From a virus (Duplodnaviria > Caudoviricetes), in the IMG/VR virus record IMGVR_UViG_3300045954_000073, positions 1 through 60,277 of that record: a stretch of DNA of 60,277 nucleotides; one strand, written 5' to 3'. The position numbers and the translations under genes were made by a program. The notes beneath the pieces were generated by a model. It was not told where the DNA came from. It searched no databases and saw only the letters and a list, made by a program, of their open reading frames with translations. Positions 1 to 60,277 of this stretch are shown piece after piece; positions within the stretch are counted from its first letter, which is position 1; every line of letters starts with the position of its first letter.

Positions 1-1608
1 ATGGCACATTCACAACTTTTTCAGCAACTAGCACGCACCATTCGTATTGTTCGCTATTGTCAACAGCATGATATCTCTACTGGTGAAGGTATTGAACGGA
101 TTTCTGCTATTGAGAAACTGATGTCGGTTCATAAAGCTAAAAGGCGGGAATTTCTCGCAGATTTGGGAAAAATTACTTTAGTAGGTGGAACAATTGGTTT
201 AAGTTCTGGCTTTTTTCGTAGTACTTTAGCTGTACCATTACCAGTAGATGCAAAGATAGCAATTGTTGGTGCTGGTTTAGCGGGACTTGCTTGTGCTTAC
301 GAACTACAAAAGAAAGGAATTAAGGCAACTCTTTATGAAGCCAGTAATAGAATAGGAGGACGTTGTTACTCTCTTAATGACTTTTTTTCGGGACAAGTTG
401 CCGAAAGAGGTGGAGAGTTAATCGACAATTCACACAAAACAATCTTAGGATATGCTCAAGAGTTTAAATTGGAATTGGAGGATTTATCAAAACAATCAGG
501 TGAAGTTGTTTATCACTTCGATGGACAGCGTTATACTGAATCAGTTATCGTTGATGAATTACGCGATTTTGTAACTGTAATTAGAGAAGATTTACGTTTA
601 TTGAGCAAACCGACTGCGAATAAATTTACTCAAGCTGATCAAATTCTCGACTTGACTAACCTGCAAGATTATCTTCAGAAACGTGGGGCAGGAAATCTCC
701 TCAAAAAAGTCATCCAAGCAGCTTATATTGGTGAATATGGAAGGGAACTTGAGCAGCAAAGTAGCTTAAATTTTATTCTTTTTATCCATGCAAATAGGCA
801 GTCAAAATTGAATCTGTTTGGGTTTAGTGATGAACGTTATCATATTGTTGGTGGTAATCAGCAAATTGTGGAAGGTTTAAAAAACCGTCTGCCAGGACAG
901 ATTAAATACGCGAAAAAACTCATTGCTGCGAAAAAGGATAGTGCAGGTAAAATTGAATTGACTTTTGATGATAACTTGAGTGAAAAATTTGATGCTGTTG
1001 TCTTTGCTATTCCCTTCTCAACTCTGCGAGAAGTAGATTTAAATGGACTACAACTACCACAATGGAAACGGGACGCTATCAACAATTTCACCTATGGAAC
1101 TAACTCAAAGTTGATGGTGGGTTTTAATAGTCGTCCTTGGGTTAACATCGGTTCTAATGGTTCTGCTTACTCTAATTTACCTACCTTTCAATGTGTTTGG
1201 GAAACTAATTACACTCAAGCTACTAAGAATCGGGCAGTTTTGACAAATTTCGCTGGCGGAAATTTGGGTGCAAGGCTAAACTCTAAAAATTTACAACAGG
1301 AAACTGCTAATTTTCTCAGTGATTTAAAACTAGTCTTTCCTGGTGCAGATACTTCAGCGGTGCAAATCAATCATCAGTTTTCAGCACATTTGGAAAACTG
1401 GTCTGTTAACCCACTAGCTAAAGGTAGTTATAGTTGCAATAAACCTGGTTACTTTACGACTATTGCTGATAATGAGGGGAAGTCAGTTGATAATCTCTAC
1501 TTTGCCGGAGAACATACTAGTTCATTCTATGAGTGGCAAGGTTTTATGGAAGGTGCAGCTGTTTCGGGAATTAAAGCTGCAAAGCAAATTATCCAGAGTT
1601 TTAAATAA
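1..1608 (+). CDS. FAD-dependent flavin monoamine oxidase family protein (host gene)
   Basis: GAGLAG dinucleotide motif, EASNRIGGR, C-terminal FAGEHTS...GFMEGA; RREFL twin-arginine-like segment near the N-terminus. Confidence 0.88.
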   Translation: MAHSQLFQQLARTIRIVRYCQQHDISTGEGIERISAIEKLMSVHKAKRREFLADLGKITLVGGTIGLSSGFFRSTLAVPLPVDAKIAIVGAGLAGLACAYELQKKGIKATLYEASNRIGGRCYSLNDFFSGQVAERGGELIDNSHKTILGYAQEFKLELEDLSKQSGEVVYHFDGQRYTESVIVDELRDFVTVIREDLRLLSKPTANKFTQADQILDLTNLQDYLQKRGAGNLLKKVIQAAYIGEYGRELEQQSSLNFILFIHANRQSKLNLFGFSDERYHIVGGNQQIVEGLKNRLPGQIKYAKKLIAAKKDSAGKIELTFDDNLSEKFDAVVFAIPFSTLREVDLNGLQLPQWKRDAINNFTYGTNSKLMVGFNSRPWVNIGSNGSAYSNLPTFQCVWETNYTQATKNRAVLTNFAGGNLGARLNSKNLQQETANFLSDLKLVFPGADTSAVQINHQFSAHLENWSVNPLAKGSYSCNKPGYFTTIADNEGKSVDNLYFAGEHTSSFYEWQGFMEGAAVSGIKAAKQIIQSFK

Positions 1609-1744
1609 GTGAATTTAATTCAGTAATATCCCTGATACTGGGGAAAAACTAATTTCTAGGGATTTAGGTGGCAAACTATAGCCAAGTTGCATTCTGTATA
1701 GTACACTTGTATTGGTAGATTGCTGTCAGTACAGGTTCCAGAGT

Positions 1745-1780
1745 AAATCCCCCGGCTCGTCACCGAGGGATTTTTATTTT
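1745..1780 (+). terminator. Probable intrinsic terminator at the host/prophage junction
   Basis: AAATCCCcCGG-ctcgtca-CCGaGGGATTT hairpin followed by a T-rich run. Confidence 0.55.
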
Positions 1781-1907
1781 AGTTCTTACCAGTTAATAGC
1801 TTTAGGGCTTCTGTAAATTAATGCACTAATTTTGAACTAAATTCGCTCCTGCTTAACGTATGCCATGATTGCGATTGGTTAACATACCCCTGTTCAACGA
1901 AAAATGT

Positions 1908-2045
1908 TTACTTCCTCAATTGTGGACAGCCAAGGATTGCACAAGTGATAATTAAAAGCACCCAAATATATCCAGATGGAATGGCTTCTTTTATTAGGAA
2001 GACAAAGGCGAACAAGAATACGAAGAAAATAGAAAGTTTATTCAT
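1908..2045 (-). CDS. Small hydrophobic two-TM protein (45 aa, not in ORF track)
   Basis: Own translation: MNKLSIFFVFLFAFVFLIKEAIPSGYIWVLLIITCAILGCPQLRK; same strand as the upstream ORFs. Confidence 0.45.
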   Translation of the reverse strand: MNKLSIFFVFLFAFVFLIKEAIPSGYIWVLLIITCAILGCPQLRK

Positions 2046-2176
2046 TAACTTTGTAGTTGTTGTCATTTCCTGCAATGTCGGTCACCCCAAAAATCTCGCC
2101 AGAAGGTAGTTTAAGATGTACTACATCTCTTGAGTCGGTCACCCAATCTGCAAAAGATTGAGGAACTCCAGCATGT

Positions 2177-2488
2177 TTAAAAAACAGCAGCTACAGAAGA
2201 TGTCACAACCATATTTAGTGCCTTCGACAAATCTTCCGGCTCATAAAAATCTGGCTTGCTTTGGTAGTCATAAATGATTTGATCCACTATTCTCATGGCC
2301 TCATAAAGGCACTTGCCAAAGCTAAAGTCATGCCAAGAATAATAAGATTCAAAAAAGCTATTCTGCTTATCACCGCATATAGATATATGCGGTTGATACG
2401 CTAGTCTATGACGTACAATAACCTTGCTTATTTGTATTGTGAACCCCTCATAATACAAAATCATAAATTCTCCTATTGTGAGCGCCAA
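2177..2488 (-). CDS. Hypothetical phage protein
   Basis: 103-aa ORF overlapping the upstream gene in a minus-strand run. Confidence 0.55.
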   Translation of the reverse strand: MALTIGEFMILYYEGFTIQISKVIVRHRLAYQPHISICGDKQNSFFESYYSWHDFSFGKCLYEAMRIVDQIIYDYQSKPDFYEPEDLSKALNMVVTSSVAAVF

Positions 2489-2733
2489 ACAACTTTACCA
2501 AAACGATATTTAGAATTTATCAACACCATTCTTACTGTCAACATCAATTTAGGGGTGTAGCGATTTACAGCTATTTGCAAGCTTTGGGTAATCTTCTTTA
2601 TAGGATATTGAGCATAAATACACCCTTCTCCTAAAAATCGCCAAATTTTAAAAGCTGAATCCCAGATTTCAACTTTAAATAAAGTAACCTCTGTTCTGGA
2701 AATTGAAATACGTAGACATCGCTTATTCTTCAT
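2473..2733 (-). CDS. Hypothetical phage protein
   Basis: 86-aa ORF whose start overlaps the stop of the gpK-like gene. Confidence 0.5.
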   Translation of the reverse strand: MKNKRCLRISISRTEVTLFKVEIWDSAFKIWRFLGEGCIYAQYPIKKITQSLQIAVNRYTPKLMLTVRMVLINSKYRFGKVVWRSQ

Positions 2734-3526
2734 AACTAAACAACGATTTGTGTCTTACTATTTTAGCAGGCTTCCAATAACCTCCGTAAATAGCTGCATC
2801 ACTTAATCTGTCAATTAAGTGATGATAAAAAATATTTTTATCTGGCTCCCACATCAGACCAGCATGATTAAGTTTGCTGCTGTTGATACGCATCAACAAA
2901 ACATCATGCTTTTGAAGCTTTTCCGTGACTGGAATTTCTATGAATCCCTCGTTAGCAAAATTTTGTTCATAGAAGTTCCAATCAGGGTTTGTATTCCATT
3001 CCCCTATCTCCCCCCTAGGATAATCTTTTAATACAATTCCTATTTCAAAAAATGCATCCCTGATCAAGGTGTAACAGTCCAAAATCCCGTATCTGAACTC
3101 CCTACCCAAAAGCGGAGGACAATAGCCAGAAGGATGCGTTATTTCTAAATTCCCTTGAGGCAAAACCATCAGCACCCAAGGCAAGTTGGAAGCCTCGCAG
3201 GCGACTTTATCAAACTCACTAAATGCGAGCTTGCCATTATAAACACTAGCGTCTGTGTGGCTGTGAAAAATGGCCACCACTTCACAATTTGCACTAGCAT
3301 GGGCATACTCTGAGGCGGATATAGCAAAATCCGTTTTAGGGCTGCTGTGAATGTTTTGGCACGGAACAAACATCAACTCCCCTTGTACGTCAACGAACAG
3401 TCCACAAGCCTCATTTGGGTATTGGTTCCAAGCAAAGTTGATTAGCTGAGTCTTAAAATCTGCAAATTCCATGCTCATGATGAAATCATTATCAGGTAAG
3501 GGTGGTTGGGCGATCGCCTCTGTCAA
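2723..3526 (-). CDS. Tail tip assembly protein K-like (JAB/MPN + NlpC/P60); real start probably 3478 or 3472
   Basis: JAB motif NEACG...FHSHT...SEFD followed by NlpC/P60 motif DCYTL...NHAG...YHH, the lambda gpK architecture. Confidence 0.9.
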   Translation of the reverse strand: MTEAIAQPPLPDNDFIMSMEFADFKTQLINFAWNQYPNEACGLFVDVQGELMFVPCQNIHSSPKTDFAISASEYAHASANCEVVAIFHSHTDASVYNGKLAFSEFDKVACEASNLPWVLMVLPQGNLEITHPSGYCPPLLGREFRYGILDCYTLIRDAFFEIGIVLKDYPRGEIGEWNTNPDWNFYEQNFANEGFIEIPVTEKLQKHDVLLMRINSSKLNHAGLMWEPDKNIFYHHLIDRLSDAAIYGGYWKPAKIVRHKSLFSYEE

Positions 3527-3714
3527 GATTTGAGATTGGTAATCCGAGGTTCAAAAAGGGATTTTATCCCACCACCCCAATGCTCATAAATATCAGTTTG
3601 CACGTTGTTAACGTAATCACTGTGCTTGTTTATCCAGAAACAGGTTTTCCCAATTCTAAATCTTGTCCAGTGTCCGCCTTTTAGTCGGCGATACCATTCA
3701 AAATCGTTTAGCAT
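3523..3714 (-). CDS. Small hypothetical protein between HIP1-containing direct repeats
   Basis: 63-aa ATG ORF; GCGATCGCCTCT at 3510 and 3732. Confidence 0.5.
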   Translation of the reverse strand: MLNDFEWYRRLKGGHWTRFRIGKTCFWINKHSDYVNNVQTDIYEHWGGGIKSLFEPRITNLKS

Positions 3715-3749
3715 TAATTATATTAAGGTATGCGATCGCCTCTTGAATT

Positions 3750-4094
3750 ATGCCGACGATATCATCAGATTATAAGATAAAAATCAATCCTACTGAGAAA
3801 GTTACTTATAGGCGAAATGTGGTCAGCTTTGGTGATGGCTACCCACAGCGTTCAAAGTCTGGCATCAACGCAATTCGCTCAAGCTGGAGCGTGACTTTCA
3901 CTGACTTAAACACAGCAGATAAAATTGCATTGCAATCAATCATTGATACCGCAGCAGGTGTCACAGGAATTGATTGGGTTCCCCCTGGTGAAGTCTAGGC
4001 TAAAAGGTGGCTGATCTCCGAACGTGTCACTAATTGGTTATCAAATGAATTATGGGAAATCTCGTGTACTATGGAATTACTGCATGAGACTTAA
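3750..4094 (+). pseudogene. Minor tail protein M-like pseudogene (paralog of 53010-53354)
   Basis: Same 345-nt length and similar sequence (MPTISSDYK...WEISCTMELLHE) with an in-frame TAG at 3996-3998. Confidence 0.88.
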
Positions 4095-4105
4095 TTAAGT
4101 TAATA

Positions 4106-4335
4106 ATGCCAATACCAAGCACTGAATTATTAACCTTAACCCCAGATGCAATAATTGATTTTTATGTTTTGGACTTGTCGCCATTAAGTACAAATAAGCT
4201 TTATCGTTTCTGTAACTGGAAACAATCAAACGGCACTGATATTGTATTCCAGCGGAAAACGGCTTTCAAGTTGCAAATTGAGATTTGGAAAATATGCTGA
4301 ACTCCCTTGGGGGCTTCCCAGGCGTTGATAGTTAA
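4106..4335 (+). pseudogene. Minor tail protein L-like remnant with internal deletion
   Basis: N-terminus matches 53376 (ELLTLTPDAI...FCNWKQS); after ~4250 another frame gives the C-terminus RLSSCKLRFGKYAELPLGGFPGVDS*; about 450 nt missing. Confidence 0.88.
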
Positions 4336-4355
4336 CAAATAATCAGAAAGAACTT

Positions 4356-4993
4356 ATGAACAATCAAGAATTAGCTACTCTTATCAGCAAATATGCCAAA
4401 ATCAAGTCCTATAATTTTTCCACAAAATTGAGTCATATAGAGATTGTTTACATTGAAGGCATTAACGGGGAAGAAGAGGGATGGACACTCAACAATGATG
4501 CCCCCAACGAATTCAATGACCAACGATTGGTTGCAAATCATGACTCAGATGGAAATTTGCAAATTATTGGCTCTTGGCAGGCGACTACTGAACCAGGTGA
4601 TCGCTACACATTTAATCCCATGAATCCTAAAGGTGCTGCCCGAATTCAGTTTGGTCAGTCGGCACACACGGCAACTCAGAGCCGCACGAAGCATTAATTC
4701 AAGTCGCTCCCGTCCCTGTTTACAGAGATTTCAACAAGGACGGAAAGCGAACTAGCGATAAGATTGATACTGGAATTTTTGGCATTAATCAACATCACGG
4801 ATATGACCTACCTCGCAATAATGTCGCCAACGCTAGTGCGGGGTGCTTGGTTGGAAGAAGACGCGAAGGACACAAAGAGTTTATGCGCCTAGTAAAATCA
4901 GATAGCCGATACAAAACTGACAAGGGATATGTTTTCTACACCACCATTATTCCTGGTGATGACTTGATGGCTCTCACCTTGTCTACTATTTGA
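4356..4993 (+). pseudogene. Frameshifted putative endolysin / cell-wall enzyme
   Basis: WQATTEPG...GAARIQFGQ, then a shift near 4657 to VGTHGNSEPHEALIQV...GINQHHG...SAGCLVGR...TGA 4993; H...SxGC resembles L,D-transpeptidase-like catalytic motifs. Confidence 0.7.
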
Positions 4994-5012
4994 TTACTCA
5001 CAATAACTAAGA

Positions 5013-5038
5013 CCTTCATGATGAATTCATCATGAAGG
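5013..5038. repeat. Dispersed palindrome, perfect 26-bp copy
   Basis: CCTTCATGATGAATTCATCATGAAGG. Confidence 0.95.
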
Positions 5039-5108
5039 CGGAAGAGCAGCCGTACAAAAGCCCTTATCCAAGAAATGATGAGGGATGTTTTGACGTGTAA
5101 ATTAATTG

Positions 5109-5414
5109 CTAAAGCCTGTACCAATCCCTTGCATTTGCTTTTTTTAGACACTGTTCGGTGGGCAAGTAGGCAGATACAATGTCTAAATTTTCTTCCGTTG
5201 CACACTCAAAATACAAGAAACCCTCCACATAAAAATCTAAATGAATCACCCACTCATTAGTCAGTTCAGTATCAATTTTGAAAGCACATCCAGCTTTCAA
5301 TAAAGCCCATGCCTTCCCTACTTGTTGCTGGCATTCAGCACTGTCTCTATTAGTCCATTTCTCTTGGGAGACTATGGCACGCTCACAAAGTGAAATAAGT
5401 CGCTCTCTATACAT
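5109..5414 (-). CDS. Hypothetical phage protein
   Basis: 101-aa ATG ORF on the same strand as the upstream operon. Confidence 0.65.
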   Translation of the reverse strand: MYRERLISLCERAIVSQEKWTNRDSAECQQQVGKAWALLKAGCAFKIDTELTNEWVIHLDFYVEGFLYFECATEENLDIVSAYLPTEQCLKKANARDWYRL

Positions 5415-5460
5415 ATTTTGCTAAAGCAATAGCGTTAATGATACTCAAATCTATCTAATT

Positions 5461-5895
5461 CTAGAGATATAAAAGTTTATATCCCAGTAGCAGACGTTTA
5501 GTAAATTTTTCTGTATTTCTGTTGTTCCACACTGGATTTTTCTTGTCTAAAATCCAGTTTTGGGAATTATGGCAAATGGTAGTATGACATTTTTTGCACA
5601 CTGGAAACCAGTTCACGCCCAAATGATTGCCATCGTATTGCGTATGGTGTAACTCAACGTATTTGTGCTTTAAACAACAGCAGCACAATGAATCGTATCT
5701 TTCTAGCTTTGAATGCGCGATCGCACATTCTCGACTATAGTTGTTGCCATAGCGAACTGAATAATCTAATTGCGGTTTAGTAGATATTCGTGTAGTAGTT
5801 CCACTTGCTTGTCGCTTGGTGCTTGTCCCATCATGTCTTCCCACTTGGTTTTGATTTCGGCGGGAGTGGGTACTCGTCCGAGTTCGTCTGCCCAT
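5461..5895 (-). CDS. HNH endonuclease-like protein (start uncertain, probably downstream)
   Basis: CCCC...ELHH...NWFPVCKKCH Zn/HNH pattern. Confidence 0.7.
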   Translation of the reverse strand: MGRRTRTSTHSRRNQNQVGRHDGTSTKRQASGTTTRISTKPQLDYSVRYGNNYSRECAIAHSKLERYDSLCCCCLKHKYVELHHTQYDGNHLGVNWFPVCKKCHTTICHNSQNWILDKKNPVWNNRNTEKFTKRLLLGYKLLYL

Positions 5896-7454
5896 TTAAC
5901 CAAATCCTCATACCAATCAGTTTGAATATCTTCGGGAGATGCCAAAGGAATAGTTAGGGGAAGCTGGTTGAGTGGTAATAATCCTTTGGGTTTGTTCCCC
6001 TTCTTTTTGAATTGCGTGTAACTGTGGTGCGTGGGGTGTACTGCCACTTGCTCAGGAACAGAACCGCGCACCACACAGCTGTAAGCCGTCTCCTCAATAT
6101 ATTTACGTCGTGGGTCATCCTTCTTCCACTGCAAGGCAATTTGACGAGCAGTGGCACACAACCCAACTAGTAAGTAGTTATTCCTCATCTGCGCTGAGAT
6201 TCCTAAGTCGTCAGCATTTGAAGATTGATTGAGAGCGATCAACGCTATTTTGTATTTCCTGGACTCACTGCCTAGCCTTTTAATGGCGAGTTCCATATTT
6301 TCCTTGTCTTCAAAGTTTTCAAGACAAGCGTTGATTTCGTCAGCAAAAACAATAATTGATGGTTCCATATCTATCTGTTCTTTGGAAAGCGATCGCCGAT
6401 GGTCTAGGAGTCCAAGCAATATGAGCAGCTGCTTTTCTATTAACTTAAAGTCCATAATCGTATGAATGCCCAACTCCTGCCATAAAACATTTACATTGGC
6501 GTGTGGGTCGAGAGCTAAAACTTGAGCAGGTTCATCTTTGGTCAGCCAACCGGCTACCCATGTAGCCACCGAAGTTTTACCACTACCAGAATTACCAGCA
6601 ATGATAATACCGACTGCATCATCCGCTAAATCCCGCCAATCATAAAATTCAATTGCCCCTATCTTGCCAGGACACAAAGCCTCATAGTCAATCTCATCCG
6701 TCAATTCCACAGGGATATGTATTGCGGATAGCCTTGAAATTTCATTCCTGTGCTTGGACTCCTCTGCCTCCAATTTAGCTATTTCCGCTTTCAATTTAGC
6801 TAGTTGTAATTGGCGCTGCATCTCGACCAATTCATTGTGCTTCTCGGCCTGCTCACGCTCAAATTCCAACTCACTCGGAGATTTATCTAAGGCGCGTGCA
6901 ACTTGGTCTTGATGAGTAATCCTATCTTTTATGTATTCAGTTTCAACAGCAACTTTGTGTGAGGCAATTTCGCGCTGCTGCTCGTTGATTAATATCTCTT
7001 GATTTAAGTCCGTTTTTAGTTGCTCGAAGTAAGCTACAAATTCTCTTTTGTAGCGTTGCAAGCGTTTTGATGTTAGCGAAGTGCATCCAGCTAATATTAG
7101 CAAGCTACTCAATGCCCAGTTTTTAGCCTTTGGGTTGGTTGCCGCGATTGTCCGCAGTCGTGTTGCTTTTTCAGAAAGGATAAAAGTCCCTTGTGGTTGA
7201 AATCGCGGGTTAGCTGGTACGTAATCCTCTTGCCTCCAGTATCCTTCAGGTATGATGTATTGTTTGTCCTGGGTGCAGTACTTGGTATTGAAATTATTAA
7301 TCGTTTTAGGCTTAAAACAGAACTCAATTACATCGTATTTTGTACCCGAAAGAGAATAGACTGACAATCCTAATCCCGATATTCCAAGAGCGATCGCCAG
7401 CCCAATAGTAGTTTGATTCTGTTGTTTAAACAGCTTTAACCAATCCACCACCAT
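5766..7454 (-). CDS. Membrane-anchored P-loop ATPase, FtsK/HerA/VirD4-like
   Basis: Two N-terminal hydrophobic helices, coiled coil, Walker A GNSGSGKT, Walker B IIVFADE, SRKYKIALIALNQS motif. Confidence 0.8.
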   Translation of the reverse strand: MVVDWLKLFKQQNQTTIGLAIALGISGLGLSVYSLSGTKYDVIEFCFKPKTINNFNTKYCTQDKQYIIPEGYWRQEDYVPANPRFQPQGTFILSEKATRLRTIAATNPKAKNWALSSLLILAGCTSLTSKRLQRYKREFVAYFEQLKTDLNQEILINEQQREIASHKVAVETEYIKDRITHQDQVARALDKSPSELEFEREQAEKHNELVEMQRQLQLAKLKAEIAKLEAEESKHRNEISRLSAIHIPVELTDEIDYEALCPGKIGAIEFYDWRDLADDAVGIIIAGNSGSGKTSVATWVAGWLTKDEPAQVLALDPHANVNVLWQELGIHTIMDFKLIEKQLLILLGLLDHRRSLSKEQIDMEPSIIVFADEINACLENFEDKENMELAIKRLGSESRKYKIALIALNQSSNADDLGISAQMRNNYLLVGLCATARQIALQWKKDDPRRKYIEETAYSCVVRGSVPEQVAVHPTHHSYTQFKKKGNKPKGLLPLNQLPLTIPLASPEDIQTDWYEDLVKWADELGRVPTPAEIKTKWEDMMGQAPSDKQVELLHEYLLNRN

Positions 7455-8053
7455 CTCCTAAACAACTTAAAAAGAACTGGCAAAAGTGCTAACCCTAGCG
7501 AAAAACTTAACAATATTTGTATTTGAAAATTAATAGTCAAGCCATCTGTAGGCTGAACTCTAATCTCGTAGTTTTTTACCTCAATTTCAAAAGCTTGGAT
7601 TGATTCATTGGCGTAGTTCATAAGCTGCCTGTATTCCTTGGTTGCGTTCCATGAAATACCAGCAGAAGCCAACAATTTACTAAAGCCAAAGACTACCCGT
7701 GAAATATCTTTTACTTTGTAATCACTTTGCAAGTTAATCCCAGATTCACCAATGTCAATGCCGGCAGGGATTGACCCCAGCGCAAAGCCTATTAATCCTG
7801 CGCTCATTGCCCCTAATCCAAAATCAATAGCTAGGAAACAAAGCGAGATATTAGCAGAATTGGCGGTTAATGTAAGTAAAAAGTTTTTGATTACTGTAAC
7901 CGCTGCACAACTTGATAAATAGTCTTGTTCTAAGCGATTTAAATAATCTTGATACTCACGGGCTAACTGGCTGTGTGTTTGTTCTTCTTGCTGGTCTAGT
8001 TCGTCAATTTCGGGTAGCATTGTATTCTCATTAATTAAAAAACTTGTAACCAC
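7436..8053 (-). CDS. Membrane protein
   Basis: Several Gly/Ala-rich hydrophobic segments; overlaps the ATPase start. Confidence 0.7.
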   Translation of the reverse strand: MVTSFLINENTMLPEIDELDQQEEQTHSQLAREYQDYLNRLEQDYLSSCAAVTVIKNFLLTLTANSANISLCFLAIDFGLGAMSAGLIGFALGSIPAGIDIGESGINLQSDYKVKDISRVVFGFSKLLASAGISWNATKEYRQLMNYANESIQAFEIEVKNYEIRVQPTDGLTINFQIQILLSFSLGLALLPVLFKLFRRWWWIG

Positions 8054-8089
8054 TACTCCTTAAGTCATCTGAGTAGTGGTTTTTATTTA

Positions 8090-8743
8090 CTAAATACCTA
8101 AAGCGTTGCGGAGTCGCTGCATCACCCCAAGGGGATTTCTCGCAGCAGCTTCGTAATCGCGTTTGTGAATTAATGTCAAATCGGACTGTTCGCCATTCTC
8201 TAGAAGGTGTTGAGCAGTCTTCAGTTCGTAAGCACGATTTTCTTGAATTTGGTTCAATTCAACACGTGATCGCTGTTCCAGTAATCGAACCTTGCCTTCA
8301 ACATCCTGGATTATTAAGTCAGCAAGTAGTTTGGCCCGTCCGTAGTCAATTGCCCATTCATGCCGTCCGGTTTCTATCTCCATCTGGGCTTTGAATTGTT
8401 CACGTAACTCAACCATGTCGTCCCAATATTTGACATTGGCAAAGCTGGCTTGGCGTTTGGCTTTTTGAATATTTACTTCGGCTTTACTGCCGTCTGCCAC
8501 AAATTCACCTAAAAACTTATTCCATTCCTGTTCATTAGTGATTTTAGTTTTGACGGTTTCAATAATGGCGGGCATTAAAGTAGCAGCCATTTTGCCCTCG
8601 TTATACATTGAGCCTAGTTTTCGCAGTACATTTTGATCACCTATCAATGCCTGTTGCAACTCCGCTACAGTTACACCAGCGACTCTTTGTGCTGCTTTAC
8701 CTGCTCTTGTTCTGGTATTGATACGGGTTTTGATGTGCTTCAT
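8090..8743 (-). CDS. Coiled-coil hypothetical protein
   Basis: 217-aa helical ORF in the operon. Confidence 0.7.
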   Translation of the reverse strand: MKHIKTRINTRTRAGKAAQRVAGVTVAELQQALIGDQNVLRKLGSMYNEGKMAATLMPAIIETVKTKITNEQEWNKFLGEFVADGSKAEVNIQKAKRQASFANVKYWDDMVELREQFKAQMEIETGRHEWAIDYGRAKLLADLIIQDVEGKVRLLEQRSRVELNQIQENRAYELKTAQHLLENGEQSDLTLIHKRDYEAAARNPLGVMQRLRNALGI

Positions 8744-8841
8744 AATAAAACATTACTTGGGTTACAAACAACGCAATCGGCAGTAGTAGCACTAGTAGTA
8801 GCAAGTTAAATTGATGTTGTTCTCGATATAGAGCAACCTGC

Positions 8842-9390
8842 TCAACTAGGGATTTTGAAGAGGTTGAGAATCTCTGTTTTTGTGTTGCGAAAATTTTCTA
8901 CAGATTCGTTCACACGATCAGAAAATTTACGGGCTTTATTATTGAACCTCTCATTACTTTCTTGCAATTTGGAAACAAAATGATCTTCTACCTCTTGCAT
9001 CAAATCATCTGTTTGTTGCATATCTTCTGCTAGTTGGTAATCAATCCAAGCAATGATAGCAGACTTAATTTGCCCTCTAAGTGAGGCGCGATCACTCAAT
9101 GCCCAGTCCATTTTTTGGCTAACCTGTTTAATTTGGTCAATAGATAAATTGACATCTAGGCTAGAAGCAATTTCTTGAATTAAAGTTTGCTTTTGAGTAT
9201 GACTAAGCTCATTTGTTTTTGTTACTGCTAGTTTGGATTGCGGCAACAATTCATCGACAATTTTTGAAATATTTTCTTCTGTTAACTCATTTTCAGGGTA
9301 CTTATCTGAAATATGTCTTTTGATTTGCGCTAAAGAAAATGATTGACCTTTACGTGTTAAACGAGACTGAATAATCTTGGCTTCTCTCAT
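8842..9390 (-). CDS. Hypothetical helical protein
   Basis: 182-aa ORF with AGGAG SD. Confidence 0.7.
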   Translation of the reverse strand: MREAKIIQSRLTRKGQSFSLAQIKRHISDKYPENELTEENISKIVDELLPQSKLAVTKTNELSHTQKQTLIQEIASSLDVNLSIDQIKQVSQKMDWALSDRASLRGQIKSAIIAWIDYQLAEDMQQTDDLMQEVEDHFVSKLQESNERFNNKARKFSDRVNESVENFRNTKTEILNLFKIPS

Positions 9391-9402
9391 ACAACTCCTT
9401 AA

Positions 9403-9795
9403 TTAAGCAAATAATTTGTACAATACTTCTCCCAGTTGGGACATAGAATAAGTACTGTCATTGCGGTAACTTATCCCGACGCTCCTAAATGCCCGATAAA
9501 ATTTGTCACGAGAAATTGAAGGATGTTTTTGATAAACATAATCTTTCAAAACCGCGCCCTTTACCTTGTCATTTAATTCAGCAGCCGATTGAACGACTAA
9601 CTTCAAAACATCAGACGCGATCGCTTTTCTGGGCGCAACTTTCTTGCACTTAGCTACAAACCTCAGGTTATCAACAGTAAGTGGCAGTTGAGCCGCTTCT
9701 AGTTGCTTTTTCAATGCGCTCCATTGTGAAGCACGAATAGGACTCCCAAGACAAGTTTCATAAATTGTTCTGAACTTCTCCTTTTTTGCTGGCAT
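9403..9795 (-). CDS. Basic hypothetical protein, possibly DNA-binding
   Basis: 130-aa Lys/Arg-rich ORF directly downstream of a repeat-rich spacer. Confidence 0.65.
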   Translation of the reverse strand: MPAKKEKFRTIYETCLGSPIRASQWSALKKQLEAAQLPLTVDNLRFVAKCKKVAPRKAIASDVLKLVVQSAAELNDKVKGAVLKDYVYQKHPSISRDKFYRAFRSVGISYRNDSTYSMSQLGEVLYKLFA

Positions 9796-10045
9796 ATCCC
9801 TTTCTCCCCATTTTCACAATTCAGTTGCACCTGACATTTACTGCAACGCTTTGATTTGCGAGTAACGTGCTACTTTGCATAGTGCCTAACTGGTAGTTAG
9901 TGCAAAAAACTTTGCAATTTAATGCTAAATGCTTGTTTTATTAGCCGTGTATTGCAACTGACTACTTTGGAATCATTGGTGTTCTTACTTTGCACGGCGT
10001 GCGCTCAGATAGTGCAACGCTGCATAAAATGCAAATAATGCAACG

Positions 10046-10393
10046 CTAGACGTGGGTTTTACGACGCACGCAACGAGATTTGGTTGGTATTGCAACCCAA
10101 ATAAGCGTCCAAAGTATTAGCAGAATTCTCAGAAATAGATTCACCAAAGGGCGCAAAGGTGTTTTCCAAAATATCCACCAATGCACAATCCAATGAGCGG
10201 TCTTAGAGAGTGGTACTGTGTCACGCAGTGGCATTTCTTTCTGGAAGTTTTTGTAGGTCATGTGGTGACAATGACTACTTTTAGCCCAAGGAAATACTAC
10301 ACAGTGTTTTTTAGTTAATGCTTGACAACGACCTGATTTCTCCTTCCACCGAGGAGAATTGATGTAGATATAATACTGCGGAGAACGGCTCAT
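10046..10393 (-). CDS. Degenerate HNH-like protein with C-terminal hydrophobic helix
   Basis: YINSPRW...HCHHMTY...PLSKTAH pattern typical of small HNH proteins. Confidence 0.55.
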   Translation of the reverse strand: MSRSPQYYIYINSPRWKEKSGRCQALTKKHCVVFPWAKSSHCHHMTYKNFQKEMPLRDTVPLSKTAHWIVHWWIFWKTPLRPLVNLFLRILLILWTLIWVAIPTKSRCVRRKTHV

Positions 10394-10529
10394 ATTTTTG
10401 CCACCTCTGCTATGTGTCCGTTAAAATTTTGATGCGGTGCATGACCATAGACAAATTAAAACCTCTTTCGGGGAAGGGGTCAATAAAACTGTCACTATCT
10501 AGTGACATTGTTAGTACCCATAAGTGACA

Positions 10530-10877
10530 TTATTGCAGCTTGCCTAACGCCTCCAGTACAGCGTACCTTTGATGAGCCAAACTCAGTAACGGGTTTATGT
10601 AAATGGGGTAATCTTGCTTTCCGTCCTCCCATTTCCAGTGTCTACGGATGCTTTCATAGGTAATAGCATTTTCTGTAAGCTTGACTAGCTCTAAGATACA
10701 GGCTTTTTTGTATCCATACTCACCTGGATGAATTCCGTAAAGCTTAGGTATCCATATACTGCAAAATTCTTCTATATTCACTTTGTGCTGTAGCTTTAGG
10801 TAGGCTTGTAATGTAATAACTTGCATAGTCCCAAAATGTGATAGTCTTAATCTCATAATTCTATGGCAAGTTATCAA
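10530..10877 (-). CDS. Hypothetical protein, possibly regulatory (start likely 10826)
   Basis: Open ORF heading the minus-strand module. Confidence 0.55.
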   Translation of the reverse strand: MITCHRIMRLRLSHFGTMQVITLQAYLKLQHKVNIEEFCSIWIPKLYGIHPGEYGYKKACILELVKLTENAITYESIRRHWKWEDGKQDYPIYINPLLSLAHQRYAVLEALGKLQ

Positions 10878-11231
10878 ATTTTATGCTAAAAATACTTTTT
10901 TAGGACTAAACGGCATAGTTCGATAAACCAAATGCAATCTTCACCAATAGCCATGAAGACCAAGAATTAATTTCTGGGGTGTTATAGGACATAAATAATT
11001 CTTACCCAATCAGCTGGGTGCATATCGCCTGCCATCATATCTATTGTGGACAACCAGCGTCAGAAAAGTCTATGGATAAGCTGATAAAGGTTGCTCGTTA
11101 GCCTTTGCTCTACAAGAATTCCAGCAAAAACCTCTCTAAGAGATTCCATTTGACACAAGCTAAAACCCTTAATTAGTCGTTTATAAATGTCAGTGGAACA
11201 GTTTTATATTGCCACCATGCGATTAAGTCTA

Positions 11232-11255
11232 CCTCATGATGAAATCCTCAACAGG
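11232..11255. repeat. Dispersed palindrome, degenerate copy
   Basis: CCTCATGATGAAATCCTCAACAGG. Confidence 0.7.
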
Positions 11256-11342
11256 GATATTTAAAATTCTTTTTACGCTGTTTTATTTATTAGAAAAATT
11301 TCCAGATCGGTTAATATAATTAACAACATTAATTATAGATTT

Positions 11343-11615
11343 ATGCAGAAAAAACTAGGAATATTTGCTAAATGTTCGTTAGCGATGATAGTGACTTTGA
11401 TATTTGCCTCTCACACGCTAGAAGGACTTAATGTTGCAGCGAAAAAAACACCTCAAGGCGACGAGGTGTACGAGCTTTCTTACACTTCTCGCGCAATAGA
11501 TCCATTTATTTCTGCTGCTTTTATTACGTTAATTACTGGAATACTAGGAATTCGTCTGCCAGGCAATAGAATTCAATCTAGAAGTGTAGATAAGAACAAT
11601 AACAATCATGAGTAA
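11343..11615 (+). CDS. Small two-TM membrane protein (holin-like size and topology)
   Basis: Two hydrophobic helices, charged C-terminus. Confidence 0.55.
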   Translation: MQKKLGIFAKCSLAMIVTLIFASHTLEGLNVAAKKTPQGDEVYELSYTSRAIDPFISAAFITLITGILGIRLPGNRIQSRSVDKNNNNHE

Positions 11616-11630
11616 TCGGACAAGTAAGCA

Positions 11631-12293
11631 GTGCGAAAATGGCTTAGGAAATCTAGCAAAACTCAGACTCCAAAAATTTCCAAATCCTGGTACAGGAAAG
11701 GTATCTGCAAAATTCTACTTCTCAAGAGGGAGAAAGATTGGGAGGTGGCAACATTCCGCATCAACCCCTCCAGAGAGATGTTCAGACTTAGTGAATATTA
11801 TTATTTCCGCACCGAAAACGAGCAGCGAAAGTTCAAGCTTATTGGGCATAGTTACTACCTCCGAGTTGATAATCTCCAAAGAATGGAAGCAGAGGTGGTT
11901 GGGGTTATCAATGGAGCCGCCGTCATATTGGGAAATGCTGAAAGCACTTTTTGTGAGCATTTTACTCACAAACTTTCAGTATTTTATGTGCTTGGTGCTG
12001 GTGCTGATATTATTGTGGGTATTTGGGATATAGGAATACAGAATAGTATTATTTACCAAAGTGTCTCGTCTCTAGATTTAATGTTTGGACAAGCGTTAGG
12101 GGTGGTTGCACTCAAAGCATTAAAAGCTGTCCACAAACCGGAATATGGAGAGGATTTCACATGGGTGCAATTTATGGAAAACAGGAACTGGCTACAAGAA
12201 TTTTTGGAAGCGATTCAGGCGATCGCCCTGAAGATGGGAGTATCCGTGGAGCAAGTAAATGTTCTAGAAATCTATAAAAGGAAATCAGCCTAA
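11631..12293 (+). CDS. Hypothetical protein
   Basis: 220-aa ORF ending just before a terminator. Confidence 0.6.
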   Translation: MRKWLRKSSKTQTPKISKSWYRKGICKILLLKREKDWEVATFRINPSREMFRLSEYYYFRTENEQRKFKLIGHSYYLRVDNLQRMEAEVVGVINGAAVILGNAESTFCEHFTHKLSVFYVLGAGADIIVGIWDIGIQNSIIYQSVSSLDLMFGQALGVVALKALKAVHKPEYGEDFTWVQFMENRNWLQEFLEAIQAIALKMGVSVEQVNVLEIYKRKSA

Positions 12294-12308
12294 GTCTGTT
12301 TGCTCATT

Positions 12309-12338
12309 AAAAAAACACTCCAATATGGAGCGTTTTTT
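12309..12338. terminator. Bidirectional terminator between convergent genes
   Basis: AAAAAAAC-ACTCCA-ata-TGGAGC-GTTTTTT. Confidence 0.7.
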
Positions 12339-12364
12339 GCTTTTTAGAAAGCGACTTTATCAAA

Positions 12365-12736
12365 CTAAGACTCGGTGGGGACTACTGGAGTTTCTGTCTG
12401 GATTTCTGTCTGTTCAGCAGTAGGCGTGAAAATGTTGGCTATGTTCACACCGATGTTGTCTAAGCCAGCTTTAGCAGAGGTTAGTTGATAAATTGCTTCT
12501 TGCAAATTTGCCTTATCTTCTGGTGATTCAGACAAATCTACAGTTTTCAATTTTTCAATTGCTTCTTTGACTTCCTGTGTTTCGGTCGCAATCAGGGCAG
12601 GAATAGCATCAATTCCTTGCTTAATAGCTACCGTTAATTTTTTGACTTCTAAAGTAGAACTCATGATTTGATTTTGCTTGCTGATTATTTGTTTTAGTAG
12701 GCTTGGGATATTCAGCCAATTAAAGTTGTTAAACAC
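12365..12736 (-). CDS. Coiled-coil hypothetical protein
   Basis: 123-aa ORF with heptad pattern. Confidence 0.6.
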   Translation of the reverse strand: MFNNFNWLNIPSLLKQIISKQNQIMSSTLEVKKLTVAIKQGIDAIPALIATETQEVKEAIEKLKTVDLSESPEDKANLQEAIYQLTSAKAGLDNIGVNIANIFTPTAEQTEIQTETPVVPTES

Positions 12737-12920
12737 AGGCTGACTCCACCAATTTACTTCAATAAAGTATAGCTAATTTATAATTGATATGGCAGGTAAT
12801 TTTTATTTTTAAATTAATTAAAAGAGTTTATTGCTGATAAAATTATCATAATTAAAATCCATAATCATGATTGAAAAAGAGATTAGCAGCGAATAATGCA
12901 ACCACCCCTCTAAATTTTTG

Positions 12921-12941
12921 CTCATGATGAATTCATCATGA
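12921..12941. repeat. Dispersed palindrome copy
   Basis: CTCATGATGAATTCATCATGA. Confidence 0.95.
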
Positions 12942-13170
12942 ATTGTGCAGTATGATTTGCTAACTTGCTAAAGCTTGTACTTACGTAAACACGCTTTTGA
13001 ATTTAATTAAATTGCTAGAAAGGTATCATAAGCAACTTTTTAACGCGTCTTTATTATAGATTTTTATACTTCTTTCAGAGAAAATACTAGGGAAGAAGTT
13101 GTTTAAAAATGATACAAATGAAATAACTAAATAACTGTGCAACATTTACGCGCAGATTTGCACCGATTCT

Positions 13171-13932
13171 TTGAGAAATATGCAAGCTATTCCTAGTCAA
13201 GCACTCTATCAATACCTTGTGAATTCCAGTTGTGGCGACCTACTAAGGTTTTGCGAAGTGTCTTTTGAGAAAAATCAATACGGGCATTGCGTGATCATAC
13301 ATTGTAGGGATGGATTTAGCGCGATCCATATATCGAAACAATATCAAGGATTGGTGTCCACAATTGTATCTGTAGCAGTTGGGCAATGGGAAGCTGTAAT
13401 ATTAAGATTAAAGGGGCAAGATATCAACATCATCCCCCTTCGTGAAAATTTTTTAGTTTCCAATATGATGATAGCATCTACCAAAGCTCAAATTCCTCAT
13501 TACCAAGGTTTATTAGAACTTGCGTGTTCCGAACCAGAATACGCCACCTATGTTACTTTAGTACCCACTAGAGATGGACAATCAGTTTGGGAGTGGGGAA
13601 AGCCCATAGAGTGTATTCTGGCTAGCGATGGAGTCAGCAAATTCTCTTCTCGCCAGCCATTCAAATTTCATCGAGCGAATATTACTCGCCTTTATGACAG
13701 GCAAGAGATGGAGCGGCAGATGTTGGACTTAACTAGGGAGTTTAGGCGATCGCCCAGAGACAGAGTAGTTATCACAGACTATCCATACGAAACCTATCTG
13801 TCAGATCCACACTTTGAAGACGAATTGGTAAAATCTCAGCAAAAAGGTCGGTATTTAGCCGACCTTGAAATGATGTTCGTAGAAAATGTTGGTTTAATAA
13901 GAATCTGTCGTTGTAAGCAACAGATAGTTTAG
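13171..13932 (+). CDS. Hypothetical protein convergent with the repressor
   Basis: 253-aa ORF; no motif recognised. Confidence 0.65.
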   Translation: MRNMQAIPSQALYQYLVNSSCGDLLRFCEVSFEKNQYGHCVIIHCRDGFSAIHISKQYQGLVSTIVSVAVGQWEAVILRLKGQDINIIPLRENFLVSNMMIASTKAQIPHYQGLLELACSEPEYATYVTLVPTRDGQSVWEWGKPIECILASDGVSKFSSRQPFKFHRANITRLYDRQEMERQMLDLTREFRRSPRDRVVITDYPYETYLSDPHFEDELVKSQQKGRYLADLEMMFVENVGLIRICRCKQQIV

Positions 13933-14660
13933 TACTGATTAGTATGATGTCCATTTTCTTGTTCCTGTGGTTCACCAAGAAGCACAGGATTTTCTGTTAC
14001 TGTGACCCACTGGGCATAGGAATAAACTTTATGTTCAGGATCTACGACTGTATGAATTATTGCCCTTTCTGATTCTAAGGCGCATGAGCCTTTCCCCGCC
14101 TGGATTTCGCGCAATCGTTCCACCGTAGGCAAGAAAGGATCGGTGTCAGAAATGGCTTGAATCCTCGACTCTAAGGCATCCTGTGTGATGCCATTCCTCT
14201 CCATTGCCTCCCGTAGCATCTCTGAAAATTTCACCACGTTTTTAATCACCCCTTTGATTTTTGATGATTGTACTGTAGTGGAACTGCAATAATCTGCATC
14301 TATAGATGTAGAGCGTGGATAATGTTCGCACGCAATATTAATAAAATCGTCTATCGTCAAAAGATTCCCATTTTCATCCGTCACAAAGCCAGCGGCGGCG
14401 ATCGCTGCCAATGTGTTGTACTGAGGTGTCCCAATCCCATTTTCCACGTTGCCAATTGTCTTGGCAGAAACGCGCTTTTGGGTTTTTGCAAAAATCTCAT
14501 CTGCCGCTTTTTGCAGGCTAAACACTTTATCATCTCCTGGCAACTTTTGCTTTTCCCTGGCGATACGAATTAACCGCCCAAGCTTGGCTAGGCCGTTGTC
14601 TGTCCAAAATTTAGGTTTGTTTTCAGCTTGAGATTGCACTTTGTGGCGTCTGTTGCACAT
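13929..14660 (-). CDS. XRE-family CI-like repressor with two HTH-like domains
   Basis: LIRIAREK...SLQKAADEI...SAKTIGNVENG plus a second segment LREAMERNGITQDAL; divergent from the early operon. Confidence 0.75.
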   Translation of the reverse strand: MCNRRHKVQSQAENKPKFWTDNGLAKLGRLIRIAREKQKLPGDDKVFSLQKAADEIFAKTQKRVSAKTIGNVENGIGTPQYNTLAAIAAAGFVTDENGNLLTIDDFINIACEHYPRSTSIDADYCSSTTVQSSKIKGVIKNVVKFSEMLREAMERNGITQDALESRIQAISDTDPFLPTVERLREIQAGKGSCALESERAIIHTVVDPEHKVYSYAQWVTVTENPVLLGEPQEQENGHHTNQY

Positions 14661-14765
14661 TTCTTAGAATTTTATCACAAATTTTTGTGATATTTTTTTG
14701 TTTTATGTACCATGTAACAGACTTCATGCTATATTCTGTATCATGTATCATGTAACATATTTCAA
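14661..14765. promoter_or_regulatory. Divergent immunity control region
   Basis: Inverted repeat TATCACAAA-TT-TTTGTGATA (14673-14692) and repeated CATGTAAC/CATGTATC between divergent regulators. Confidence 0.6.
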
Positions 14766-14957
14766 ATGCCTGTTACTGTTTATGACAACATAAAAGTGTA
14801 TCAAAAGGCTCTGGTGCGAATACATCCAGATTTGCTGGAGCCAATCAAAGACTTAGCGACTAAGAGAGGAATAACTCAAACGCACATGATTGAGACTTTG
14901 CTCCAAATAGGCATCATACATTTAGAAAGTTTTGAGTTAGCAGAAGCTAGAAACTAG
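14766..14957 (+). CDS. Ribbon-helix-helix-like small regulator in the Cro position
   Basis: LVRIHPDLLEPIKDLATKRGITQTHMIETLL. Confidence 0.7.
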   Translation: MPVTVYDNIKVYQKALVRIHPDLLEPIKDLATKRGITQTHMIETLLQIGIIHLESFELAEARN

Positions 14958-15000
14958 TCATGAACCAACTCAATATTTGCGTGGAGGGTCAGGAGGGTCA

Positions 15001-15333
15001 ATGGAGCAAATCTTAATTACTCCAGAGGCGCTCAAGCAAGCAATCCGCGAGGTGCTGGCTGAGTTCATGCCGAATTCGGCATTAGCAACTCATAACGCAA
15101 GACAGGAATGGTTCGACACTGACCCTGCTTATTCCATGATTGGAGTCCGGTCAGCCCGGCGACTTAGAGCCAAAGTGCTGAATGGCACTTTGCGCCAAGG
15201 CATTGACTGGCGCGATGACCGGGAGCCAGGGGCGGAAAGGCCCTCATATAGGTTTCACGTAGAAAATTGCAAGAAGCGTCTTGCAGTCCCACCCGAAAAA
15301 CGTAAATTATCTCGCAAAGCGCAAGCGCAATAG
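15001..15333 (+). CDS. Excisionase-like / winged-helix DNA-binding protein
   Basis: GGAGG SD before ATG 15001; EWFDT..AY..IG...SARRLR...LRQGIDW pattern. Confidence 0.55.
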   Translation: MEQILITPEALKQAIREVLAEFMPNSALATHNARQEWFDTDPAYSMIGVRSARRLRAKVLNGTLRQGIDWRDDREPGAERPSYRFHVENCKKRLAVPPEKRKLSRKAQAQ

Positions 15334-15334
15334 T

Positions 15335-16795
15335 ATGAAGACAGATTTTATAAACTGGAAAATTGAAGACATCAAAATTCCTGATGGCATGGTGTCCAAC
15401 AAGGTTTTGGTGCAACAGAATGTTGAAGCATTCAACGAAGATGGTGCAGTTGAGGAAATATCTGTAGATGCAGATGGCTATCTTATAAAGGGAATAAATG
15501 GGGTTGAAGCACTCAAGGAGCTTGGACAATCCGAAGTTTACGCCCTCACCACATTGCCCGACACCCCTGCAATACCAGAGTTGCAGTATATCCCCATTGA
15601 AAATCTGCAACTTCATCCTATAAACAGCAGTATTTATGGAAGAGGCGAGAATCTTGAGAAACTAGAAATAAGCCTTAGGGAAGTAGGATGCCTTAATCCG
15701 CTAACCGTGGTGCCGGCAGAAGCTTCTCACTTCAAAGACAAGCTTCTCAAAGTAGAAGGATTTGTGCCAGTAGACGGGAATTCTAGACTTGCTGCAGGTG
15801 GCAATGTTGGATTAAAAGGTTTCCTAGCTCGTGTAGTGACTTTTAATTCGAGTGCAGAGGAGCTGGAGGCTTTGCTATCAGCAAACGTATATCGACAGAA
15901 GTCCATCATCCAAATAGTACGAGAGTTAGAGTACTGGGAAGAAATCGAGCAGGCAAAAGCCGAGGAACGCCGGGGGAAGGCGGGAAAGGGGCTGGGTTCA
16001 GTTCGGGATATCGTAGCCCGGCGAGCCAATTGGGCAGGTTCCACATACGCCCATGCTAAAAAGGCAGTTGCCTATATGGACAAATTTGCGAACGCCCCCC
16101 AAGGATCGCATGAATACAAACTTTATTGGAACCTTAGAAAGAAGTTAGAACAGCCTAGAGGCGTCGAAGGTGCTTATAAGCTAATCGAGCCTTTTGTCAA
16201 AGAGGAGTTTCCACAGGAAACTAAAATTAAAATCTACGACTCCGTAAAAATCATCAACGGGGAATATGAAGGCAAGCAAGGCGTAGTTCGGGTTTGCCTT
16301 GACGATGGCTCGTTTCTCGTTAACCTTGATGGTACAGACCCCAAGTCCCAGCCAAAATTCAAGGCAACCGAATTGGAGCTAATTCCAATTGAGAAAATAG
16401 AACCTTCCACATCACAGACCAAACAGTCAGAACCGCCCACCTCTGTAGAGCAAGAACTATCTAAAAAACAAGAGGAACTTGGATTAGGGAAGAGCAAAGA
16501 ACAAGTCCTGCCATCAAAGAAAAAACCTGGTATTCAACCAGAAGAAGAGATCCAGTCGCAAGTCTTGCAAGCTAATGGCAGCAAGTTCAAGGATGGACAA
16601 ACTGAGGCAGCTTTTAGGGCAGTTCTTCAGCTGAACCCCAGACAAATATTTGAACTATTTTCAGCTCTCAATCAAGATATGTCTGTCGAACAACTAGAAG
16701 CTTTATGGCGGGCATTTAAATCCAATTTAGAGCATAAGGTAGATGATCGCAGCCTTGAAGCTTGGTCAAACATTATTTTGCAAAAGGCGGCTTAA
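15335..16795 (+). CDS. ParB/Srx-like N-terminal domain protein with HTH and KOW-like motif
   Basis: IPIENLQLHPIN...LNPLTV...VDGNSRL; HTH-like RDIVARRANWAGST; VKIINGEYEGKQGVV; ATG 15335 follows the upstream stop. Confidence 0.75.
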   Translation: MKTDFINWKIEDIKIPDGMVSNKVLVQQNVEAFNEDGAVEEISVDADGYLIKGINGVEALKELGQSEVYALTTLPDTPAIPELQYIPIENLQLHPINSSIYGRGENLEKLEISLREVGCLNPLTVVPAEASHFKDKLLKVEGFVPVDGNSRLAAGGNVGLKGFLARVVTFNSSAEELEALLSANVYRQKSIIQIVRELEYWEEIEQAKAEERRGKAGKGLGSVRDIVARRANWAGSTYAHAKKAVAYMDKFANAPQGSHEYKLYWNLRKKLEQPRGVEGAYKLIEPFVKEEFPQETKIKIYDSVKIINGEYEGKQGVVRVCLDDGSFLVNLDGTDPKSQPKFKATELELIPIEKIEPSTSQTKQSEPPTSVEQELSKKQEELGLGKSKEQVLPSKKKPGIQPEEEIQSQVLQANGSKFKDGQTEAAFRAVLQLNPRQIFELFSALNQDMSVEQLEALWRAFKSNLEHKVDDRSLEAWSNIILQKAA

Positions 16796-16797
16796 AT

Positions 16798-16983
16798 ATG
16801 GCGATGCCTAAATGCATTCGATACCAAATACCTGCTCACGAAATAGCTAATGCTCAAAAAGGCGTACCAATGGAAAACCTAGAGAAAATATCTGAACCCG
16901 AAGAATTTACCGTCGATTTTGAGGTTGCATGGGAAGCCTCTCGCGGACACAAAATATCTAACAGAAAAGCAAAGAAACCTTAG
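16798..16983 (+). CDS. Hypothetical protein
   Basis: ATG directly after the ParB-like stop. Confidence 0.5.
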   Translation: MAMPKCIRYQIPAHEIANAQKGVPMENLEKISEPEEFTVDFEVAWEASRGHKISNRKAKKP

Positions 16984-17047
16984 TGGAACTATTGTCAAGC
17001 AAAGGGCGGGAAGTACCCGCCCCATTCCCCGTTAGAAACTTATTTAA

Positions 17048-17284
17048 ATGTCAACACTACTTGTAGTAGGTGCAATTGTTCAGCACATAAATTCAGATTG
17101 TCCCCATATCGGCGGCATAAACGGTCAAATAACCTGGATGGATACTAGCGGGACTTTCTGCGATGTGGTCTTTGATTTACCCCCAATCGAGGTCATCAAA
17201 CACCCTCACCTCAACGAACGTTATTACAACCGAATCAACGACCCGGTACGGCTACCCACAAGACTCTTAAAGCAAGTGGAATAA
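17048..17284 (+). CDS. Hypothetical protein
   Basis: 78 aa, TAATG coupling to the next gene. Confidence 0.6.
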   Translation: MSTLLVVGAIVQHINSDCPHIGGINGQITWMDTSGTFCDVVFDLPPIEVIKHPHLNERYYNRINDPVRLPTRLLKQVE

Positions 17285-17985
17285 TGGATCAGCTAACTCT
17301 CAACATTGAAGTTCCTCGCACATCTAAACCTAAACAAACAATAAAACGACACGACCTTGACAGATATGATTCCCCTGGGTGGTTTGTCACTCATCTACCT
17401 AACTATCTGAATATAAAAGGCGTGATTGGTGAACCTTGCAAAGGTGCTGGCAACCTATCAAGCTTACTAAGCTGCTTTGACGGATGTACAACTTTGTGGA
17501 CTAACGACATAGACACAAGTTTATCGACCAATTTTTATCTGGATGCCGCCGATCCTGTCTCATGGTTGCAATTTCCAAAAACGGATTGGGTAGTAACTAA
17601 TCCTCCATTCGATCAAGCTTTTGATATTCTGCAAAACGCTTACATCTATGCCCGTGTTGGTGTAGTCATGTTCCTCCGCCTTTCGTTTATAGAGCCTACA
17701 GCAGAGCGGGGTCAATGGTTGTTTAACTATCCTCGTTACGTTGACTTAGTTTATCCCCGATTCAAATTCCGTAGGGATAAAAACAATAAATCTTGGCAAG
17801 CAGATTCAGTACCAATAGCGGCAATGGTATGGCGCAAAGACACTAATCAAAGGCTAGGTTCTATGACAATTCCTAGTTCTCACATACTAGGATTTCATGA
17901 CAACCCAGAAAACGGGCCAAGCATAAATCAGCAAATCAAGAACTTGAGGCAAATTCAAAATAATTCTCAAATTACCAACTGGTAA
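17284..17985 (+). CDS. Phage amino (N6-adenine-type) DNA methyltransferase
   Basis: EPCKGAG SAM-binding motif, NDID, VVTNPPF catalytic motif. Confidence 0.85.
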   Translation: MDQLTLNIEVPRTSKPKQTIKRHDLDRYDSPGWFVTHLPNYLNIKGVIGEPCKGAGNLSSLLSCFDGCTTLWTNDIDTSLSTNFYLDAADPVSWLQFPKTDWVVTNPPFDQAFDILQNAYIYARVGVVMFLRLSFIEPTAERGQWLFNYPRYVDLVYPRFKFRRDKNNKSWQADSVPIAAMVWRKDTNQRLGSMTIPSSHILGFHDNPENGPSINQQIKNLRQIQNNSQITNW

Positions 17986-17989
17986 ATCT

Positions 17990-18292
17990 ATGTCTGAAAT
18001 TATCATTCACATACAACCCCAAAAATACATTGACATTATTCGCAACACTCCCGTAGAACTATTGCCTGAAATTTCGCCAGAAATTGAACAGCAAATATTA
18101 GGAAAAGTTTGCAAAATTTGCAACAAAGCAACAGGTACTTATATGTATCGCTTGCTCTATCAAGTAGTCGCGAGTCATGGCTACTGGATTAAACCAGAGC
18201 AATTTTCAACTCAAGGTTTAGTACTTATGACTACCACAAACCTAGTTAAAATGCCGAATTGGCACGAGCGACGGACGTTTGATTTTAACTGA
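17990..18292 (+). CDS. Hypothetical protein
   Basis: 100-aa ORF in the early operon. Confidence 0.55.
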   Translation: MSEIIIHIQPQKYIDIIRNTPVELLPEISPEIEQQILGKVCKICNKATGTYMYRLLYQVVASHGYWIKPEQFSTQGLVLMTTTNLVKMPNWHERRTFDFN

Positions 18293-18384
18293 TAAATTTG
18301 CCCAAGAAACTTTGTCAGAGATTGCGTCACAACATCAAAAATTTTTGTTTAATCTTCTTGAAATTGTAATCAAAACACTTTGCA

Positions 18385-19212
18385 ATGAAAACTCCTCCAT
18401 TGCTTCGGTATCATGGTGGCAAATATCGTGATGCTCACCGGATTATCTCGCAATTCCCATCACATGAATTTTATGTTGAAGTATTTGGTGGTGGCGCTTC
18501 GGTGCTGTTGCAAAAACAGCCTTCTTCATTTGAGGTCTACAACGATCTCAGTGGAGATGTGGTGAACTTTTTTAAAGTGCTGCGTGATCAGGCAGATGAG
18601 CTAATTAAAACTATCCAGTTAACTCCATATTCAAGGCTGGAAAGAAAATTAGCTTATGAGCCAGCAGCAGATAGCTTGGAGCGTGCCCGCAGATTGTACA
18701 TCCGCAGCTGGCAGGGCTTTGGTTCTAGTTCGCTAAAAATGAATACTGGATGGCGTTTTATGTATCGCCAATTAAGCGGCGAGAACGTTGTCGCCTCCTT
18801 CAACCGCACCGATCACTTGTATATTCTGGCAGCGCGACTCAAGCAGGTGCAGATTGAAAATGATGACGCTATCTCCATCATTAAACGTTATGGCAGAAAT
18901 GAAAAGACGCTGTTTTATTTAGATCCGCCATACCCCCACAGCACTCGTACAAGTTCAAATAGCTACGACCACGAAATGACAGATGAGCAGCACAGAGAAC
19001 TAGCACAAGTTTTGCATTCATTTAACGGGATGTACTTGATCAGTGGTTATGATTGTGAGCTTTACCGAGAACTTTACAAAGGATGGCGGTTAGTCGATTG
19101 GTCAAGCTTGATTAATGGGGTGAAGCGCAAATCCAAAGAGTGCCTTTGGATATCTCCTACTTGTGATTCCCACCAATTGCCGTTGTTTGCGATTAATGGG
19201 CGTGTGCAATGA
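18385..19212 (+). CDS. Dam-like (D12 class) DNA adenine methyltransferase
   Basis: RYHGGK, EVFGGGAS, YND, LDPPY. Confidence 0.92.
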   Translation: MKTPPLLRYHGGKYRDAHRIISQFPSHEFYVEVFGGGASVLLQKQPSSFEVYNDLSGDVVNFFKVLRDQADELIKTIQLTPYSRLERKLAYEPAADSLERARRLYIRSWQGFGSSSLKMNTGWRFMYRQLSGENVVASFNRTDHLYILAARLKQVQIENDDAISIIKRYGRNEKTLFYLDPPYPHSTRTSSNSYDHEMTDEQHRELAQVLHSFNGMYLISGYDCELYRELYKGWRLVDWSSLINGVKRKSKECLWISPTCDSHQLPLFAINGRVQ

Positions 19213-20282
19213 GAGAATCTTGTATTTCTCATACTGCCCGCCAGCCAATAGCTATAGTTCGGCAGGATTACTATTTTTTGACTGGTAGAGATGCTGTAGC
19301 GGCTGCAATACTCAATATTTTTGAATATTGGGCTAATGCAGAAATTGCTAAAAACCCAAGTGAAGTTAATCCTTGGGTTGGAATTCACACTATCCAAGAG
19401 TTTGAAGAGCTTTTAGTAGGAATTGCTACTGACAAACAAATTAGGAAGCGCCTGCATACATTGCAGGAAGCAGGGTTTATTCAAGTGCGTCAACCCCTTA
19501 AACACAGGAAAAGTCTTGAGTTTAGGTTCATGGTTACAGTGGTGCAAGAATCGCTTGACCGTAGACCCAACGGTCAAACAACCGCTGACCCAACGGTCAA
19601 ACAACCGCTGACCCAACGGTCAAATGACCGTAGACCCAACGGTCAAACAACCGCTGACCCAACGGTCAAACAACCGCTGACCCAACGGTCAAATGACCGT
19701 TTCACTATATATAAAGAAGATCAATCAGAAATCAAGAGAGAAGTAAGAGAGAAGGAATTTTCTTATCCCGAACCTGAATTTGGTGCAACAGCAGCGCAGG
19801 AAGCAGTACCTCAATCTTCCACTTTGCTACCGACAGAACCAGAATTACAACCAACCAGTAATCTTGTATCCACCGCGTCGCTTAAAACCGCTAATACGAC
19901 AGCTGATCGCGTCCGGCGAACCTGGCAAGAAACCGGACTATTGCCCAAAATTCCGATGGAATTAGAGGCATGGGCCCAAGAAGATTTGGGTACTGAAATT
20001 ATTGCCTTTTACCGCAATAGCGGAAGAATCACCACGACGAAGCAAGGGGATATCAAGCCTGGGTTCGCTTTATACGTTGCTGCCCAGCATGAGAGTCGAA
20101 CCAAAGATATTGACTATGGATACTCATACATTCGTAGTCTAGAGGCAGTTCCCCATAAATGGGAAACGCTGGCGTCCCTCGTAATCAAATGGCAGTCCAG
20201 TGTTAGTACTGGCGATCAGAACATCAACATTACCAAAGAAGTCAACAGAACCTTGAAACCACCAATGCAAGTAAGTATTTAA
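19209..20282 (+). CDS. Phage replication initiator (lambda O-like position) containing iterons
   Basis: wHTH-like TDKQIRKRLHTLQEAGFI, internal 23-bp repeats, followed by a loader-like gene. Confidence 0.75.
   Translation: MRESCISHTARQPIAIVRQDYYFLTGRDAVAAAILNIFEYWANAEIAKNPSEVNPWVGIHTIQEFEELLVGIATDKQIRKRLHTLQEAGFIQVRQPLKHRKSLEFRFMVTVVQESLDRRPNGQTTADPTVKQPLTQRSNDRRPNGQTTADPTVKQPLTQRSNDRFTIYKEDQSEIKREVREKEFSYPEPEFGATAAQEAVPQSSTLLPTEPELQPTSNLVSTASLKTANTTADRVRRTWQETGLLPKIPMELEAWAQEDLGTEIIAFYRNSGRITTTKQGDIKPGFALYVAAQHESRTKDIDYGYSYIRSLEAVPHKWETLASLVIKWQSSVSTGDQNINITKEVNRTLKPPMQVSI
19556..19700 (+). repeat. Six 23-bp iterons (2 x 69 bp), putative origin
   Basis: GACCCAACGGTCAAA core at 19564, 19587, 19610, 19633, 19656, 19679. 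Confidence 0.9.
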
Positions 20283-20291
20283 GAGGCACAA

Positions 20292-20825
20292 ATGCTTGAC
20301 TATCAAGACTTTAAGAATGCTGTATCGGAGCTAGAAAGATTTTATAAAGGTGAAATTTTAAACGGCGGAATTTTGGAATCCGCTTGGTATGAAACCTTGA
20401 AGCGATTATCGCTTTCACAACTGCAAACGGGAATAGCCAGATGCTTTTTAAAGCATCCCCGTAAATATAATTTTTTTCCCTCATCTGGGCAAATTTTGGA
20501 GTTTGCAGTTGGTGAATACCGTCCCCCCGGTGAATGTTTAAAAAGAGATTTTTCACTAGCTTGCTTGCCCTCTGAGGAACAAAGGATGTCTTCTGAAGAG
20601 AAAGCTGAAGCGATCAAGCGCGGAAGGCTCACAGCAACCATCATTGTAAACAGCAGTGGCTTTATGTCTGTAGAGCAAAAAGACAAACTAATCGAAAACC
20701 TGCGACAGAAACCAACCTATGAACTTGAAATGATTGCTTCCACGGCTAAACAGGCTCAAAAGCAGAAAATAGGCAAACGGAAGGCTTTTAGCAATATTTC
20801 GACAGAACTAGAAAAAGTGATGTAA
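20292..20825 (+). CDS. Putative helicase loader/inhibitor-like replication protein
   Basis: AWYETLKRLS...FFPSSGQI pattern; located after the initiator. Confidence 0.55.
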   Translation: MLDYQDFKNAVSELERFYKGEILNGGILESAWYETLKRLSLSQLQTGIARCFLKHPRKYNFFPSSGQILEFAVGEYRPPGECLKRDFSLACLPSEEQRMSSEEKAEAIKRGRLTATIIVNSSGFMSVEQKDKLIENLRQKPTYELEMIASTAKQAQKQKIGKRKAFSNISTELEKVM

Positions 20826-20841
20826 AGATGGAGGTACTAAA

Positions 20842-23800
20842 ATGTATGATTTTCAAGTAGGCGATCGCTTTGCAATTCCGCAATCAAAACAGGTTTGTGA
20901 AATTTTAGAAATTAAGACCAGTCGCAAGTCCACACCTTATCGTGTGCGATGGGGTAAATCTAAAATTGAAAGATGGCTCGGATTATCAACGCTCCAGAAG
21001 CTCAAATACTTGCCTTCTGACGAAATCATCAGCAAGCCAAATAGTAAATCCAACTCATTAAATTTGGGTAAAGTCTTTAATGGTGCTGCACGCCTTGCTA
21101 CAGACGAAGATATCAAAATTCTTTCCCCCGGTGACTGGATAAAAGCTAAGGAAGAAAACTACTGCTACTGTTTTAAGCGTTGGGATGGCAAAACTCCGGT
21201 TGGTGAGTGGAAGGGTAAAGAGTTTCCGTTCCACCGTAATCTATTGATGGTTTGCACATCTATTGATGGTGTGTTGATAGAAAAGTTTTGCAATGATAAT
21301 ACCCTTGCTGCTCCTACAAAAATTATAAAAGCAATTACCCTGCACCAACCTTGGGCGCAGCTAGTTGGCATTCACAAGCACTATGAGACTAGGAGTTGGA
21401 GTACTGACTACAGAGGTAAACTTGCTATCCATGCTGCACAAAAGCCGAAGCGATGGAACGACCACAAAAAAATTATTAGTGAATTCAGTGATCTGTTAGC
21501 AACGAGGGACTGCGAATACTCTGCAATAGTTGCAATCGCCAATTTAACAGACTGTATCAAAATGACTGAAGAATTTATCAGTCAGCAATCAGAAACAGAA
21601 ATAAGATGCGGACTGTGGGAGATTGGGCGCTATGCCTGGAAGTTGGAGAATGTAAAGATACTTTCTGAGCCAATACCTGCTAAAGGCTTTCATAAGCTCT
21701 GGGACATTGAATTATCTATTTTCGTTGTCGAAGAAAGTGAAACTTTTGTTAACAAAGATGCTCAATCTTCTGGACTAAACTCCGAAGGATGTGTAGAGCA
21801 AGTTTTACAATATTGCGTCCCCGGTGACGTAATTGGTCTTGGTGGGTGGTGTATTCTGGGCCAGCAGCCAAGTTACTTAACTACATTCTGGGAAACCATT
21901 AATAATGAATCCCAATCTCAGGAATCTGCACTAACTTTTCAACCAAACCTAACCGTCGCCATCTGTGAATTTTTGGGCAAGTGTGATCGACCTGCTCAAT
22001 CAATAAGGGATATAGCCAAAGCAGTCGGTTGCGATGTTGATAATGTCCACGATGCTCTTGAGGTGGGAAGGCAACAGGGGTTATTTAAACCTGCTTTTAC
22101 AATTGAGCCTGATTTTTGGTTCTTAAACCGCCAAGAATCTGCTGAAGCTGAAACCGACAAATTGACCATAGACAAACTTTCAGTAGGTGATCGCGTTTGC
22201 TACGATATCAACTCCTCTACCCGTAGAGGTTTAGTGATTACAGCAGGAGAAAGAGTCGGTGTTAAGTGGGATAACTGGGTAACTCTTGCCTATTCTGCTG
22301 ACGACATAGCCAATATGGTTCAATATATGAACTTTCGCTGTGAAGATATTGATCCAGAATCTGAAGAATTTTTACAAGATTTGGATGCTGATCAGTATCG
22401 ATGGAACGAAAAAGATTTTGGTGACGTTCCTCGCAAGGCAGACGGCGACCAATTAACCATTTTTTTTGATGACGCAGAAGAACCGCCGCTACCTGAAGAT
22501 TTTCCAGATATCCAATCTTTTGATAAAGCCTGGGACGTGTGGGACAAGCAAAACCAAGCTTATTTGACATCGGTTGAAAAGGAGTGGCGAGTTTCAGGAA
22601 TCGTCAATAAGCAACAACGACGAGACGGAACAGTTGTTAGTGTTGGACGATCAGGATTTTCAATTGAGTGGGATGGGTGGATCAAAATTCCTTACTCATT
22701 TTCACAGATTCAGGAATTGAAGCTATTAAAAATTCAGAAAACCGAGGAAAAAGAAGAATGCTTACAACAGGACACCTATTCTGTGGCGGTGGCGGCGACA
22801 CAGAAGGAGCAATTAAAGCTGGATATTGCCCTCTCTGGGGAATTGATAACAACTCCCAAGCCTGCGCCGTCTTCCGAAAGCGATTCCCAAAAACCGACCT
22901 GTATGAATACGACGTTAGAGAACTCTCTGACGACTTCATTCTCGGTTTGCCCATCCCCGACTGCCTCATTTGGGGAAGCCCTTGTCCAGACTTTTCCACT
23001 GCTGGCAAACGAGCCGGCATTAATGGATCTCGTGGACAGTTGTTTTTTGAAGGAATCCGATTTCTTCGCCTCCAGCGTCCACCATCATTCCTGTTTGAAA
23101 ACGTTGAGGGAATCCTTAGCAGTGACCAAGCAACTGCCTTCCCCCTCATCATCGAAACGTTTGCAGAACTGGGGTATGTGGGGACTTGGCAAAAACTTAA
23201 TGCCAACCGACACGTCCCTCAAAACCGAGAACGAATTTATTGTGTGGGCTATCACATCGGATGTAAGAGCAACGCAGCCTAAGCTTTACAAAAAATCTTT
23301 GCACGAGGTTCTCAACGGTTCACCCGTAAACTCGTTTACGGGTGAGGATATTGACGAAGCTCCTACAATTTGCGGCGCAGGGTGGCAGCATCGATCGCCT
23401 CAAAATAGAGATAAATCAGGTGCTTCCTTTGCAATCATTTTTCGCGCAGCTGATGGCGATCACGTCTACTCTGCCGATTTATGTAAAGATGCCCCAACTT
23501 TAAGAAGCTTGGCAAATACGGGTAAACACCAATCAGGATCTGGTGCTTACAAAGTCCGCCAGATGGGTAGCGATGCAACCATAGAGCGCCCAATCACCCC
23601 CACTGAGGCAGAGATGCTGATGGGATGGGAAGTCGGCAGTACAGCAATTGGTATTGATGCCGAGGGGCATGAAATATCAATTAGTGATACTCAACGCATA
23701 AAAATGCTGGGCAACGGCATTGTCCCAGCGGAAATAACAAATATTTTGGAGCGTCTAAAGCCGATTCTTAAGCGCAAATTAGAATCGGAAATTTCGCCAA

Positions 23801-23886
23801 ATTTGAAGGCCGCCTACTGGCAATTACGTCGCAGCGGAAAAACTCACCAAGAAGCCAAGAAAATATTAGTAGGAGTAACACAATGA
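20842..23886 (+). CDS. Multidomain protein: SH3/Tudor-like repeats + ASCH + HTH + C-terminal half (TRD, motifs IX-X) of a C5-methyltransferase
   Basis: ASCH KAITLHQPWA...ETRSW...YRGKLAIHAA (~21328-21710); RPITPTEAEMLMGW and QRIKMLGNGIV (~23584-23724). Confidence 0.8.
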   Translation: MYDFQVGDRFAIPQSKQVCEILEIKTSRKSTPYRVRWGKSKIERWLGLSTLQKLKYLPSDEIISKPNSKSNSLNLGKVFNGAARLATDEDIKILSPGDWIKAKEENYCYCFKRWDGKTPVGEWKGKEFPFHRNLLMVCTSIDGVLIEKFCNDNTLAAPTKIIKAITLHQPWAQLVGIHKHYETRSWSTDYRGKLAIHAAQKPKRWNDHKKIISEFSDLLATRDCEYSAIVAIANLTDCIKMTEEFISQQSETEIRCGLWEIGRYAWKLENVKILSEPIPAKGFHKLWDIELSIFVVEESETFVNKDAQSSGLNSEGCVEQVLQYCVPGDVIGLGGWCILGQQPSYLTTFWETINNESQSQESALTFQPNLTVAICEFLGKCDRPAQSIRDIAKAVGCDVDNVHDALEVGRQQGLFKPAFTIEPDFWFLNRQESAEAETDKLTIDKLSVGDRVCYDINSSTRRGLVITAGERVGVKWDNWVTLAYSADDIANMVQYMNFRCEDIDPESEEFLQDLDADQYRWNEKDFGDVPRKADGDQLTIFFDDAEEPPLPEDFPDIQSFDKAWDVWDKQNQAYLTSVEKEWRVSGIVNKQQRRDGTVVSVGRSGFSIEWDGWIKIPYSFSQIQELKLLKIQKTEEKEECLQQDTYSVAVAATQKEQLKLDIALSGELITTPKPAPSSESDSQKPTCMNTTLENSLTTSFSVCPSPTASFGEALVQTFPLLANEPALMDLVDSCFLKESDFFASSVHHHSCLKTLRESLAVTKQLPSPSSSKRLQNWGMWGLGKNLMPTDTSLKTENEFIVWAITSDVRATQPKLYKKSLHEVLNGSPVNSFTGEDIDEAPTICGAGWQHRSPQNRDKSGASFAIIFRAADGDHVYSADLCKDAPTLRSLANTGKHQSGSGAYKVRQMGSDATIERPITPTEAEMLMGWEVGSTAIGIDAEGHEISISDTQRIKMLGNGIVPAEITNILERLKPILKRKLESEISPNLKAAYWQLRRSGKTHQEAKKILVGVTQ
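22758..23282 (+). CDS. C5-cytosine methyltransferase N-terminal half (motifs I-VIII), nested in an alternative frame
   Basis: LFCGGGG, GSPCPDFS, ENVEG, PQNRERIY; GAGG SD at 22744. Confidence 0.9.
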   Translation: MLTTGHLFCGGGGDTEGAIKAGYCPLWGIDNNSQACAVFRKRFPKTDLYEYDVRELSDDFILGLPIPDCLIWGSPCPDFSTAGKRAGINGSRGQLFFEGIRFLRLQRPPSFLFENVEGILSSDQATAFPLIIETFAELGYVGTWQKLNANRHVPQNRERIYCVGYHIGCKSNAA

Positions 23887-24428
23887 AATTAGCATACAGG
23901 GTTGGTGATGACGAGAGACAAGAAATTATATTCACTTCAGATAGTGAATTAACACTTGCTGACAACTACGAGGTAGTTGAGCGTTGCCCCGATTATGACG
24001 AATACAAAAAGCTTGGATACGTACCGCCCGAAACTTTGCTTAATGATGGGTAGTGGTTAGCGTGCATTGAGTGTGAAGCGAGAGTTGATAGCGATTACTG
24101 GGACTATGAGAACGATGTCAAACTAGAACCTGTATTCGCCAAGGATTCTGTTTTCTGCTGTCAATCTTGCCATGATGAATTTATGGCGAGAATAGAAGCT
24201 ACAAGGCAAACCAGAGAGCGAGTCATTAAAGTTATAACGTCCAGATGTCCTGAAGCATCTGAAATTTACGTCATGGTAGGGACAAAAGAAGTTTACGCAG
24301 AATTCAAGTTTCCAGGCTCTAAATACAAGGCACAATGGCGAACTGAAGACCCCGATCACATTTACTATTGCAAGGCTGACGAAGAGGCGGCAATCGCTTA
24401 CTTCAAGCTCAAGGAAATAGCAGTTTAG
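23883..24428 (+). pseudogene. Cys-rich phage protein interrupted by TAG at 24051
   Basis: One frame MKLAYRV...NDG*WLACIEC...FCCQSC...MARIEATRQ; likely TGG>TAG. Confidence 0.7.
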
Positions 24429-24500
24429 TGATAAAGCGGGCGATGCCGATCTGATTGGTTGTCACCCGTTTAATAATTTCACCATAATAATTAAATTGAT

Positions 24501-25397
24501 ATGAGATACGCTTCTAGCCTGCTTTATGGTGGTGCGCTGGTAGATTCTCAAGGTGCTACCTACCAGGACTATTCCAAACTGCTTCTGCGTTGCCCATTCT
24601 GCGGTGAACCAGTATTTTTATCCGCTGCTAAATATCGTACAGAACACGCCCGTTTAGCACCTAAATCTAAGAAAATTGTTTTGGTCAAAGGTCACGACGT
24701 TTCCGCCAGCTTTGCTCATTTTCCTGGTATTGCATCGGAGAAATGCGAATTTAAAGCGTTAGGAATCAAGCAATCCGACATTAAAAAGAGTATTGCTAGG
24801 GGTAAAAATCAAAGACTCAAATTTTTCCAAAATCGCTTCTGGAAAATTTTACAAGGGGAACGAGACGTTAAGGTTAGCACTGTTTATCAGCTTGTTAAAA
24901 AAGCTAACTTATTCCTGTCCGATGGCTATCTAACTGAAATAGCAACGGAACTTACCGAAGATGTTGCCAGAAGATTTAAAACCTATGAAGGCATGAAAGA
25001 TTTTGCCTCTGGACTGCTACAAGAAGCCGCTCGGCGTCCTTGCGAGTTAATCGTAGCTAAAGACGAAAAAGAGATGGATGAAGCTACTTCTTGGCTGTTG
25101 TCTCTAGAGCTTGATCTGCATTTGCAGATCGTCGGTGAAGCAATTGAATTTTTGAAGACTAAATCAGCCACTAGGCTGCTTCATGAATTTATTGATTTAG
25201 CGGTTGCCCACAATATCAGTATTAAAGGTGAATCAGAATTACTGAATTTGGCAAAGCTTGATAAATCAATGCCCCTGCTGAAAAAAGATTACCAGAATTT
25301 AGTGAGTACGATTATTGCCAGCATGGTTGCTATGTTAGCCGGCACTCAATGGGCGATCACCATTCATGAGGCAAATTCAGAATCCAAAGCCTCATGA
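24501..25397 (+). CDS. Zn-ribbon protein (CoiA-like N-terminus) at the end of the early operon
   Basis: LRCPFCGEPVFL...FAHF...C. Confidence 0.6.
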   Translation: MRYASSLLYGGALVDSQGATYQDYSKLLLRCPFCGEPVFLSAAKYRTEHARLAPKSKKIVLVKGHDVSASFAHFPGIASEKCEFKALGIKQSDIKKSIARGKNQRLKFFQNRFWKILQGERDVKVSTVYQLVKKANLFLSDGYLTEIATELTEDVARRFKTYEGMKDFASGLLQEAARRPCELIVAKDEKEMDEATSWLLSLELDLHLQIVGEAIEFLKTKSATRLLHEFIDLAVAHNISIKGESELLNLAKLDKSMPLLKKDYQNLVSTIIASMVAMLAGTQWAITIHEANSESKAS

Positions 25398-25412
25398 CGA
25401 ATTCATCATGAG
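25391..25412. repeat. Dispersed palindrome copy upstream of terS
   Basis: CTCATGACGAATTCATCATGAG. Confidence 0.9.
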
Positions 25413-25490
25413 AGCGTGATTAAGTAAATTTTATAGCAGTTAGCTTTCTGCAATTAAAATGTGTTTATATTTATGCTTGTATGAAAAATA

Positions 25491-26060
25491 ATGTCAAAGT
25501 TGACCCCTAAGCGAATTAGATTTGCTGAAGAGTACATCATCGATTTCAACGCTACTGCTGCCTATACTCGTGCTGGATATTCAGCTTCAACTGTTGCTGT
25601 AGCCCGTAGCGAAGGATTCAAACTACTCCAGATACCAGAGATTCAAGCTTACATTCTGTCATTATGTAACCAACGTTCCGAAAAAACTGGCATTACTGTC
25701 GAAAGAGTCCTAGAGGAGCTAGAGCGGTTAGCAACCAGCAATCTCTTAAACATAGGTACGTGGGATAATGCGGGGGGGCTGGTACTAAAAAGTAGCGAAG
25801 AAATAGAGCCGAAGCACTCGGCTGCAATATCTTCAATAACCTGTAATACAAAGTTTGATAAAGAAGGGAATAAAACTGTTACTTTATCCTGCAAGCTACA
25901 TGACAAAACTCGTCCATTGGAATTGATTGCTAAATATTTAGGAATGATAAATGACTTTAACGGCGCGATCGCCTGCTTGAGAAAGTACGGGCTAGACCTT
26001 TATCAGGATAACAAAGGTGAGTGGAATGTGAGAAGGATAAATGTTTCTCCCAATACCTAG
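25491..26060 (+). CDS. terS: Terminase small subunit
   Basis: LTPKRIRFAEEYIIDFNATAAYTRAGYS...KLHDK..LELIAKYLGM. Confidence 0.92.
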   Translation: MSKLTPKRIRFAEEYIIDFNATAAYTRAGYSASTVAVARSEGFKLLQIPEIQAYILSLCNQRSEKTGITVERVLEELERLATSNLLNIGTWDNAGGLVLKSSEEIEPKHSAAISSITCNTKFDKEGNKTVTLSCKLHDKTRPLELIAKYLGMINDFNGAIACLRKYGLDLYQDNKGEWNVRRINVSPNT

Positions 26061-27531
26061 ACTTACTCAGGCGAATGATAAGGCTAGGCAAAAGGCGATC
26101 GCGCAATCTAACTCTGAAACCGAAGTTTATCAACTACCCCCACCCCAGGCAGGCCCGCAAACAGATTTTTATAACACTAAGGCTAGTGTTTGTATTTACG
26201 GTGGGAGTGCCGGTGCTGGTAAATCGTTCGCCCTTCTCCTCAAAGCAGCCAAACATATAAATGTCTCTGACTACGGAAGCGTTATCTTCCGGCGCACATC
26301 ACCAGAGATAAAAAATGAGGGTGGACTGTGGGATGAATCCTGCAAGCTGTACCGCTCTATCCCAGGCTCCAAGAGCAGAGAGAATGACCTGGATTGGATA
26401 TTCCCTAGCAGTGCCATTAGCTTTGGGCATATTCAGTATGAGAAAGATGCAGAGAATAAATTTCCAGGGGCACAAATTGCTCACATAGGATTTGATGAAT
26501 TAACTAAATTTACTGAGCGTCAATTTTGGTTTTTGTTCTCCAGAAATAGAACTACCTGTGGTGTTGAACCAAGGATTGATGCAACCTGCAACCCTGATGC
26601 TGATAGCTGGGTTGCTAAATTGGTTGAGTGGTACATCGACCAAAAAACTGGTTATCCAATTCCTGAAAGGTCAGGTGTAATTCGCTATTTTTATCGCATC
26701 AATGCTGAGATGCATTGGGGTGACACTGCTGAGGAATTAGAGCAGAAATATCCTGATATGGCGGCGATCGCACCCCCAAAATCATTTACTTTTATTGCTG
26801 CCAATGTTTACGATAATCCGGCGCTATTGAATACTAATCCTCAATACTTACAAAACCTTATGGCGCAACATCCTGTAGAGATGGAGCGGCTATTAAAAGG
26901 TAATTGGAAAGTTAAATATGAAGCTGGCAAAATATTCAATAGAAACTGGTTTGAAATTGTTAACGCAATTCCAGAAAAGCGCGGCGTAACTGTGCGATTT
27001 TGGGATTTTGCGGCTACTGCTAAGGAGTTCGCCACAAAGACAAGTTTCTACTCGGCTAATATTAAAATGACTTTGATTGACGGCATCTATTACATTGCTG
27101 ATTGTGATTGGGAACAGGTAAGCGGTGATGATGGTGATGACTCAGTGAAAGGTAGGGCCCAGAGTGATGGTAGGTTATGTAAAGTGCGTTGGGAGCTAGA
27201 AGGAGGCAGCGCATCCAGAAGGTATGAGGCGCATCTGAAGCGAGAATTATCCGGTTTTGATGCGGCGGGTGTTTTGCCACTGGGCGATAAAGTGACTCGC
27301 GCGTTGCCTTGGGCTACAGCAGCCAAGAATGGCAAAATTAAACTGCTTCGTGCAGCATGGAATGACCAGTTTTTATCAGCGGTCAATCAATTTGATGGAA
27401 CTGCTAAACCACTAGTAAATGATATAGTTGATAGTGGTAGTGGTGCTTACGCCGTACTTGGTGAAAGTGGTGTAACGATGGCGATCGCACCTGGTGGAAA
27501 AATCAATAATCCGTTTAAAATTCAACAATGA
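26041..27531 (+). CDS. terL: Terminase large subunit
   Basis: YGGSAGAGKS Walker A, IGFDE Walker B, ATCNP, RFWDFAAT nuclease domain, NDIVDS. Confidence 0.95.
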   Translation: MFLPIPRLTQANDKARQKAIAQSNSETEVYQLPPPQAGPQTDFYNTKASVCIYGGSAGAGKSFALLLKAAKHINVSDYGSVIFRRTSPEIKNEGGLWDESCKLYRSIPGSKSRENDLDWIFPSSAISFGHIQYEKDAENKFPGAQIAHIGFDELTKFTERQFWFLFSRNRTTCGVEPRIDATCNPDADSWVAKLVEWYIDQKTGYPIPERSGVIRYFYRINAEMHWGDTAEELEQKYPDMAAIAPPKSFTFIAANVYDNPALLNTNPQYLQNLMAQHPVEMERLLKGNWKVKYEAGKIFNRNWFEIVNAIPEKRGVTVRFWDFAATAKEFATKTSFYSANIKMTLIDGIYYIADCDWEQVSGDDGDDSVKGRAQSDGRLCKVRWELEGGSASRRYEAHLKRELSGFDAAGVLPLGDKVTRALPWATAAKNGKIKLLRAAWNDQFLSAVNQFDGTAKPLVNDIVDSGSGAYAVLGESGVTMAIAPGGKINNPFKIQQ

Positions 27532-27725
27532 AAGTATTCGCAACTCGATTTTTAGAAAAGATGAAACCAGCTTCCGAAGCAGAGTGGGAATGGAATCCAG
27601 TAAATAAACCTCCTGAGATTTTTGCTAGTGGCATGCATACCCAAACTCACCAATCTACTTATGCTGCCGAAAAAGATAATCGGACTGATCATGATCGCCC
27701 TAATGAAGGGTTCTTGATAGTTTGA
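27528..27725 (+). CDS. Small hypothetical protein (moron)
   Basis: ATGA overlap with the terL stop. Confidence 0.5.
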   Translation: MKVFATRFLEKMKPASEAEWEWNPVNKPPEIFASGMHTQTHQSTYAAEKDNRTDHDRPNEGFLIV

Positions 27726-27734
27726 TAAAAATTT

Positions 27735-27995
27735 ATGAGAGCTTGGAAGCACCACCTAAAAGCACCTTATCTTCACTCCCAAGATGTATTTCGTATTGGG
27801 GCTGGTGCAGGTGGTGCTGTTTTTCTTGACTATGACAAGATGCTTCAATACCTAAAACAAGATAGCAATGAATACGAAGTAGCAGAGATAGAAGTTGCTC
27901 TTGATGAACTAAGATTTGACTATGGTAATGATTGGATGGCTACAATCCTGGTAGACAGATTTAGCTCTACTGGCTTTCAGCCTATTGATTGGTGA
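27735..27995 (+). CDS. Hypothetical protein (moron)
   Basis: 86-aa ATG ORF. Confidence 0.6.
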   Translation: MRAWKHHLKAPYLHSQDVFRIGAGAGGAVFLDYDKMLQYLKQDSNEYEVAEIEVALDELRFDYGNDWMATILVDRFSSTGFQPIDW

Positions 27996-28012
27996 GGCGA
28001 TCGCACCACAAC

Positions 28013-28038
28013 ACCTCATGATGAAATCCTCATGAGGT
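28013..28038. repeat. Dispersed palindrome copy upstream of the portal
   Basis: ACCTCATGATGAAATCCTCATGAGGT. Confidence 0.9.
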
Positions 28039-28066
28039 TTAACATATTCATTAACAATTATAAAAA

Positions 28067-29344
28067 GTGCTAAACGGAAAAATATTATCTCCCAAGGTTC
28101 AAGTGCTGGTTAATACTTGGCTTGGTCAAGTACCAGTTAACGATACCAATCCCATTGATTCTTATGTCGAAATGATGAATCACCCCATCTTGGCTGCTGG
28201 GGCTGATTTAAGGATTTTACTTGGTGTGAGCATGATGGAGCCGTACACCCACCCAGATCCAAAAATCCAGGCAGAGGGCAGAGCTTCAGTATCTAATCTA
28301 AAAGGCAGCTTTCTGAATATTTTGGCAGGAATGCTGACTCATATTGTTTTTGGGCGCAGCTGGTCGGAAGTGGCATTTGACATCAAGAAGCGCAAAGCCG
28401 TATTAAAAGCAATTCAAACTCTAGACCCTCGCTATTATCGGTTTGAGGGCGGATTAGGGGAAATCAACACAGTTCACTACTACGGCCATTCGGATATTAA
28501 AATTCCCTACTCTTCAGGTATTCACCTAATTAATCAGCCCTACTTAGCTCTAGGCGGTGATCCATACGGTATTGCTGCCTGTAAACGGGCGTACCCCTAT
28601 TGGGAGCTATTTAAAGTTGTAATGGCTTGTGTAGCCATAGCATCGGAGCGCCAAGCGAATGACTTGCCGGTAGTGAAGACTGACACTAGCGATAATAATG
28701 TGATGATGCCCGATAGTGAGGGCCGCCCGATGATCGATCCTCAAACAGGGGAGCCGCAATTATTTAATCGGGGATACGTCCGGGCTAAACAATTAGAGGA
28801 GTTGAAAAATAATTCCTTCTTAGTGCTCGACATCCTAGACGAAATTGATAGCTTATCAAACAAGACTGATGGTAAATTTTATGCTGATATACTTTCCTTC
28901 CTAGAAAGCATGATGCTGCTGTGCTTTCTTGTTCCCCGCACCACGACCAACACGGGTGGCAACGGCACCGGTGACAGCAACCTCAACTCAGGGCATCGGG
29001 AGATACTACGGTTAGTGACACGCTCTCAAATGTTGGCGGTGGGCGAGGAGCTAGTAGAAAATGTCATGAGGCCAATGCTTACCTTTAACTATGGCGAGCT
29101 TGATGATTATGGCAGTTTTCCAGTCAGCGACGAAGATGGTGAAGATACGATTCAGCTACTGCAAGTCATTGGAAACGTTGTGCAATCTGGCGGATTCAGC
29201 GCCGCTGACCTGCAAGTGGTAAACCGTATGAGGCAATTGGCTCGTATCCCTGTGATCGCTCAAGAAGAATTTATCCCGTCCGAGCCAGTAATAAGCAATG
29301 GCGATCGCAATGCCCGACTCCTAGAAGGTTTTTTTTTGACATAA
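28067..29344 (+). CDS. Portal protein (Mu gp29/DUF935-like)
   Basis: Located after terL; FGRSWSEV, DPYG...RAYPYW, ENVMRPMLTFNYG. Confidence 0.85.
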   Translation: MLNGKILSPKVQVLVNTWLGQVPVNDTNPIDSYVEMMNHPILAAGADLRILLGVSMMEPYTHPDPKIQAEGRASVSNLKGSFLNILAGMLTHIVFGRSWSEVAFDIKKRKAVLKAIQTLDPRYYRFEGGLGEINTVHYYGHSDIKIPYSSGIHLINQPYLALGGDPYGIAACKRAYPYWELFKVVMACVAIASERQANDLPVVKTDTSDNNVMMPDSEGRPMIDPQTGEPQLFNRGYVRAKQLEELKNNSFLVLDILDEIDSLSNKTDGKFYADILSFLESMMLLCFLVPRTTTNTGGNGTGDSNLNSGHREILRLVTRSQMLAVGEELVENVMRPMLTFNYGELDDYGSFPVSDEDGEDTIQLLQVIGNVVQSGGFSAADLQVVNRMRQLARIPVIAQEEFIPSEPVISNGDRNARLLEGFFLT

Positions 29345-29442
29345 AAGCCAATGAACCATTAACTTTCACTTGGAACCGAGAATCGCAGCGTTATCATTAC
29401 GCATCTGGAAGGCAGAAGGGGCGGTTTGTTAGTGACGCCAAA

Positions 29443-29991
29443 GTGAAGGAAATAGTTGTCAAAGCTATTGACCGGCAGAAAAGTGCAAGTAAGGGTATAA
29501 CGGATAATCTTTTAACCAAGGACATTTCTGTTGCTGAATGGGAGAGGCAAACTGCTGGTGTGCTGCGTAATTTGTCAATTTGGCAATATTCTCTAGGTGT
29601 CGGCGGCATCAAGCAGATGGATTGGAAAGATTACGCCATCATTACTGGTGAATTAAATTTTCAATTTCAACATCTGCGAAACTTCTCAAAGGATATATTG
29701 TCTGGCACACTTACAGAAGCCCAGATTCGCGCTCGTACCCAACTTTATCTAAATCGCTCTCGTAATCTTTACGAGCGGGGCAGATTGGAGGGCCACCGCC
29801 GTAATGGGTATTTGTGGGAAAGAAGAGTTTTGGCGACGGTTGAGAACTGTGCAGATTGCATTGGCTATGCTAGCTCTGGATGGCTGCCTATTGGTACTTT
29901 GCCAAGTCCTGGCGATAGATGTCAATGCAGAGCTAATTGCAAGTGTACTAAGTATTATTCAAATTCAATTTCAATCAGTAGACCTAAGTGA
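29443..29991 (+). CDS. Head morphogenesis / minor capsid protein; frame is open upstream to the portal end
   Basis: WERRVL...ENCADC...LPSPG..CQCRANCKC. Confidence 0.75.
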   Translation: MKEIVVKAIDRQKSASKGITDNLLTKDISVAEWERQTAGVLRNLSIWQYSLGVGGIKQMDWKDYAIITGELNFQFQHLRNFSKDILSGTLTEAQIRARTQLYLNRSRNLYERGRLEGHRRNGYLWERRVLATVENCADCIGYASSGWLPIGTLPSPGDRCQCRANCKCTKYYSNSISISRPK

Positions 29992-30127
29992 TGGGTGCGA
30001 TCGCTTTTAGTTTCTGGTGAATTTCAGGATTTTTTCTGATTCCGCATTAAGCAAAATAAAAGAAAGAGCTTGCATTCTTAAGTGGTGCAAGCTCCTCTAA
30101 ATTTTGACAAATACTAAAAATTCACAC

Positions 30128-30481
30128 TTACGGAAGGTAACAAATTTCCATTGATTCCTTGTTTAGCTTTTCGATAAATGAGTTTATCACTGGAGTGGCA
30201 TTCATTTCATGTTGAGTTAACTGTAGCCAAGTCTCTGCGGACTCTTCGTGCATGAGCGGATAAAGATATTTAGTATTATTATTTATTTCGGTCAATTTAA
30301 AGCTTTTCTTGTCTAATTCGTGTCCAAAAGTAGATCAAGCCTTATCTTTGTACAGACTTGGAAAATCCCATAAATGATGGGCAACGGCTACAACCTCAGT
30401 AAAAGAACCGCTGACCATAGAATTGGTTACTTTGCTAAGAACCCATATCCCGATCTTGATTTCTTGCTTTATAATGTTCAT
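30128..30481 (-). pseudogene. 118-codon ORF with in-frame TGA at codon 49
   Basis: AGGAG SD, MNIIKQEIK...KDKA*STFGHE...CYLP*. Confidence 0.55.
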
Positions 30482-30624
30482 GTGCGCTCCTTTCTAGCGT
30501 ACCTCCAGGGGTAGGAATAGGTGTTAGAGCACCGCCTACGCGCCTGGAATTTATATTATTATACCTTAAAGACTTTGTTTGGATATGAGATTATCCTGAC
30601 TAGTAAATATTAAATTTTAATACT

Positions 30625-31041
30625 ATGTCAAAACAAGAAGAGATAAAATCAACTTTGCGCCATTTCAAATTTATTGCTGGGGATAATATATCTCGAACGG
30701 AGTTGCCACTTATTGTTAGATTTATTGACATTCGATCGCGCAAAATTGAACTTTTGGGGATAAGAGAATATCACGCTGTTATTAGCCCAAAATACAGAAA
30801 GTCGGAGATTATAGAGTTTTTCTGTAATCTTAAGCCATTTGAAAGGCAAAAATTGTTGATAAACTGCCCAGATATGATTGTGGCGTTACCTAGTGACTGC
30901 AAACTTCTTGGGGTAGCAAGACCTGCCGCGATCGCCAAGCGTTCTGGTAATTTCTCAGGCAAGACAGTGGAATATGATGTTTTCTCTATTGTCTCAGTTC
31001 TTGAACTTACGGCAAGCTTGAATATACTATCCACCTCATGA
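30625..31041 (+). CDS. Hypothetical protein (moron)
   Basis: 138-aa ORF; its stop lies within a palindrome copy. Confidence 0.55.
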   Translation: MSKQEEIKSTLRHFKFIAGDNISRTELPLIVRFIDIRSRKIELLGIREYHAVISPKYRKSEIIEFFCNLKPFERQKLLINCPDMIVALPSDCKLLGVARPAAIAKRSGNFSGKTVEYDVFSIVSVLELTASLNILSTS

Positions 31042-31057
31042 GGAAATCGTCAGGATG
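31034..31057. repeat. Dispersed palindrome, degenerate copy
   Basis: CCTCATGAGGAAATCGTCAGGATG. Confidence 0.55.
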
Positions 31058-31234
31058 TCAAACACTTTTCAGCCAGATGAAGAAGAATTGCCCCCACTAT
31101 CAAGTTTGTCCAGCAGTGTTGATGAACAAGTCGTTAATGATGCGGTTGAGGCTTTTAAGCTGAATCCGCCTTTAGCTAACTTCCAAAACTTGCTGCAAGC
31201 TGAGGATGAAGGTGCTGTAGAGAGTTCTGGCTAA
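31055..31234 (+). CDS. Acidic 59-aa protein (not in ORF track)
   Basis: MSNTFQPDEEELPPLSS...AEDEGAVESSG*. Confidence 0.55.
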   Translation: MSNTFQPDEEELPPLSSLSSSVDEQVVNDAVEAFKLNPPLANFQNLLQAEDEGAVESSG

Positions 31235-31370
31235 ATTGCAAATTTTTGACAAGCAAAAAATAGCCCCCTGATTCAAACAGAGAGCTATATTTTCAAAATT
31301 CTAATCTCAACTGTATGTAGGGCATAGATGCTGTCATGTAAAGATCCTAGTAAATAAATATCACCCAATA

Positions 31371-31400
31371 AAAAACCGCCTATTTCCCCTTAGGCGGTTT
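31371..31400. terminator. Bidirectional terminator
   Basis: AAACCGCCTA...TAGGCGGTTT between convergent genes. Confidence 0.7.
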
Positions 31401-31494
31401 AATTATTTCATGGTGTGTTGTGGTATTGCTGCTGCTTGACTGGTAATAGAAATTCAATATAATGTAGCCCTGAGAATTAGTATATATCCTCAAA

Positions 31495-31842
31495 TTACAA
31501 TTGACAAGTATTATTTTGAGCAAGTTTTTCAGCAGCTTCTCGCATTATTTTTGTTGCCTTTAGTCCCCTGTCTTGAAGCCTTTTGTAAGAGCCTGAAGGC
31601 AGCACTTGATCAACGCGGTCTTCTAGGAAATCAAAACAGTGTTTAAGGCAGAGATTAAACTGAATTGCAAGAATAGCCACGTCCATCACTACTATTTTCC
31701 CTTGTTCTAATTTAATTCGTCGTGCCTCTGTCGTAAGTTTTGGCCCGATCGCGTAGTAAGTTTTTCTATGTATTCTCCAGAATTCCTGTCCTCTAGCAGT
31801 TTTAAGAGATTCAGTCAGGGCTTTTTCTTCTTCGGTTAGCAT
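31495..31842 (-). CDS. Hypothetical protein
   Basis: 115-aa ATG ORF. Confidence 0.6.
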   Translation of the reverse strand: MLTEEEKALTESLKTARGQEFWRIHRKTYYAIGPKLTTEARRIKLEQGKIVVMDVAILAIQFNLCLKHCFDFLEDRVDQVLPSGSYKRLQDRGLKATKIMREAAEKLAQNNTCQL

Positions 31843-31864
31843 AGGTTTAATTCCTGATAATGTG

Positions 31865-31889
31865 GCTTCATGATGAAATCAGCAGAAGC
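31865..31889. repeat. Dispersed palindrome, degenerate copy
   Basis: GCTTCATGATGAAATCAGCAGAAGC. Confidence 0.65.
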
Positions 31890-31980
31890 AATCTTTGAGA
31901 TATTTCCGTGATAAAAATCACGAGGGATATGATTTATGTGTTCCAGTTAATTTTCCATTTCCATCCCCAGCTATTGCGAC

Positions 31981-32319
31981 TCACTTAGGCATCAAATAGC
32001 TAACATCTACACCTAGCCCTTGAGCGATCGCCGCTATTTCATCAATCGCGATAGAGCTTCTTCTTTCCTTGGAGTACCAAAATTGCTCTATTGCAGCTAA
32101 CACTTGCGTTGTTATGTTGATTTTAGCAGACAGTTCTTTTCGGGAAACGCCCAATCTTTCTCGCAACATATAAATATGCAAACTAACTTTTTCGTCAAAT
32201 GTCAAATTTTCATAGACGTTCGGGTTAGTTAAAGGAATGTAATTTAGCATTTCTACAAATTCTGAGTGATTGTGGCAATTTTCGCATAAATTAGCATTTG
32301 CTACAACTGCAAATTTCAA
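31981..32319 (-). CDS. XRE-family HTH regulator
   Basis: LRERLGVSRKELSAKINITTQVLAAIE...IAQGLGVDVSYL. Confidence 0.82.
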   Translation of the reverse strand: MKFAVVANANLCENCHNHSEFVEMLNYIPLTNPNVYENLTFDEKVSLHIYMLRERLGVSRKELSAKINITTQVLAAIEQFWYSKERRSSIAIDEIAAIAQGLGVDVSYLMPK

Positions 32320-32367
32320 AGCAAGAAATATTGATTTACTTTAGTATTAATACCAAAGCACTGCTAT

Positions 32368-33465
32368 ATGTTGACGCGATTATTAAGCACAAAGGAAGCA
32401 CAAATAAATCGTGATGAAAGAACAGTAACTTTCCCTTTCTCATCGCGCCGTCCGGTGGTGAGATGGGCTTGGTATGAAAACGAATACCCAGAGGGTACAA
32501 GCAGGCAATTTGAAGAGATTTTGTCTCACCAAACTTCCGCATGGAATCTTGAGCGCGTCACTCAAAATGTTTGCCCCCACCTTAAAAATCATGACCGCAA
32601 TCAAAAGTTAGGGCAGGTCAAAAGTTGTATTTTTGACGGTGAACGGGGGTTCGCCACAAGTAAATTAAGGCAAACTCCAGAAGCTGACCAGTTCTTAACT
32701 GATTTGGAAGATGGTACAGCAGGTGGCATCAGCTTTGGCTATTCCGTTAATCAATATCGTGTCGTCTCTCCGGCTGAGTACGAGTACGACGATGAGGGAT
32801 ACAGAAAAGTCAAAAAAATGGCAGTTTTAGAAGCCACTGACATTGAGTTATATGAGATTTCCTCTGAAGAAATACCCGCAGATCCTACAGTTGGATTTGG
32901 TAAATCTTCGGAAGAAAAAATAAATTTACGTACTATTACCATTGAGGGCGATCCAAATTTTGATTTTAAACTTGACAATATGAATGAACTAGAAAAAACT
33001 AAAGCTGACTTATCGGATTTGCAGACTAAATACCAAGTTTTGGAATCTGAAAATAAAAAATTGCTTGGTCATGTGACGGAGTTAAATGAAGGGATTGCAA
33101 CTAGGGATAGCAAAATTCAATTCCTAGAAGCACAGAGTAAAGTTACTAGCGAATATTTTAGGCTTAGGCAGGCAGCTGGTGATTTAGTGTCTGAAGCTAA
33201 ATTATCTGGCGCTGAATATGATGATCTGTTTAGCGATGACGCCAATGCAGACATTAAGCGATCACTCAATGAACCTGGAAGATTAGGCAATATCAGTTTC
33301 TATTTGGAAAGAGCAGGGAAGCGATCGCCCCAACTCAATCTGAAACAAGTATTGAAAAATGAGCCATTGCCTGAACCTCCGGGTTTGCCCCAGAACCCTC
33401 AGCAAGTCCAGGAAGATGCTGAAAATCTGGTTGGATATGCCCGTAATCAAACTATCTATATGTAA
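32368..33465 (+). CDS. Prohead protease (HK97-like) with scaffold-like C-terminus
   Basis: LKNHD, GISFGY, LYEIS...PADPTVG; coiled-coil C-terminal half. Confidence 0.88.
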   Translation: MLTRLLSTKEAQINRDERTVTFPFSSRRPVVRWAWYENEYPEGTSRQFEEILSHQTSAWNLERVTQNVCPHLKNHDRNQKLGQVKSCIFDGERGFATSKLRQTPEADQFLTDLEDGTAGGISFGYSVNQYRVVSPAEYEYDDEGYRKVKKMAVLEATDIELYEISSEEIPADPTVGFGKSSEEKINLRTITIEGDPNFDFKLDNMNELEKTKADLSDLQTKYQVLESENKKLLGHVTELNEGIATRDSKIQFLEAQSKVTSEYFRLRQAAGDLVSEAKLSGAEYDDLFSDDANADIKRSLNEPGRLGNISFYLERAGKRSPQLNLKQVLKNEPLPEPPGLPQNPQQVQEDAENLVGYARNQTIYM

Positions 33466-33467
33466 TT

Positions 33468-34406
33468 ATGCTTCACGAAGTTTATAGTTACGACGACGAA
33501 TTAGAGGGGTTTGTCCCTGTACTGGCTAGAGCTTGCAGTGAAGGTGGTGCGATATATGCTCAACTAGACCCTGCTTACGCCACAGGCAAGGAAGGCGCGA
33601 TTAGAAAAAGCGTAAAAATATTTGCGCCTGGGTTCTTTGCTGGCGCAATCCCAGGTAGTAACAAAGAAAGAATTCTACCTCGCACCTACACCACTGCTGC
33701 GGTAGCCGCTAATGCTACAAGCGTTTTGGTTAAGAAAAACCACTCAGGAATCTTTGTCGCTGGTGGAACGCTTTCAATCATCCTTCCTTCGGGGCGCGTT
33801 AATATTGCTTCTAGTAGTGCCGGATGGGCTGCTGCTGATACTGTTACGATAGCGATCGCTGGTGTTTCCGTTTCTTATGCCGTAATTAGCGCCGACGTTG
33901 GTGGAACTTTAGCGGCCACCAACCAAAACGTGGCTAACAAAGTATTAGCAGCTATCAAAGCCAACCCTTACCTAAGAAGCAAGGTAGACGGTTTAACCGT
34001 TCTAGGTGCGACCAATTCTGTAGATATTGTGTTCTGGAGTATCGACCCTGCACTATCCTTGCACTCTCTCAGCGCCTCCGATACCGCTGCTAACGGTACG
34101 GTAACAGCTTCTGGATCTGCTTTTGTGCCAAATACAACGATTGGGACTATCTCAGTAGTCAATACTGCCAACGACACTCTGACTATAAGTGCCGCCGCCA
34201 TCTCTGTACCCGCAGGGATGCCTATCGGGGTAGCTACAAGTTCCCCTGCTAACTTGGGAATGCTTTCGCCTACGCAGCCAATTGATTTGCTATACCGCGA
34301 ATCTCAGAACTATGCACTGTACACAGAAGCTTATGTGTATCGTGAAAGGCTGCCGTACTGGGATGCGGAATTGCAAGGACTTTTCCCCGAAATTGTTTTA
34401 GTGTGA
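33468..34406 (+). CDS. Putative head decoration protein
   Basis: Between protease and capsid; Ala/Ser/Thr/Val-rich. Confidence 0.65.
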   Translation: MLHEVYSYDDELEGFVPVLARACSEGGAIYAQLDPAYATGKEGAIRKSVKIFAPGFFAGAIPGSNKERILPRTYTTAAVAANATSVLVKKNHSGIFVAGGTLSIILPSGRVNIASSSAGWAAADTVTIAIAGVSVSYAVISADVGGTLAATNQNVANKVLAAIKANPYLRSKVDGLTVLGATNSVDIVFWSIDPALSLHSLSASDTAANGTVTASGSAFVPNTTIGTISVVNTANDTLTISAAAISVPAGMPIGVATSSPANLGMLSPTQPIDLLYRESQNYALYTEAYVYRERLPYWDAELQGLFPEIVLV

Positions 34407-34416
34407 GGTTAAATAA

Positions 34417-35592
34417 ATGCCAAGCGTTATTGAATTGATTAATGCGAATTTGCCACGGATTAACAAATCCGTAGACCTCACATTAAGTACAGTTTCTTCT
34501 ACTGGAGAAATCTATGTCGATGGTTTACCAGATCCGGCACTGAATCGCTTTTTCCCAATCGTCAACTACCCAGATCCAAAGTTGGCGATGCTCAAGTTCA
34601 AGAGTTCAAAGCCGACATTAGCTTACATTGTGGCTACGGATGGGACAGTACCTGCCGACACAGAACGACTGCAATTAACTCAAGAGTTGTTTGGTAACTT
34701 CAAGCTTGCCAAGGGCTATTTAGTTACCGAAGCTGATATGGAAGTGATGCGGGAAGTTGACATGATGGCTGCTACTGGGCAGGAATTAGCAGCCGAGCAG
34801 ATAAGAATGCACTACTTAGCAATGCCTGCAAGTCTGTCTCAAGGGTGCATCAATTTGCATACTATGTTAACCCTGCGGACTGCTTGTGCGGGGCGATGTT
34901 ACTATTACGACGAAACCACCAAGATTCCTGCTGATCTTAGCTATGTAGCACAAATTCCAAATGGCAATTTAGCTGCTGCATTGACGGGGAACAGTAGATG
35001 GTCGCAGTGGGCAACTGCCAATGGTATCAATGATATTGTGGCTCATATGCAAGTCGTGTACGACAATATCAAGCGTTTTCCGCCATTTATTGTTATGTCT
35101 CGGACTGAGGCTAACAACCTCAGAAATCAGGCTAGCACTAAAGAAGTTGTTTATCGCGCCAAAGGTATTATTACTGAAGTTGGTACACCGAATGCTGCGG
35201 CAATCGCCGCTTTGACTCCCCCATCTTTAACAGATATTGCGGATGTAATTGGTCAAAGGCTCTTAGCCGGTGGAGGACAAAACGGCTCAGTACAAATTAT
35301 TGTCACCGATGCGGTTTACTATGTGCGTAGTGCAGGTGGTATCACGCAAGCCTATCCTTACCTACCCGCAGGCTACTATATCTTTGCGTGGGATAACTAT
35401 ATTGAACGGGCGATCGTTCCCACCGCATCAAATAACTTTGCCGGTGGGCTAAGTGTGAAGGCTAGGGTAACTGATGATGAGCCACCACAAGAGCGTATTA
35501 CTGTCGCTGGTCGTGGTTTTCCTCTCGCTCCTGACGCCCGGCTAATCGCCGCCAGAAACGTAGAGGATTCAGCGATTATTCTACCAGTGTAG
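34417..35592 (+). CDS. Major capsid protein (lambda gpE-like)
   Basis: 391 aa, synteny, LNRFFP, W...ANGINDI, C-terminal RGFP. Confidence 0.82.
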   Translation: MPSVIELINANLPRINKSVDLTLSTVSSTGEIYVDGLPDPALNRFFPIVNYPDPKLAMLKFKSSKPTLAYIVATDGTVPADTERLQLTQELFGNFKLAKGYLVTEADMEVMREVDMMAATGQELAAEQIRMHYLAMPASLSQGCINLHTMLTLRTACAGRCYYYDETTKIPADLSYVAQIPNGNLAAALTGNSRWSQWATANGINDIVAHMQVVYDNIKRFPPFIVMSRTEANNLRNQASTKEVVYRAKGIITEVGTPNAAAIAALTPPSLTDIADVIGQRLLAGGGQNGSVQIIVTDAVYYVRSAGGITQAYPYLPAGYYIFAWDNYIERAIVPTASNNFAGGLSVKARVTDDEPPQERITVAGRGFPLAPDARLIAARNVEDSAIILPV

Positions 35593-36018
35593 TTACCACT
35601 TAATGATATTTTTGCCTCGTTGACCAATAAACGATGTCCCTTTAGCAGTTGATGGTGGTTCGGGTGCTACGTTAGTAGCAATTTTCAAAAGTCTTTGATA
35701 TTCCTTACCATAGCTGGTTAAGGAATACGAAGAACTCTCGGAAGAAACTGACTGAAATTTAACCCTGTACCCATCATCCTTGGTTTCAAATTCCTGCAAT
35801 GTTCCCGTTGGATAGCTTACGCTTTGACTTTCTTGAGTGATGTTTGTAGGAGGAGACAAAGCAATTTTATGAGCCATCAAAGCCGCCCATGCAGCACTCT
35901 CTAAGACACCCCATTTATACAGGCTAATTTCTCCATCAACATCTGACTTGAAAGCATTGAATCTATCTTCTTGGTTCTCAAATTCTGGATATTTAGCTGT
36001 AAATTCTTGAAAATTCAT
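35593..36018 (-). CDS. Head-tail adaptor (DUF4054-like), inverted relative to the operon
   Basis: FQEFTAKYPEF...ALMAHKIAL...LTSYGKEYQRL. Confidence 0.78.
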   Translation of the reverse strand: MNFQEFTAKYPEFENQEDRFNAFKSDVDGEISLYKWGVLESAAWAALMAHKIALSPPTNITQESQSVSYPTGTLQEFETKDDGYRVKFQSVSSESSSYSLTSYGKEYQRLLKIATNVAPEPPSTAKGTSFIGQRGKNIIKW

Positions 36019-36457
36019 GATTGATTCCTACATCGCTTCTACTATCAATTGTATTCCCCAACCTTATTTTGGAAAGCCGAATTTGATTTTGACTTTCAAA
36101 ATAGGTAATGGAGAATTTGTAGAAGATGAAGCAGGAAATCCAGTTGAAATCACTCAAGATTTAATAGTTAAAGCCAGTGTTCGAGTCGATAAAGAGCTTA
36201 AAGATTTTAAAATCGATGGTCAAATAGGATCTGTTGATATTTTATTAATTGGTCGATGCGTAGAGCCTAAGCTTTTACCAAATTCTATTGACTTTGAAAA
36301 GCCTGCCGACGCTATCTTGATTGACCATGCAGTAAGTGGACAAGAAATAACGGGAGTATTTCGCTTTACTCCGACTATCCAGCACCGATCACCCCTATTG
36401 GTCAAAGCTTTGGGAATGAAAATTGAAGGCAAATTTAACACTACGGCACGGACATGA
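36017..36457 (+). CDS. Putative head closure protein
   Basis: Synteny; EDEAGNPVE motif. Confidence 0.6.
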   Translation: MIDSYIASTINCIPQPYFGKPNLILTFKIGNGEFVEDEAGNPVEITQDLIVKASVRVDKELKDFKIDGQIGSVDILLIGRCVEPKLLPNSIDFEKPADAILIDHAVSGQEITGVFRFTPTIQHRSPLLVKALGMKIEGKFNTTART

Positions 36458-36744
36458 CCCAAAGAGTTATTTTTTCGGCTCCGCTACCTATTTCTGTTAC
36501 TCCGGTCACAATTCAAGCTGGAGGAAATTTTAGCCAGTTTCCTGACCTAAAGGCGATCGCTATTGACCTGATCAATACTTCTTCTTCTGATATTGAATAT
36601 TCTCGCGTTGAGTTTGATATTTATATCCCAATTCCAGCAGGTGGCAATCGCATGATTACAGGTATTAAAAATGCAAATGAAATTAGCATTCGCAGAATTG
36701 ATCAAGGGAATTCAGTAACAATATACGCAGAGGTATTTGAATGA
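36454..36744 (+). CDS. Hypothetical virion-region protein
   Basis: ATGA overlaps at both ends. Confidence 0.65.
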   Translation: MTQRVIFSAPLPISVTPVTIQAGGNFSQFPDLKAIAIDLINTSSSDIEYSRVEFDIYIPIPAGGNRMITGIKNANEISIRRIDQGNSVTIYAEVFE

Positions 36745-37544
36745 GTTTTTCCGGATCTAATCGTTCTGGCTCAGGCGGTGATAGTAGTGGCAATGATGCA
36801 ATTGGTGCGAAAACTGACCCAGCAGCGAACTCTGACACTGCCGATACGGGCTTAATCAGTCTGATTAAGCGATTGCTAACAAAAATTCCGGCATTAATCA
36901 ATAACAGATTGCCTGTTAATTTGCCCACAGGAGCAAATACTGCTAGTAACTCAACGCCAGTAACTTTATCTAGCGACGGCACATTTACTCAAAATTTTGG
37001 TCTTACTACTGATCCATCAGCAACTTCCGATAGCGGAAATTTTGGATTCATCAGCCTTTTTAAAAGACTACTAGAAAGACTAACGTTTCTGCTAGCGCAA
37101 ATAGTTTTAAGTGATACAATCTCGCGCACCAGTACTGTTTTGCATACCGCATCAGTAGCTCTTTTAGATAATGGCACTAATCTTGTTCGCGCTAGATCCG
37201 CTGTCGGATCTAGCGAAGGGTTGGGCCGCCAAAAAGTGGCTATTGGTACTTTTGCTTACAATTGTTTATTTTTCAGTAGCGGAACTTCTAGTCTTATAAG
37301 CCTAGATAGCTGCTATTCCAAATTCGGAATGCAGTTGAGTATTACATCAGGGTCTTTAAGTACTGTCAGTTATGAATTACAAGGATCAATGGACGGAACA
37401 AAGTGGTCTTCTCTTGTAAACTCGTCTGCAACTGCTGACGGGAATATTGTCTTCGCTACAGATAAACCTGTTCTTTATTTTAGGGTGGCGGTATCAATGA
37501 GTGGCGCTTCACCCAACTTAGCAATTAGGATTTGTGCATGCTAA
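36741..37544 (+). CDS. Hypothetical virion protein with internal repeat
   Basis: G..TDP.A.SD....G.ISL.KRLL occurs twice. Confidence 0.7.
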   Translation: MSFSGSNRSGSGGDSSGNDAIGAKTDPAANSDTADTGLISLIKRLLTKIPALINNRLPVNLPTGANTASNSTPVTLSSDGTFTQNFGLTTDPSATSDSGNFGFISLFKRLLERLTFLLAQIVLSDTISRTSTVLHTASVALLDNGTNLVRARSAVGSSEGLGRQKVAIGTFAYNCLFFSSGTSSLISLDSCYSKFGMQLSITSGSLSTVSYELQGSMDGTKWSSLVNSSATADGNIVFATDKPVLYFRVAVSMSGASPNLAIRICAC

Positions 37545-37837
37545 AGAAAGATTTTAAACCACAAGACGGTTACACTCAACCTTGTCCGCATTGCGGTGCT
37601 GTATTTCAGGTTCCTTTAGTGAATGAGGATGGGTATGTATATTTATACAGCATCCCAAGTTTTTCGGTGAGGGAAAGGGATCAGCAAGCAGAACAAGGGG
37701 AACTTGTTGCTCATCAACAGATTTGCACTGCAGAAAATCCTTTTATTAATGACCCAAATGCCTTTTACTTCCAAAAAGACGGCAATGGACAATTTATCGA
37801 ACCAGTAAGTTGTTACACCGAGGTTTGCGAATATTAA
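37538..37837 (+). CDS. Hypothetical CxxC protein
   Basis: CPHCG; overlaps the upstream stop. Confidence 0.6.
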   Translation: MLKKDFKPQDGYTQPCPHCGAVFQVPLVNEDGYVYLYSIPSFSVRERDQQAEQGELVAHQQICTAENPFINDPNAFYFQKDGNGQFIEPVSCYTEVCEY

Positions 37838-37843
37838 ATATTC

Positions 37844-38248
37844 ATGGTTAAAGAAAAGTGGAATCTTCATTCGATTCCTGCTCCTAAATACAAACACATG
37901 AAAGCGACATTTTCTTGGCGTGTTCCTTATGTAGTTATCGTTCACGAAGGAGCAACGCTAAAAACCGGAACCGTAATACATCCCCGTCCTTGGACACAAG
38001 TAGCTATTTCTGAATACGATTTTTTGAAGCAATATGCTTTTAACTTTGGCAAAAATTATGATTTTAGACAAGCATTTATCAATGTTTCCGAAGAATTTGG
38101 CGGTGTTTGCCAGGATGCGATCGCCTCCCCAATCTGGGAGTGGGATAGAACTACTTTTCGCCGCAGTGGCGAAGTGGCAACTAGCCCTAGAAACATTGTG
38201 GACTTGGGCAATTTGCGTGATTCCTACAGGCTAGAGTTTAACTTTTAA
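37844..38248 (+). CDS. Putative neck / tail completion protein
   Basis: VPYVVIVHEG...PRPW and IVDLGNLRDS motifs. Confidence 0.65.
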   Translation: MVKEKWNLHSIPAPKYKHMKATFSWRVPYVVIVHEGATLKTGTVIHPRPWTQVAISEYDFLKQYAFNFGKNYDFRQAFINVSEEFGGVCQDAIASPIWEWDRTTFRRSGEVATSPRNIVDLGNLRDSYRLEFNF

Positions 38249-38251
38249 TTT

Positions 38252-38626
38252 ATGAATGACATCGAGTTGAAAAATAAACTATTGGAGGTGATTAATAATG
38301 AATTAGGTTATTACAGAAATAATCAAAAGTCTATTTGGGTATATGGCTCAGTTAGCCAACCTCCATCCTCAAGTGATGGACTAGAGTGTTTGATAAAGCA
38401 GCAGCCAAATGGCGTTGCTCAAGCGGTAAGCGGGGCTAAAAAATATAAGCCTCAGATGTGGGAAATCACACTCAAAAACTACAAGCCGTCATCAAAATTG
38501 GTGGAGGCGATTGCAAAAATTGAACTCGAATTCATCGTTAATAGCTGCAATCATATTCCTGCTACTAATGAAATTTTCGAGCAAGCACGGATTTTAATTT
38601 TCGATCCAATTGTTATTTCAAGGTAA
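38252..38626 (+). CDS. Putative tail terminator
   Basis: Size and position before the tail tube. Confidence 0.5.
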   Translation: MNDIELKNKLLEVINNELGYYRNNQKSIWVYGSVSQPPSSSDGLECLIKQQPNGVAQAVSGAKKYKPQMWEITLKNYKPSSKLVEAIAKIELEFIVNSCNHIPATNEIFEQARILIFDPIVISR

Positions 38627-38628
38627 GT

Positions 38629-39231
38629 ATGTCAATAAAAGTTCAGTTAAGTGAGCAAGAAATCATCACTAAACCAGTTTCTGTCGATTTAGTGCCAGGA
38701 AGGGTAGATGTTTCTGTTGTAGGTAATGAAACTAGAGTTTTTATTCCCTTTAATCTAGCGCCAGTCAGTCCTGCGCCCATTGAAGTTAGTTTTTCAACTG
38801 TTGTAGATAGTCCCACGATTGTGGCTGTAGCGGGTGAGAACGTATCCCCAATCGTTTTTGGATGTGTGGTCGCAAGTGCAGTTTTTCCAGCAGGGACAAC
38901 TGTGTTGGTAAAGAATATTAATGATGATGTTGCACAATTTATTCTAAGCAACAATGCGATTGAATCTGGTGTTTTTGTGTTGAAATTTCAGCCTCCTGAA
39001 GTTTCACCTACGGTGCTAGCGTATTTGCACACCTACAAGGAGAATCCTGAAAAAAATGGGCAGATGCTGGTGAATACCTTGCTGTTGTTTTACGACCTCG
39101 ATAACTACCCAGAGACTGCGACTCCTGACAACGCCGATAAAATAATCAACCTTGTCACTGAACAACAATCTGATTGGGCCCCTGTTGATATGGAGAAAAT
39201 CTTAGGTCTTTTGAAATTTAATCAGGTGTAA
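38629..39231 (+). CDS. Hypothetical virion-region protein
   Basis: 200 aa; shares a beta-rich segment with 40170-41270. Confidence 0.6.
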   Translation: MSIKVQLSEQEIITKPVSVDLVPGRVDVSVVGNETRVFIPFNLAPVSPAPIEVSFSTVVDSPTIVAVAGENVSPIVFGCVVASAVFPAGTTVLVKNINDDVAQFILSNNAIESGVFVLKFQPPEVSPTVLAYLHTYKENPEKNGQMLVNTLLLFYDLDNYPETATPDNADKIINLVTEQQSDWAPVDMEKILGLLKFNQV

Positions 39232-39232
39232 T

Positions 39233-39934
39233 ATGCCAGAAGCAGTAGGCTCAGTTATTCTTGCCAATACTGGGCTTGATATTCTCATGCTCCCTTTGGG
39301 GAGCCGAAATCCTACCCGCCGCACCATCACAGCTACAGCGCAGGCTAATGTTGGTGCTACCTCTATCACTCTACAAAGTTCAGCTGCTAACACAGTAGTG
39401 AAGGCAGGAACCTGTTTGAGTTTTGCAACAGCTAGCCCCACAGAACGCCAGTTAGTGGTGCTAGCAGAAGACGCAACGATTGGAACCACTCCTGCACCTG
39501 TATCCATAATTGGATTAGAAAAAACAGTCGCAGCCAACTCCACGGCAAATTTTGTTGTTGGCTTACTACCTCTGTACGGTATTCAGTCCTTCGAGCTGAG
39601 TTCCAACGACCAAACCGTAGACGTGACTAACACGCGATCAGGCTTTGGAACGGAAAACGTTAAAGTCCGGTCAGGTCGTCAGTATCAAATCTCTGGGGTG
39701 CAAGTACCAGGAGATGTGGGACTGGAACTTGTCAAAGACATTAACCTCAATCCTGCCTTCTACAGACGGGAGGCTTGGACTGTCATTACCTATCCAGATG
39801 GTGAGAAGTACGAGGGAGCGTCAATGATTATGAACTTCTCTCAGCCAGGGAACCAAAACGAGGTAAAAAAATACAGTTTCCAGCTACAGTTCCAGGGTGA
39901 TCCGATTTGGACTCGCTCTTACTACCCTGCTTAG
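39233..39934 (+). CDS. Major tail tube protein
   Basis: TVDVTN, ITYPDGEKYEG, KYSFQLQFQGDP; position. Confidence 0.8.
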   Translation: MPEAVGSVILANTGLDILMLPLGSRNPTRRTITATAQANVGATSITLQSSAANTVVKAGTCLSFATASPTERQLVVLAEDATIGTTPAPVSIIGLEKTVAANSTANFVVGLLPLYGIQSFELSSNDQTVDVTNTRSGFGTENVKVRSGRQYQISGVQVPGDVGLELVKDINLNPAFYRREAWTVITYPDGEKYEGASMIMNFSQPGNQNEVKKYSFQLQFQGDPIWTRSYYPA

Positions 39935-39936
39935 TT

Positions 39937-40227
39937 ATGTTGTATGACCTTTTGTGGGACAAATCAAAAGTTTTTGTTTGTTTGGTTAATTGCCGAATTC
40001 AAGGCAATCATCTTTGCTGTGGCGCTGCTGCTTTTCGCGGTGGACTATCAGGAGAAATTGCTGTTACTGATGGCAAGCAAGAATTTCTAATCAAAGTCCC
40101 GCAAGAGGTTAAAAAAAATGCTACTTATCAAGTTTTTTCTAGTTCAAATGACAGATTAGAGATTGAATTATGTCACCCAAATTACCGCTCAGAAGAAAAC
40201 CCACCAAGGCAGAGCCTTACTGTGTAG
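39937..40227 (+). CDS. Hypothetical protein
   Basis: ATG at 39937 just after the tube stop. Confidence 0.55.
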   Translation: MLYDLLWDKSKVFVCLVNCRIQGNHLCCGAAAFRGGLSGEIAVTDGKQEFLIKVPQEVKKNATYQVFSSSNDRLEIELCHPNYRSEENPPRQSLTV

Positions 40228-41270
40228 GAAATGAAGAAGTCGGATATTTGCATTTACTGAAGAAAGGTTTTGTCACTGTCGGTGAACGGGATGTCATCGG
40301 CGAATTCGAGATTGACCGGCAGCAAGGATTGCAAGCAATCAGTAGGCTGCTTAAAAAAATAGCTGCAGATAGAGGAATTACTCGCCAACAGGCTCGTGAG
40401 TTGTTGTTTCCGAATAGAGAAAATCAATCTGCACTGCCTGTATTTGTTGTTTGTACTGCGATCGCCAGCAGATTCTCTCTTGAGTCTGTTGAAAACTTAG
40501 ACAGTGTGAATATTGGCGATTATGTTTCTGGGCGCGGCATTCCCAAGGGAACTGTCGTTGATGGCAAAGATGGCAACCAAATTGCTATTAGTCAGCACGC
40601 TACTGAGTCAGGCTTGTTTAAGTTGAGTTTCTCAGGTATTAATCCTGATGCTGAAACTTCAGACGACATCCTCCTAGAATACCCAGATGAGGCAGAACAG
40701 CTTAATAAATTGGGATTAGCAACAGCGAAACTCAAGAATTTTGTTACTACGTTGTTTATTCAGGAAAGGGTCTTATTCCCTATTGAGTTGACTCAAGAAG
40801 CGCCAATCAACTCCACCCATCTGAATATTCAGCCTGCCACCGCTTACTTAAAAGATGGATATCAAGTCAAATTCGGGAACTGTATCGCCACCGTTCAAGG
40901 AAACCACGATCTAGATGCCGAGCTTATAGCAGTTGCGCCAACATCAGAACGATTGCCTGCTGGCGCAGTCGGATTCCTCTGGTTCCCAGAGATGAAAGCC
41001 TACCTCAGAGGCATGGGTGACTGGACGAATGAGGATACTAAAAATTTAGACGAGAGGCTAGTCGATGAAATATTTGATTTCTATCAAAATGAGCGTTCAG
41101 GATGGCCCAACACCGCAGAAGCAGCAGAAGCAAGGGGAGACAATAAGGGGGAGCGGACGAATCATCCGCAATTGGAACCGGAACCGCAATCGACTGGAGT
41201 CAACTCTATTGGCGAATCCAATCCTACCGTCTTGCGGATAGCAGATTTGCAGATTGGTGCAGCTTCTTAG
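40170..41270 (+). CDS. Tail assembly chaperone G-like (unusually long)
   Basis: Between tube and tape measure; G-run slippery site near the 3' end. Confidence 0.65.
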   Translation: MSPKLPLRRKPTKAEPYCVGNEEVGYLHLLKKGFVTVGERDVIGEFEIDRQQGLQAISRLLKKIAADRGITRQQARELLFPNRENQSALPVFVVCTAIASRFSLESVENLDSVNIGDYVSGRGIPKGTVVDGKDGNQIAISQHATESGLFKLSFSGINPDAETSDDILLEYPDEAEQLNKLGLATAKLKNFVTTLFIQERVLFPIELTQEAPINSTHLNIQPATAYLKDGYQVKFGNCIATVQGNHDLDAELIAVAPTSERLPAGAVGFLWFPEMKAYLRGMGDWTNEDTKNLDERLVDEIFDFYQNERSGWPNTAEAAEARGDNKGERTNHPQLEPEPQSTGVNSIGESNPTVLRIADLQIGAAS

Positions 41271-41560
41271 AGCAGCCAGATTGGCTGATATTTGAGGTTA
41301 TTGAGCATCAGGAAAACTTTAGGCGAGAACAGGCAAATATAGCAGCCTACACTGATGCAGTCGGATGGGCTGGATTATTTAACGGCTTTGCTGGCAAGAA
41401 CGACGACAAGTGCAGCCCATCCGACCTACTGCCATTCAAGATGGAAGCAGACAAGCCAAAACGGGTAAGTGATCGCACCAAGAAAATCATTCTTGAAGCG
41501 TTCAATCAAGGTAGGCTTTCTCCGTTTCTTACCTCATCTCTGGTGATGTTACTTGATTAG
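41147..41560 (+). CDS. Tail assembly chaperone T-like frame reached by -1 frameshift (not in ORF track)
   Basis: The -1 frame opens right after TAA 41144-46 at GGGGGAG and stays open 137 codons (IDWSQLYWRIQSY...LLD*) with no early ATG. Confidence 0.8.
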   Translation, partial: GGADESSAIGTGTAIDWSQLYWRIQSYRLADSRFADWCSFLEQPDWLIFEVIEHQENFRREQANIAAYTDAVGWAGLFNGFAGKNDDKCSPSDLLPFKMEADKPKRVSDRTKKIILEAFNQGRLSPFLTSSLVMLLD

Positions 41561-41590
41561 TCATTGATCATTAGTGTTAAGAGGGTAATT

Positions 41591-41905
41591 ATGTTGCTGA
41601 AACCATTTACGAATGATACTGGCATTGGTGGATGTGGATATTGCTTTAAATGTCCAGGATGCAAGGATTGGCATTGTTTGTCCGTGCGTCCAAACACTTT
41701 ACCTAATGGTGCTGGATGGGTATTTAATGGTGACTTTGAAAGACCCACCTTTCAACCTAGTGTTTTGTCAACAGTGACTTTTGAAAGCGGGGAAAAGGAG
41801 GTCTGTCATTTGTTTGTTACTGATGGCAATTTAATATTTTTGGGTGATTGCACTCATGAGCTAGCAGGAAAAACACAGCCAATGCTGGATTTTGCTAACC
41901 CGTAA
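41591..41905 (+). CDS. DUF6527-like Zn-binding protein
   Basis: CPGCKDWH...WVFNGD.ERPTFQPSVL...CHLFVTDG...DCTH. Confidence 0.65.
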   Translation: MLLKPFTNDTGIGGCGYCFKCPGCKDWHCLSVRPNTLPNGAGWVFNGDFERPTFQPSVLSTVTFESGEKEVCHLFVTDGNLIFLGDCTHELAGKTQPMLDFANP

Positions 41906-42020
41906 AACCTTTTCGCAGCAAGAGATTGAGCAACGTGATACTCATTTTTGCTAAATTGCCAAACCACCAATTTGGGTAACCCAAGGAAGTGCTAAGGAAG
42001 TGCTTCAGTCACAACCACTC

Positions 42021-42046
42021 TCCTCATGATGAATTCATCATGAGGA
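42021..42046. repeat. Dispersed palindrome, perfect 26-bp copy upstream of the tape measure gene
   Basis: TCCTCATGATGAATTCATCATGAGGA. Confidence 0.95.
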
Positions 42047-42074
42047 AAGTAAATCTATTTAAGGGAAAAGTTTT

Positions 42075-45000
42075 ATGAAATTAGGGGAATTGCTGATCGA
42101 ATTTGGCGGCGACTTCTCGCAGCTTGATAAGGACATAGCAGAAGCCAAGCGCAAGGCCTCTGCTTCTGCGCGTGATATTGAGCAAATTTTCAACAAGAGA
42201 TTGAGAATTAATGTTGACGACTCCCCATTAACTAGGCTGAACAAACACCTTGATTTAAAAGTTCGTCACCTGCAGCAAGTTCAGCAAAACTTTAACAGCA
42301 ACCCCCTAACAATTAAAACTGATGAATCCAATCTGACTAAACTCAACAAAGCTTTAGGTAAAATCGAGTCTAGTTCTAATGTGCAGATATCCATTAAGAC
42401 TAATCATAAATCAAGTGACCTTAAACAAGATTTTAATCAAATAACTGATGATATTGGTGATGAATTCGAGAAAGTAGGCGATCGCTTAGTCAAAGCTATC
42501 AAGAAATCTGGCAAGGGTGGTATTTTTGATGCTGTATTTGCCATTCCTAAAAATATAGGAGTGGGATTCCAAGAAGGTATAGGGAAGGTTTTTGCTGATA
42601 AGGTTGCCTCTGGCTATGTGCGATCGGTTGAGAGTAAGTTTAAAGTTTCCCTGCGTGATTTAGGCAAGAAAAATGCTGATAGCGTAATAGATGCCGGAGG
42701 TAATACCACTAATTCAGTATTAAATAAGCTTGGGATGAAGAATGGCGCTGATGATGTAAAATCGGGCGTTCAAGCAATCAATAATCAATTCAGGCAACTA
42801 GTTCCCGAAGACGTAATTAACGCCAAATTGACCCGTGTAGAGAAAAGATTTGGTAAGTTTTTTGACGATTTGACTAAGCTCAAATCTGCAGATGTAAACC
42901 TGAATAATCTATTGGGATTAGCTCAAGAAATTAGTTCAATCCCTAAAATACCGATTGAATCGATGCGTAATCGGCGTAAATCGGCGTTGTCAGAAATTGC
43001 ACAAAATATTAGAAAAGAGGCGAGGACATCCCATTCCTCTATAGAAGTTGACAAGGATGCTGAATACCTAACCTTTGTCAGTGGTGGCTATGCAGGGAAG
43101 CAAGGCAAAGGCTCCCACGACGCAGCTAAAAAAATGGGGATGTTGCTTGGAGACAAACACCAAGTAATTCCGGTAGAAGATGTTTACACAGACGTTAGCA
43201 GTCCAATTGGTGAACAGGGCGCTTTGCGCTGGTCAGCCGAAGCATTAATGAAAACATTAAAAACGCCTTTGAAGCATGGCATCAATCCAGATGCTGTGAC
43301 TATGGCAACGCAGGCTTACCAGGCACACTTGCAAGATCCCACAAAGCCGATTAGAGCCGCTGGCTATTCAGCTGGCGGCTTTGTAGTTAATGATTTTGTG
43401 GAGATCATGAAAGAACTAGGGGTGAAAGATGTAAGTGCAGTTTCAATGGGTACGCCTCACTACGGCGTCTTGTCCAATAACAAACCCAATCAATACACCC
43501 CAATACTGGGGCAAGATGATGGGGTTATGAGGCTTGGTAAAATAGGAGCAGTTTTCACAGGTGGCTTTGCACCCAACATGCAAACAACCAGTGTCAGTGG
43601 GCATGAATTATCGAGTTACCTTGCCGATCCTCAATCTCAACATTACTTTCTGCAAGGATTAGAGGGAGCGAATTATGAAAAGCGTTCAGACGCTTTCAAT
43701 AATCCTGATACTTTTCGGATTTTAGATTATAAAAAAAATATTGAAAAAGCACTTGCTGGAATTGAGGAGATTTTAGTCAATCCAGTAGCAGATCAAGGTT
43801 TGCAGCAGCAAATACTGAGTGCGAATTTGGAAGGCATTAAGCAAACTAAATCTGATATTGATGAAGTTTTACAAAAATTAGATAAAGAAGTAATTGCCGA
43901 CTTTCAAGAATACTATGATGCACTGCTGGAAGCTGAAGCAGTTTTGCAAGATTTGATTGGTCAATCTCAACCTAAGCAGGTAAGTAAACCTCAAGGCACT
44001 AATGCGCCTTCTAGGAATGATGTTGAGCAATTAATGATGGGCGCTCAAAAAAGGGATTTAGAGCTAATAGCACCTGCATTTGGCATCAAAAATGCAGGCA
44101 AAATATCAAAGCAAGACTTAACACAATCGCTGCTAGATAAAGCACCATTAGAGATACTCAAGCAGCGATTGCCTTTTATGGTAGAGCCTAGTCAGCAGGT
44201 GCTGGACTCCATCAGTAAACGTGCAGCATTAGATCCAGATGCATTAAAGACGGTTACACAAGCAAGTTCTATAAATTTATTGAAACGATCTAGACAAGCT
44301 ACTAGAGGCTCAGAATTAATCACTTTGTCCAGTGATATTGAGCGTGAATATCAAATAGTTATTGGTTTGCTAGGCAAAAATTTATCTGAAGATTCCAAGA
44401 GAATCTTGCAAGGTGCAAAATTAACTTTGGGGAAAGCTAGGAAGCTAGCTATTCAAAATGCAGTTGCAGAAGTTAGTGAACAATATCAGCAACGTCAAGC
44501 AAGCCAGTCAAACCAATCTCAAGGCTTGGCTAGAACAAGCAACCCACTAAACCCATTATTGAAACTGCGGCAAGATGCATTGAAGCAAATGCGTCAGAAC
44601 TATAAGCAGGTATTTAGTGAATTAGCCAGCTTGACCAATTTTCAATTTGACGCCAACAAACTGCCTAAGTTGGTAGTTGATGAAACATCGCTACGCAATA
44701 TAGGTGCTGATGCTTTCTACGACATCGAAAAAAACCAAATATTAATTAACAAAGAAATTTATAAGGCGTTGCAGAAAACTCCTCAAGAATTAGCCAAAGC
44801 TGAAAATATACTTGAGATATTAGCCCATGAAGCACAGCACGTATTTCAATCGAATTACGGACAATTGTCGCTTGATGATTTAGTTGCTGGTAACTCTGCG
44901 GTTCCATTAGTAGATCCGTCTGCAGCGTCGCAAAAATCACGACAGGAGGCAAGGCAGAATGTCAAGCAAGTAAGGCGTGATACAGGAATATCATTTACCC

Positions 45001-48000
45001 GTGCCAAAGCTATTGAACGCTTAGAAATCGATGCTTATGAAGCTGAAAAGAAAGCTTCTCAGGTTGCAGTTAAATTGCAGGGAGCGGCGCCATCAAGGCA
45101 GGAAACCTCAGATGCGATTGCTTCAACTTTAGATAATATTTCTAAAATAATTCAAGAGTTTATACAAAAAATAGATTCTCTCGCACCGCAGATTAGAACC
45201 AACTTTATAGCCATTACTAAGGCTATGAATAATGGCTTGCAAGGATGGTTTGTATCTATCAAAGAAAAGCTCAATTTAATAATTAATCCGCTTCCTGAAA
45301 CTGTTGCAGATCCTTCTCAAGGATTGGCCAGGTCATCAGGCAAAACACGACGTATGCCAAATATGCGCCGTGCTCAACAATTCGCCGGAGACGTGGCTAG
45401 ATATGCTCAAGTGTTGGCATATAATGCCGAAACGCAAGCAGATGAAGCTACAGAAGCGTCAAGCACAAGATTAATTAATCGGATAGTACCCAGAAAAATC
45501 AGAAGGAAATTAGCCGCAGGCAGCGAAAAAGCAGAACAAGGCTTTAACTATTTAAGCGAAAATATACCAGGCTTTTTTAAAAACCCTGTGATAGATAAAA
45601 TTCTGACCTACACCTTGAAATTTAACATTAAGGGTTGGTCGGATGTTGTTGATGAATTTTATCGAGATTTAAATAAATTTTTCGCGTTTGTGGAGAAAAA
45701 GGCTGGTAATTCTCCATATTTAGGAGATTTTTTGAAACAGGCAACGGGCGGAGTCAAAAATTTATCTTTAACGCTTGTTGCTGGCACTGCTGTATTTTTC
45801 CGATTTTTCAGCATGATGAAATACATCGGATATTTACAGCAATTAAATGCTGTAGCTGTCATGGTTGCTACTACATTTGAAGGATTAAATAAACAATTCA
45901 TATTATCGGCAAGAACGCAAACACAGGGCATGGCGGCTTTAGAGCAGGCTATGTCGCTAGCTAAAGAACTGAGATTGAGTAGACAAGAACTTGTCACTGG
46001 AGGAGCGGGTATCCAAGCTGGTCTTAGACCACAAATCATTGATCAAATAGAAATCACTAAGTTTCTACAAGCTGCTACTCGCACAGCTAGAGTTTATGGT
46101 AGTACCCCCCAAAGTACGCAGCAGATCATGTCTGGTTTTGGGCAGATAACCCAAGACACTACCCTAAATCAACAAAGTTTTTCTCAACTACAAAATTCTG
46201 TGCCAGATGCTCTTTCTATTGCTGCTAGAGCGGCAAACACGACGGAAGCAGAATTCAGAAAGATGCTGGATACGGGCAGTGTCATAACCAATGAGTTTAT
46301 CCCACTGTTTACCAAGCAATTAAATGTCGAAGTCGAAACTGCTGGTAAATTAAGTTCGGCATCTGACACAATGGTTGCAGCTAATCAGCGATTGACAAAT
46401 GCTTTTGAGGAATTGCAGCTATCGTTCTCTGGGTTCCTGATTCCAATTAATAAGTTTGCCACCAATACTTATGCGGCAGCTGTAGAAAATGCTGTTGGAG
46501 TTACTTCAACTTTTAGCGCCGCATTGCAAGGCTTGGCGGCATGGGGCATTTATAAGTTTGCACGGGCTTTGGTTATGCTTGTTGGGCATATTCTAACGGT
46601 CGCTAAAGCTATTCCAGGATTAAGCATGGCGCTTCTTGCGGCGGGAAGAATTGCCCAACAAGTACTTTTTCAAACAATCCCTATTATTTTAAAGGTTACT
46701 AAAGAGCTTTTAATTTTCCAATTAATAGTTGACGGATTAACTATTCTCAAGGCTCGATTTTCTGATGCTGGGGGCAGTATTAGAGAATTTGCTGATTTAT
46801 CTATTAAAAATTTACGAGAACTAAAAAAGTCTCTTGATGATGTTAGCAATTCGACTCAAGCCATAGGTGATTCTCTCCCAAAAAAATCTTCCGAAATTAA
46901 AGGCAAGTCTTATTTGGAGGATACATTTTTTGGGGGAATAATTCCCAAAGAATGGGCAAGAAATATAGAAGATTTTGACAGAAATAGAAGAAATGTTGTT
47001 GATGATTATGCCCAAGAAAAGTATGGCAAGAATCGTCAAGATCAAGATTTATTTAGAATAAAATCTAGATCAGAAAAAGAAATGGAGGATAGGGGCAAGG
47101 CAACTGAGGAACTTGTCAAAACCTCCTCAGAACGAATTACCCTTGTTGGACAGCAGTTGCAACCAGGATCTGAATTATCTAGGGTCAAAGACCTCAACAA
47201 ACAAATTGATGCGATCCAAGGCAAAAGGCGAGCGATCTCTATTACCGATCCTAGTAACTCCAAACAGATAGAAAGTCTGCAGCGTGAGGAGTTGAAATTG
47301 CTGCAAGAAAGAGAGCGGCTTGTCAAGCCAGTAGAATTAATCGGATCTGGATTGGCGACGGACATAAAAGGCTTTAAAGAAGCCTTGATAGCTTACGACG
47401 AGATGGCTGCTAACGGCTTGATCACTCAAGATGAGTATGCAAAGCGAAATCAACAGCTTACTGATGCTTTAGAAAAAGCAGAAGATGCTCAAAAGCAGTT
47501 TAATAAAACAATGGAATATTCACTCACTCCGTTACAGGCCTTTGATAAGGTATGGAACAAAATTGCCAACAATTTATTAGATAGCAAGCTATCCATTGAG
47601 CAGGTGTCTAATTCACTAAAAACAGGTGTGGCAAATCAAGAAGCATCAGGGGATTTGTCTTCGGCCCAAGCCGGTTATATTAACTCCACAAGTCAGCAGA
47701 AATTATTGGGGCAACAGATTAAAATCACCGATTCTACAATTAAGCAGATGTATGGTGAACTGGAAGCTCAAGGTTCGGCAGAGATTTTTGCTAATTTAGG
47801 TATCAATAAAGAGACTGGCGTAAATCAGATTAAATCCCTCTCAGAAAAAGCAATAAACAGTCCTAGAGAAAAATCTGTACTTGACAAATTTGCAGAAATT
47901 AAAGGACTAGAACAAGAATTGTCTGGTTTGGAGCGGCAATTAGCAGAGGAAAGAGCCAACCTGCAACGCCAAATAGTGGATTTAACAAAACAGGTTGCCG

Positions 48001-51000
48001 ATTACTACCAGAACATCCAAAGACAAGCAGAACAGCAATCTATTGAATTTCAAAAACTCAAAAACCAAATTAATACTACAAATGCTCAAAACAAATTGAG
48101 AGCAGCTCTGACTAACGGCTACGACAACATTGTGACGCAATTTGTAGACGGCATTATTGATAGCATTGGGCAATTCAATCAAATAAGTGATCGCGCCCTA
48201 GACGCACAATCACAACTACTGCAAAACAGAAACCAGATACAAGATGCATCTCGACAGGCTATTGAATTGCGTCGCCAACTGCCAAATTTACCCACAATTC
48301 CTGTAGAGTTGGATTTTTCAAGTGTTAACGATAATACAAACATTCAGGAATTAAATGATGAGATAAGTGATGCTACTTCTAGCACCAAAGAATTAGAAGA
48401 TGCGATCGCATACTTAGAACGTTGTTTTAATCAAAATATTGATGCAGTAACTTATTTAAACAACAACATAAATCAGCTTGCACCTAATATCGAAACAGGT
48501 GCAGAATCTACCCAAAAATTATCCCAGGGATTTGATGATGTCAGCTCATCGGTTGATGGTATTTTGGGAAAAATCCAAGGTGTAGCCAGCACTACTGCTG
48601 AATGGCTATCTAATCTTGGTAATGCCCCAGCATTGATGCAGCAAATTGCTAATGGCATCGGCGGATTATTTGGACAAAGCCCCCAGCAAGTGCAAGATGC
48701 GACAAATCAAGTATTAAACAACCCCATCCAAGCGGCTCAAAATTTTTTAGGCGTGGACAAATTCAAGTTCCTTTCACCCATTGCTGGAACAACGGTAGAA
48801 GATTTATTGAGGTACAAACCCAGTCAAGGACAAGGGTTCTACGGTGTGAGGGATGGCGGCAAAAGGCAGCACAGCAAGATTGACTTTGATGGCAGGGCTA
48901 AAGCGGGTCAAAATGCAGAAATATTAGCTAGTCTGTCGGGGACGGCAACAGCTAAAGCCTGGACTAGCAACAGCGGTGGAATTTTCGTTGACACTGTGTT
49001 ACCTAGTGGACAAAAAATCACTTTAGAGTATGGACATTTATCACTAAAAAGTATTGCCCAAACCTTTGGCGGACAGCAAAATATAGGAACTAGAAACAGT
49101 CCAGGGAAGGTAATTCAAGTACAAGCAGGGCAAAAACTGGGGAACGTTATTCATGATAGCTTGTCCAGTGGAGCACACCTAGATTTTGGGGTGCGGATTA
49201 ATGGGAAATATGTTGAGCCTCAGAAATTTATGCAAGATTTCATTGCTGGCAAGTACGGTTCAGTGATGAGACAAAGCGCAGGGATGAGACAAAGCGCAGG
49301 GGCCATCGCCCCTAACAACAAATTGAATGCCAAATCAATTGCTGAAAATAGGGGATTACAATCTTTGCTGATTCAAGATTTGCAATCAGGGCAAATCTTG
49401 TCTGAATCAAACAGCAGCAAATCTCCGAAATCCCCAGCTTCAACAATTAAATTAATTGTTGGTGATTTGGTTGCTGATGCTGTTGAACAAGGTAAGCTTG
49501 AATTGCAAAGTCAGCTAACTCTAAAGCCTGGAGAAATTGCTGAATATTCCAATCTCAAGTCTGGACAAAAACTAACTGTTGCTGAGTTAGTTAATCTGAT
49601 GCTTGCAGAATCAGATAACACTGCTACAAATGCCTTGATAAACAGTTTAGGAGGCTTAAGAAAAACTACACAATTAGCAATTAACAAAGGCTATAAAAAT
49701 ACCAGAATTAATAACTTGTTAAGTATTCCTGGAGGTGGAACAGGCGTCAGCAATGTTTCTACTGCACAGGATACCACTATGGCAGCTAGAAATATTTTGC
49801 TGTCAAATAGTGAAGCGGGTAAAGTAGCAGCAAGTGCTTTAAGAAGCACTCGCAATTTCAAATATCAAGGTGAAGCAGGGGGGAAAATTGGTAACAATTC
49901 TCAAGTGCTGGGCAATGTAGGCGTTGTTGACATTCAAGGGAAAGAATATTTAGTCACAGCTTATGCTAACATCAACGGCAACAATGAAAACAATCGTTCA
50001 ATTATCAAAAACGCTACAAATGATGTTGTCAGTAGCCTGTCCACATCTGAGTTACCCGCATTAAGAAATCAAACTAGAGGCGGAGAGCGAGGGGTAATTA
50101 ATAACAAGACTATAAGCAGAGGCGCAAATCAGCTTTCCCCAGCAGAATACGCAAAATTAACACCTCTTGGTAGAGAACTTTATGAGCTACGCAATAATCC
50201 ATACATATTAGCAGTTTCGGACGCGGTGGCTAGGGCCGAAGGATCGGACTTTAGAGCGAATTCCAAAAACTTTGGCTATGGAATGATGATCGGTGGAGAA
50301 AATACCGCTGATTTTCGCGGACACCCATTTGTTGAAGGCGGAAGGCGTCCTCGGCACAATTCCACAGCATCTGGCCGCTATCAGATGATGAACTTTAATT
50401 ATTCCAAATCTGCGGTTCAACGTCAATTTGGCAAAGGCGCCAGAACAGATTTAGAAGCTATTATCAATTACAATGGGGCAGACAATCCTGGAACTTTTAG
50501 CCCCGGATTGCAGGATCTATATTTCATCCAATCTCTAAAATCTAGAGGAGTTTTGGATCAAATTCTCAGTGGCAAGATTGATGCTAGTGTGTGGAATAAA
50601 CTTGCCCCGCACTACGCCTCTATTCAGTCTGGAAGCAGAAGAAGTGCTTATGGCGGACAAGGAACGCCAGAAGGGCAGCACAGCAGTTTAAATAAATTCG
50701 TCGGACAAAGGCTACAAGTTCGCCAAAATCCCGCTATGCAAGCAGCTTTGAATGGGCGAAGTATTTCCCCTGCTCAAATGAATGCAACTGTCAACCAAGG
50801 CTTGGCGTTGGCGCAATCTGGCTACGAACAGCAACAGGGACTGATTCAAGAGCAAGCAGCAGCTGACAGCGAGAGACAAAAGCAGGAATTTTTGAGAAAT
50901 CAACAGCGAAATTTGCGGCAGTTTCAGCGTGCTGGTAGAGATTTGGAGGATCAGCGGCGGGGCGAAAGACGCCAAACCGAAGATTTAGCTACAAAGGCGA

Positions 51001-52955
51001 TCGCTAACCCTAGTCCTCAGCAGCAATTTGCCGTGAAAGTACGTGACATTGACAGAGAATATGACGATGCAATTCGAGATAGAGAAAGGCGATTAGCAGA
51101 GATTAAGCAACGCATTACCAGTGCAGAACAATCTTTAGCTACCGGACAAATTACGGGTGAAAATGCGGACGCCCTAAATAAACAGTTGACCAGCGACAAA
51201 ACAGCCTTGGTCGAGGCGCAAACTGAATTGGAGAAATTGACTCAGTTAAGAAAAGCAGCCAAGGAAGAAGCTGAAAAACTTTTCAACAGAGAAGAGGGAT
51301 TGCGACGCCAAAACGCTTCAATGGCGCAACGCAAAGCCGAAATCGCCAATTTACAGGAGCAAATCAACCTGCTCAATCAATTGGGGAAAATCAACTTTTC
51401 CGATCCTAGAGTGCGCCAATTGCCTGAATTGCAAAAACTTTTGGAATTGAATCAGGCTGATTTAAATCTTCAAGAAGAACTACAACGTATCGAACAGGAG
51501 CAATATTCTCACACCATCACTCCAGAGGAGGCACAACGACGGATTGCGATCGCCACCCAGCAAAATGAGAAGTTGAAAGAGACAATAACTCTCAAGCAAA
51601 CTGAATTACAACTAGAAGAGGCAAGGCGACAAATAGAAGGACAAAATGCACTCAATCAGGCACGAATTACAAATCTGAGAAGCCGGGCCACATCCGCCAA
51701 ATATAATCCTGATGCTAACCCCATCTTGTTAGAATCTGAGGCGTCCAAACTGGAGTTAGAACAGAAATATGCAGATACTGTTCGAGATTTGGATGAAGCA
51801 TTGCGAACTGGGCGCTATGGACAAGCAACCCTAGAAATTGTCCCTAAGCTTAAACAGCAAGCTTTGATTACTGCCTTGCGTGATGCGAAAAATGCCGCTA
51901 GTCAAACGAAATTGGAATTAGAAACTAGAGAGTTTGAGAAAAACCAGCGATTTTCTCAGTCAAGACAAGATTTGCTATCAGCGAGGGCAGGCTATCTCAA
52001 GACCTATGGACTTGATGCCCAAGCTGGCAAACTGGAAAAAGAAACTGCTGTTCTTCAACAAAGAAGCAGCTACCGATCATCTATTAGGGAATTAGAGCAA
52101 TTTGCGATCGCCAACAATTTGAGTGCCACTGAAGTGCAAAAATTGAGGAGTGAACTTGACCAAATTAACCAAGTAAAACTAGACACCATTAATGCACAAT
52201 TCAGTGTGTGGACAGATGTAATTAAGGGTACTCAATCTCAGTTTCAGGGATTTTTCAAAGATTTGATCAGTGGCAGTGATGATTTAGGTAGCGCGTTTGG
52301 TAAATTGTTTGGTGGCATTGGCGATATGCTAGCTAATCTTGCGGCTCAGTGGCTGACCAATGAACTGTTCGGCTCCATCATGGGTAAAGGCGGGGGTGGC
52401 GTTGGGCAGCAATCTAGCGGTGGATTTTTAGAAGGGATATTTGGTGGCTCTTCTGGCGCTACTCCCGGATTCGGCGGTGGTTTTGGTGGTAGCCTACTGG
52501 GGGGAGTGTTCAGTCTTTTTGGTTTTGCTAGCGGTGGTATGGTTGGCGAAATCCCTAATTATGCTACTGGTGGAATGCCAGAAAACTTTGCCGACAAGGT
52601 GCAAAAAGCTTACAGTCGCGAAAAAATTATGACTGGTAGGATGCCTCATTTAATTGTGGTTTCCGAAGGAGAGCGCATTCTCAATCATAAAGAGACAGCT
52701 ATTTGGAACCAATTACAACAGTCAGGTAAACTAAATTTTGCTGATGGTGGCGTGGTGGGCACTAGCGATAATATTAGTAATAATGTTGTTGACAGTACCT
52801 CTCGTACAACTATCAACGTACCTATCACTATTCAATCTCAGGGTAATAGCGGGAAGAAAGAATTTACTCCAGAACAAGCCAAGGTGTTAGAACAGGTAGT
52901 TACTGCTGTGATTGTTAACCAGCAACGCCCTGGCGGAGTTTTGTACGGATTTTAG
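42075..52955 (+). CDS. Tail tape measure protein with multiple hydrolase domains
   Basis: LGELLIEFGGD N-terminus, tape-measure core ~45850-46450, FASGG/FADGG and NQQRPGGVL C-terminus; GYSAGG, HEAQH, M23, SxxK/SDN and lysozyme motifs. Confidence 0.92.
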   Translation: MKLGELLIEFGGDFSQLDKDIAEAKRKASASARDIEQIFNKRLRINVDDSPLTRLNKHLDLKVRHLQQVQQNFNSNPLTIKTDESNLTKLNKALGKIESSSNVQISIKTNHKSSDLKQDFNQITDDIGDEFEKVGDRLVKAIKKSGKGGIFDAVFAIPKNIGVGFQEGIGKVFADKVASGYVRSVESKFKVSLRDLGKKNADSVIDAGGNTTNSVLNKLGMKNGADDVKSGVQAINNQFRQLVPEDVINAKLTRVEKRFGKFFDDLTKLKSADVNLNNLLGLAQEISSIPKIPIESMRNRRKSALSEIAQNIRKEARTSHSSIEVDKDAEYLTFVSGGYAGKQGKGSHDAAKKMGMLLGDKHQVIPVEDVYTDVSSPIGEQGALRWSAEALMKTLKTPLKHGINPDAVTMATQAYQAHLQDPTKPIRAAGYSAGGFVVNDFVEIMKELGVKDVSAVSMGTPHYGVLSNNKPNQYTPILGQDDGVMRLGKIGAVFTGGFAPNMQTTSVSGHELSSYLADPQSQHYFLQGLEGANYEKRSDAFNNPDTFRILDYKKNIEKALAGIEEILVNPVADQGLQQQILSANLEGIKQTKSDIDEVLQKLDKEVIADFQEYYDALLEAEAVLQDLIGQSQPKQVSKPQGTNAPSRNDVEQLMMGAQKRDLELIAPAFGIKNAGKISKQDLTQSLLDKAPLEILKQRLPFMVEPSQQVLDSISKRAALDPDALKTVTQASSINLLKRSRQATRGSELITLSSDIEREYQIVIGLLGKNLSEDSKRILQGAKLTLGKARKLAIQNAVAEVSEQYQQRQASQSNQSQGLARTSNPLNPLLKLRQDALKQMRQNYKQVFSELASLTNFQFDANKLPKLVVDETSLRNIGADAFYDIEKNQILINKEIYKALQKTPQELAKAENILEILAHEAQHVFQSNYGQLSLDDLVAGNSAVPLVDPSAASQKSRQEARQNVKQVRRDTGISFTRAKAIERLEIDAYEAEKKASQVAVKLQGAAPSRQETSDAIASTLDNISKIIQEFIQKIDSLAPQIRTNFIAITKAMNNGLQGWFVSIKEKLNLIINPLPETVADPSQGLARSSGKTRRMPNMRRAQQFAGDVARYAQVLAYNAETQADEATEASSTRLINRIVPRKIRRKLAAGSEKAEQGFNYLSENIPGFFKNPVIDKILTYTLKFNIKGWSDVVDEFYRDLNKFFAFVEKKAGNSPYLGDFLKQATGGVKNLSLTLVAGTAVFFRFFSMMKYIGYLQQLNAVAVMVATTFEGLNKQFILSARTQTQGMAALEQAMSLAKELRLSRQELVTGGAGIQAGLRPQIIDQIEITKFLQAATRTARVYGSTPQSTQQIMSGFGQITQDTTLNQQSFSQLQNSVPDALSIAARAANTTEAEFRKMLDTGSVITNEFIPLFTKQLNVEVETAGKLSSASDTMVAANQRLTNAFEELQLSFSGFLIPINKFATNTYAAAVENAVGVTSTFSAALQGLAAWGIYKFARALVMLVGHILTVAKAIPGLSMALLAAGRIAQQVLFQTIPIILKVTKELLIFQLIVDGLTILKARFSDAGGSIREFADLSIKNLRELKKSLDDVSNSTQAIGDSLPKKSSEIKGKSYLEDTFFGGIIPKEWARNIEDFDRNRRNVVDDYAQEKYGKNRQDQDLFRIKSRSEKEMEDRGKATEELVKTSSERITLVGQQLQPGSELSRVKDLNKQIDAIQGKRRAISITDPSNSKQIESLQREELKLLQERERLVKPVELIGSGLATDIKGFKEALIAYDEMAANGLITQDEYAKRNQQLTDALEKAEDAQKQFNKTMEYSLTPLQAFDKVWNKIANNLLDSKLSIEQVSNSLKTGVANQEASGDLSSAQAGYINSTSQQKLLGQQIKITDSTIKQMYGELEAQGSAEIFANLGINKETGVNQIKSLSEKAINSPREKSVLDKFAEIKGLEQELSGLERQLAEERANLQRQIVDLTKQVADYYQNIQRQAEQQSIEFQKLKNQINTTNAQNKLRAALTNGYDNIVTQFVDGIIDSIGQFNQISDRALDAQSQLLQNRNQIQDASRQAIELRRQLPNLPTIPVELDFSSVNDNTNIQELNDEISDATSSTKELEDAIAYLERCFNQNIDAVTYLNNNINQLAPNIETGAESTQKLSQGFDDVSSSVDGILGKIQGVASTTAEWLSNLGNAPALMQQIANGIGGLFGQSPQQVQDATNQVLNNPIQAAQNFLGVDKFKFLSPIAGTTVEDLLRYKPSQGQGFYGVRDGGKRQHSKIDFDGRAKAGQNAEILASLSGTATAKAWTSNSGGIFVDTVLPSGQKITLEYGHLSLKSIAQTFGGQQNIGTRNSPGKVIQVQAGQKLGNVIHDSLSSGAHLDFGVRINGKYVEPQKFMQDFIAGKYGSVMRQSAGMRQSAGAIAPNNKLNAKSIAENRGLQSLLIQDLQSGQILSESNSSKSPKSPASTIKLIVGDLVADAVEQGKLELQSQLTLKPGEIAEYSNLKSGQKLTVAELVNLMLAESDNTATNALINSLGGLRKTTQLAINKGYKNTRINNLLSIPGGGTGVSNVSTAQDTTMAARNILLSNSEAGKVAASALRSTRNFKYQGEAGGKIGNNSQVLGNVGVVDIQGKEYLVTAYANINGNNENNRSIIKNATNDVVSSLSTSELPALRNQTRGGERGVINNKTISRGANQLSPAEYAKLTPLGRELYELRNNPYILAVSDAVARAEGSDFRANSKNFGYGMMIGGENTADFRGHPFVEGGRRPRHNSTASGRYQMMNFNYSKSAVQRQFGKGARTDLEAIINYNGADNPGTFSPGLQDLYFIQSLKSRGVLDQILSGKIDASVWNKLAPHYASIQSGSRRSAYGGQGTPEGQHSSLNKFVGQRLQVRQNPAMQAALNGRSISPAQMNATVNQGLALAQSGYEQQQGLIQEQAAADSERQKQEFLRNQQRNLRQFQRAGRDLEDQRRGERRQTEDLATKAIANPSPQQQFAVKVRDIDREYDDAIRDRERRLAEIKQRITSAEQSLATGQITGENADALNKQLTSDKTALVEAQTELEKLTQLRKAAKEEAEKLFNREEGLRRQNASMAQRKAEIANLQEQINLLNQLGKINFSDPRVRQLPELQKLLELNQADLNLQEELQRIEQEQYSHTITPEEAQRRIAIATQQNEKLKETITLKQTELQLEEARRQIEGQNALNQARITNLRSRATSAKYNPDANPILLESEASKLELEQKYADTVRDLDEALRTGRYGQATLEIVPKLKQQALITALRDAKNAASQTKLELETREFEKNQRFSQSRQDLLSARAGYLKTYGLDAQAGKLEKETAVLQQRSSYRSSIRELEQFAIANNLSATEVQKLRSELDQINQVKLDTINAQFSVWTDVIKGTQSQFQGFFKDLISGSDDLGSAFGKLFGGIGDMLANLAAQWLTNELFGSIMGKGGGGVGQQSSGGFLEGIFGGSSGATPGFGGGFGGSLLGGVFSLFGFASGGMVGEIPNYATGGMPENFADKVQKAYSREKIMTGRMPHLIVVSEGERILNHKETAIWNQLQQSGKLNFADGGVVGTSDNISNNVVDSTSRTTINVPITIQSQGNSGKKEFTPEQAKVLEQVVTAVIVNQQRPGGVLYGF

Positions 52956-52962
52956 AAGACAT

Positions 52963-52984
52963 CTCATGATGAATTCATCATCAG
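52963..52984. repeat. Dispersed palindrome copy after the tape measure gene
   Basis: CTCATGATGAATTCATCATCAG. Confidence 0.9.
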
Positions 52985-53009
52985 CAAAACAGCAATAGTC
53001 CGAGAGACA

Positions 53010-53354
53010 CTAAAATTCATGCAACAATTCCATAGTGCAAGAAATTTCCCATAGATCGTCTGACAGCAAATTAGTTACAGGATCTGCAACCAACCATCTT
53101 TTGCTCTGGATTTCCCCTGGCGCAATCCAATCAATCCCTACGACTCCTGCCGCATCATCAATAATTGCTTGCAACGCTTTTTTTTTGATTTCTGTTAAAT
53201 CAGTAAAAGTCACGCTCCAACTTTGCTTCACAGCATTAATGCCGGTCTTGGATCTTTGCTGATACCCATCGCCAAAACTTACCACATTACGCCTGTAATT
53301 AGTTCTCAGAGAGGGATTGATTTTGACTTTATAATCTGATGATATGGTTGGCAT
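53010..53354 (-). CDS. Minor tail protein M-like, inverted relative to the operon
   Basis: VVSFGDGYQQR...GIN...WSVTF. Confidence 0.9.
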   Translation of the reverse strand: MPTISSDYKVKINPSLRTNYRRNVVSFGDGYQQRSKTGINAVKQSWSVTFTDLTEIKKKALQAIIDDAAGVVGIDWIAPGEIQSKRWLVADPVTNLLSDDLWEISCTMELLHEF

Positions 53355-53375
53355 ATTTACTAGAGAAATATTTTT

Positions 53376-54053
53376 ATGACCGCGCCTAATTCTGAGCTAT
53401 TAACTCTAACGCCAGATGCAATAGTCAGTCTTTATATTTTAGATTTGACGCCATTGGGTACAAATCAATTGTATAAATTTTGCAACTGGAAACAAAGCGA
53501 TGGCGCAGATATTATTTTTCAGGGGCAAACCTATATTTCCTTGCCTTTTGAAGCGAGTGGATTTGAACTAAGCACGCGAGGACAGCCAGCACAGCCTAGC
53601 ATTACACTGAGTAATATATTCGGGGTTTTTACTGCTTTCTCCTTGCAATTCAACGATTTGGTGGGTGCTACCTTAATCAGAAAACGTACGCTAGCCAAAT
53701 ATCTAGATAACTCCCCGACAGCAGATCCAAACATGGAATTTAGTGATGATCGCTATCGAGTGTGGCGCAAATCGCAAGAAAGTGAATTGAGAATCAGCTA
53801 TGAATTAAGGCGATTTTCCGATTTAGGATTTCGCAGCAAAATCCCAGCAAGAATTATTATTAAAAATTCTTGCTTCTGGCAATACCGTAGCTCTGAATGT
53901 GGTTACGCTGGTGGGGTGATCGCGGATGAGAATGACAACCTTACAAATGACCTAAGTAAGGATGCTTGTGGGAAAAGATTATCCAGTTGTAAACTTAGAT
54001 TTGGGCAATATGGAGAGTTGCCTTTTGGTGGCTATCCTGGGGTAGATAGTTAA
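53376..54053 (+). CDS. Minor tail protein L-like
   Basis: RKRTLAKYLD, CFWQYRSSECGY, DACGKRLSSCKLRF...PFGGYPG. Confidence 0.93.
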   Translation: MTAPNSELLTLTPDAIVSLYILDLTPLGTNQLYKFCNWKQSDGADIIFQGQTYISLPFEASGFELSTRGQPAQPSITLSNIFGVFTAFSLQFNDLVGATLIRKRTLAKYLDNSPTADPNMEFSDDRYRVWRKSQESELRISYELRRFSDLGFRSKIPARIIIKNSCFWQYRSSECGYAGGVIADENDNLTNDLSKDACGKRLSSCKLRFGQYGELPFGGYPGVDS

Positions 54054-54063
54054 ATTTGTGATA

Positions 54064-54648
54064 ATGATGAAAATAGTCAAATTATTAGGTGAGTTAGGTA
54101 GAAAATTCGGAAGAGAATGGCGACTCAATATTCATACTCCCGCTGAAGCCATTAAGGCGATCGCTGTTAATTGCCCTGGATTTATTGAGTATCTATACGC
54201 CAGCGAGGAGAGAGGATTGTATTGGCGAGTAGTGATTGACGAGCCACAGGGCATTGACCAATCACAATTCGGTTTCCCCATTACCCAAAAACTGGTGATT
54301 GCGCCTATTATTACTGGTTCTGGTGGTTTTGGAAGAATTCTTTTAGGCGGTGCCTTGATCGCAGCCTCGGTATTTATGCCTGCATCAGTTTCAATAATTG
54401 GGATAGGCATCACCTCTACCACAGTTGGCTTATTAGGGGCAGCTTTACTGTTTCAGGGAATAAGCTCGTTGCTTGCTCCCCAAAACAAAACACCTAAAAA
54501 TAATAAAAATGAGTCTTATTTATTTGATAGATCAGCAGGATCTGGAAGACAGGGTTCGCCTGTTCCAATCGGATACGGCGAAAGGCTAATTACTGACCCT
54601 GTAATTATTAGTCAAGGTATCACCACAGAAGAAATCCCCGCAAATTAA
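54064..54648 (+). CDS. Tail assembly protein I-like
   Basis: KLLGELGRKFG...TPAEAIKA...QGSPVPIGYGE. Confidence 0.92.
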   Translation: MMKIVKLLGELGRKFGREWRLNIHTPAEAIKAIAVNCPGFIEYLYASEERGLYWRVVIDEPQGIDQSQFGFPITQKLVIAPIITGSGGFGRILLGGALIAASVFMPASVSIIGIGITSTTVGLLGAALLFQGISSLLAPQNKTPKNNKNESYLFDRSAGSGRQGSPVPIGYGERLITDPVIISQGITTEEIPAN

Positions 54649-54650
54649 TA

Positions 54651-57600
54651 ATGACTAATAAACAAAGAATAATAGTACGTGGATCTGGGGGCGGCGGGGG
54701 CGGTTCTAGTGGCAACACCCCAAGGGAAGCACCCAATAACTTAAGATCGCGGGCAGATGCGGTCATTTTGCTTTTGTTGGGTGAAGGTGAAATAGAGGGT
54801 TTTTCCACAGCAGATCCCTTGCAAAGTATTTATTTAGATGCCACTCCCATAAAAAATAGCGATGGCAGCCTAAATTTCCAGAATGTAGCCATTGATTATC
54901 GCACAGGTACTCAATGGCAGGGTTATATCTCCGGCATTTCTAGTGCCGTTCGTAACGAGATAGCTGTAGGCACTCAAATCAAACAAGTTAATGGGCCCAC
55001 CACTCGTACCATCGTCAATCCAGATGCTAATGCCGTGATTGTGCGAGTCATGATTCCTACGCTTTTAGATCAAGACGACAAAGGCAATATCAACGAGTCG
55101 TCGGTCAGTTTCCGCATTGATTTATCGACTCAGGGGGGGAATTTTGAGCCTATCTACAATGAAACTATTAGCGGCAAAACTTCTGGGAACTACGAGCGAC
55201 AATATAGAATTAATTTAAGTACAAGTGGCCCTTGGGATATTCGCATCACTAGGCTTACGCCAGATAGTGATCGCACCACACTCCAAAATTCTCTATTTTG
55301 GCAGTCGCTAACTGAGGTGATTGATTTGAAATTGCGCTATCCCAATAGCGCATTACTTGGCGTTAGGGTAAGCGCCGAGCAATTTAATAGTATCCCGAAA
55401 GTCTCAGTCAAACTGAAACAGATAAGAATTCTTGTGCCTCACAATTACAATCCACTGAGCAGACAATATTCAGGGATTTTTGACGGCACTTTGATTAGGC
55501 AATACAGCAATAATCCAGCATGGATTTTTTACGATTTAATCACTAATTCTCGCTATGGTTGCGGTAAATATATTGATGAATCGCTAGTGGACAAATTTGA
55601 TTTATACGCTATTGGGCAATATTGCGATGAACTTGTTCCCGATGGAAAGGGCGGGATAGAACCGCGTTTTACTTGCAATGTTTACATCCAAAATCAAGAT
55701 GACGCTTTTAGGATTTTAGAATCCCTTTCTGCTTGTTTTCGAGGCATGATATATGAGCGCAATGCAACTATCACAGCTGTGCAAGACAAGCCATCAAATC
55801 CGAACAGAATATACACTCGCGCTAATGTAGTTTGCGAGTACGATGATGATGGACGATTAACGGCTCCACCATTTGTATACAGTGGCAGTAGCTTAGATAC
55901 TCGCGCAACTGTGGCCCTAGTTAGTTGGAGCGATCCAGCTAATAATTACGAGACTGCTGTAGAGACAGTAGAGGACAAAGAAGGACTAGCAAAATTTGGT
56001 TACAATTCAATAGAGTTAGCGGCTTTTGGATGCACTTCTAGAGGACAAGCTTACAGGCTAGGCAAATGGACTTTGCTAAGTCAACGCTATCTAACTCAAA
56101 CAATTACTTTTAAAGTGGGTGCTGAAGGGTTGCTCGTCAATCCCGGAGAAGTTTTTAAAGTGATGGATTCTCTAAAAAGCGTTTCTCGTCGCGGGGGCAG
56201 AATTAAAGCTGCGGGCATCAATTTTATAGAACTAGATGACGCAGTAATAATTGAGCCTGGAAAAAGTTACAATCTTTCAACAGTTAAAAGTAACGGGATT
56301 ATTGAAACTAAAATTGTTTTAAATTCTAGCGGAATACATACAATTTTGTATGTTAATAATTGGTCGGAGACACCACGACATATTTGGATTTTAGAATCCA
56401 GTGATTTACAGGCTCAACTCTTCAGGTGTACCGCAGTTTCAGAAATTGGCGAACATTTATATGAAATTGTGGGAGTTGAGTATAATCCTAGCATTTATGA
56501 TTTAGTAGAGAAATCAGGATTCTTGCTTGAAGAACCAGATGTTAGCGGTTTCCCAGATTTACTGATACCGCCTAGTTCGCCATCTGCACTAAAAATTCAA
56601 GAATCCTTGTATCAAACCATTGGAAGCGGAGGGGTGAAAACCAAAGCCAGTATTACCTGGCAGGCATCAACTTCAATACTTATCAAAGAATATCAACTAG
56701 AATATCGCAGAGATGGACAATCTCAATACACAGTGATTGGCGGACTTCAAGATTTATCAACTACACTATACGATGTAGCACCAGGAATATATTTTTTTAG
56801 AGTAAAAGCTATTAATAATTATGGGACATCTAGCAGTTACACGCAACAAGTCCAAGAAATTTATGGACTATCTTACCCACCGTCTGATGTCCAAAATTTT
56901 TATGTAAATATTACAGATTCATATGCTAATTTCACATGGAATGAATCTCCTGATTTAGATGTTCGAGTAGGAGGTAAATTTAGAGTTAAATATACTAGCA
57001 AAAAACAAAACACTTCTTGGGCTGACGGCATAGAAATTGCCGCAGTTGCTGGGTACTCAAATTACCTCAGATTTCCAGCACTTGAAGGAACATTTCTAAT
57101 TAAAGCTGTGGACTCCGAAGGGAACCAAAGTAGGAATGTGGCGCAAGTCGTACTAGACAACATTTCACGAACTATAAACTACAACGCAGTAGAAACATCT
57201 ATTCAGCATCCTAATTTTAATGGGATAAAAACAAATACTATTGTTGTAGACAATCAACTCAAGCTAGCCTCTATTGATTATTTTGATTTTCAGACCGGAC
57301 TATTTGACGATATGCCGGGATTATTTGATGATGTTGCCGGATACTTTGATTCAACCGAAGGCGATTTTGATTTTCAGCCTGGAATGTTTGACGATCTGGG
57401 TATTTTATACGCAATATACCCATCAGGATACTATGATTTTGATGCGCCAATAGACTTAGGAGATATTTTTGACTCTCGTTGCACTGCCAATTTCTCTGGA
57501 AGGGCAATTGATGAATCAAGATTTTTTGATAGAGTAGGAGGGCTTTTTGACAATTATTTGGGTTTTTTTGATGGAGAAGATATTGATAATGCTTCCGCCA

Positions 57601-57998
57601 TTCTTCAAATATCAGTTTCACAAGATGGAATAAATTATAATGAATATCAAAATTTTGTCACAGGAAATTACAAAGGCAGAGCTTTTAAATTCAGGGTATT
57701 TTTGCAAAGCAGTGAAGTTAAAAATAACTTTGCAATTAGCGAATTATCTGTTACTGTCGATATGCCAGATACAATTTTGTCCGGCAATACACAAACATCC
57801 AATTTAATTGATACGATAGTAAGCTTTAGTAAAAAATTCAGAGAAGTACCAGAAATAGGACTGACACTTCAAGATGGACTATCCGGTGATTATATTAAAC
57901 TAGAGTCTAAAACCACATCAGGTTTTGTGATTAATGCTAGAAACAATTTAAATAATAGAATTATAAGAACAATATCTTGGATAGCTAAAGGTTATTAA
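54651..57998 (+). CDS. Tail tip / host specificity protein J-like with FN3 domains
   Basis: LGEGEIEG, YPNSAL, SNNPAW, EPRFTCN, AFGCTSRGQA. Confidence 0.93.
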   Translation: MTNKQRIIVRGSGGGGGGSSGNTPREAPNNLRSRADAVILLLLGEGEIEGFSTADPLQSIYLDATPIKNSDGSLNFQNVAIDYRTGTQWQGYISGISSAVRNEIAVGTQIKQVNGPTTRTIVNPDANAVIVRVMIPTLLDQDDKGNINESSVSFRIDLSTQGGNFEPIYNETISGKTSGNYERQYRINLSTSGPWDIRITRLTPDSDRTTLQNSLFWQSLTEVIDLKLRYPNSALLGVRVSAEQFNSIPKVSVKLKQIRILVPHNYNPLSRQYSGIFDGTLIRQYSNNPAWIFYDLITNSRYGCGKYIDESLVDKFDLYAIGQYCDELVPDGKGGIEPRFTCNVYIQNQDDAFRILESLSACFRGMIYERNATITAVQDKPSNPNRIYTRANVVCEYDDDGRLTAPPFVYSGSSLDTRATVALVSWSDPANNYETAVETVEDKEGLAKFGYNSIELAAFGCTSRGQAYRLGKWTLLSQRYLTQTITFKVGAEGLLVNPGEVFKVMDSLKSVSRRGGRIKAAGINFIELDDAVIIEPGKSYNLSTVKSNGIIETKIVLNSSGIHTILYVNNWSETPRHIWILESSDLQAQLFRCTAVSEIGEHLYEIVGVEYNPSIYDLVEKSGFLLEEPDVSGFPDLLIPPSSPSALKIQESLYQTIGSGGVKTKASITWQASTSILIKEYQLEYRRDGQSQYTVIGGLQDLSTTLYDVAPGIYFFRVKAINNYGTSSSYTQQVQEIYGLSYPPSDVQNFYVNITDSYANFTWNESPDLDVRVGGKFRVKYTSKKQNTSWADGIEIAAVAGYSNYLRFPALEGTFLIKAVDSEGNQSRNVAQVVLDNISRTINYNAVETSIQHPNFNGIKTNTIVVDNQLKLASIDYFDFQTGLFDDMPGLFDDVAGYFDSTEGDFDFQPGMFDDLGILYAIYPSGYYDFDAPIDLGDIFDSRCTANFSGRAIDESRFFDRVGGLFDNYLGFFDGEDIDNASAILQISVSQDGINYNEYQNFVTGNYKGRAFKFRVFLQSSEVKNNFAISELSVTVDMPDTILSGNTQTSNLIDTIVSFSKKFREVPEIGLTLQDGLSGDYIKLESKTTSGFVINARNNLNNRIIRTISWIAKGY

Positions 57999-57999
57999 T

Positions 58000-58653
58000 A
58001 TGCCACAACATGATTTCAATGTAGCTAATCAAAACTTCCCTTCCTTCAGGGAAGATTTAAATAAAGCCTTAGAAGCAATGGCGACTCAAAGCTCAGGAAA
58101 CAATGAGCCACTTGTGACCTACCCATATCAAATTTGGGTGGATACCCAAAATGGATTGATCAAAATGCGTAACGCCGCCAACAATGCTTGGCTGACGACT
58201 GGAAGAACCAATCAACCATTTTGGGGATTAAAAGCTAGTGACGTTGGCGCAACTTTTGTTGCTCCTTATTTTTATGAATTAGGCACTAGCATCCCGCTAA
58301 TTCGGGATACTTCAGGAAGCTGGACAGACCTGATCAATCAAAACATTACGATTAACAGTGGATGTAGATTTGTGTCTACTCTGACGGATGCCGTTTTCCA
58401 GGTTCCGTCAGGCTCTTCAAACAATACTTTTTTCAACCTGCAATCGCTAATTGGAAATTCTGTAAGGAATAGCTACCAAGGTGCGTCTGGCTTTGGTAGC
58501 TATAATGATTTTTGCAGCGCGTTTGTGCTTAATTATGCAGATGTTTTAAGCACAGGAACGCTTAACATCAAGATTCGTGCCAATTATGGCGCGAGTGCCG
58601 CTCAGGTAGTAAATTGCGTGACTGCGAGAGTTTTGGCCTTGGCAGTTTATTGA
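58000..58653 (+). CDS. Putative tail fibre / receptor-binding protein
   Basis: MPQHDFNVANQ...FREDLN.AL...W.DT...KMRNAAN.AW N-terminus, following J. Confidence 0.65.
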   Translation: MPQHDFNVANQNFPSFREDLNKALEAMATQSSGNNEPLVTYPYQIWVDTQNGLIKMRNAANNAWLTTGRTNQPFWGLKASDVGATFVAPYFYELGTSIPLIRDTSGSWTDLINQNITINSGCRFVSTLTDAVFQVPSGSSNNTFFNLQSLIGNSVRNSYQGASGFGSYNDFCSAFVLNYADVLSTGTLNIKIRANYGASAAQVVNCVTARVLALAVY

Positions 58654-58687
58654 ATTGGTGGAAAAATTTGTAGGTTGCTTTGCTATT

Positions 58688-58717
58688 TCACCTACTGATA
58701 AATTCATCAGTAGGTGA
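58688..58717. repeat. Palindrome variant at the end of the late operon
   Basis: TCACCTACTGATAAATTCATCAGTAGGTGA. Confidence 0.7.
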
Positions 58718-58830
58718 GAATTGGGCGAGATATTTTTTGTAAGTGCTACACCAACTGAATTTTACTTTGGAGGAGATAAATACTGGGTGTTATTCTGCTT
58801 GTTGGTGGCAAAGTAGCGAATTAAACAGTT

Positions 58831-59070
58831 ATGAAATCTGAAAAAACCGAAAAACAAAAAAATGATGAGAAAGCTACTAAAGTAGCCTTGGGTTTGACAT
58901 TTTTGATTTTTACTCCGCTATGGTGGTGTTCTCAGCAGCCATCCAAAGAAGCTGACAACGGATGCTATGAAAGGACAGGAGCTGAGATAGGGCGACGAGA
59001 GGGTAATAAACCTCTTAGCAAAAGCGATTTAGAGCAGTATTATCGGGAACTTAGGTATAGATGCGGGTAA
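58831..59070 (+). CDS. Small membrane-anchored protein
   Basis: Single hydrophobic helix followed by WWCSQ. Confidence 0.55.
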   Translation: MKSEKTEKQKNDEKATKVALGLTFLIFTPLWWCSQQPSKEADNGCYERTGAEIGRREGNKPLSKSDLEQYYRELRYRCG

Positions 59071-59075
59071 AGTTC

Positions 59076-59234
59076 TTAAGAATCACCCTTCTCTTGCTTC
59101 TTTAGCTGCTCAATCATAAAACTGAGTTGTGATGACATGGAGCGTTTTTGCTCCTTACAGTATTCTTGGAACCACTCTAAGAGTTCTTGATCTACATAAA
59201 CAGAAATCTTGGGCTTGTTGGTGGCCACGACCAT
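59076..59234 (-). CDS. Ribbon-helix-helix (Arc/CopG-like) regulator, 52 aa (not in ORF track)
   Basis: MVVATNKPKISVYVDQELLEWFQEYCKEQKRSMSSQLSFMIEQ. Confidence 0.78.
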   Translation of the reverse strand: MVVATNKPKISVYVDQELLEWFQEYCKEQKRSMSSQLSFMIEQLKKQEKGDS

Positions 59235-59307
59235 ATAGCTAAACTCCATTAACACTGTAACACCTCTAGCTTACTCTTAGATAGAGTTAAAGTCAATCTA
59301 AAATAGG

Positions 59308-59336
59308 TTGACGTGGAGTTACCTTAAAGCTATTAT
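59308..59336 (+). promoter_or_regulatory. Sigma70-type promoter of the SWIM gene
   Basis: TTGACG-17 nt-TATTAT. Confidence 0.7.
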
Positions 59337-59416
59337 TATGAATAATAAAAGCGATCGCCCACCGTGGAAAGTTTGCGATCGCCTTCTAAACCCCTTATTT
59401 AAAGGTTCATTTCATT

Positions 59417-60277
59417 ATGACATACACACCTAATCATCTCTCAGGGTTATCACTCCCTGATCTTAAGGTAATTGCTGCTGAAATCAACGCCACGCCCATA
59501 GGCGATAAGCGATGTAAGAAAGTTTGGGTAGCGGCAATTCTTACCAAGCAACCTGTACCCCAAGAGCCAATAGCGCCCAAAACCTGTGCCACTTGTTCTT
59601 ACTACCAGTCACGCAACGATGGTACAGACAAAGGGTGGTGCAACTTATTTAATCAATTTGCTCGTGAGATTTTTACAAAGACTCAGGATTGTATAAATAC
59701 CGCTGAAAACCAAGAACCACAAACAGACGATTACTTGTTCCACGATGAGCAAGTAACAGCCCAATCTAAACTAAAAGAACTCATCAAAGAGCAATCTCTT
59801 CAAGTTACCCGTGAAGAACAAGCCAAGTCCGTTCAGGTGGTCGAGAAACATACTACTGAGTACGGCATCCAATACGTCACCCTGAGCAATGATAACTACT
59901 ATGTTGTCACGCCAGACCACCCGAATCCCAAAGAGCGGTGTGAGTGTGGGGATTGTCACTATCGCGGTGCAAAATGCAAGCACCAAATAGCAGTAGAAAA
60001 TTCTAAGCGTTCTCTCAATCCCCCAATCAATAATTTGTCAGAAGTTGGCAGCATCTATTTTATTGGTGATTTTCTCTTGAGATGTTCTGCCGTTGCCACT
60101 GATGATTACGCCGTTGTTTGGGACGTGTGCGACGGTAACAGTTCAATGGGTAAAATCATGATGGACTATGCCGGCTTTTGGCATAACAGTCAAGGCATTA
60201 GCACCCTTATCACTTCTTACGAAGCAGTAACGGATTTGTGCGAACATGCCCAAATTATTGAGCTAGCAGCTGCATAG
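59417..60277 (+). CDS. SWIM zinc-finger protein
   Basis: CECGDCHYRGAKCKH; additional CATC...C...C cluster. Confidence 0.8.
   Translation: MTYTPNHLSGLSLPDLKVIAAEINATPIGDKRCKKVWVAAILTKQPVPQEPIAPKTCATCSYYQSRNDGTDKGWCNLFNQFAREIFTKTQDCINTAENQEPQTDDYLFHDEQVTAQSKLKELIKEQSLQVTREEQAKSVQVVEKHTTEYGIQYVTLSNDNYYVVTPDHPNPKERCECGDCHYRGAKCKHQIAVENSKRSLNPPINNLSEVGSIYFIGDFLLRCSAVATDDYAVVWDVCDGNSSMGKIMMDYAGFWHNSQGISTLITSYEAVTDLCEHAQIIELAAA

What the first reader, a model, noticed from the sequence alone, without database searches (positions are those of the whole stretch)
3474..58717. Prophage-wide palindrome CTCATGATGAAWTCATCATGAG marking module boundaries
Seen: copies at 3474, 5013, 11232, 12921, 25391, 28013, 31034, 31865, 42021, 52963 and a variant at 58688. 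They are intergenic or at gene ends (the 3474 copy overlaps the probable K start), sitting before K, terS, portal and tape measure, and after lysin, tape measure and fibre. Outer arms differ between copies yet stay complementary (CCT/AGG, TCC/GGA, ACC/GGT), which suggests selection for dyad symmetry. Established analogies: KorB OB operators of RK2, parS sites, and L5 stoperators. Inference: a genome-wide silencing, partition or late-activation network read by a phage protein (ParB-like 15335, or XRE 13929/31981), or sites of module recombination.
Basis: partly seen in the sequence, partly recalled or inferred. Interest (0 to 1): 0.85.

Follow-up and report, generated by a model that had tools for sequence, protein, structure and literature searches.

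The report
Phage-wide palindromes tied to a ParB-like protein
A cyanobacterial prophage carries about a dozen copies of one 22-bp palindrome between its gene modules, and related phages that share an unusual ParB-like DNA-binding protein each carry their own version, which suggests a genome-wide control network like KorB on plasmid RK2.

Summary
The 22-mer palindrome has 8 sites within 3 mismatches against 0 expected. Nearly all are intergenic.

The exact motif was found in no other record. The main result is comparative. All 4 IMG/VR records that encode a relative of window protein 15335-16795 carry their own private family of 10-20 dispersed perfect palindromes. All five families share the frame TG-N3-AA|TT-N3-CA. 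Five full-length phage records related through terminase lack the protein and have no such family.

The protein has a ParB N-terminal (CTPase) fold, an HTH DNA-binding domain and a KOW domain. Motif similarity tracks protein similarity.

Best reading (about 0.6): the palindromes are the cognate sites of this ParB/KorB-like protein and punctuate transcription units. Binding and function are inferred. Rivals are RNA hairpins or terminators, a host repeat, and recombination sites. I rate it a new variant of a known kind.

The parts
3474..3495 (.). Palindrome copy, B-type (GAAATC centre, right arm decayed). It overlaps the likely ATG of the K-like gene 2723-3478(-).
5013..5038 (.). Perfect 26-bp palindrome copy between convergent ORFs 4356-4697(+) and 5109-5414(-).
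   Evidence: RNA fold -16.6 kcal/mol, z -6.5
11232..11255 (.). B-type copy between divergent genes 10530-10877(-) and 11343-11615(+).
12835..12848 (.). Core-only candidate site (2 mismatches in the 14-bp core), in the same 434-nt intergenic region as 12921.
12921..12942 (.). A-type copy in the large divergent intergenic region at the left border of the immunity/early region.
15001..15333 (+). Small basic protein (about 110 aa, no known family) immediately upstream of the ParB-like gene. The pair is conserved in G006, G007 and G009; the G008 record starts inside the ParB-like gene, so it cannot be seen there.
15335..16795 (+). Protein of 486 aa with a ParB N-terminal (CTPase fold) domain, an HTH DNA-binding domain and a KOW domain. 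It is the proposed reader of the palindromes.
21018..21031 (.). Core-only candidate site (1 mismatch) inside ORF 20842-23886.
21567..21580 (.). Core-only candidate site (2 mismatches) inside ORF 20842-23886.
25391..25412 (.). A-type copy. It supplies the TGA stop of gene 24501-25397 and lies 78 nt before terS.
28013..28038 (.). B-type copy 30 nt before the portal gene.
31035..31056 (.). Decayed B-type copy. It supplies the TGA stop of gene 30625-31041, and its GAGGA variant lies 12 nt before the ATG at 31055.
31865..31889 (.). Decayed B-type copy between ORF 31495-31842(-) and the XRE gene 31981-32319(-).
42021..42046 (.). Perfect 26-bp copy 30 nt before the 3626-aa tape measure gene.
52963..52984 (.). 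A-type copy 8 nt after the tape measure stop codon, before the inverted M gene.
58688..58717 (.). Variant copy (1 mismatch in the 14-bp core, different outer arms, a 30-bp dyad) after gene 58000-58653.

Best explanation
The palindromes are the cognate DNA sites of a phage-encoded ParB/KorB/Noc-type protein, window 15335-16795. This protein has a ParB N-terminal CTPase fold, an HTH DNA-binding domain and a KOW domain, and it may act with the small basic protein encoded just upstream (15001-15333). A dimer would read the 14-bp core TGATGAA|TTCATCA. The roughly 11-14 sites lie at the borders of transcription units: around the accessory cassettes, at both ends of the early region, before terS, portal and tape measure, and after tape measure and the tail-tip genes. 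Together they would form a genome-wide control network with the same site density as KorB's operators on RK2. SHOWN: the repeat family and its intergenic placement; the domain make-up of the protein; the strict co-occurrence of the protein lineage with private palindrome families on a shared frame; and motif similarity that tracks protein similarity. INFERRED: that the protein binds the sites; that it loads there as a nucleotide-dependent clamp; and that the outcome is transcriptional punctuation, meaning roadblock or silencing, or late activation through the KOW domain.
For: (1) The family is real and non-random, and 10 of 11 copies are non-coding. (2) A profile of 40 homologues of 15335-16795 hits the Spo0J/ParB/Noc N-domains at E about 1e-15. 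34 of the 40 homologues carry PF02195. The HMM alignment places GNSR opposite the ParB GERR box and SNxxR(E/Q)K opposite ENLQRE. The AlphaFold model (pLDDT 83) aligns over 209-265 columns with ParB, KorB and Noc structures that contain the N-terminal and DNA-binding domains (E 4e-6 to 7e-5). It also aligns with Spt5/NusG KOW domains. (3) search for related loci with 10 close homologues found 4 viral records. None has the window's motif. Each has its own family: G006 12 sites, G007 20, G008 11 and G009 10 at up to 2 mismatches, with about 0 expected in shuffles. (4) All five families share T-G-N3-A-A|T-T-N3-C-A; the variable triplets are ATG, GTA, AAA, AAA and GAA. (5) An unbiased statistic, the highest copy number of any perfect palindromic 12-mer, gives 14, 12, 8, 4 and 4 in the five genomes with the protein. 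It gives at most 2 in 201 other session sequences (2.28 Mb) and at most 2 in five full-length terminase relatives G001-G005 (424 kb). Those five lack the protein (0 of 5 real matches, one 12-bit hit). (6) The G007 and G008 proteins are 82% identical and share one motif. G009 is 47-48% identical to them and has a similar motif. The window and G006 proteins are 35-45% identical to the others and have different motifs. (7) The window's structural genes are G001-like while its early region is shared with G006-G009. Among window ORFs, only 15281-16795 is found in 4 of 4 palindrome genomes and not in G001. The small upstream ORF is found in 3 of 4, and the fourth record is cut there. (8) The giant tape measure gene is bracketed by sites in 4 of 4 genomes that hold one. 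(9) Some copies in the relatives lie deep inside genes, which fits a DNA site better than a terminator. (10) 5 of 11 window copies keep the left half-site but do not fold better than shuffles as RNA, so sequence is conserved more than structure. Precedent, from passages read: KorB loads at OB sites and represses at a distance with KorA (PMC11790492), and SPBRE sites are bound by MrpR (PMC10516654).
Against: No binding was or could be tested here. The five genomes are only about four independent lineages, found through one protein, so the association may reflect shared ancestry. The window protein itself has no Pfam hit on its own, and only its homologues do. Several distant homologues are fused to DNA methylases, so the wider family is not all site-specific binders. 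The GERR box is reduced to GNSR, and the glutamate of ENLQRE is absent, so CTP chemistry is uncertain. No site lies next to the gene's own promoter region. In G001 the equivalent junctions before portal, before tape measure and after the tail genes hold ordinary hairpin terminators, which favours an RNA-level role for the window's hairpins. Host chromosomes could not be scanned, so a host-wide repeat is not excluded for the relatives.
Confidence: 0.6

Rival explanations
1. The palindromes act at the RNA level. They would be intercistronic hairpins serving as terminators, pause sites, RNase processing sites or 3' stabilisers that punctuate the operons, and the ParB-like protein would be irrelevant.
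For: Six of 11 copies form hairpins more stable than shuffles: 5 have z below -3.5 and one has z -2.0. A perfect palindrome gives the same hairpin on both transcripts, and two copies sit between convergent genes (5015 and 52963). In the closest structural relative, G001, the junctions before portal, before tape measure and after the tail genes hold classical A-tract/stem/T-tract hairpins of unrelated sequence. The consensus scan flags 2 copies as terminator-like on the minus strand (25413-25390, 5039-5012). The outer arms show modest covariation.
Against: Five of 11 copies (3474, 11233, 31035, 31867, 52963) fold no better than shuffles yet keep the left-arm sequence. Right-arm changes mostly break pairs rather than giving G-U pairs. 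There is no U-tract after most copies. Ordinary terminators, as in G001, differ from each other in sequence, whereas here 18-20 nt are kept. Relatives hold copies deep inside long genes. This rival does not explain the co-occurrence with the ParB-like lineage or the shared TG-N3-AATT-N3-CA frame.
Confidence: 0.17
2. The palindromes are a host-chromosome dispersed repeat (REP/REPIN- or SDR-like small mobile palindromes of cyanobacteria) that has colonised a resident prophage.
For: The host is a cyanobacterium: 32 HIP1 octamers in 60 kb, and cyanobacteria are known for small dispersed repeats (recalled). The region is old enough to hold decayed genes. The rest of the 230,946-bp host contig could not be read.
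Against: The exact 20-mer, present 3 times in the window, occurs once in 596 Gb of species-representative genomes, in an unrelated Oscillospiraceae MAG. It occurs only as 11 unrelated single hits in JGI metagenome contigs. G006's 20-mer occurs 11 times in G006 and otherwise only once each in 2 unrelated contigs among 2.9 million viral contigs. G006 is classed as 'linear', not as a provirus. No transposase of the IS200/RAYT type was seen among the ORFs scanned. When the source run's 23.6 million contigs were laid on 41000-60277, the pieces shown at the palindromes came only from the prophage's own two contigs. That is weak evidence, because contigs show presence rather than absence and 4 pieces were not shown.
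Confidence: 0.08
3. The palindromes are recombination sites at which modules are exchanged, inverted or inserted, either by site-specific recombination or as palindrome-provoked breaks.
For: Synteny blocks between the window and G001 (terS-terL, portal, head-tail, tape measure) are in a different order, and all 6 copies between 22.7 and 58.2 kb fall in the gaps between blocks. The copy at 52963 adjoins an M gene that is inverted relative to G001 and to the decayed copy at 3750. Copies bracket an accessory ATPase cassette and a decayed tail cassette.
Against: There is no tyrosine or serine recombinase in the window. There is no second copy on the other side of the inverted M gene. G001 shows the same scale of rearrangement without any palindrome family. 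The source run's contig spans 41000-60277 without differences or alternative joints at the sites. Module borders are where both rearrangements and regulatory sites are tolerated, so the coincidence is expected anyway.
Confidence: 0.07
4. The palindromes are operators of another regulator: one of the XRE/CI-like repressors, as in L5 stoperators or the phiC31 conserved inverted repeats, or a host transcription factor.
For: Multi-copy intergenic operators read by immunity repressors are well known (passages in PMC9283540 and PMC10516654). The window has a CI-like gene (13929-14660) and a second XRE gene (31981-32319) with a copy 93 nt downstream.
Against: There is no copy in the CI/Cro-like divergent region 14661-14765. 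XRE 31981-32319 has a 52%-identical homologue in G001, which lacks palindromes, and none in G006-G009. The CI-like protein has no homologue in any of them.
Confidence: 0.06

Closest known systems
KorB and its OB operators on plasmid RK2 (with KorA/TrbA clamp-lockers)
   Same: Both have a ParB-fold protein with an HTH domain and about a dozen copies of one short palindrome spread over a mobile element of about 60 kb (copy number and size for RK2 are recalled). The sites lie at or far from promoters. A small DNA-binding partner is encoded beside it. The model aligns with KorB structures 8qa9 and 8qa8. The clamp-and-lock mechanism was read in passages of PMC11790492, and TrbA appeared in the listing.
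   Different: This element is an integrated prophage of a cyanobacterium with no IncC/ParA partner. The protein has an extra KOW domain and an extra N-terminal domain. The conserved site is longer (22-26 bp around a 14-bp core). The GERR box is reduced. No interaction with the small partner has been shown.
Noc and its NBS sites; chromosomal ParB and parS
   Same: All are ParB family proteins with N-terminal and HTH domains. The cognate sites are 14-16-bp perfect palindromes in many dispersed copies, and specificity evolves by a few base changes on a common frame (recalled). Noc and ParB structures are among the best fold matches.
   Different: This protein is phage-encoded in the early operon, has no membrane-targeting or ParA-binding context, carries a KOW domain, and has sites placed at operon borders.
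L5-type stoperators; SPbeta SPBRE/MrpR; phiC31 conserved inverted repeats; N15 dispersed sopC sites
   Same: In each, one short motif is repeated 10-30 times in intergenic spaces across a temperate phage genome and is read by one phage protein. Stoperators were read in passages of PMC9283540 and SPBRE in passages of PMC10516654. phiC31 and N15 are recalled and were not read here.
   Different: Stoperators are asymmetric 13-mers read by a monomeric immunity repressor, with orientation tied to transcription. MrpR has a recombinase fold. Here the sites are perfect dyads, and the associated protein is ParB-like and sits in the lytic early operon, not at the immunity locus.
VirB/virS (a ParB-like CTP switch that activates genes)
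   Same: It is a ParB-fold protein used for transcription control rather than segregation (abstract seen in the listing, PMC10770331).
   Different: VirB counters H-NS at a few plasmid promoters. No such silencer is known here.

Membership tests
ParB/KorB/Noc family (ParB-CTPase fold plus HTH, with a cognate palindrome) | ParB N-terminal domain (PF02195 fold) | tested here: met
   The profile of homologues hits Spo0J/ParB/Noc at E about 1e-15 and 6e-12. 34 of 40 homologues carry PF02195. Foldseek probability is 1.0. The window protein alone gives no Pfam hit.
ParB/KorB/Noc family (ParB-CTPase fold plus HTH, with a cognate palindrome) | HTH DNA-binding domain directly after the N-terminal domain | tested here: met
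   The model aligns over 209-265 columns with ParB, KorB and Noc chains that contain the N-terminal and DNA-binding domains. An HTH-like segment, RDIVAxRxGxGSGxTYEHA, is conserved. This rests on a predicted model.
ParB/KorB/Noc family (ParB-CTPase fold plus HTH, with a cognate palindrome) | Nucleotide-binding boxes (GERRxRA, ENLQRE) | tested here: inconclusive
   The aligned residues are G-N-S-R (GHRR or GNRR in relatives) and S-N-x-x-R-(E/Q)-K. G, R, N and R are kept, while the second arginine and the glutamate are not.
ParB/KorB/Noc family (ParB-CTPase fold plus HTH, with a cognate palindrome) | Specific binding to a 13-16-bp palindrome; CTP-dependent clamp | not testable with these tools
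   There is only indirect support: co-occurrence and co-variation of protein and motif.
Canonical ParABS partition system | Adjacent ParA-type ATPase | tested here: not met
   PF13614 and PF01656 give a real hit only in G006, 11 kb from its ParB-like gene. The window has only a 17-bit sub-threshold hit in ORF 5766-7454.
L5-type stoperators | Asymmetric site whose orientation follows transcription, read by the immunity repressor | tested here: not met
   The sites are dyad-symmetric. There is no copy at the CI/Cro-like switch, and the CI-like protein is not shared with other palindrome genomes.
Intrinsic terminators | G+C-rich stem followed by a U-tract | tested here: not met
   Only 2 of 11 copies are flagged, both on the minus strand. 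5 of 11 fold no better than shuffles. G001's true terminators look different.
REP/REPIN or SDR-type host repeats | Hundreds of copies across the host chromosome, with an associated RAYT/IS200-type transposase | tested here: inconclusive
   The exact 20-mer is absent from representative genomes apart from one chance hit, and the metagenome scan gave no multi-copy records. The host contig itself was not readable.
Invertase or shufflon crossover sites | A site-specific recombinase encoded with the sites | tested here: not met
   PF00589 and PF00239 give no match at E up to 0.1 in the window. The record is estimated to be 65% complete.

The most novel reading that the evidence does not exclude
The protein is a new kind of DNA-loaded transcription factor: a ParB-type nucleotide-gated sliding clamp fused to a NusG/Spt5-like KOW domain. 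It would be made from the early lytic operon and load at the palindromes at the head of each late module. It would then travel with, or wait for, RNA polymerase and use its KOW domain to carry the polymerase through the hairpin or pause encoded by the same palindrome. This would be a distributed, clamp-based antitermination or late-activation system. It would be functionally analogous to the T4 gp45 sliding-clamp 'mobile enhancer' or to lambda Q, but built from a ParB fold. Phage-specific site sequences would act as private address codes that diverge as immunity specificities do.
Probability: 0.12. Interest if true: 0.9.

Novelty: new variant of a known kind. Interest (0 to 1): 0.66.

Why it matters
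ParB-fold CTP switches have recently been recognised as more than segregation proteins; KorB and VirB are examples. A survey of the fold reports many phage and prophage members of unknown role, and a term search of that paper found no mention of a KOW fusion (PMC12704722). This finding supplies a testable case. A lineage of cyanobacterial temperate phages pairs a ParB-HTH-KOW protein with 10-20 private palindromes on one common frame, placed at operon borders.

This gives a natural specificity series: five proteins and four site variants, ready for swap experiments. It also provides a model for genome-wide control of an integrated prophage by a clamp-type protein, and a possible physical link between a DNA clamp and transcription elongation.

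It also explains a conspicuous repeat family that would otherwise be annotated as terminators or ignored. I found none of the four motifs in print in a relevant context (one unrelated paper). No paper describing such a system surfaced. Subscription journals and supplements were not searched.

Tried and rejected
Near-identical relatives: megablast of 1-24000 and 24000-45000 against cultured phages gave no match. tblastn of the ParB-like protein against the same collection gave no match.

Exact-motif scans found nothing beyond chance. The 20-mer gave 0 in viral contigs, one unrelated hit in genome contigs and 11 unrelated single hits in metagenome contigs.

Terminase relatives: 80 loci were fetched. 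None has the motif. Of the 37 I screened for recurrent 8-bp-arm palindromes, none has a family of 3 or more. An AAGGAAAT word in G001 turned out not to be a palindrome family.

I looked for homology between the decayed left cassette (4300-5060) and the tape measure 3' end; nothing was significant.

Promoter scans gave fewer sigma-70-like sites than shuffles and no consistent link to the copies. Rfam gave 0 matches and there are no tRNAs.

The ESM Atlas look-ups of the two genes flanking the 12921 copy were uninformative. NCBIfam gave nothing useful for ten candidate regulators. Pfam gave nothing for the small partner apart from an AT-hook-like tail in G009 at E 0.019.

The bias in which half-site is conserved (left-only 5, right-only 1) is not significant (my count), so I dropped it as evidence of direction.

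No RNA holder was listed for the stretch, so expression could not be examined. Complex prediction of the small partner with residues 1-360 of the ParB-like protein returned 'no answer'. This is reported here only and is not used as evidence.

The search of earlier findings by sequence returned nothing.

Supplementary files of the papers were not opened. Those of PMC12704722 may list this domain architecture.

Full report
THE OBSERVATION. The window is a complete IMG/VR provirus record of 60,277 bp. It was cut from a 230,946-bp contig. The host is a cyanobacterium: the window holds 32 HIP1 octamers, and a flavin amine-oxidase gene, likely host, lies at 1-1608.

The palindrome CTCATGATGAAWTCATCATGAG has 8 distinct sites within 3 mismatches, against none in 100 shuffles. 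At the level of the 14-bp core TGATGAAWTCATCA (up to 2 mismatches) there are 14 sites, against about one expected.

There are two sub-types. In five copies the centre is GAATTC and the dyad is near-perfect (5015, 12921, 25391, 42023, 52963). In five the centre is GAAATC and the right arm is decayed (3474, 11233, 28015, 31035, 31867). The copy at 58692 is a variant with different outer arms.

Ten of 11 centres are non-coding in a genome that is about 89% coding. The claimed compensatory outer arms are only modestly supported.

THE SETTING. The genes are those of a lambda-like siphovirus. TerS, TerL, portal, protease and capsid genes are present, as are tail tube, M, L, I and J genes and a 3626-aa tape measure ORF. 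The early region holds a CI-like repressor, a small Cro/CopG-like gene, a D12 methylase and others.

The left 5 kb holds a decayed second tail cassette: M with a TAG stop, an internally deleted L and the only K gene. The functional M gene is inverted next to copy 52963.

There is no integrase or invertase in the window. A contig from the probable source run spans 41000-60277 with no differences, so the arrangement is not peculiar to one assembler. It is the same data, however, and so not independent.

THE MOTIF ELSEWHERE. The exact motif is essentially private. It gave no hit in 2.9 million viral contigs. It gave one chance hit in 596 Gb of representative genomes, and only unrelated single hits in JGI metagenomes and for a shorter core.

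Relatives by terminase (80 loci) lack the motif. Those I screened (37 loci) also lack any analogous family. The closest structural relative, G001 (82 kb, TerL 70% identical), has no family either. At module borders it has ordinary A-tract/stem/T-tract terminators, each of different sequence.

THE DECISIVE COMPARISON. An exhaustive HMMER search found 200 homologues.

- A profile of 40 of them matches the ParB/Spo0J/Noc N-domain at E about 1e-15.
- 34 of the 40 carry PF02195.
- The alignment puts GNSR opposite GERR and SNxxR(E/Q)K opposite ENLQRE, and shows a Spt5-type KOW segment.
- The AlphaFold model (pLDDT 83) aligns over 209-265 columns with ParB, KorB and Noc structures containing the N-terminal and HTH domains, and with KOW domains.

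Searching viral contigs with the 10 closest homologues returned four records, G006-G009, all rich in HIP1. None has the window's motif. Each has its own family of dispersed perfect palindromes (shuffles give about 0):

- G006: 12 copies of TTCTGGTAAATTTACCAGAA.
- G007: 20 copies of CTGAAAAATTTTTCAG at up to 2 mismatches.
- G008: 11 copies of the same core as G007.
- G009: 10 copies of ATGGAAAATTTTCCAT.

Centred on the dyad, all five families read T-G-N3-A-A|T-T-N3-C-A and differ in the N3 triplet and the outer arms.

I also applied a statistic chosen without reference to any motif: the highest copy number of any perfect palindromic 12-mer, with HIP1 excluded. It is 14, 12, 8, 4 and 4 in the five genomes. 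It is also never above 2 in the full records G001-G005 (424 kb), which lack the protein.

WHICH GENE GOES WITH THE SITES. The window is a mosaic. Its virion genes match G001, and its early genes match G006-G009. Only ORF 15281-16795 is present in all four palindrome genomes and absent from G001. The small ORF just upstream (14977-15333) is present in three, and the fourth record begins inside the ParB-like gene. DUF6527 (41564-41905) is present in three.

The XRE gene 31981-32319 is shared only with palindrome-free G001, and the CI-like gene is shared with none. So the palindromes in the G001-like structural module of the window travel with the early-region gene pair, not with the structural genes.

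The G007 and G008 proteins are 82% identical and use the same site. G009 is 47-48% identical to them and uses a near variant. The window and G006 proteins are 35-45% identical to the others and use different triplets. Sites bracket the giant tape measure gene in all four genomes that have one. Some copies in the relatives lie deep inside genes.

MECHANISM. The best-supported reading is that the palindromes are cognate sites of this ParB/KorB-like protein. The core size (14 bp), the perfect dyad and the copy density of about one per 5 kb match what is known for KorB on RK2. There, a CTP-gated clamp loads at OB sites and, locked by the small KorA protein, represses promoters at a distance (passages of PMC11790492).

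The gene sits in the rightward early operon behind the Cro-like gene in both the window and G006. I therefore infer that it acts during lytic development or establishment rather than as the immunity repressor. Whether it blocks read-through between modules, silences them, or activates late units through its KOW domain is inference only. There is no adjacent ParA, so it is not a canonical partition system.

RIVALS. An RNA-hairpin role is the strongest rival. Six copies fold well, and G001 has true terminators at equivalent junctions. However, five copies keep the sequence without the fold, U-tracts are lacking, and this rival does not explain the lineage association.

A host repeat is unlikely on the collection scans but is not excluded, because the host contig was unreadable.

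Recombination sites have circumstantial support. All six copies between 22.7 and 58.2 kb lie between synteny blocks, and copy 52963 adjoins the inverted M gene. There is no recombinase, however, and no variant joints.

COMPARISON AND NOVELTY. Multi-copy phage operators are known: stoperators (PMC9283540), SPBRE/MrpR (PMC10516654), and phiC31 and N15 (both recalled). ParB-type global regulators are known too (KorB).

Four things appear new:

- The ParB-HTH-KOW architecture. No KOW fusion is mentioned in the main text of the fold survey PMC12704722; its supplements were not seen.
- Its occurrence in integrated cyanobacterial prophages.
- The series of private site specificities on one frame.
- The placement of sites at operon borders.

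The motifs were not found in print in any relevant paper.

VERDICT. This is a real, non-random feature. It is a new variant of a known kind, with interest 0.66.

Noticed in passing
window 19533-19716: About eight tandem 23-bp units (TGACCGTAGACCCAACGGTCAAA alternating with CAACCGCTGACCCAACGGTCAAA) lie inside ORF 19209-20282. They look like iterons of a lambda-O-type origin. The source run's contig appears to begin inside this array; I computed this from record coordinates.
   Followed up: no
window 52985-53375 and 2723-4335: The functional minor-tail gene M (53010-53354) is on the minus strand between the tape measure gene and L. In G001 and in the decayed left-hand copy, M and L are co-directional. 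K is missing between L and I; the only K gene (intact, 267 aa) lies about 50 kb away, beside a TAG-interrupted M and an internally deleted L.
   Followed up: partly
window 35593-36018: The minus-strand gene inside the plus-strand head-tail operon has a 41%-identical homologue in G001 on the same relative strand (G001 29331-29798, minus, among plus-strand neighbours). The 'inverted in place' state is therefore shared with G001 and probably old.
   Followed up: partly
G001 (L100-L104): The closest structural relative appears to be a circularly closed assembly of about 81.5 kb. The J gene runs across the record ends, and about 540 bp are repeated at both ends. Its module order is scrambled relative to the window: portal comes before terminase, and K and I come before tape measure, while M-L-J lies elsewhere on the other strand.
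   Followed up: partly
G007 48526, G008 466, G009 52978: In three relatives a copy of the phage's own palindrome (2 mismatches) lies inside the ParB-like gene itself. This is reminiscent of parS within spo0J (recalled). No such copy was seen in the window's gene.
   Followed up: no
L229:13756-14028 (G009), window 15001-15333: The small partner protein ends in a basic tail. In G009 the tail reads as an AT-hook (RGRP, Pfam E 0.019), which could contact the A/T centre of the palindromes.
   Followed up: no
window 15335-15580 (protein residues 1-80): The ParB-like protein begins with an extra, well-modelled domain of about 80 residues. Its conserved segment, DG..I.GINALEAAK.LGQ, resembles a second, degenerate ParB-N motif.
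   Followed up: no
window 5461-10877: A minus-strand cassette of unknown proteins is bracketed by palindrome copies 5015 and 11233. It includes a 562-aa P-loop protein with weak STAND and CbiA hits. Parts of the cassette have homologues in G006 and G008 but not in G001.
   Followed up: partly
window 31035-31057: The decayed copy at 31035 has ATGAGGAA in place of ATGATGAA. This creates a GAGGA Shine-Dalgarno-like element 12 nt before the ATG of ORF 31055-31234, and the copy also provides the stop codon of the preceding gene.
   Followed up: no
whole window and G001-G009: The HIP1 octamer GCGATCGC is abundant in all these phage records: 32 in the window, and 12-73 in the others, including the non-integrated G001.
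   Followed up: no

Follow-up and report, generated by a model that had tools for sequence, protein, structure and literature searches.

A 3626-Residue Phage Tape Measure Protein as a Probable Polarised Carrier of Five Enzyme-Like Domains

Results

A giant tape measure gene in a lambda-like tail module

We analysed a 60,277-nucleotide stretch of viral DNA, the whole of IMG/VR record IMGVR_UViG_3300045954_000073 (hereafter the window), and followed up a preliminary description of its largest gene. The features considered here are as follows.

42075..52955, + strand: whole tape measure gene, 3626 aa plus stop (PF20155, TIGR02675, PHROG 339)
42075..42944, + strand: N-terminal tape measure element, aa 1–290, common to the tape measure proteins of Nostocales cyanosiphophages
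42972..43754, + strand: cutinase/LipA-like minimal alpha/beta-hydrolase module, aa 300–560 (conservation, AF2 model, fold matches)
44562..45104, + strand: small zincin-like module, aa 830–1010 (H918-E919-x-x-H922, Q925, E984-x-D986)
45858..46415, + strand: tape measure core, aa 1262–1447 (PF20155, E 3.6e-13; TIGR02675, aa 1338–1406)
46548..46739, + strand: hydrophobic helices directly after the core, aa 1492–1555 (Kyte-Doolittle)
48822..49274, + strand: M23/LytM-type metallopeptidase domain, aa 2250–2400 (H2266-x-x-x-D2270, H2321, H2368-L-D2370)
49347..50114, + strand: PBP-A-type serine DD-peptidase domain with the class-A-beta-lactamase fold, aa 2425–2680 (S2456-T-I-K2459, S2513-D-N2515, K2604-I-G)
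50172..50714, + strand: lambda-R-type lysozyme (predicted lytic transglycosylase) domain, aa 2700–2880 (catalytic-position Glu E2722)
50772..52334, + strand: long helical charged stretch, aa 2900–3420 (composition)
52335..52952, + strand: Gly-rich stretch and conserved tape measure C-terminus, aa 3421–3626 (PHROG 339)
53010..53354, – strand: minor tail protein M, between the tape measure gene and L (PF05939, E 5e-15)
53376..57998, + strand: tail tip genes L, I-like and J (Phage_tail_L, Lambda_tail_I, GpJ FNIII-A, Phage-tail_3, PHROG 18, PHROG 31)

The frame of the tape measure protein (TMP) is open for 3626 codons, a length that chance could not keep open. Within the core, the PF20155 (TMP_3) match scores 50.1 bits against a cut-off of 41 and the TIGR02675 match 29.5 bits against a cut-off of 21.35, so that both lie above their cut-offs, and aa 3158–3625 match PHROG 339 ('tail length tape measure protein'). 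From N- to C-terminus the chain, which contains a single cysteine, runs through the N-terminal element, the hydrolase, the zincin-like module, the core with its hydrophobic helices, a helical stretch, the M23, PBP-A and lysozyme domains, a second helical stretch and the Gly-rich C-terminus. The N-terminal element is present in 63 of the 156 proteins that we collected and the C-terminal module in 23 of them. In tblastn searches, the annotated TMP of Cylindrospermopsis virus CrV-01T shared 34% identity with aa 1–187, and the TMP of Cr-LKS4 matched aa 1–169.

Kyte-Doolittle analysis (19-residue windows, threshold at least 1.5) marked a second hydrophobic segment at aa 1230–1248 in addition to the helices that follow the core, and both are candidate membrane-inserting stretches. 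The segment at aa 2900–3420, with a Q+E+K+R+L+A fraction of 0.50–0.67, is probably a coiled coil, judging from this composition, and aa 3401–3600 are 20% glycine. At 0.15 nm per residue the predicted tail length is 544 nm when all residues are counted and 356 nm when aa 1251–3626 are counted.

Because the ORF is flanked by a major tail protein gene upstream (at 39233) and by M, L, I and J downstream, it occupies the TMP slot. L, the I-like gene and J start at 53376, 54058 and 54651, respectively. L matches Phage_tail_L (E 4e-52) and the I-like gene Lambda_tail_I (E 1.7e-4); GpJ FNIII-A and Phage-tail_3 were also matched in the tail tip genes, and PHROG 18 and PHROG 31 were among the matches of the neighbours. 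The order of the tail genes is irregular, with M inverted and K lying 50 kb off, where it adjoins a truncated copy of M, and CheckV puts the completeness of the prophage at 65%. Given these irregularities, the TMP gene may no longer be in use. By its reading frame, profile matches and neighbours, the ORF is nonetheless a single, intact and genuine TMP gene in a lambda-like tail module.

It is very hard to see the long ORF as an artefact, either an assembly chimera or neighbouring genes joined by sequencing errors. The source record is a provirus in a metagenome-type collection and the equivalent parts form three genes in phage CL131, both of which would fit such an origin. Against this, independent proteins of 3265, 3359 and 3380 aa show the modules in identical order throughout, at 39–52% identity, complete ORFs of 2127–4521 aa with these modules occur at eight IMG/VR loci, and the CrV-01T TMP is annotated at 4416 aa.

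The cyanobacterial host assumed in the preliminary description agrees with two comparisons. A flanking amine-oxidase gene is 72–73% identical to genes of Nostoc and other cyanobacteria, and the isolated phages with partial matches in tblastn have only Cylindrospermopsis and Aphanizomenon as hosts. From these similarities the host is a cyanobacterium, probably of Nostocales type, and the element is probably a lambda-like siphoviral prophage.

Five enzyme-like domains in one chain

The preliminary description had proposed a 3626-aa TMP carrying, in order, five enzyme-like domains recognised by motifs, which we located as follows: GYSAGG (aa 430, nt 43362), HEAQH (aa 918, nt 44826), HSKID (aa 2266, nt 48870) with AHLDF (aa 2367), STIK (aa 2456, nt 49440) with SDN (aa 2513) and KIG (aa 2604), and AEG (aa 2721–2723) with STASGRYQ (from aa 2763) and FSPGLQD (aa 2808). 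Every motif lies where the preliminary description placed it, the intact ORF with its above-threshold profiles and tail-gene neighbours bears out the TMP, and all five domains are upheld in this order by sequence or model. Two checks had been suggested: catalytic residues proved to be kept across relatives in all five modules, and of the segments modelled, the hydrolase and zincin modules gave confident AF2 models (pLDDT 94.3 and 94.1, respectively).

The module at aa 300–560 is, on the strength of its model, a cutinase/LipA-like alpha/beta-hydrolase fold and a predicted serine hydrolase. Its proposed triad consists of S432 (inside GYSAGG), D482 and H510, with the nucleophile elbow, the acid and the His following each other along the chain. 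Among 163 aligned copies, S432 is kept in 161, D482 in all (Asp in 143, Glu in 20) and H510 in 151; the GxSxG glycines G430 and G434 are kept in 160 and 163 copies. Foldseek placed cutinases on top (E 8e-6), and the VIA fold search gave Z 12.9 with an rmsd of 3.4 over 170 residues against cutinase 4oyy and Z 12.0–12.1 against entries of Bacillus subtilis LipA. Of 1000 aligned chains, 794 reached a Z of at least 8, which identifies the alpha/beta-hydrolase fold, and mycobacteriophage LysB was among the viral fold matches. The module alone had no significant Pfam or PDB sequence match, and its score with Pfam Cutinase (PF01083) was 18.2 bits, under the gathering score of 25.9. In 27 hydrolase-bearing members scanned with Pfam, any one alpha/beta family matched at most 10 (best E 3e-6); these weak matches, none of which reached its cut-off, were scattered among families of thioesterases, cutinases and lipases, and one relative weakly matched the type VI secretion Tle3 phospholipase family. 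We found 266 relatives of the module, most of them within giant proteins and with up to four copies per protein.

The module resembles cutinases, LipA and LysB in fold (Z 12–12.9), GxSxG elbow and Ser-Asp-His order but differs from them in its 13–16% identity and its score below the Pfam cutinase cut-off. LysB is an example of phage use of the minimal, lid-less fold on envelopes, but it serves mycolata phages as a free lysis enzyme, whereas the module described here is embedded in TMPs, often in two to four copies.

The module at aa 830–1010 is zincin-like, with a small HExxH...E arrangement and a weak fold match. In 53 module copies from 36 proteins, H918 is kept in 51, E919 in 52 and H922 in 51; of the downstream acidic residues, which are candidate metal ligands, E984 is kept in 50 and D986 in 38. 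In the AF2 model the HExxH motif lies in a helix (model residues 81–96). A wide VIA search with the model returned zinc metallopeptidases, by title, as 39 of the 50 matches listed, although the best Z was just 6.6 (ERAP1 catalytic domain); selecase scored Z 5.3 with an rmsd of 3.1 over 90 residues, and the VgrG2b metallopeptidase effector domain was among the fold neighbours (Z 5.7). Foldseek gave no match at E ≤ 0.001, and the module alone had no significant Pfam or PDB sequence match and no Pfam peptidase family at E < 0.1. DUF6782, a putative metallopeptidase family, matched 7 of 15 module copies (best E 1.3e-4), the window's own copy not being among those listed, and eCIS_core (PF13699) matched 3 of 15 (best E 0.097; E 0.76 for the window's copy). 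Up to six copies occur in one protein (P0010).

On the other side of the core, aa 2250–2400 form by sequence a probable M23 domain of an HxD variant and a predicted peptidase. Pfam Peptidase_M23 matches aa 2276–2382 with E 3.4e-4 and 21.2 bits, under the cut-off of 28.7; the homologous module of a relative (P0002), which aligns with the window's domain, matches with E 6e-22 and 78 bits. The last motif is HLD in the window rather than the canonical HxH, and the alignment has HLD in 9 of 23 rows and HLH in 8.

The PBP-A-type domain matches Beta-lactamase2 (PF13354) at aa 2431–2629 with E 1.9e-25 and 89.9 bits against a cut-off of 22, and its nearest solved relative is Thermosynechococcus Tll2115 (2j7v; E 2.6e-12 over 212 query residues). 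SxxK is kept in all 24 distinct copies embedded in TMPs, SDN in 22 and KIG, which departs from the canonical K-T/S-G, in 22. The module occurs in giant ORFs at 36 IMG/VR loci. Within the earlier assignment to a beta-lactamase/PBP fold, the PF13354 and Tll2115 matches point to a predicted PBP-A-type DD-peptidase and not to a beta-lactamase enzyme. Class A beta-lactamase was rejected, as the NCBIfam bla_class_A score was 55.2 bits where 200 are required and no copy of the 24 has a Glu in the aligned loop. In the window's domain a Leu aligns with a residue for which only the engineered PBP-A entry 2j9o has a Glu, a position that we take to correspond to Glu166. The domain should not be taken for an antibiotic-resistance gene. 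It resembles Tll2115 PBP-A (2j7v/2j8y) in SxxK and SDN, and neither has the beta-lactamase general base; the third motif is KTG there but KIG here, where the domain forms part of a virion protein. Its identity to homologues in cyanobacterial genomes is just 27–32%, so that it is no recent capture from the host.

The last of the five domains, at aa 2700–2880, is by its sequence relationships a lambda R-type lysozyme domain and a predicted lytic transglycosylase. It matches lambda lysozyme (3d3d/1am7) in phmmer with E 6e-9, AEG aligning on SEG, and all 7 relatives retain the catalytic-position Glu. With tblastn it found lambdoid endolysins in 124 phage records, with 29–31% identity among the 30 matches listed; PF00959 was absent from the Pfam scan of the protein at E ≤ 1. 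The likeness to lambda endolysin R extends to the AEG catalytic-Glu, GRYQ and FSP..QD motifs, but identity is about 30% and lambda R is a free lysis enzyme rather than a domain of a virion protein.

The domains keep to fixed sides of the core

We then compared module positions in the 120 further proteins or ORFs of our collection that have a TMP core. All copies of the hydrolase (140/140) and zincin (49/49; 189/189 together) lie on the N-terminal side of the core, and all copies of M23 (17/17), PBP-A (28/28) and lysozyme (25/25; 70/70 together) on the C-terminal side, in a sample that is redundant and was gathered through hydrolase and PBP-A matches, so that these counts are of non-independent events.

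Discussion

These data support the idea that the TMP of this cyanobacterial lambda-like siphoviral prophage probably combines the role of a ruler with that of a polarised enzyme carrier. TMPs are thought to occupy the tail tube, C-terminus at the tip end, and to be pushed out upon infection. With this orientation the C-terminal helical stretch and the three wall-cutting domains would emerge first. The lysozyme domain would cut the glycan strands of the cyanobacterial wall, and the M23 endopeptidase and PBP-A DD-peptidase would cut the peptide cross-links of this thick, highly cross-linked wall. The hydrophobic helices would enter the cytoplasmic membrane next and form a conduit for the DNA, and the N-terminal hydrolase and zincin would emerge last, beside the DNA, and would work at that membrane or inside it. 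An ester or a lipid may be the substrate of the hydrolase, whereas the zincin may cut either a host protein or the TMP itself, which would free the modules. A point against this reading is space: globular domains that add up to about 1000 residues cannot fit in their folded state into the lumen of a tail tube, which is about 4 nm wide, and would need to be stored unfolded or elsewhere.

The preliminary description had viewed all five domains as an envelope-drilling toolkit acting from outside or within the periplasm, with the hydrolase cutting outer-membrane lipid, a lipoprotein or an ester-linked wall polymer and the zincin cutting envelope proteins. For the C-terminal trio, whose expected substrate is peptidoglycan, this view holds; extended to all five domains it seems unlikely to us. 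The lid-less, cutinase-like fold shared with LysB, the weak Tle3 match and the nearness of the VgrG2b effector domain to the zincin fold would suit it, but the hydrolase and zincin are head-proximal of the core in every one of the relatives' 189 copies, away from the wall-cutters, and the sole N-terminal TMP enzyme studied works, according to the available part of its report, on phage DNA in the host and not on the envelope (PMC10770324). Somewhat less likely still is that the N-terminal modules serve the virion rather than an attack on the host, the zincin processing the TMP while the tail is assembled, in the way that trimming turns lambda gpH into gpH*, and the hydrolase being an assembly or maturation factor or being removed before the virion is complete. 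Small zincins frequently self-process. In CL131, moreover, the hydrolase-bearing gp048 (1811 aa) is encoded separately from the TMP gp049 (2131 aa), and the tail length of 361 nm given in the accessible portion of PMC6293099 fits gp049 alone (2131 aa × 0.15 nm, about 320 nm), not the three genes together. A housekeeping role is hard to square with several hydrolase or zincin copies per protein, and the hydrolase triad is strongly conserved. Also, 2 of the 27 scanned hydrolase-bearing members match Phage_Mu_F, a head protein family that we take to be a known carrier of ejected toxins.

We think it improbable that the domains, or some of them, have lost catalysis and persist in a long ruler with no more than a spacing or binding function. 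There are well-known degenerate LytM domains with a purely binding or activating role (EnvC, NlpD), the window's M23 domain falls below the Pfam cut-off, and its HxD and the PBP domain's KIG are deviant motifs. These motifs are, however, themselves conserved (KIG in 22/24, HLD in 9/23), unlike random decay, and nucleophiles and metal ligands are kept at 92–100% in every module.

The polarised carrier that we prefer leads to a broader proposal, which we offer tentatively: the giant TMPs of cyanobacterial and other long-tailed siphoviruses may be polarised modular delivery polyproteins, in which exchangeable C-terminal wall-cutters open the envelope, exchangeable N-terminal effectors follow ahead of the DNA and the zincin releases them. 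In that case the ruler would serve generally for injecting proteins, and the P23-45 RNA polymerase would be one special case of this. Effectors in such polyproteins would be cutinase-like hydrolases, in one to four copies, and small zincins, in up to six.

TMPs are usually viewed as rulers, at times with one wall-cutting motif. Here one chain combines three wall-cutting chemistries with two enzyme-like modules that have no obvious wall substrate, and these modules are found again, with their polarity unchanged, in many giant metagenomic TMPs. Should the enzymes be active, the protein would show how phages get through the wall of filamentous cyanobacteria, which is thick and highly cross-linked. 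A serine DD-peptidase and a lipase-like hydrolase would then join the enzymes known to be carried in virions, and the P23-45 RNA polymerase, the sole proven TMP-delivered enzyme, would become an instance of a general principle. Used in isolation, the domains are candidates for lysing bloom-forming cyanobacteria. Our literature search found no report of a PBP-A-type serine DD-peptidase or a lipase-like domain in a TMP, in line with the earlier view that these two are the unusual parts.

Comparison with known systems

Muralytic domains inside a ruler, with expected action at DNA entry, are known from other TMPs, and are usually of M23 or transglycosylase type. T5 pb2 carries a C-terminal metallopeptidase motif. 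In mycobacteriophage TM4, a wall-hydrolase motif of the TMP (gp17 motif 3) helps to infect stationary cells, as described in the part of PMC1796659 available to us, and TMPs of enterococcal phages have lytic transglycosylase domains, according to the available text of PMC10194240. These proteins carry one or two such domains, whereas the TMP described here has three in a row, including one of serine PBP-A type.

Related in sequence are CrV-01T gp064 (4416 aa) and gp047–049 of the Aphanizomenon phage CL131, which have the N-terminal TMP element at 27.6–34.2% identity; CL131 gp048 also has the hydrolase module in common (30.5% identity). In CrV-01T the match falls in the annotated TMP, and in CL131, by contrast with the single chain here, the parts are on separate genes annotated just as TMP or hypothetical. 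With the M23/PBP-A/lysozyme stretch, tblastn gave no cyanophage record at E ≤ 1e-5. Tme, effectors of actinobacterial contractile injection systems, are also TMP-like proteins that are ejected (PMC11126660 and PMC13277306, each as far as accessible), but they belong to contractile injection systems and not to phages, and the likeness is one of description alone.

A functional parallel is gp96 of Thermus phage P23-45, a giant TMP of 5002 aa from a long-tailed siphovirus. Pre-early genes are transcribed by a virion RNA polymerase that makes up the N-terminal portion of gp96 and that the authors proposed to work at the TMP pore, in the portion of PMC10770324 available. Like the hydrolase and zincin here, this is a non-muralytic, host-acting enzyme on the N-terminal side. 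We saw no sequence relation between the two proteins, and the enzyme is an RNA polymerase there and a predicted cutinase-like hydrolase plus a zincin-like module here. The function of gp96 has been shown, whereas that of the protein described here is predicted, and the latter has the C-terminal cassette of three wall-cutting domains in addition.

Genomic context of the tape measure gene

The open reading frame at 42075–52955 on the plus strand contains 3626 open codons. Its neighbors include genes for the terminase small and large subunits, a Mu-type portal, a prohead protease, a capsid protein and the major tail protein, and the tail tip genes L, I-like and J lie downstream. Together with the minor tail protein gene M, these neighboring head and tail genes place the ORF in the tape measure protein (TMP) slot of a lambda-like tail module. 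Profile matches agree with the name: residues 1262–1447 match PF20155 with 50.1 bits (curated cut-off 41), TIGR02675 is matched at 29.5 (cut-off 21.35), and PHROG 339, annotated as 'tail length tape measure protein', is matched over the C-terminal 470 residues. There is a single cysteine in the whole 3626-residue protein. Other features of the window are as follows.

1–1608, plus strand: flavin amine-oxidase gene, truncated by the window start, 72–73% identity to Nostoc and other cyanobacterial genes
2723–3526, minus strand: K-like tail protein (Prok-JAB and NlpC/P60), about 50 kb from the tail module
3750–3998, plus strand: second, shorter M copy of 82 aa (PF05939, E 5e-13), adjoining the K-like gene
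20842–23886, plus strand: 1014-aa ORF whose C-terminus weakly matches DNA-methyltransferase PHROGs and whose aa 159–306 match function-unknown PHROG 3193
41564–41905, plus strand: DUF6527/PHROG 3362 protein of a function-unknown family, directly upstream of the TMP gene
53010–53354, minus strand: minor tail protein M (PF05939, E 5e-15), intact

The intact M gene sits between the TMP gene and L, convergent to the former and divergent from the latter, and the interval from L to the I-like gene showed no K-like gene. CheckV completeness of this 60,277-base IMG/VR provirus record is 65%. Because M is inverted, K is displaced and completeness is at this level, the prophage may be defective. No chaperone family was recognized at 41564–41905, which is the expected place of the tail assembly chaperone, and the 1014-aa ORF had no Pfam match. 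A search of the window for tRNA genes was negative, and PHROG and Pfam scans of 36 other ORF translations from it revealed no free endolysin in this set. The amine-oxidase gene at the left end is probably host DNA flanking the prophage and, because of its identity to cyanobacterial genes, we consider the host to be a cyanobacterium, likely of Nostocales type.

A preliminary description of this protein had proposed five enzyme-like domains from short motifs, and all of these motifs were recovered where it had placed them.

Motifs in the tape measure protein (all on the plus strand)
aa 430 / nt 43362: GYSAGG, hydrolase module
aa 918 / nt 44826: HEAQH, zincin module
aa 2266 / nt 48870: HSKID, M23 domain
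aa 2367: AHLDF, M23 domain
aa 2456 / nt 49440: STIK, PBP-A domain
aa 2513: SDN, PBP-A domain
aa 2604: KIG, PBP-A domain
aa 2721: AEG, lysozyme domain
near aa 2767: GRYQ, lysozyme domain
aa 2808: FSPGLQD, lysozyme domain

Modules N-terminal to the core

Direct sequence searches of the hydrolase (aa 300–560) and zincin (aa 830–1010) modules against solved structures gave chance-level matches only. The hydrolase module had no significant Pfam or PDB sequence match; the Cutinase profile stayed below its cut-off (E 0.14 with the whole protein, 0.0026 with the module alone), and the ESM Atlas leads were DUF687, DUF900, Abhydrolase_8 and Thioesterase. An AlphaFold model based on a 27-row alignment had a pLDDT of 94.3, and its best solved matches with Foldseek were fungal cutinases (E 8e-6). 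With VIA-align the model matched a cutinase at Z 12.9 (rmsd 3.4 over 170 residues), the lipase Lip_vut1 at 12.8 and Bacillus subtilis LipA entries at 12.0–12.1. In a comparison with predicted viral structures, the top matches (E 1e-11 to 1e-13) were to unnamed phage proteins and to one labeled 'tape measure domain protein', with Lysin B ranking lower. When 1.84 billion cluster representatives were scanned in full with HMMER, 266 relatives were recovered at E ≤ 1e-3, 135 of them at E ≤ 1e-10. Among 154 collected proteins with this module the median length is 2743 residues and the maximum 6835; 95 have at least 2000 residues and 52 contain two to four copies. Across 163 aligned copies, S432 is conserved in 161, G434 in all and H510 in 151 (10 gaps), and position 482 is Asp in 143 and Glu in 20. 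These data bear out the alpha/beta-hydrolase domain of the preliminary description, and we regard the module as a genuine lid-less serine hydrolase of an unnamed family, probably active. Two of 27 short hydrolase-module proteins (the alignment of module members, A1) also match the head protein family Phage_Mu_F and one matches NUDIX, which indicates that the module is joined to other virion or enzyme parts as well. It occurs in 4 of 301 sampled cyanobacterial genomes, each time in an open frame of 1647–2790 aa.

A lone HExxH is expected by chance in approximately one of ten proteins of this size, by our estimate. We compared 53 zincin copies from 36 collected proteins and found H918 in 51, E919 in 52, H922 in 51, Q925 in 50, E984 in 50 and D986 in 38. 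The zincin model had a pLDDT of 94.1. Foldseek returned no match at E ≤ 0.001, with selecase, ArdC and IrrE as weak rows, and the best Z in an independent fold search was only 6.6. By title, 39 of the 50 fold matches listed in that search are zinc metallopeptidase domains, and the neighbors include ERAP1, aminopeptidase N, selecase, jannalysin, Wss1, BlaR1 and the VgrG2b effector. Pfam DUF6782, a 'putative metallopeptidase', matched 7 of 15 copies (best E 1.3e-4), the copy in the window not among them, and ESM Atlas leads were DUF3920 and SprT-like. We also considered a DUF4157/eCIS_core identity, which received faint support (E 0.76 for the window copy; 3 of 15 copies, best E 0.097) and was not adopted. 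A word-based search revealed no stand-alone relatives of 96–308 aa, and a viral-contig scan with the module found no relative. The motif noted earlier stands as a conserved HExxH in a confidently modeled segment, and the match to known zincin folds is weak; we regard aa 830–1010 as a zincin-like module, probably of gluzincin type.

Predicted wall-cutting domains C-terminal to the core

The serine domain had been described as having a beta-lactamase/PBP fold. It matches PF13354 (Beta-lactamase2) at E 1.9e-25, and among solved structures it is closest to the Thermosynechococcus PBP-A, Tll2115 (E 2.6e-12), followed by TEM-type enzymes at about 1e-9. Against the NCBI class A beta-lactamase cut-off of 200 bits it scores 55, far below. 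In the Tll2115 alignment the domain carries Leu at a position, which we take to be that of Glu166, where Glu occurs only in the engineered entry 2j9o, and none of 24 distinct TMP-embedded PBP-A copies has Glu in the aligned loop. Because of the low score, the missing loop Glu and the closer relationship to PBP-A, we rejected the beta-lactamase half of that description and retained the PBP half. The SxxK motif is present in all 24 copies, and SDN and KIG in 22 each. From these motifs we read the domain as a predicted acylating DD-peptidase of PBP-A type whose third motif, K-I-G, is unusual yet conserved. With respect to the five cyanobacterial genomes searched, recent capture from the host was also rejected, as their homologs are only 27–32% identical.

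The lambda-type lysozyme domain was confirmed: it matches structures of lambda lysozyme at E 6e-9, its Glu aligns with the catalytic one, and this residue is kept in 7 of 7 relatives. Matches to lambdoid endolysins were obtained in 124 phage records, with 29–31% identity among the 30 matches listed. The M23 match in the window is weak (Pfam E 3.4e-4, below cut-off; PDB matches at E 0.5–0.7). The module with which it aligns in P0002, a collected relative of the TMP, is matched at E 6e-22. HxxxD and the middle His are present, and the last motif is H-L-D, as it is in 9 of 23 aligned rows versus H-L-H in 8, so that H-L-D is a recurrent variant and not random decay.

Exchange of modules among relatives

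Full-length relatives of 3265–3380 aa have a common module order at 39–52% identity, with varying cassettes. The hydrolase is absent from P0002, which carries M23, PBP-A, VanY and lysozyme; the cassette of P0009 is M23 and PBP-A only; P0008 has a lysozyme, no PBP-A module and an M23 copy found solely by iterative search. Two larger relatives are arrays: P0010 (6835 aa) has four hydrolase and six zincin copies ahead of the core, and P0004 (5815 aa) has three hydrolase copies. No close relative turned up when genome contigs were scanned with the entire TMP. Scanning IMG/VR gave 36 loci with a TMP-embedded PBP-A module at 37–72% identity, every one in a long ORF; eight of these ORFs are complete (2127–4521 aa) and the remainder are cut by the locus end. 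The closest (72% identity; locus L084, 7325–13705) is a complete ORF of only 2127 aa and may be a shortened or split form; this 16.6-kb locus has no other plus-strand ORF of at least 300 aa.

A recognizable core is present in 121 of 214 collected proteins and ORFs. Excluding the window's own protein, all hydrolase (140/140) and zincin (49/49) copies are N-terminal of the core, and all M23 (17/17), PBP-A (28/28) and lysozyme (25/25) copies are C-terminal, counts that are not independent events because the sample is redundant and was gathered via hydrolase and PBP-A matches. Within this sample, only the protein in the window has all five modules together. These giant TMPs are a family with exchangeable parts and fixed polarity.

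A possible mechanism

In lambda and T5, the C-terminus of the TMP is at the tail tip. TMPs are thought to leave the tube and to be expelled into the envelope, and in the P23-45 TMP the N-terminal part is reported to be a virion RNA polymerase acting in the transcription of pre-early genes (PMC10770324). In light of these, the observed polarity makes sense. The first parts to emerge would be the three wall-cutters with the helical stretch of the C-terminus, and they would act on peptide cross-links and glycan strands. The hydrophobic helices at aa 1492–1555, behind the core, would then insert in the membrane, and the hydrolase and zincin would come out last, beside the DNA. The hydrolase would most likely act at the cytoplasmic membrane, on an ester or a lipid, and for the zincin we favor self-processing or cutting of host proteins. 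The non-canonical catalytic motifs of M23 and PBP-A, the weak zincin fold match and the possible defectiveness of the prophage point against such a polarized carrier, as does the size of folded domains, which would be too large for the lumen of the tail tube.

Comparison with known tape measure proteins and isolated cyanophages

TMPs with one or two wall-cutters are already known, as is one with a fused polymerase. A literature search covering titles and abstract openings of top-ranked papers found no beta-lactamase, PBP, cutinase, lipase, esterase or HExxH domain in a TMP, and no description of one combining three wall-cutters, including a serine DD-peptidase, with cutinase-like and zincin modules. 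TMP length is reported to determine tail length; the TM4 tail became about 20 nm shorter when 114 residues, among them a wall-hydrolase motif, were removed from the TMP, and this motif is reported to aid the infection of cells in stationary phase (PMC1796659). With 0.15 nm per residue, a tail of 544 nm is predicted from the whole chain and one of 356 nm from aa 1251–3626.

In the phage collection, just three records match the first 1250 TMP residues. Annotated TMPs of the Cylindrospermopsis phages CrV-01T (gp064, 4416 aa by coordinates) and Cr-LKS4 match the N-terminal element, and the match to the hydrolase module is in gp048, a hypothetical protein of 1811 aa from Aphanizomenon phage CL131. 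In CL131 (locus L082, 41716–54576) gp048 directly precedes the TMP gp049 (2131 aa), and these are two of three adjacent genes, the other being the TMP-like gp047 (330 aa), whereas the window has one gene. The CL131 tail is reported to be 361 nm (PMC6293099), which fits gp049 alone. Phage Mic1 has a 400-nm tail and a longest ORF of 2572 residues (PMC7156551). Together, the data on CrV-01T, Cr-LKS4, CL131 and Mic1 indicate that giant TMPs of cyanosiphophages are already on record, as names only.
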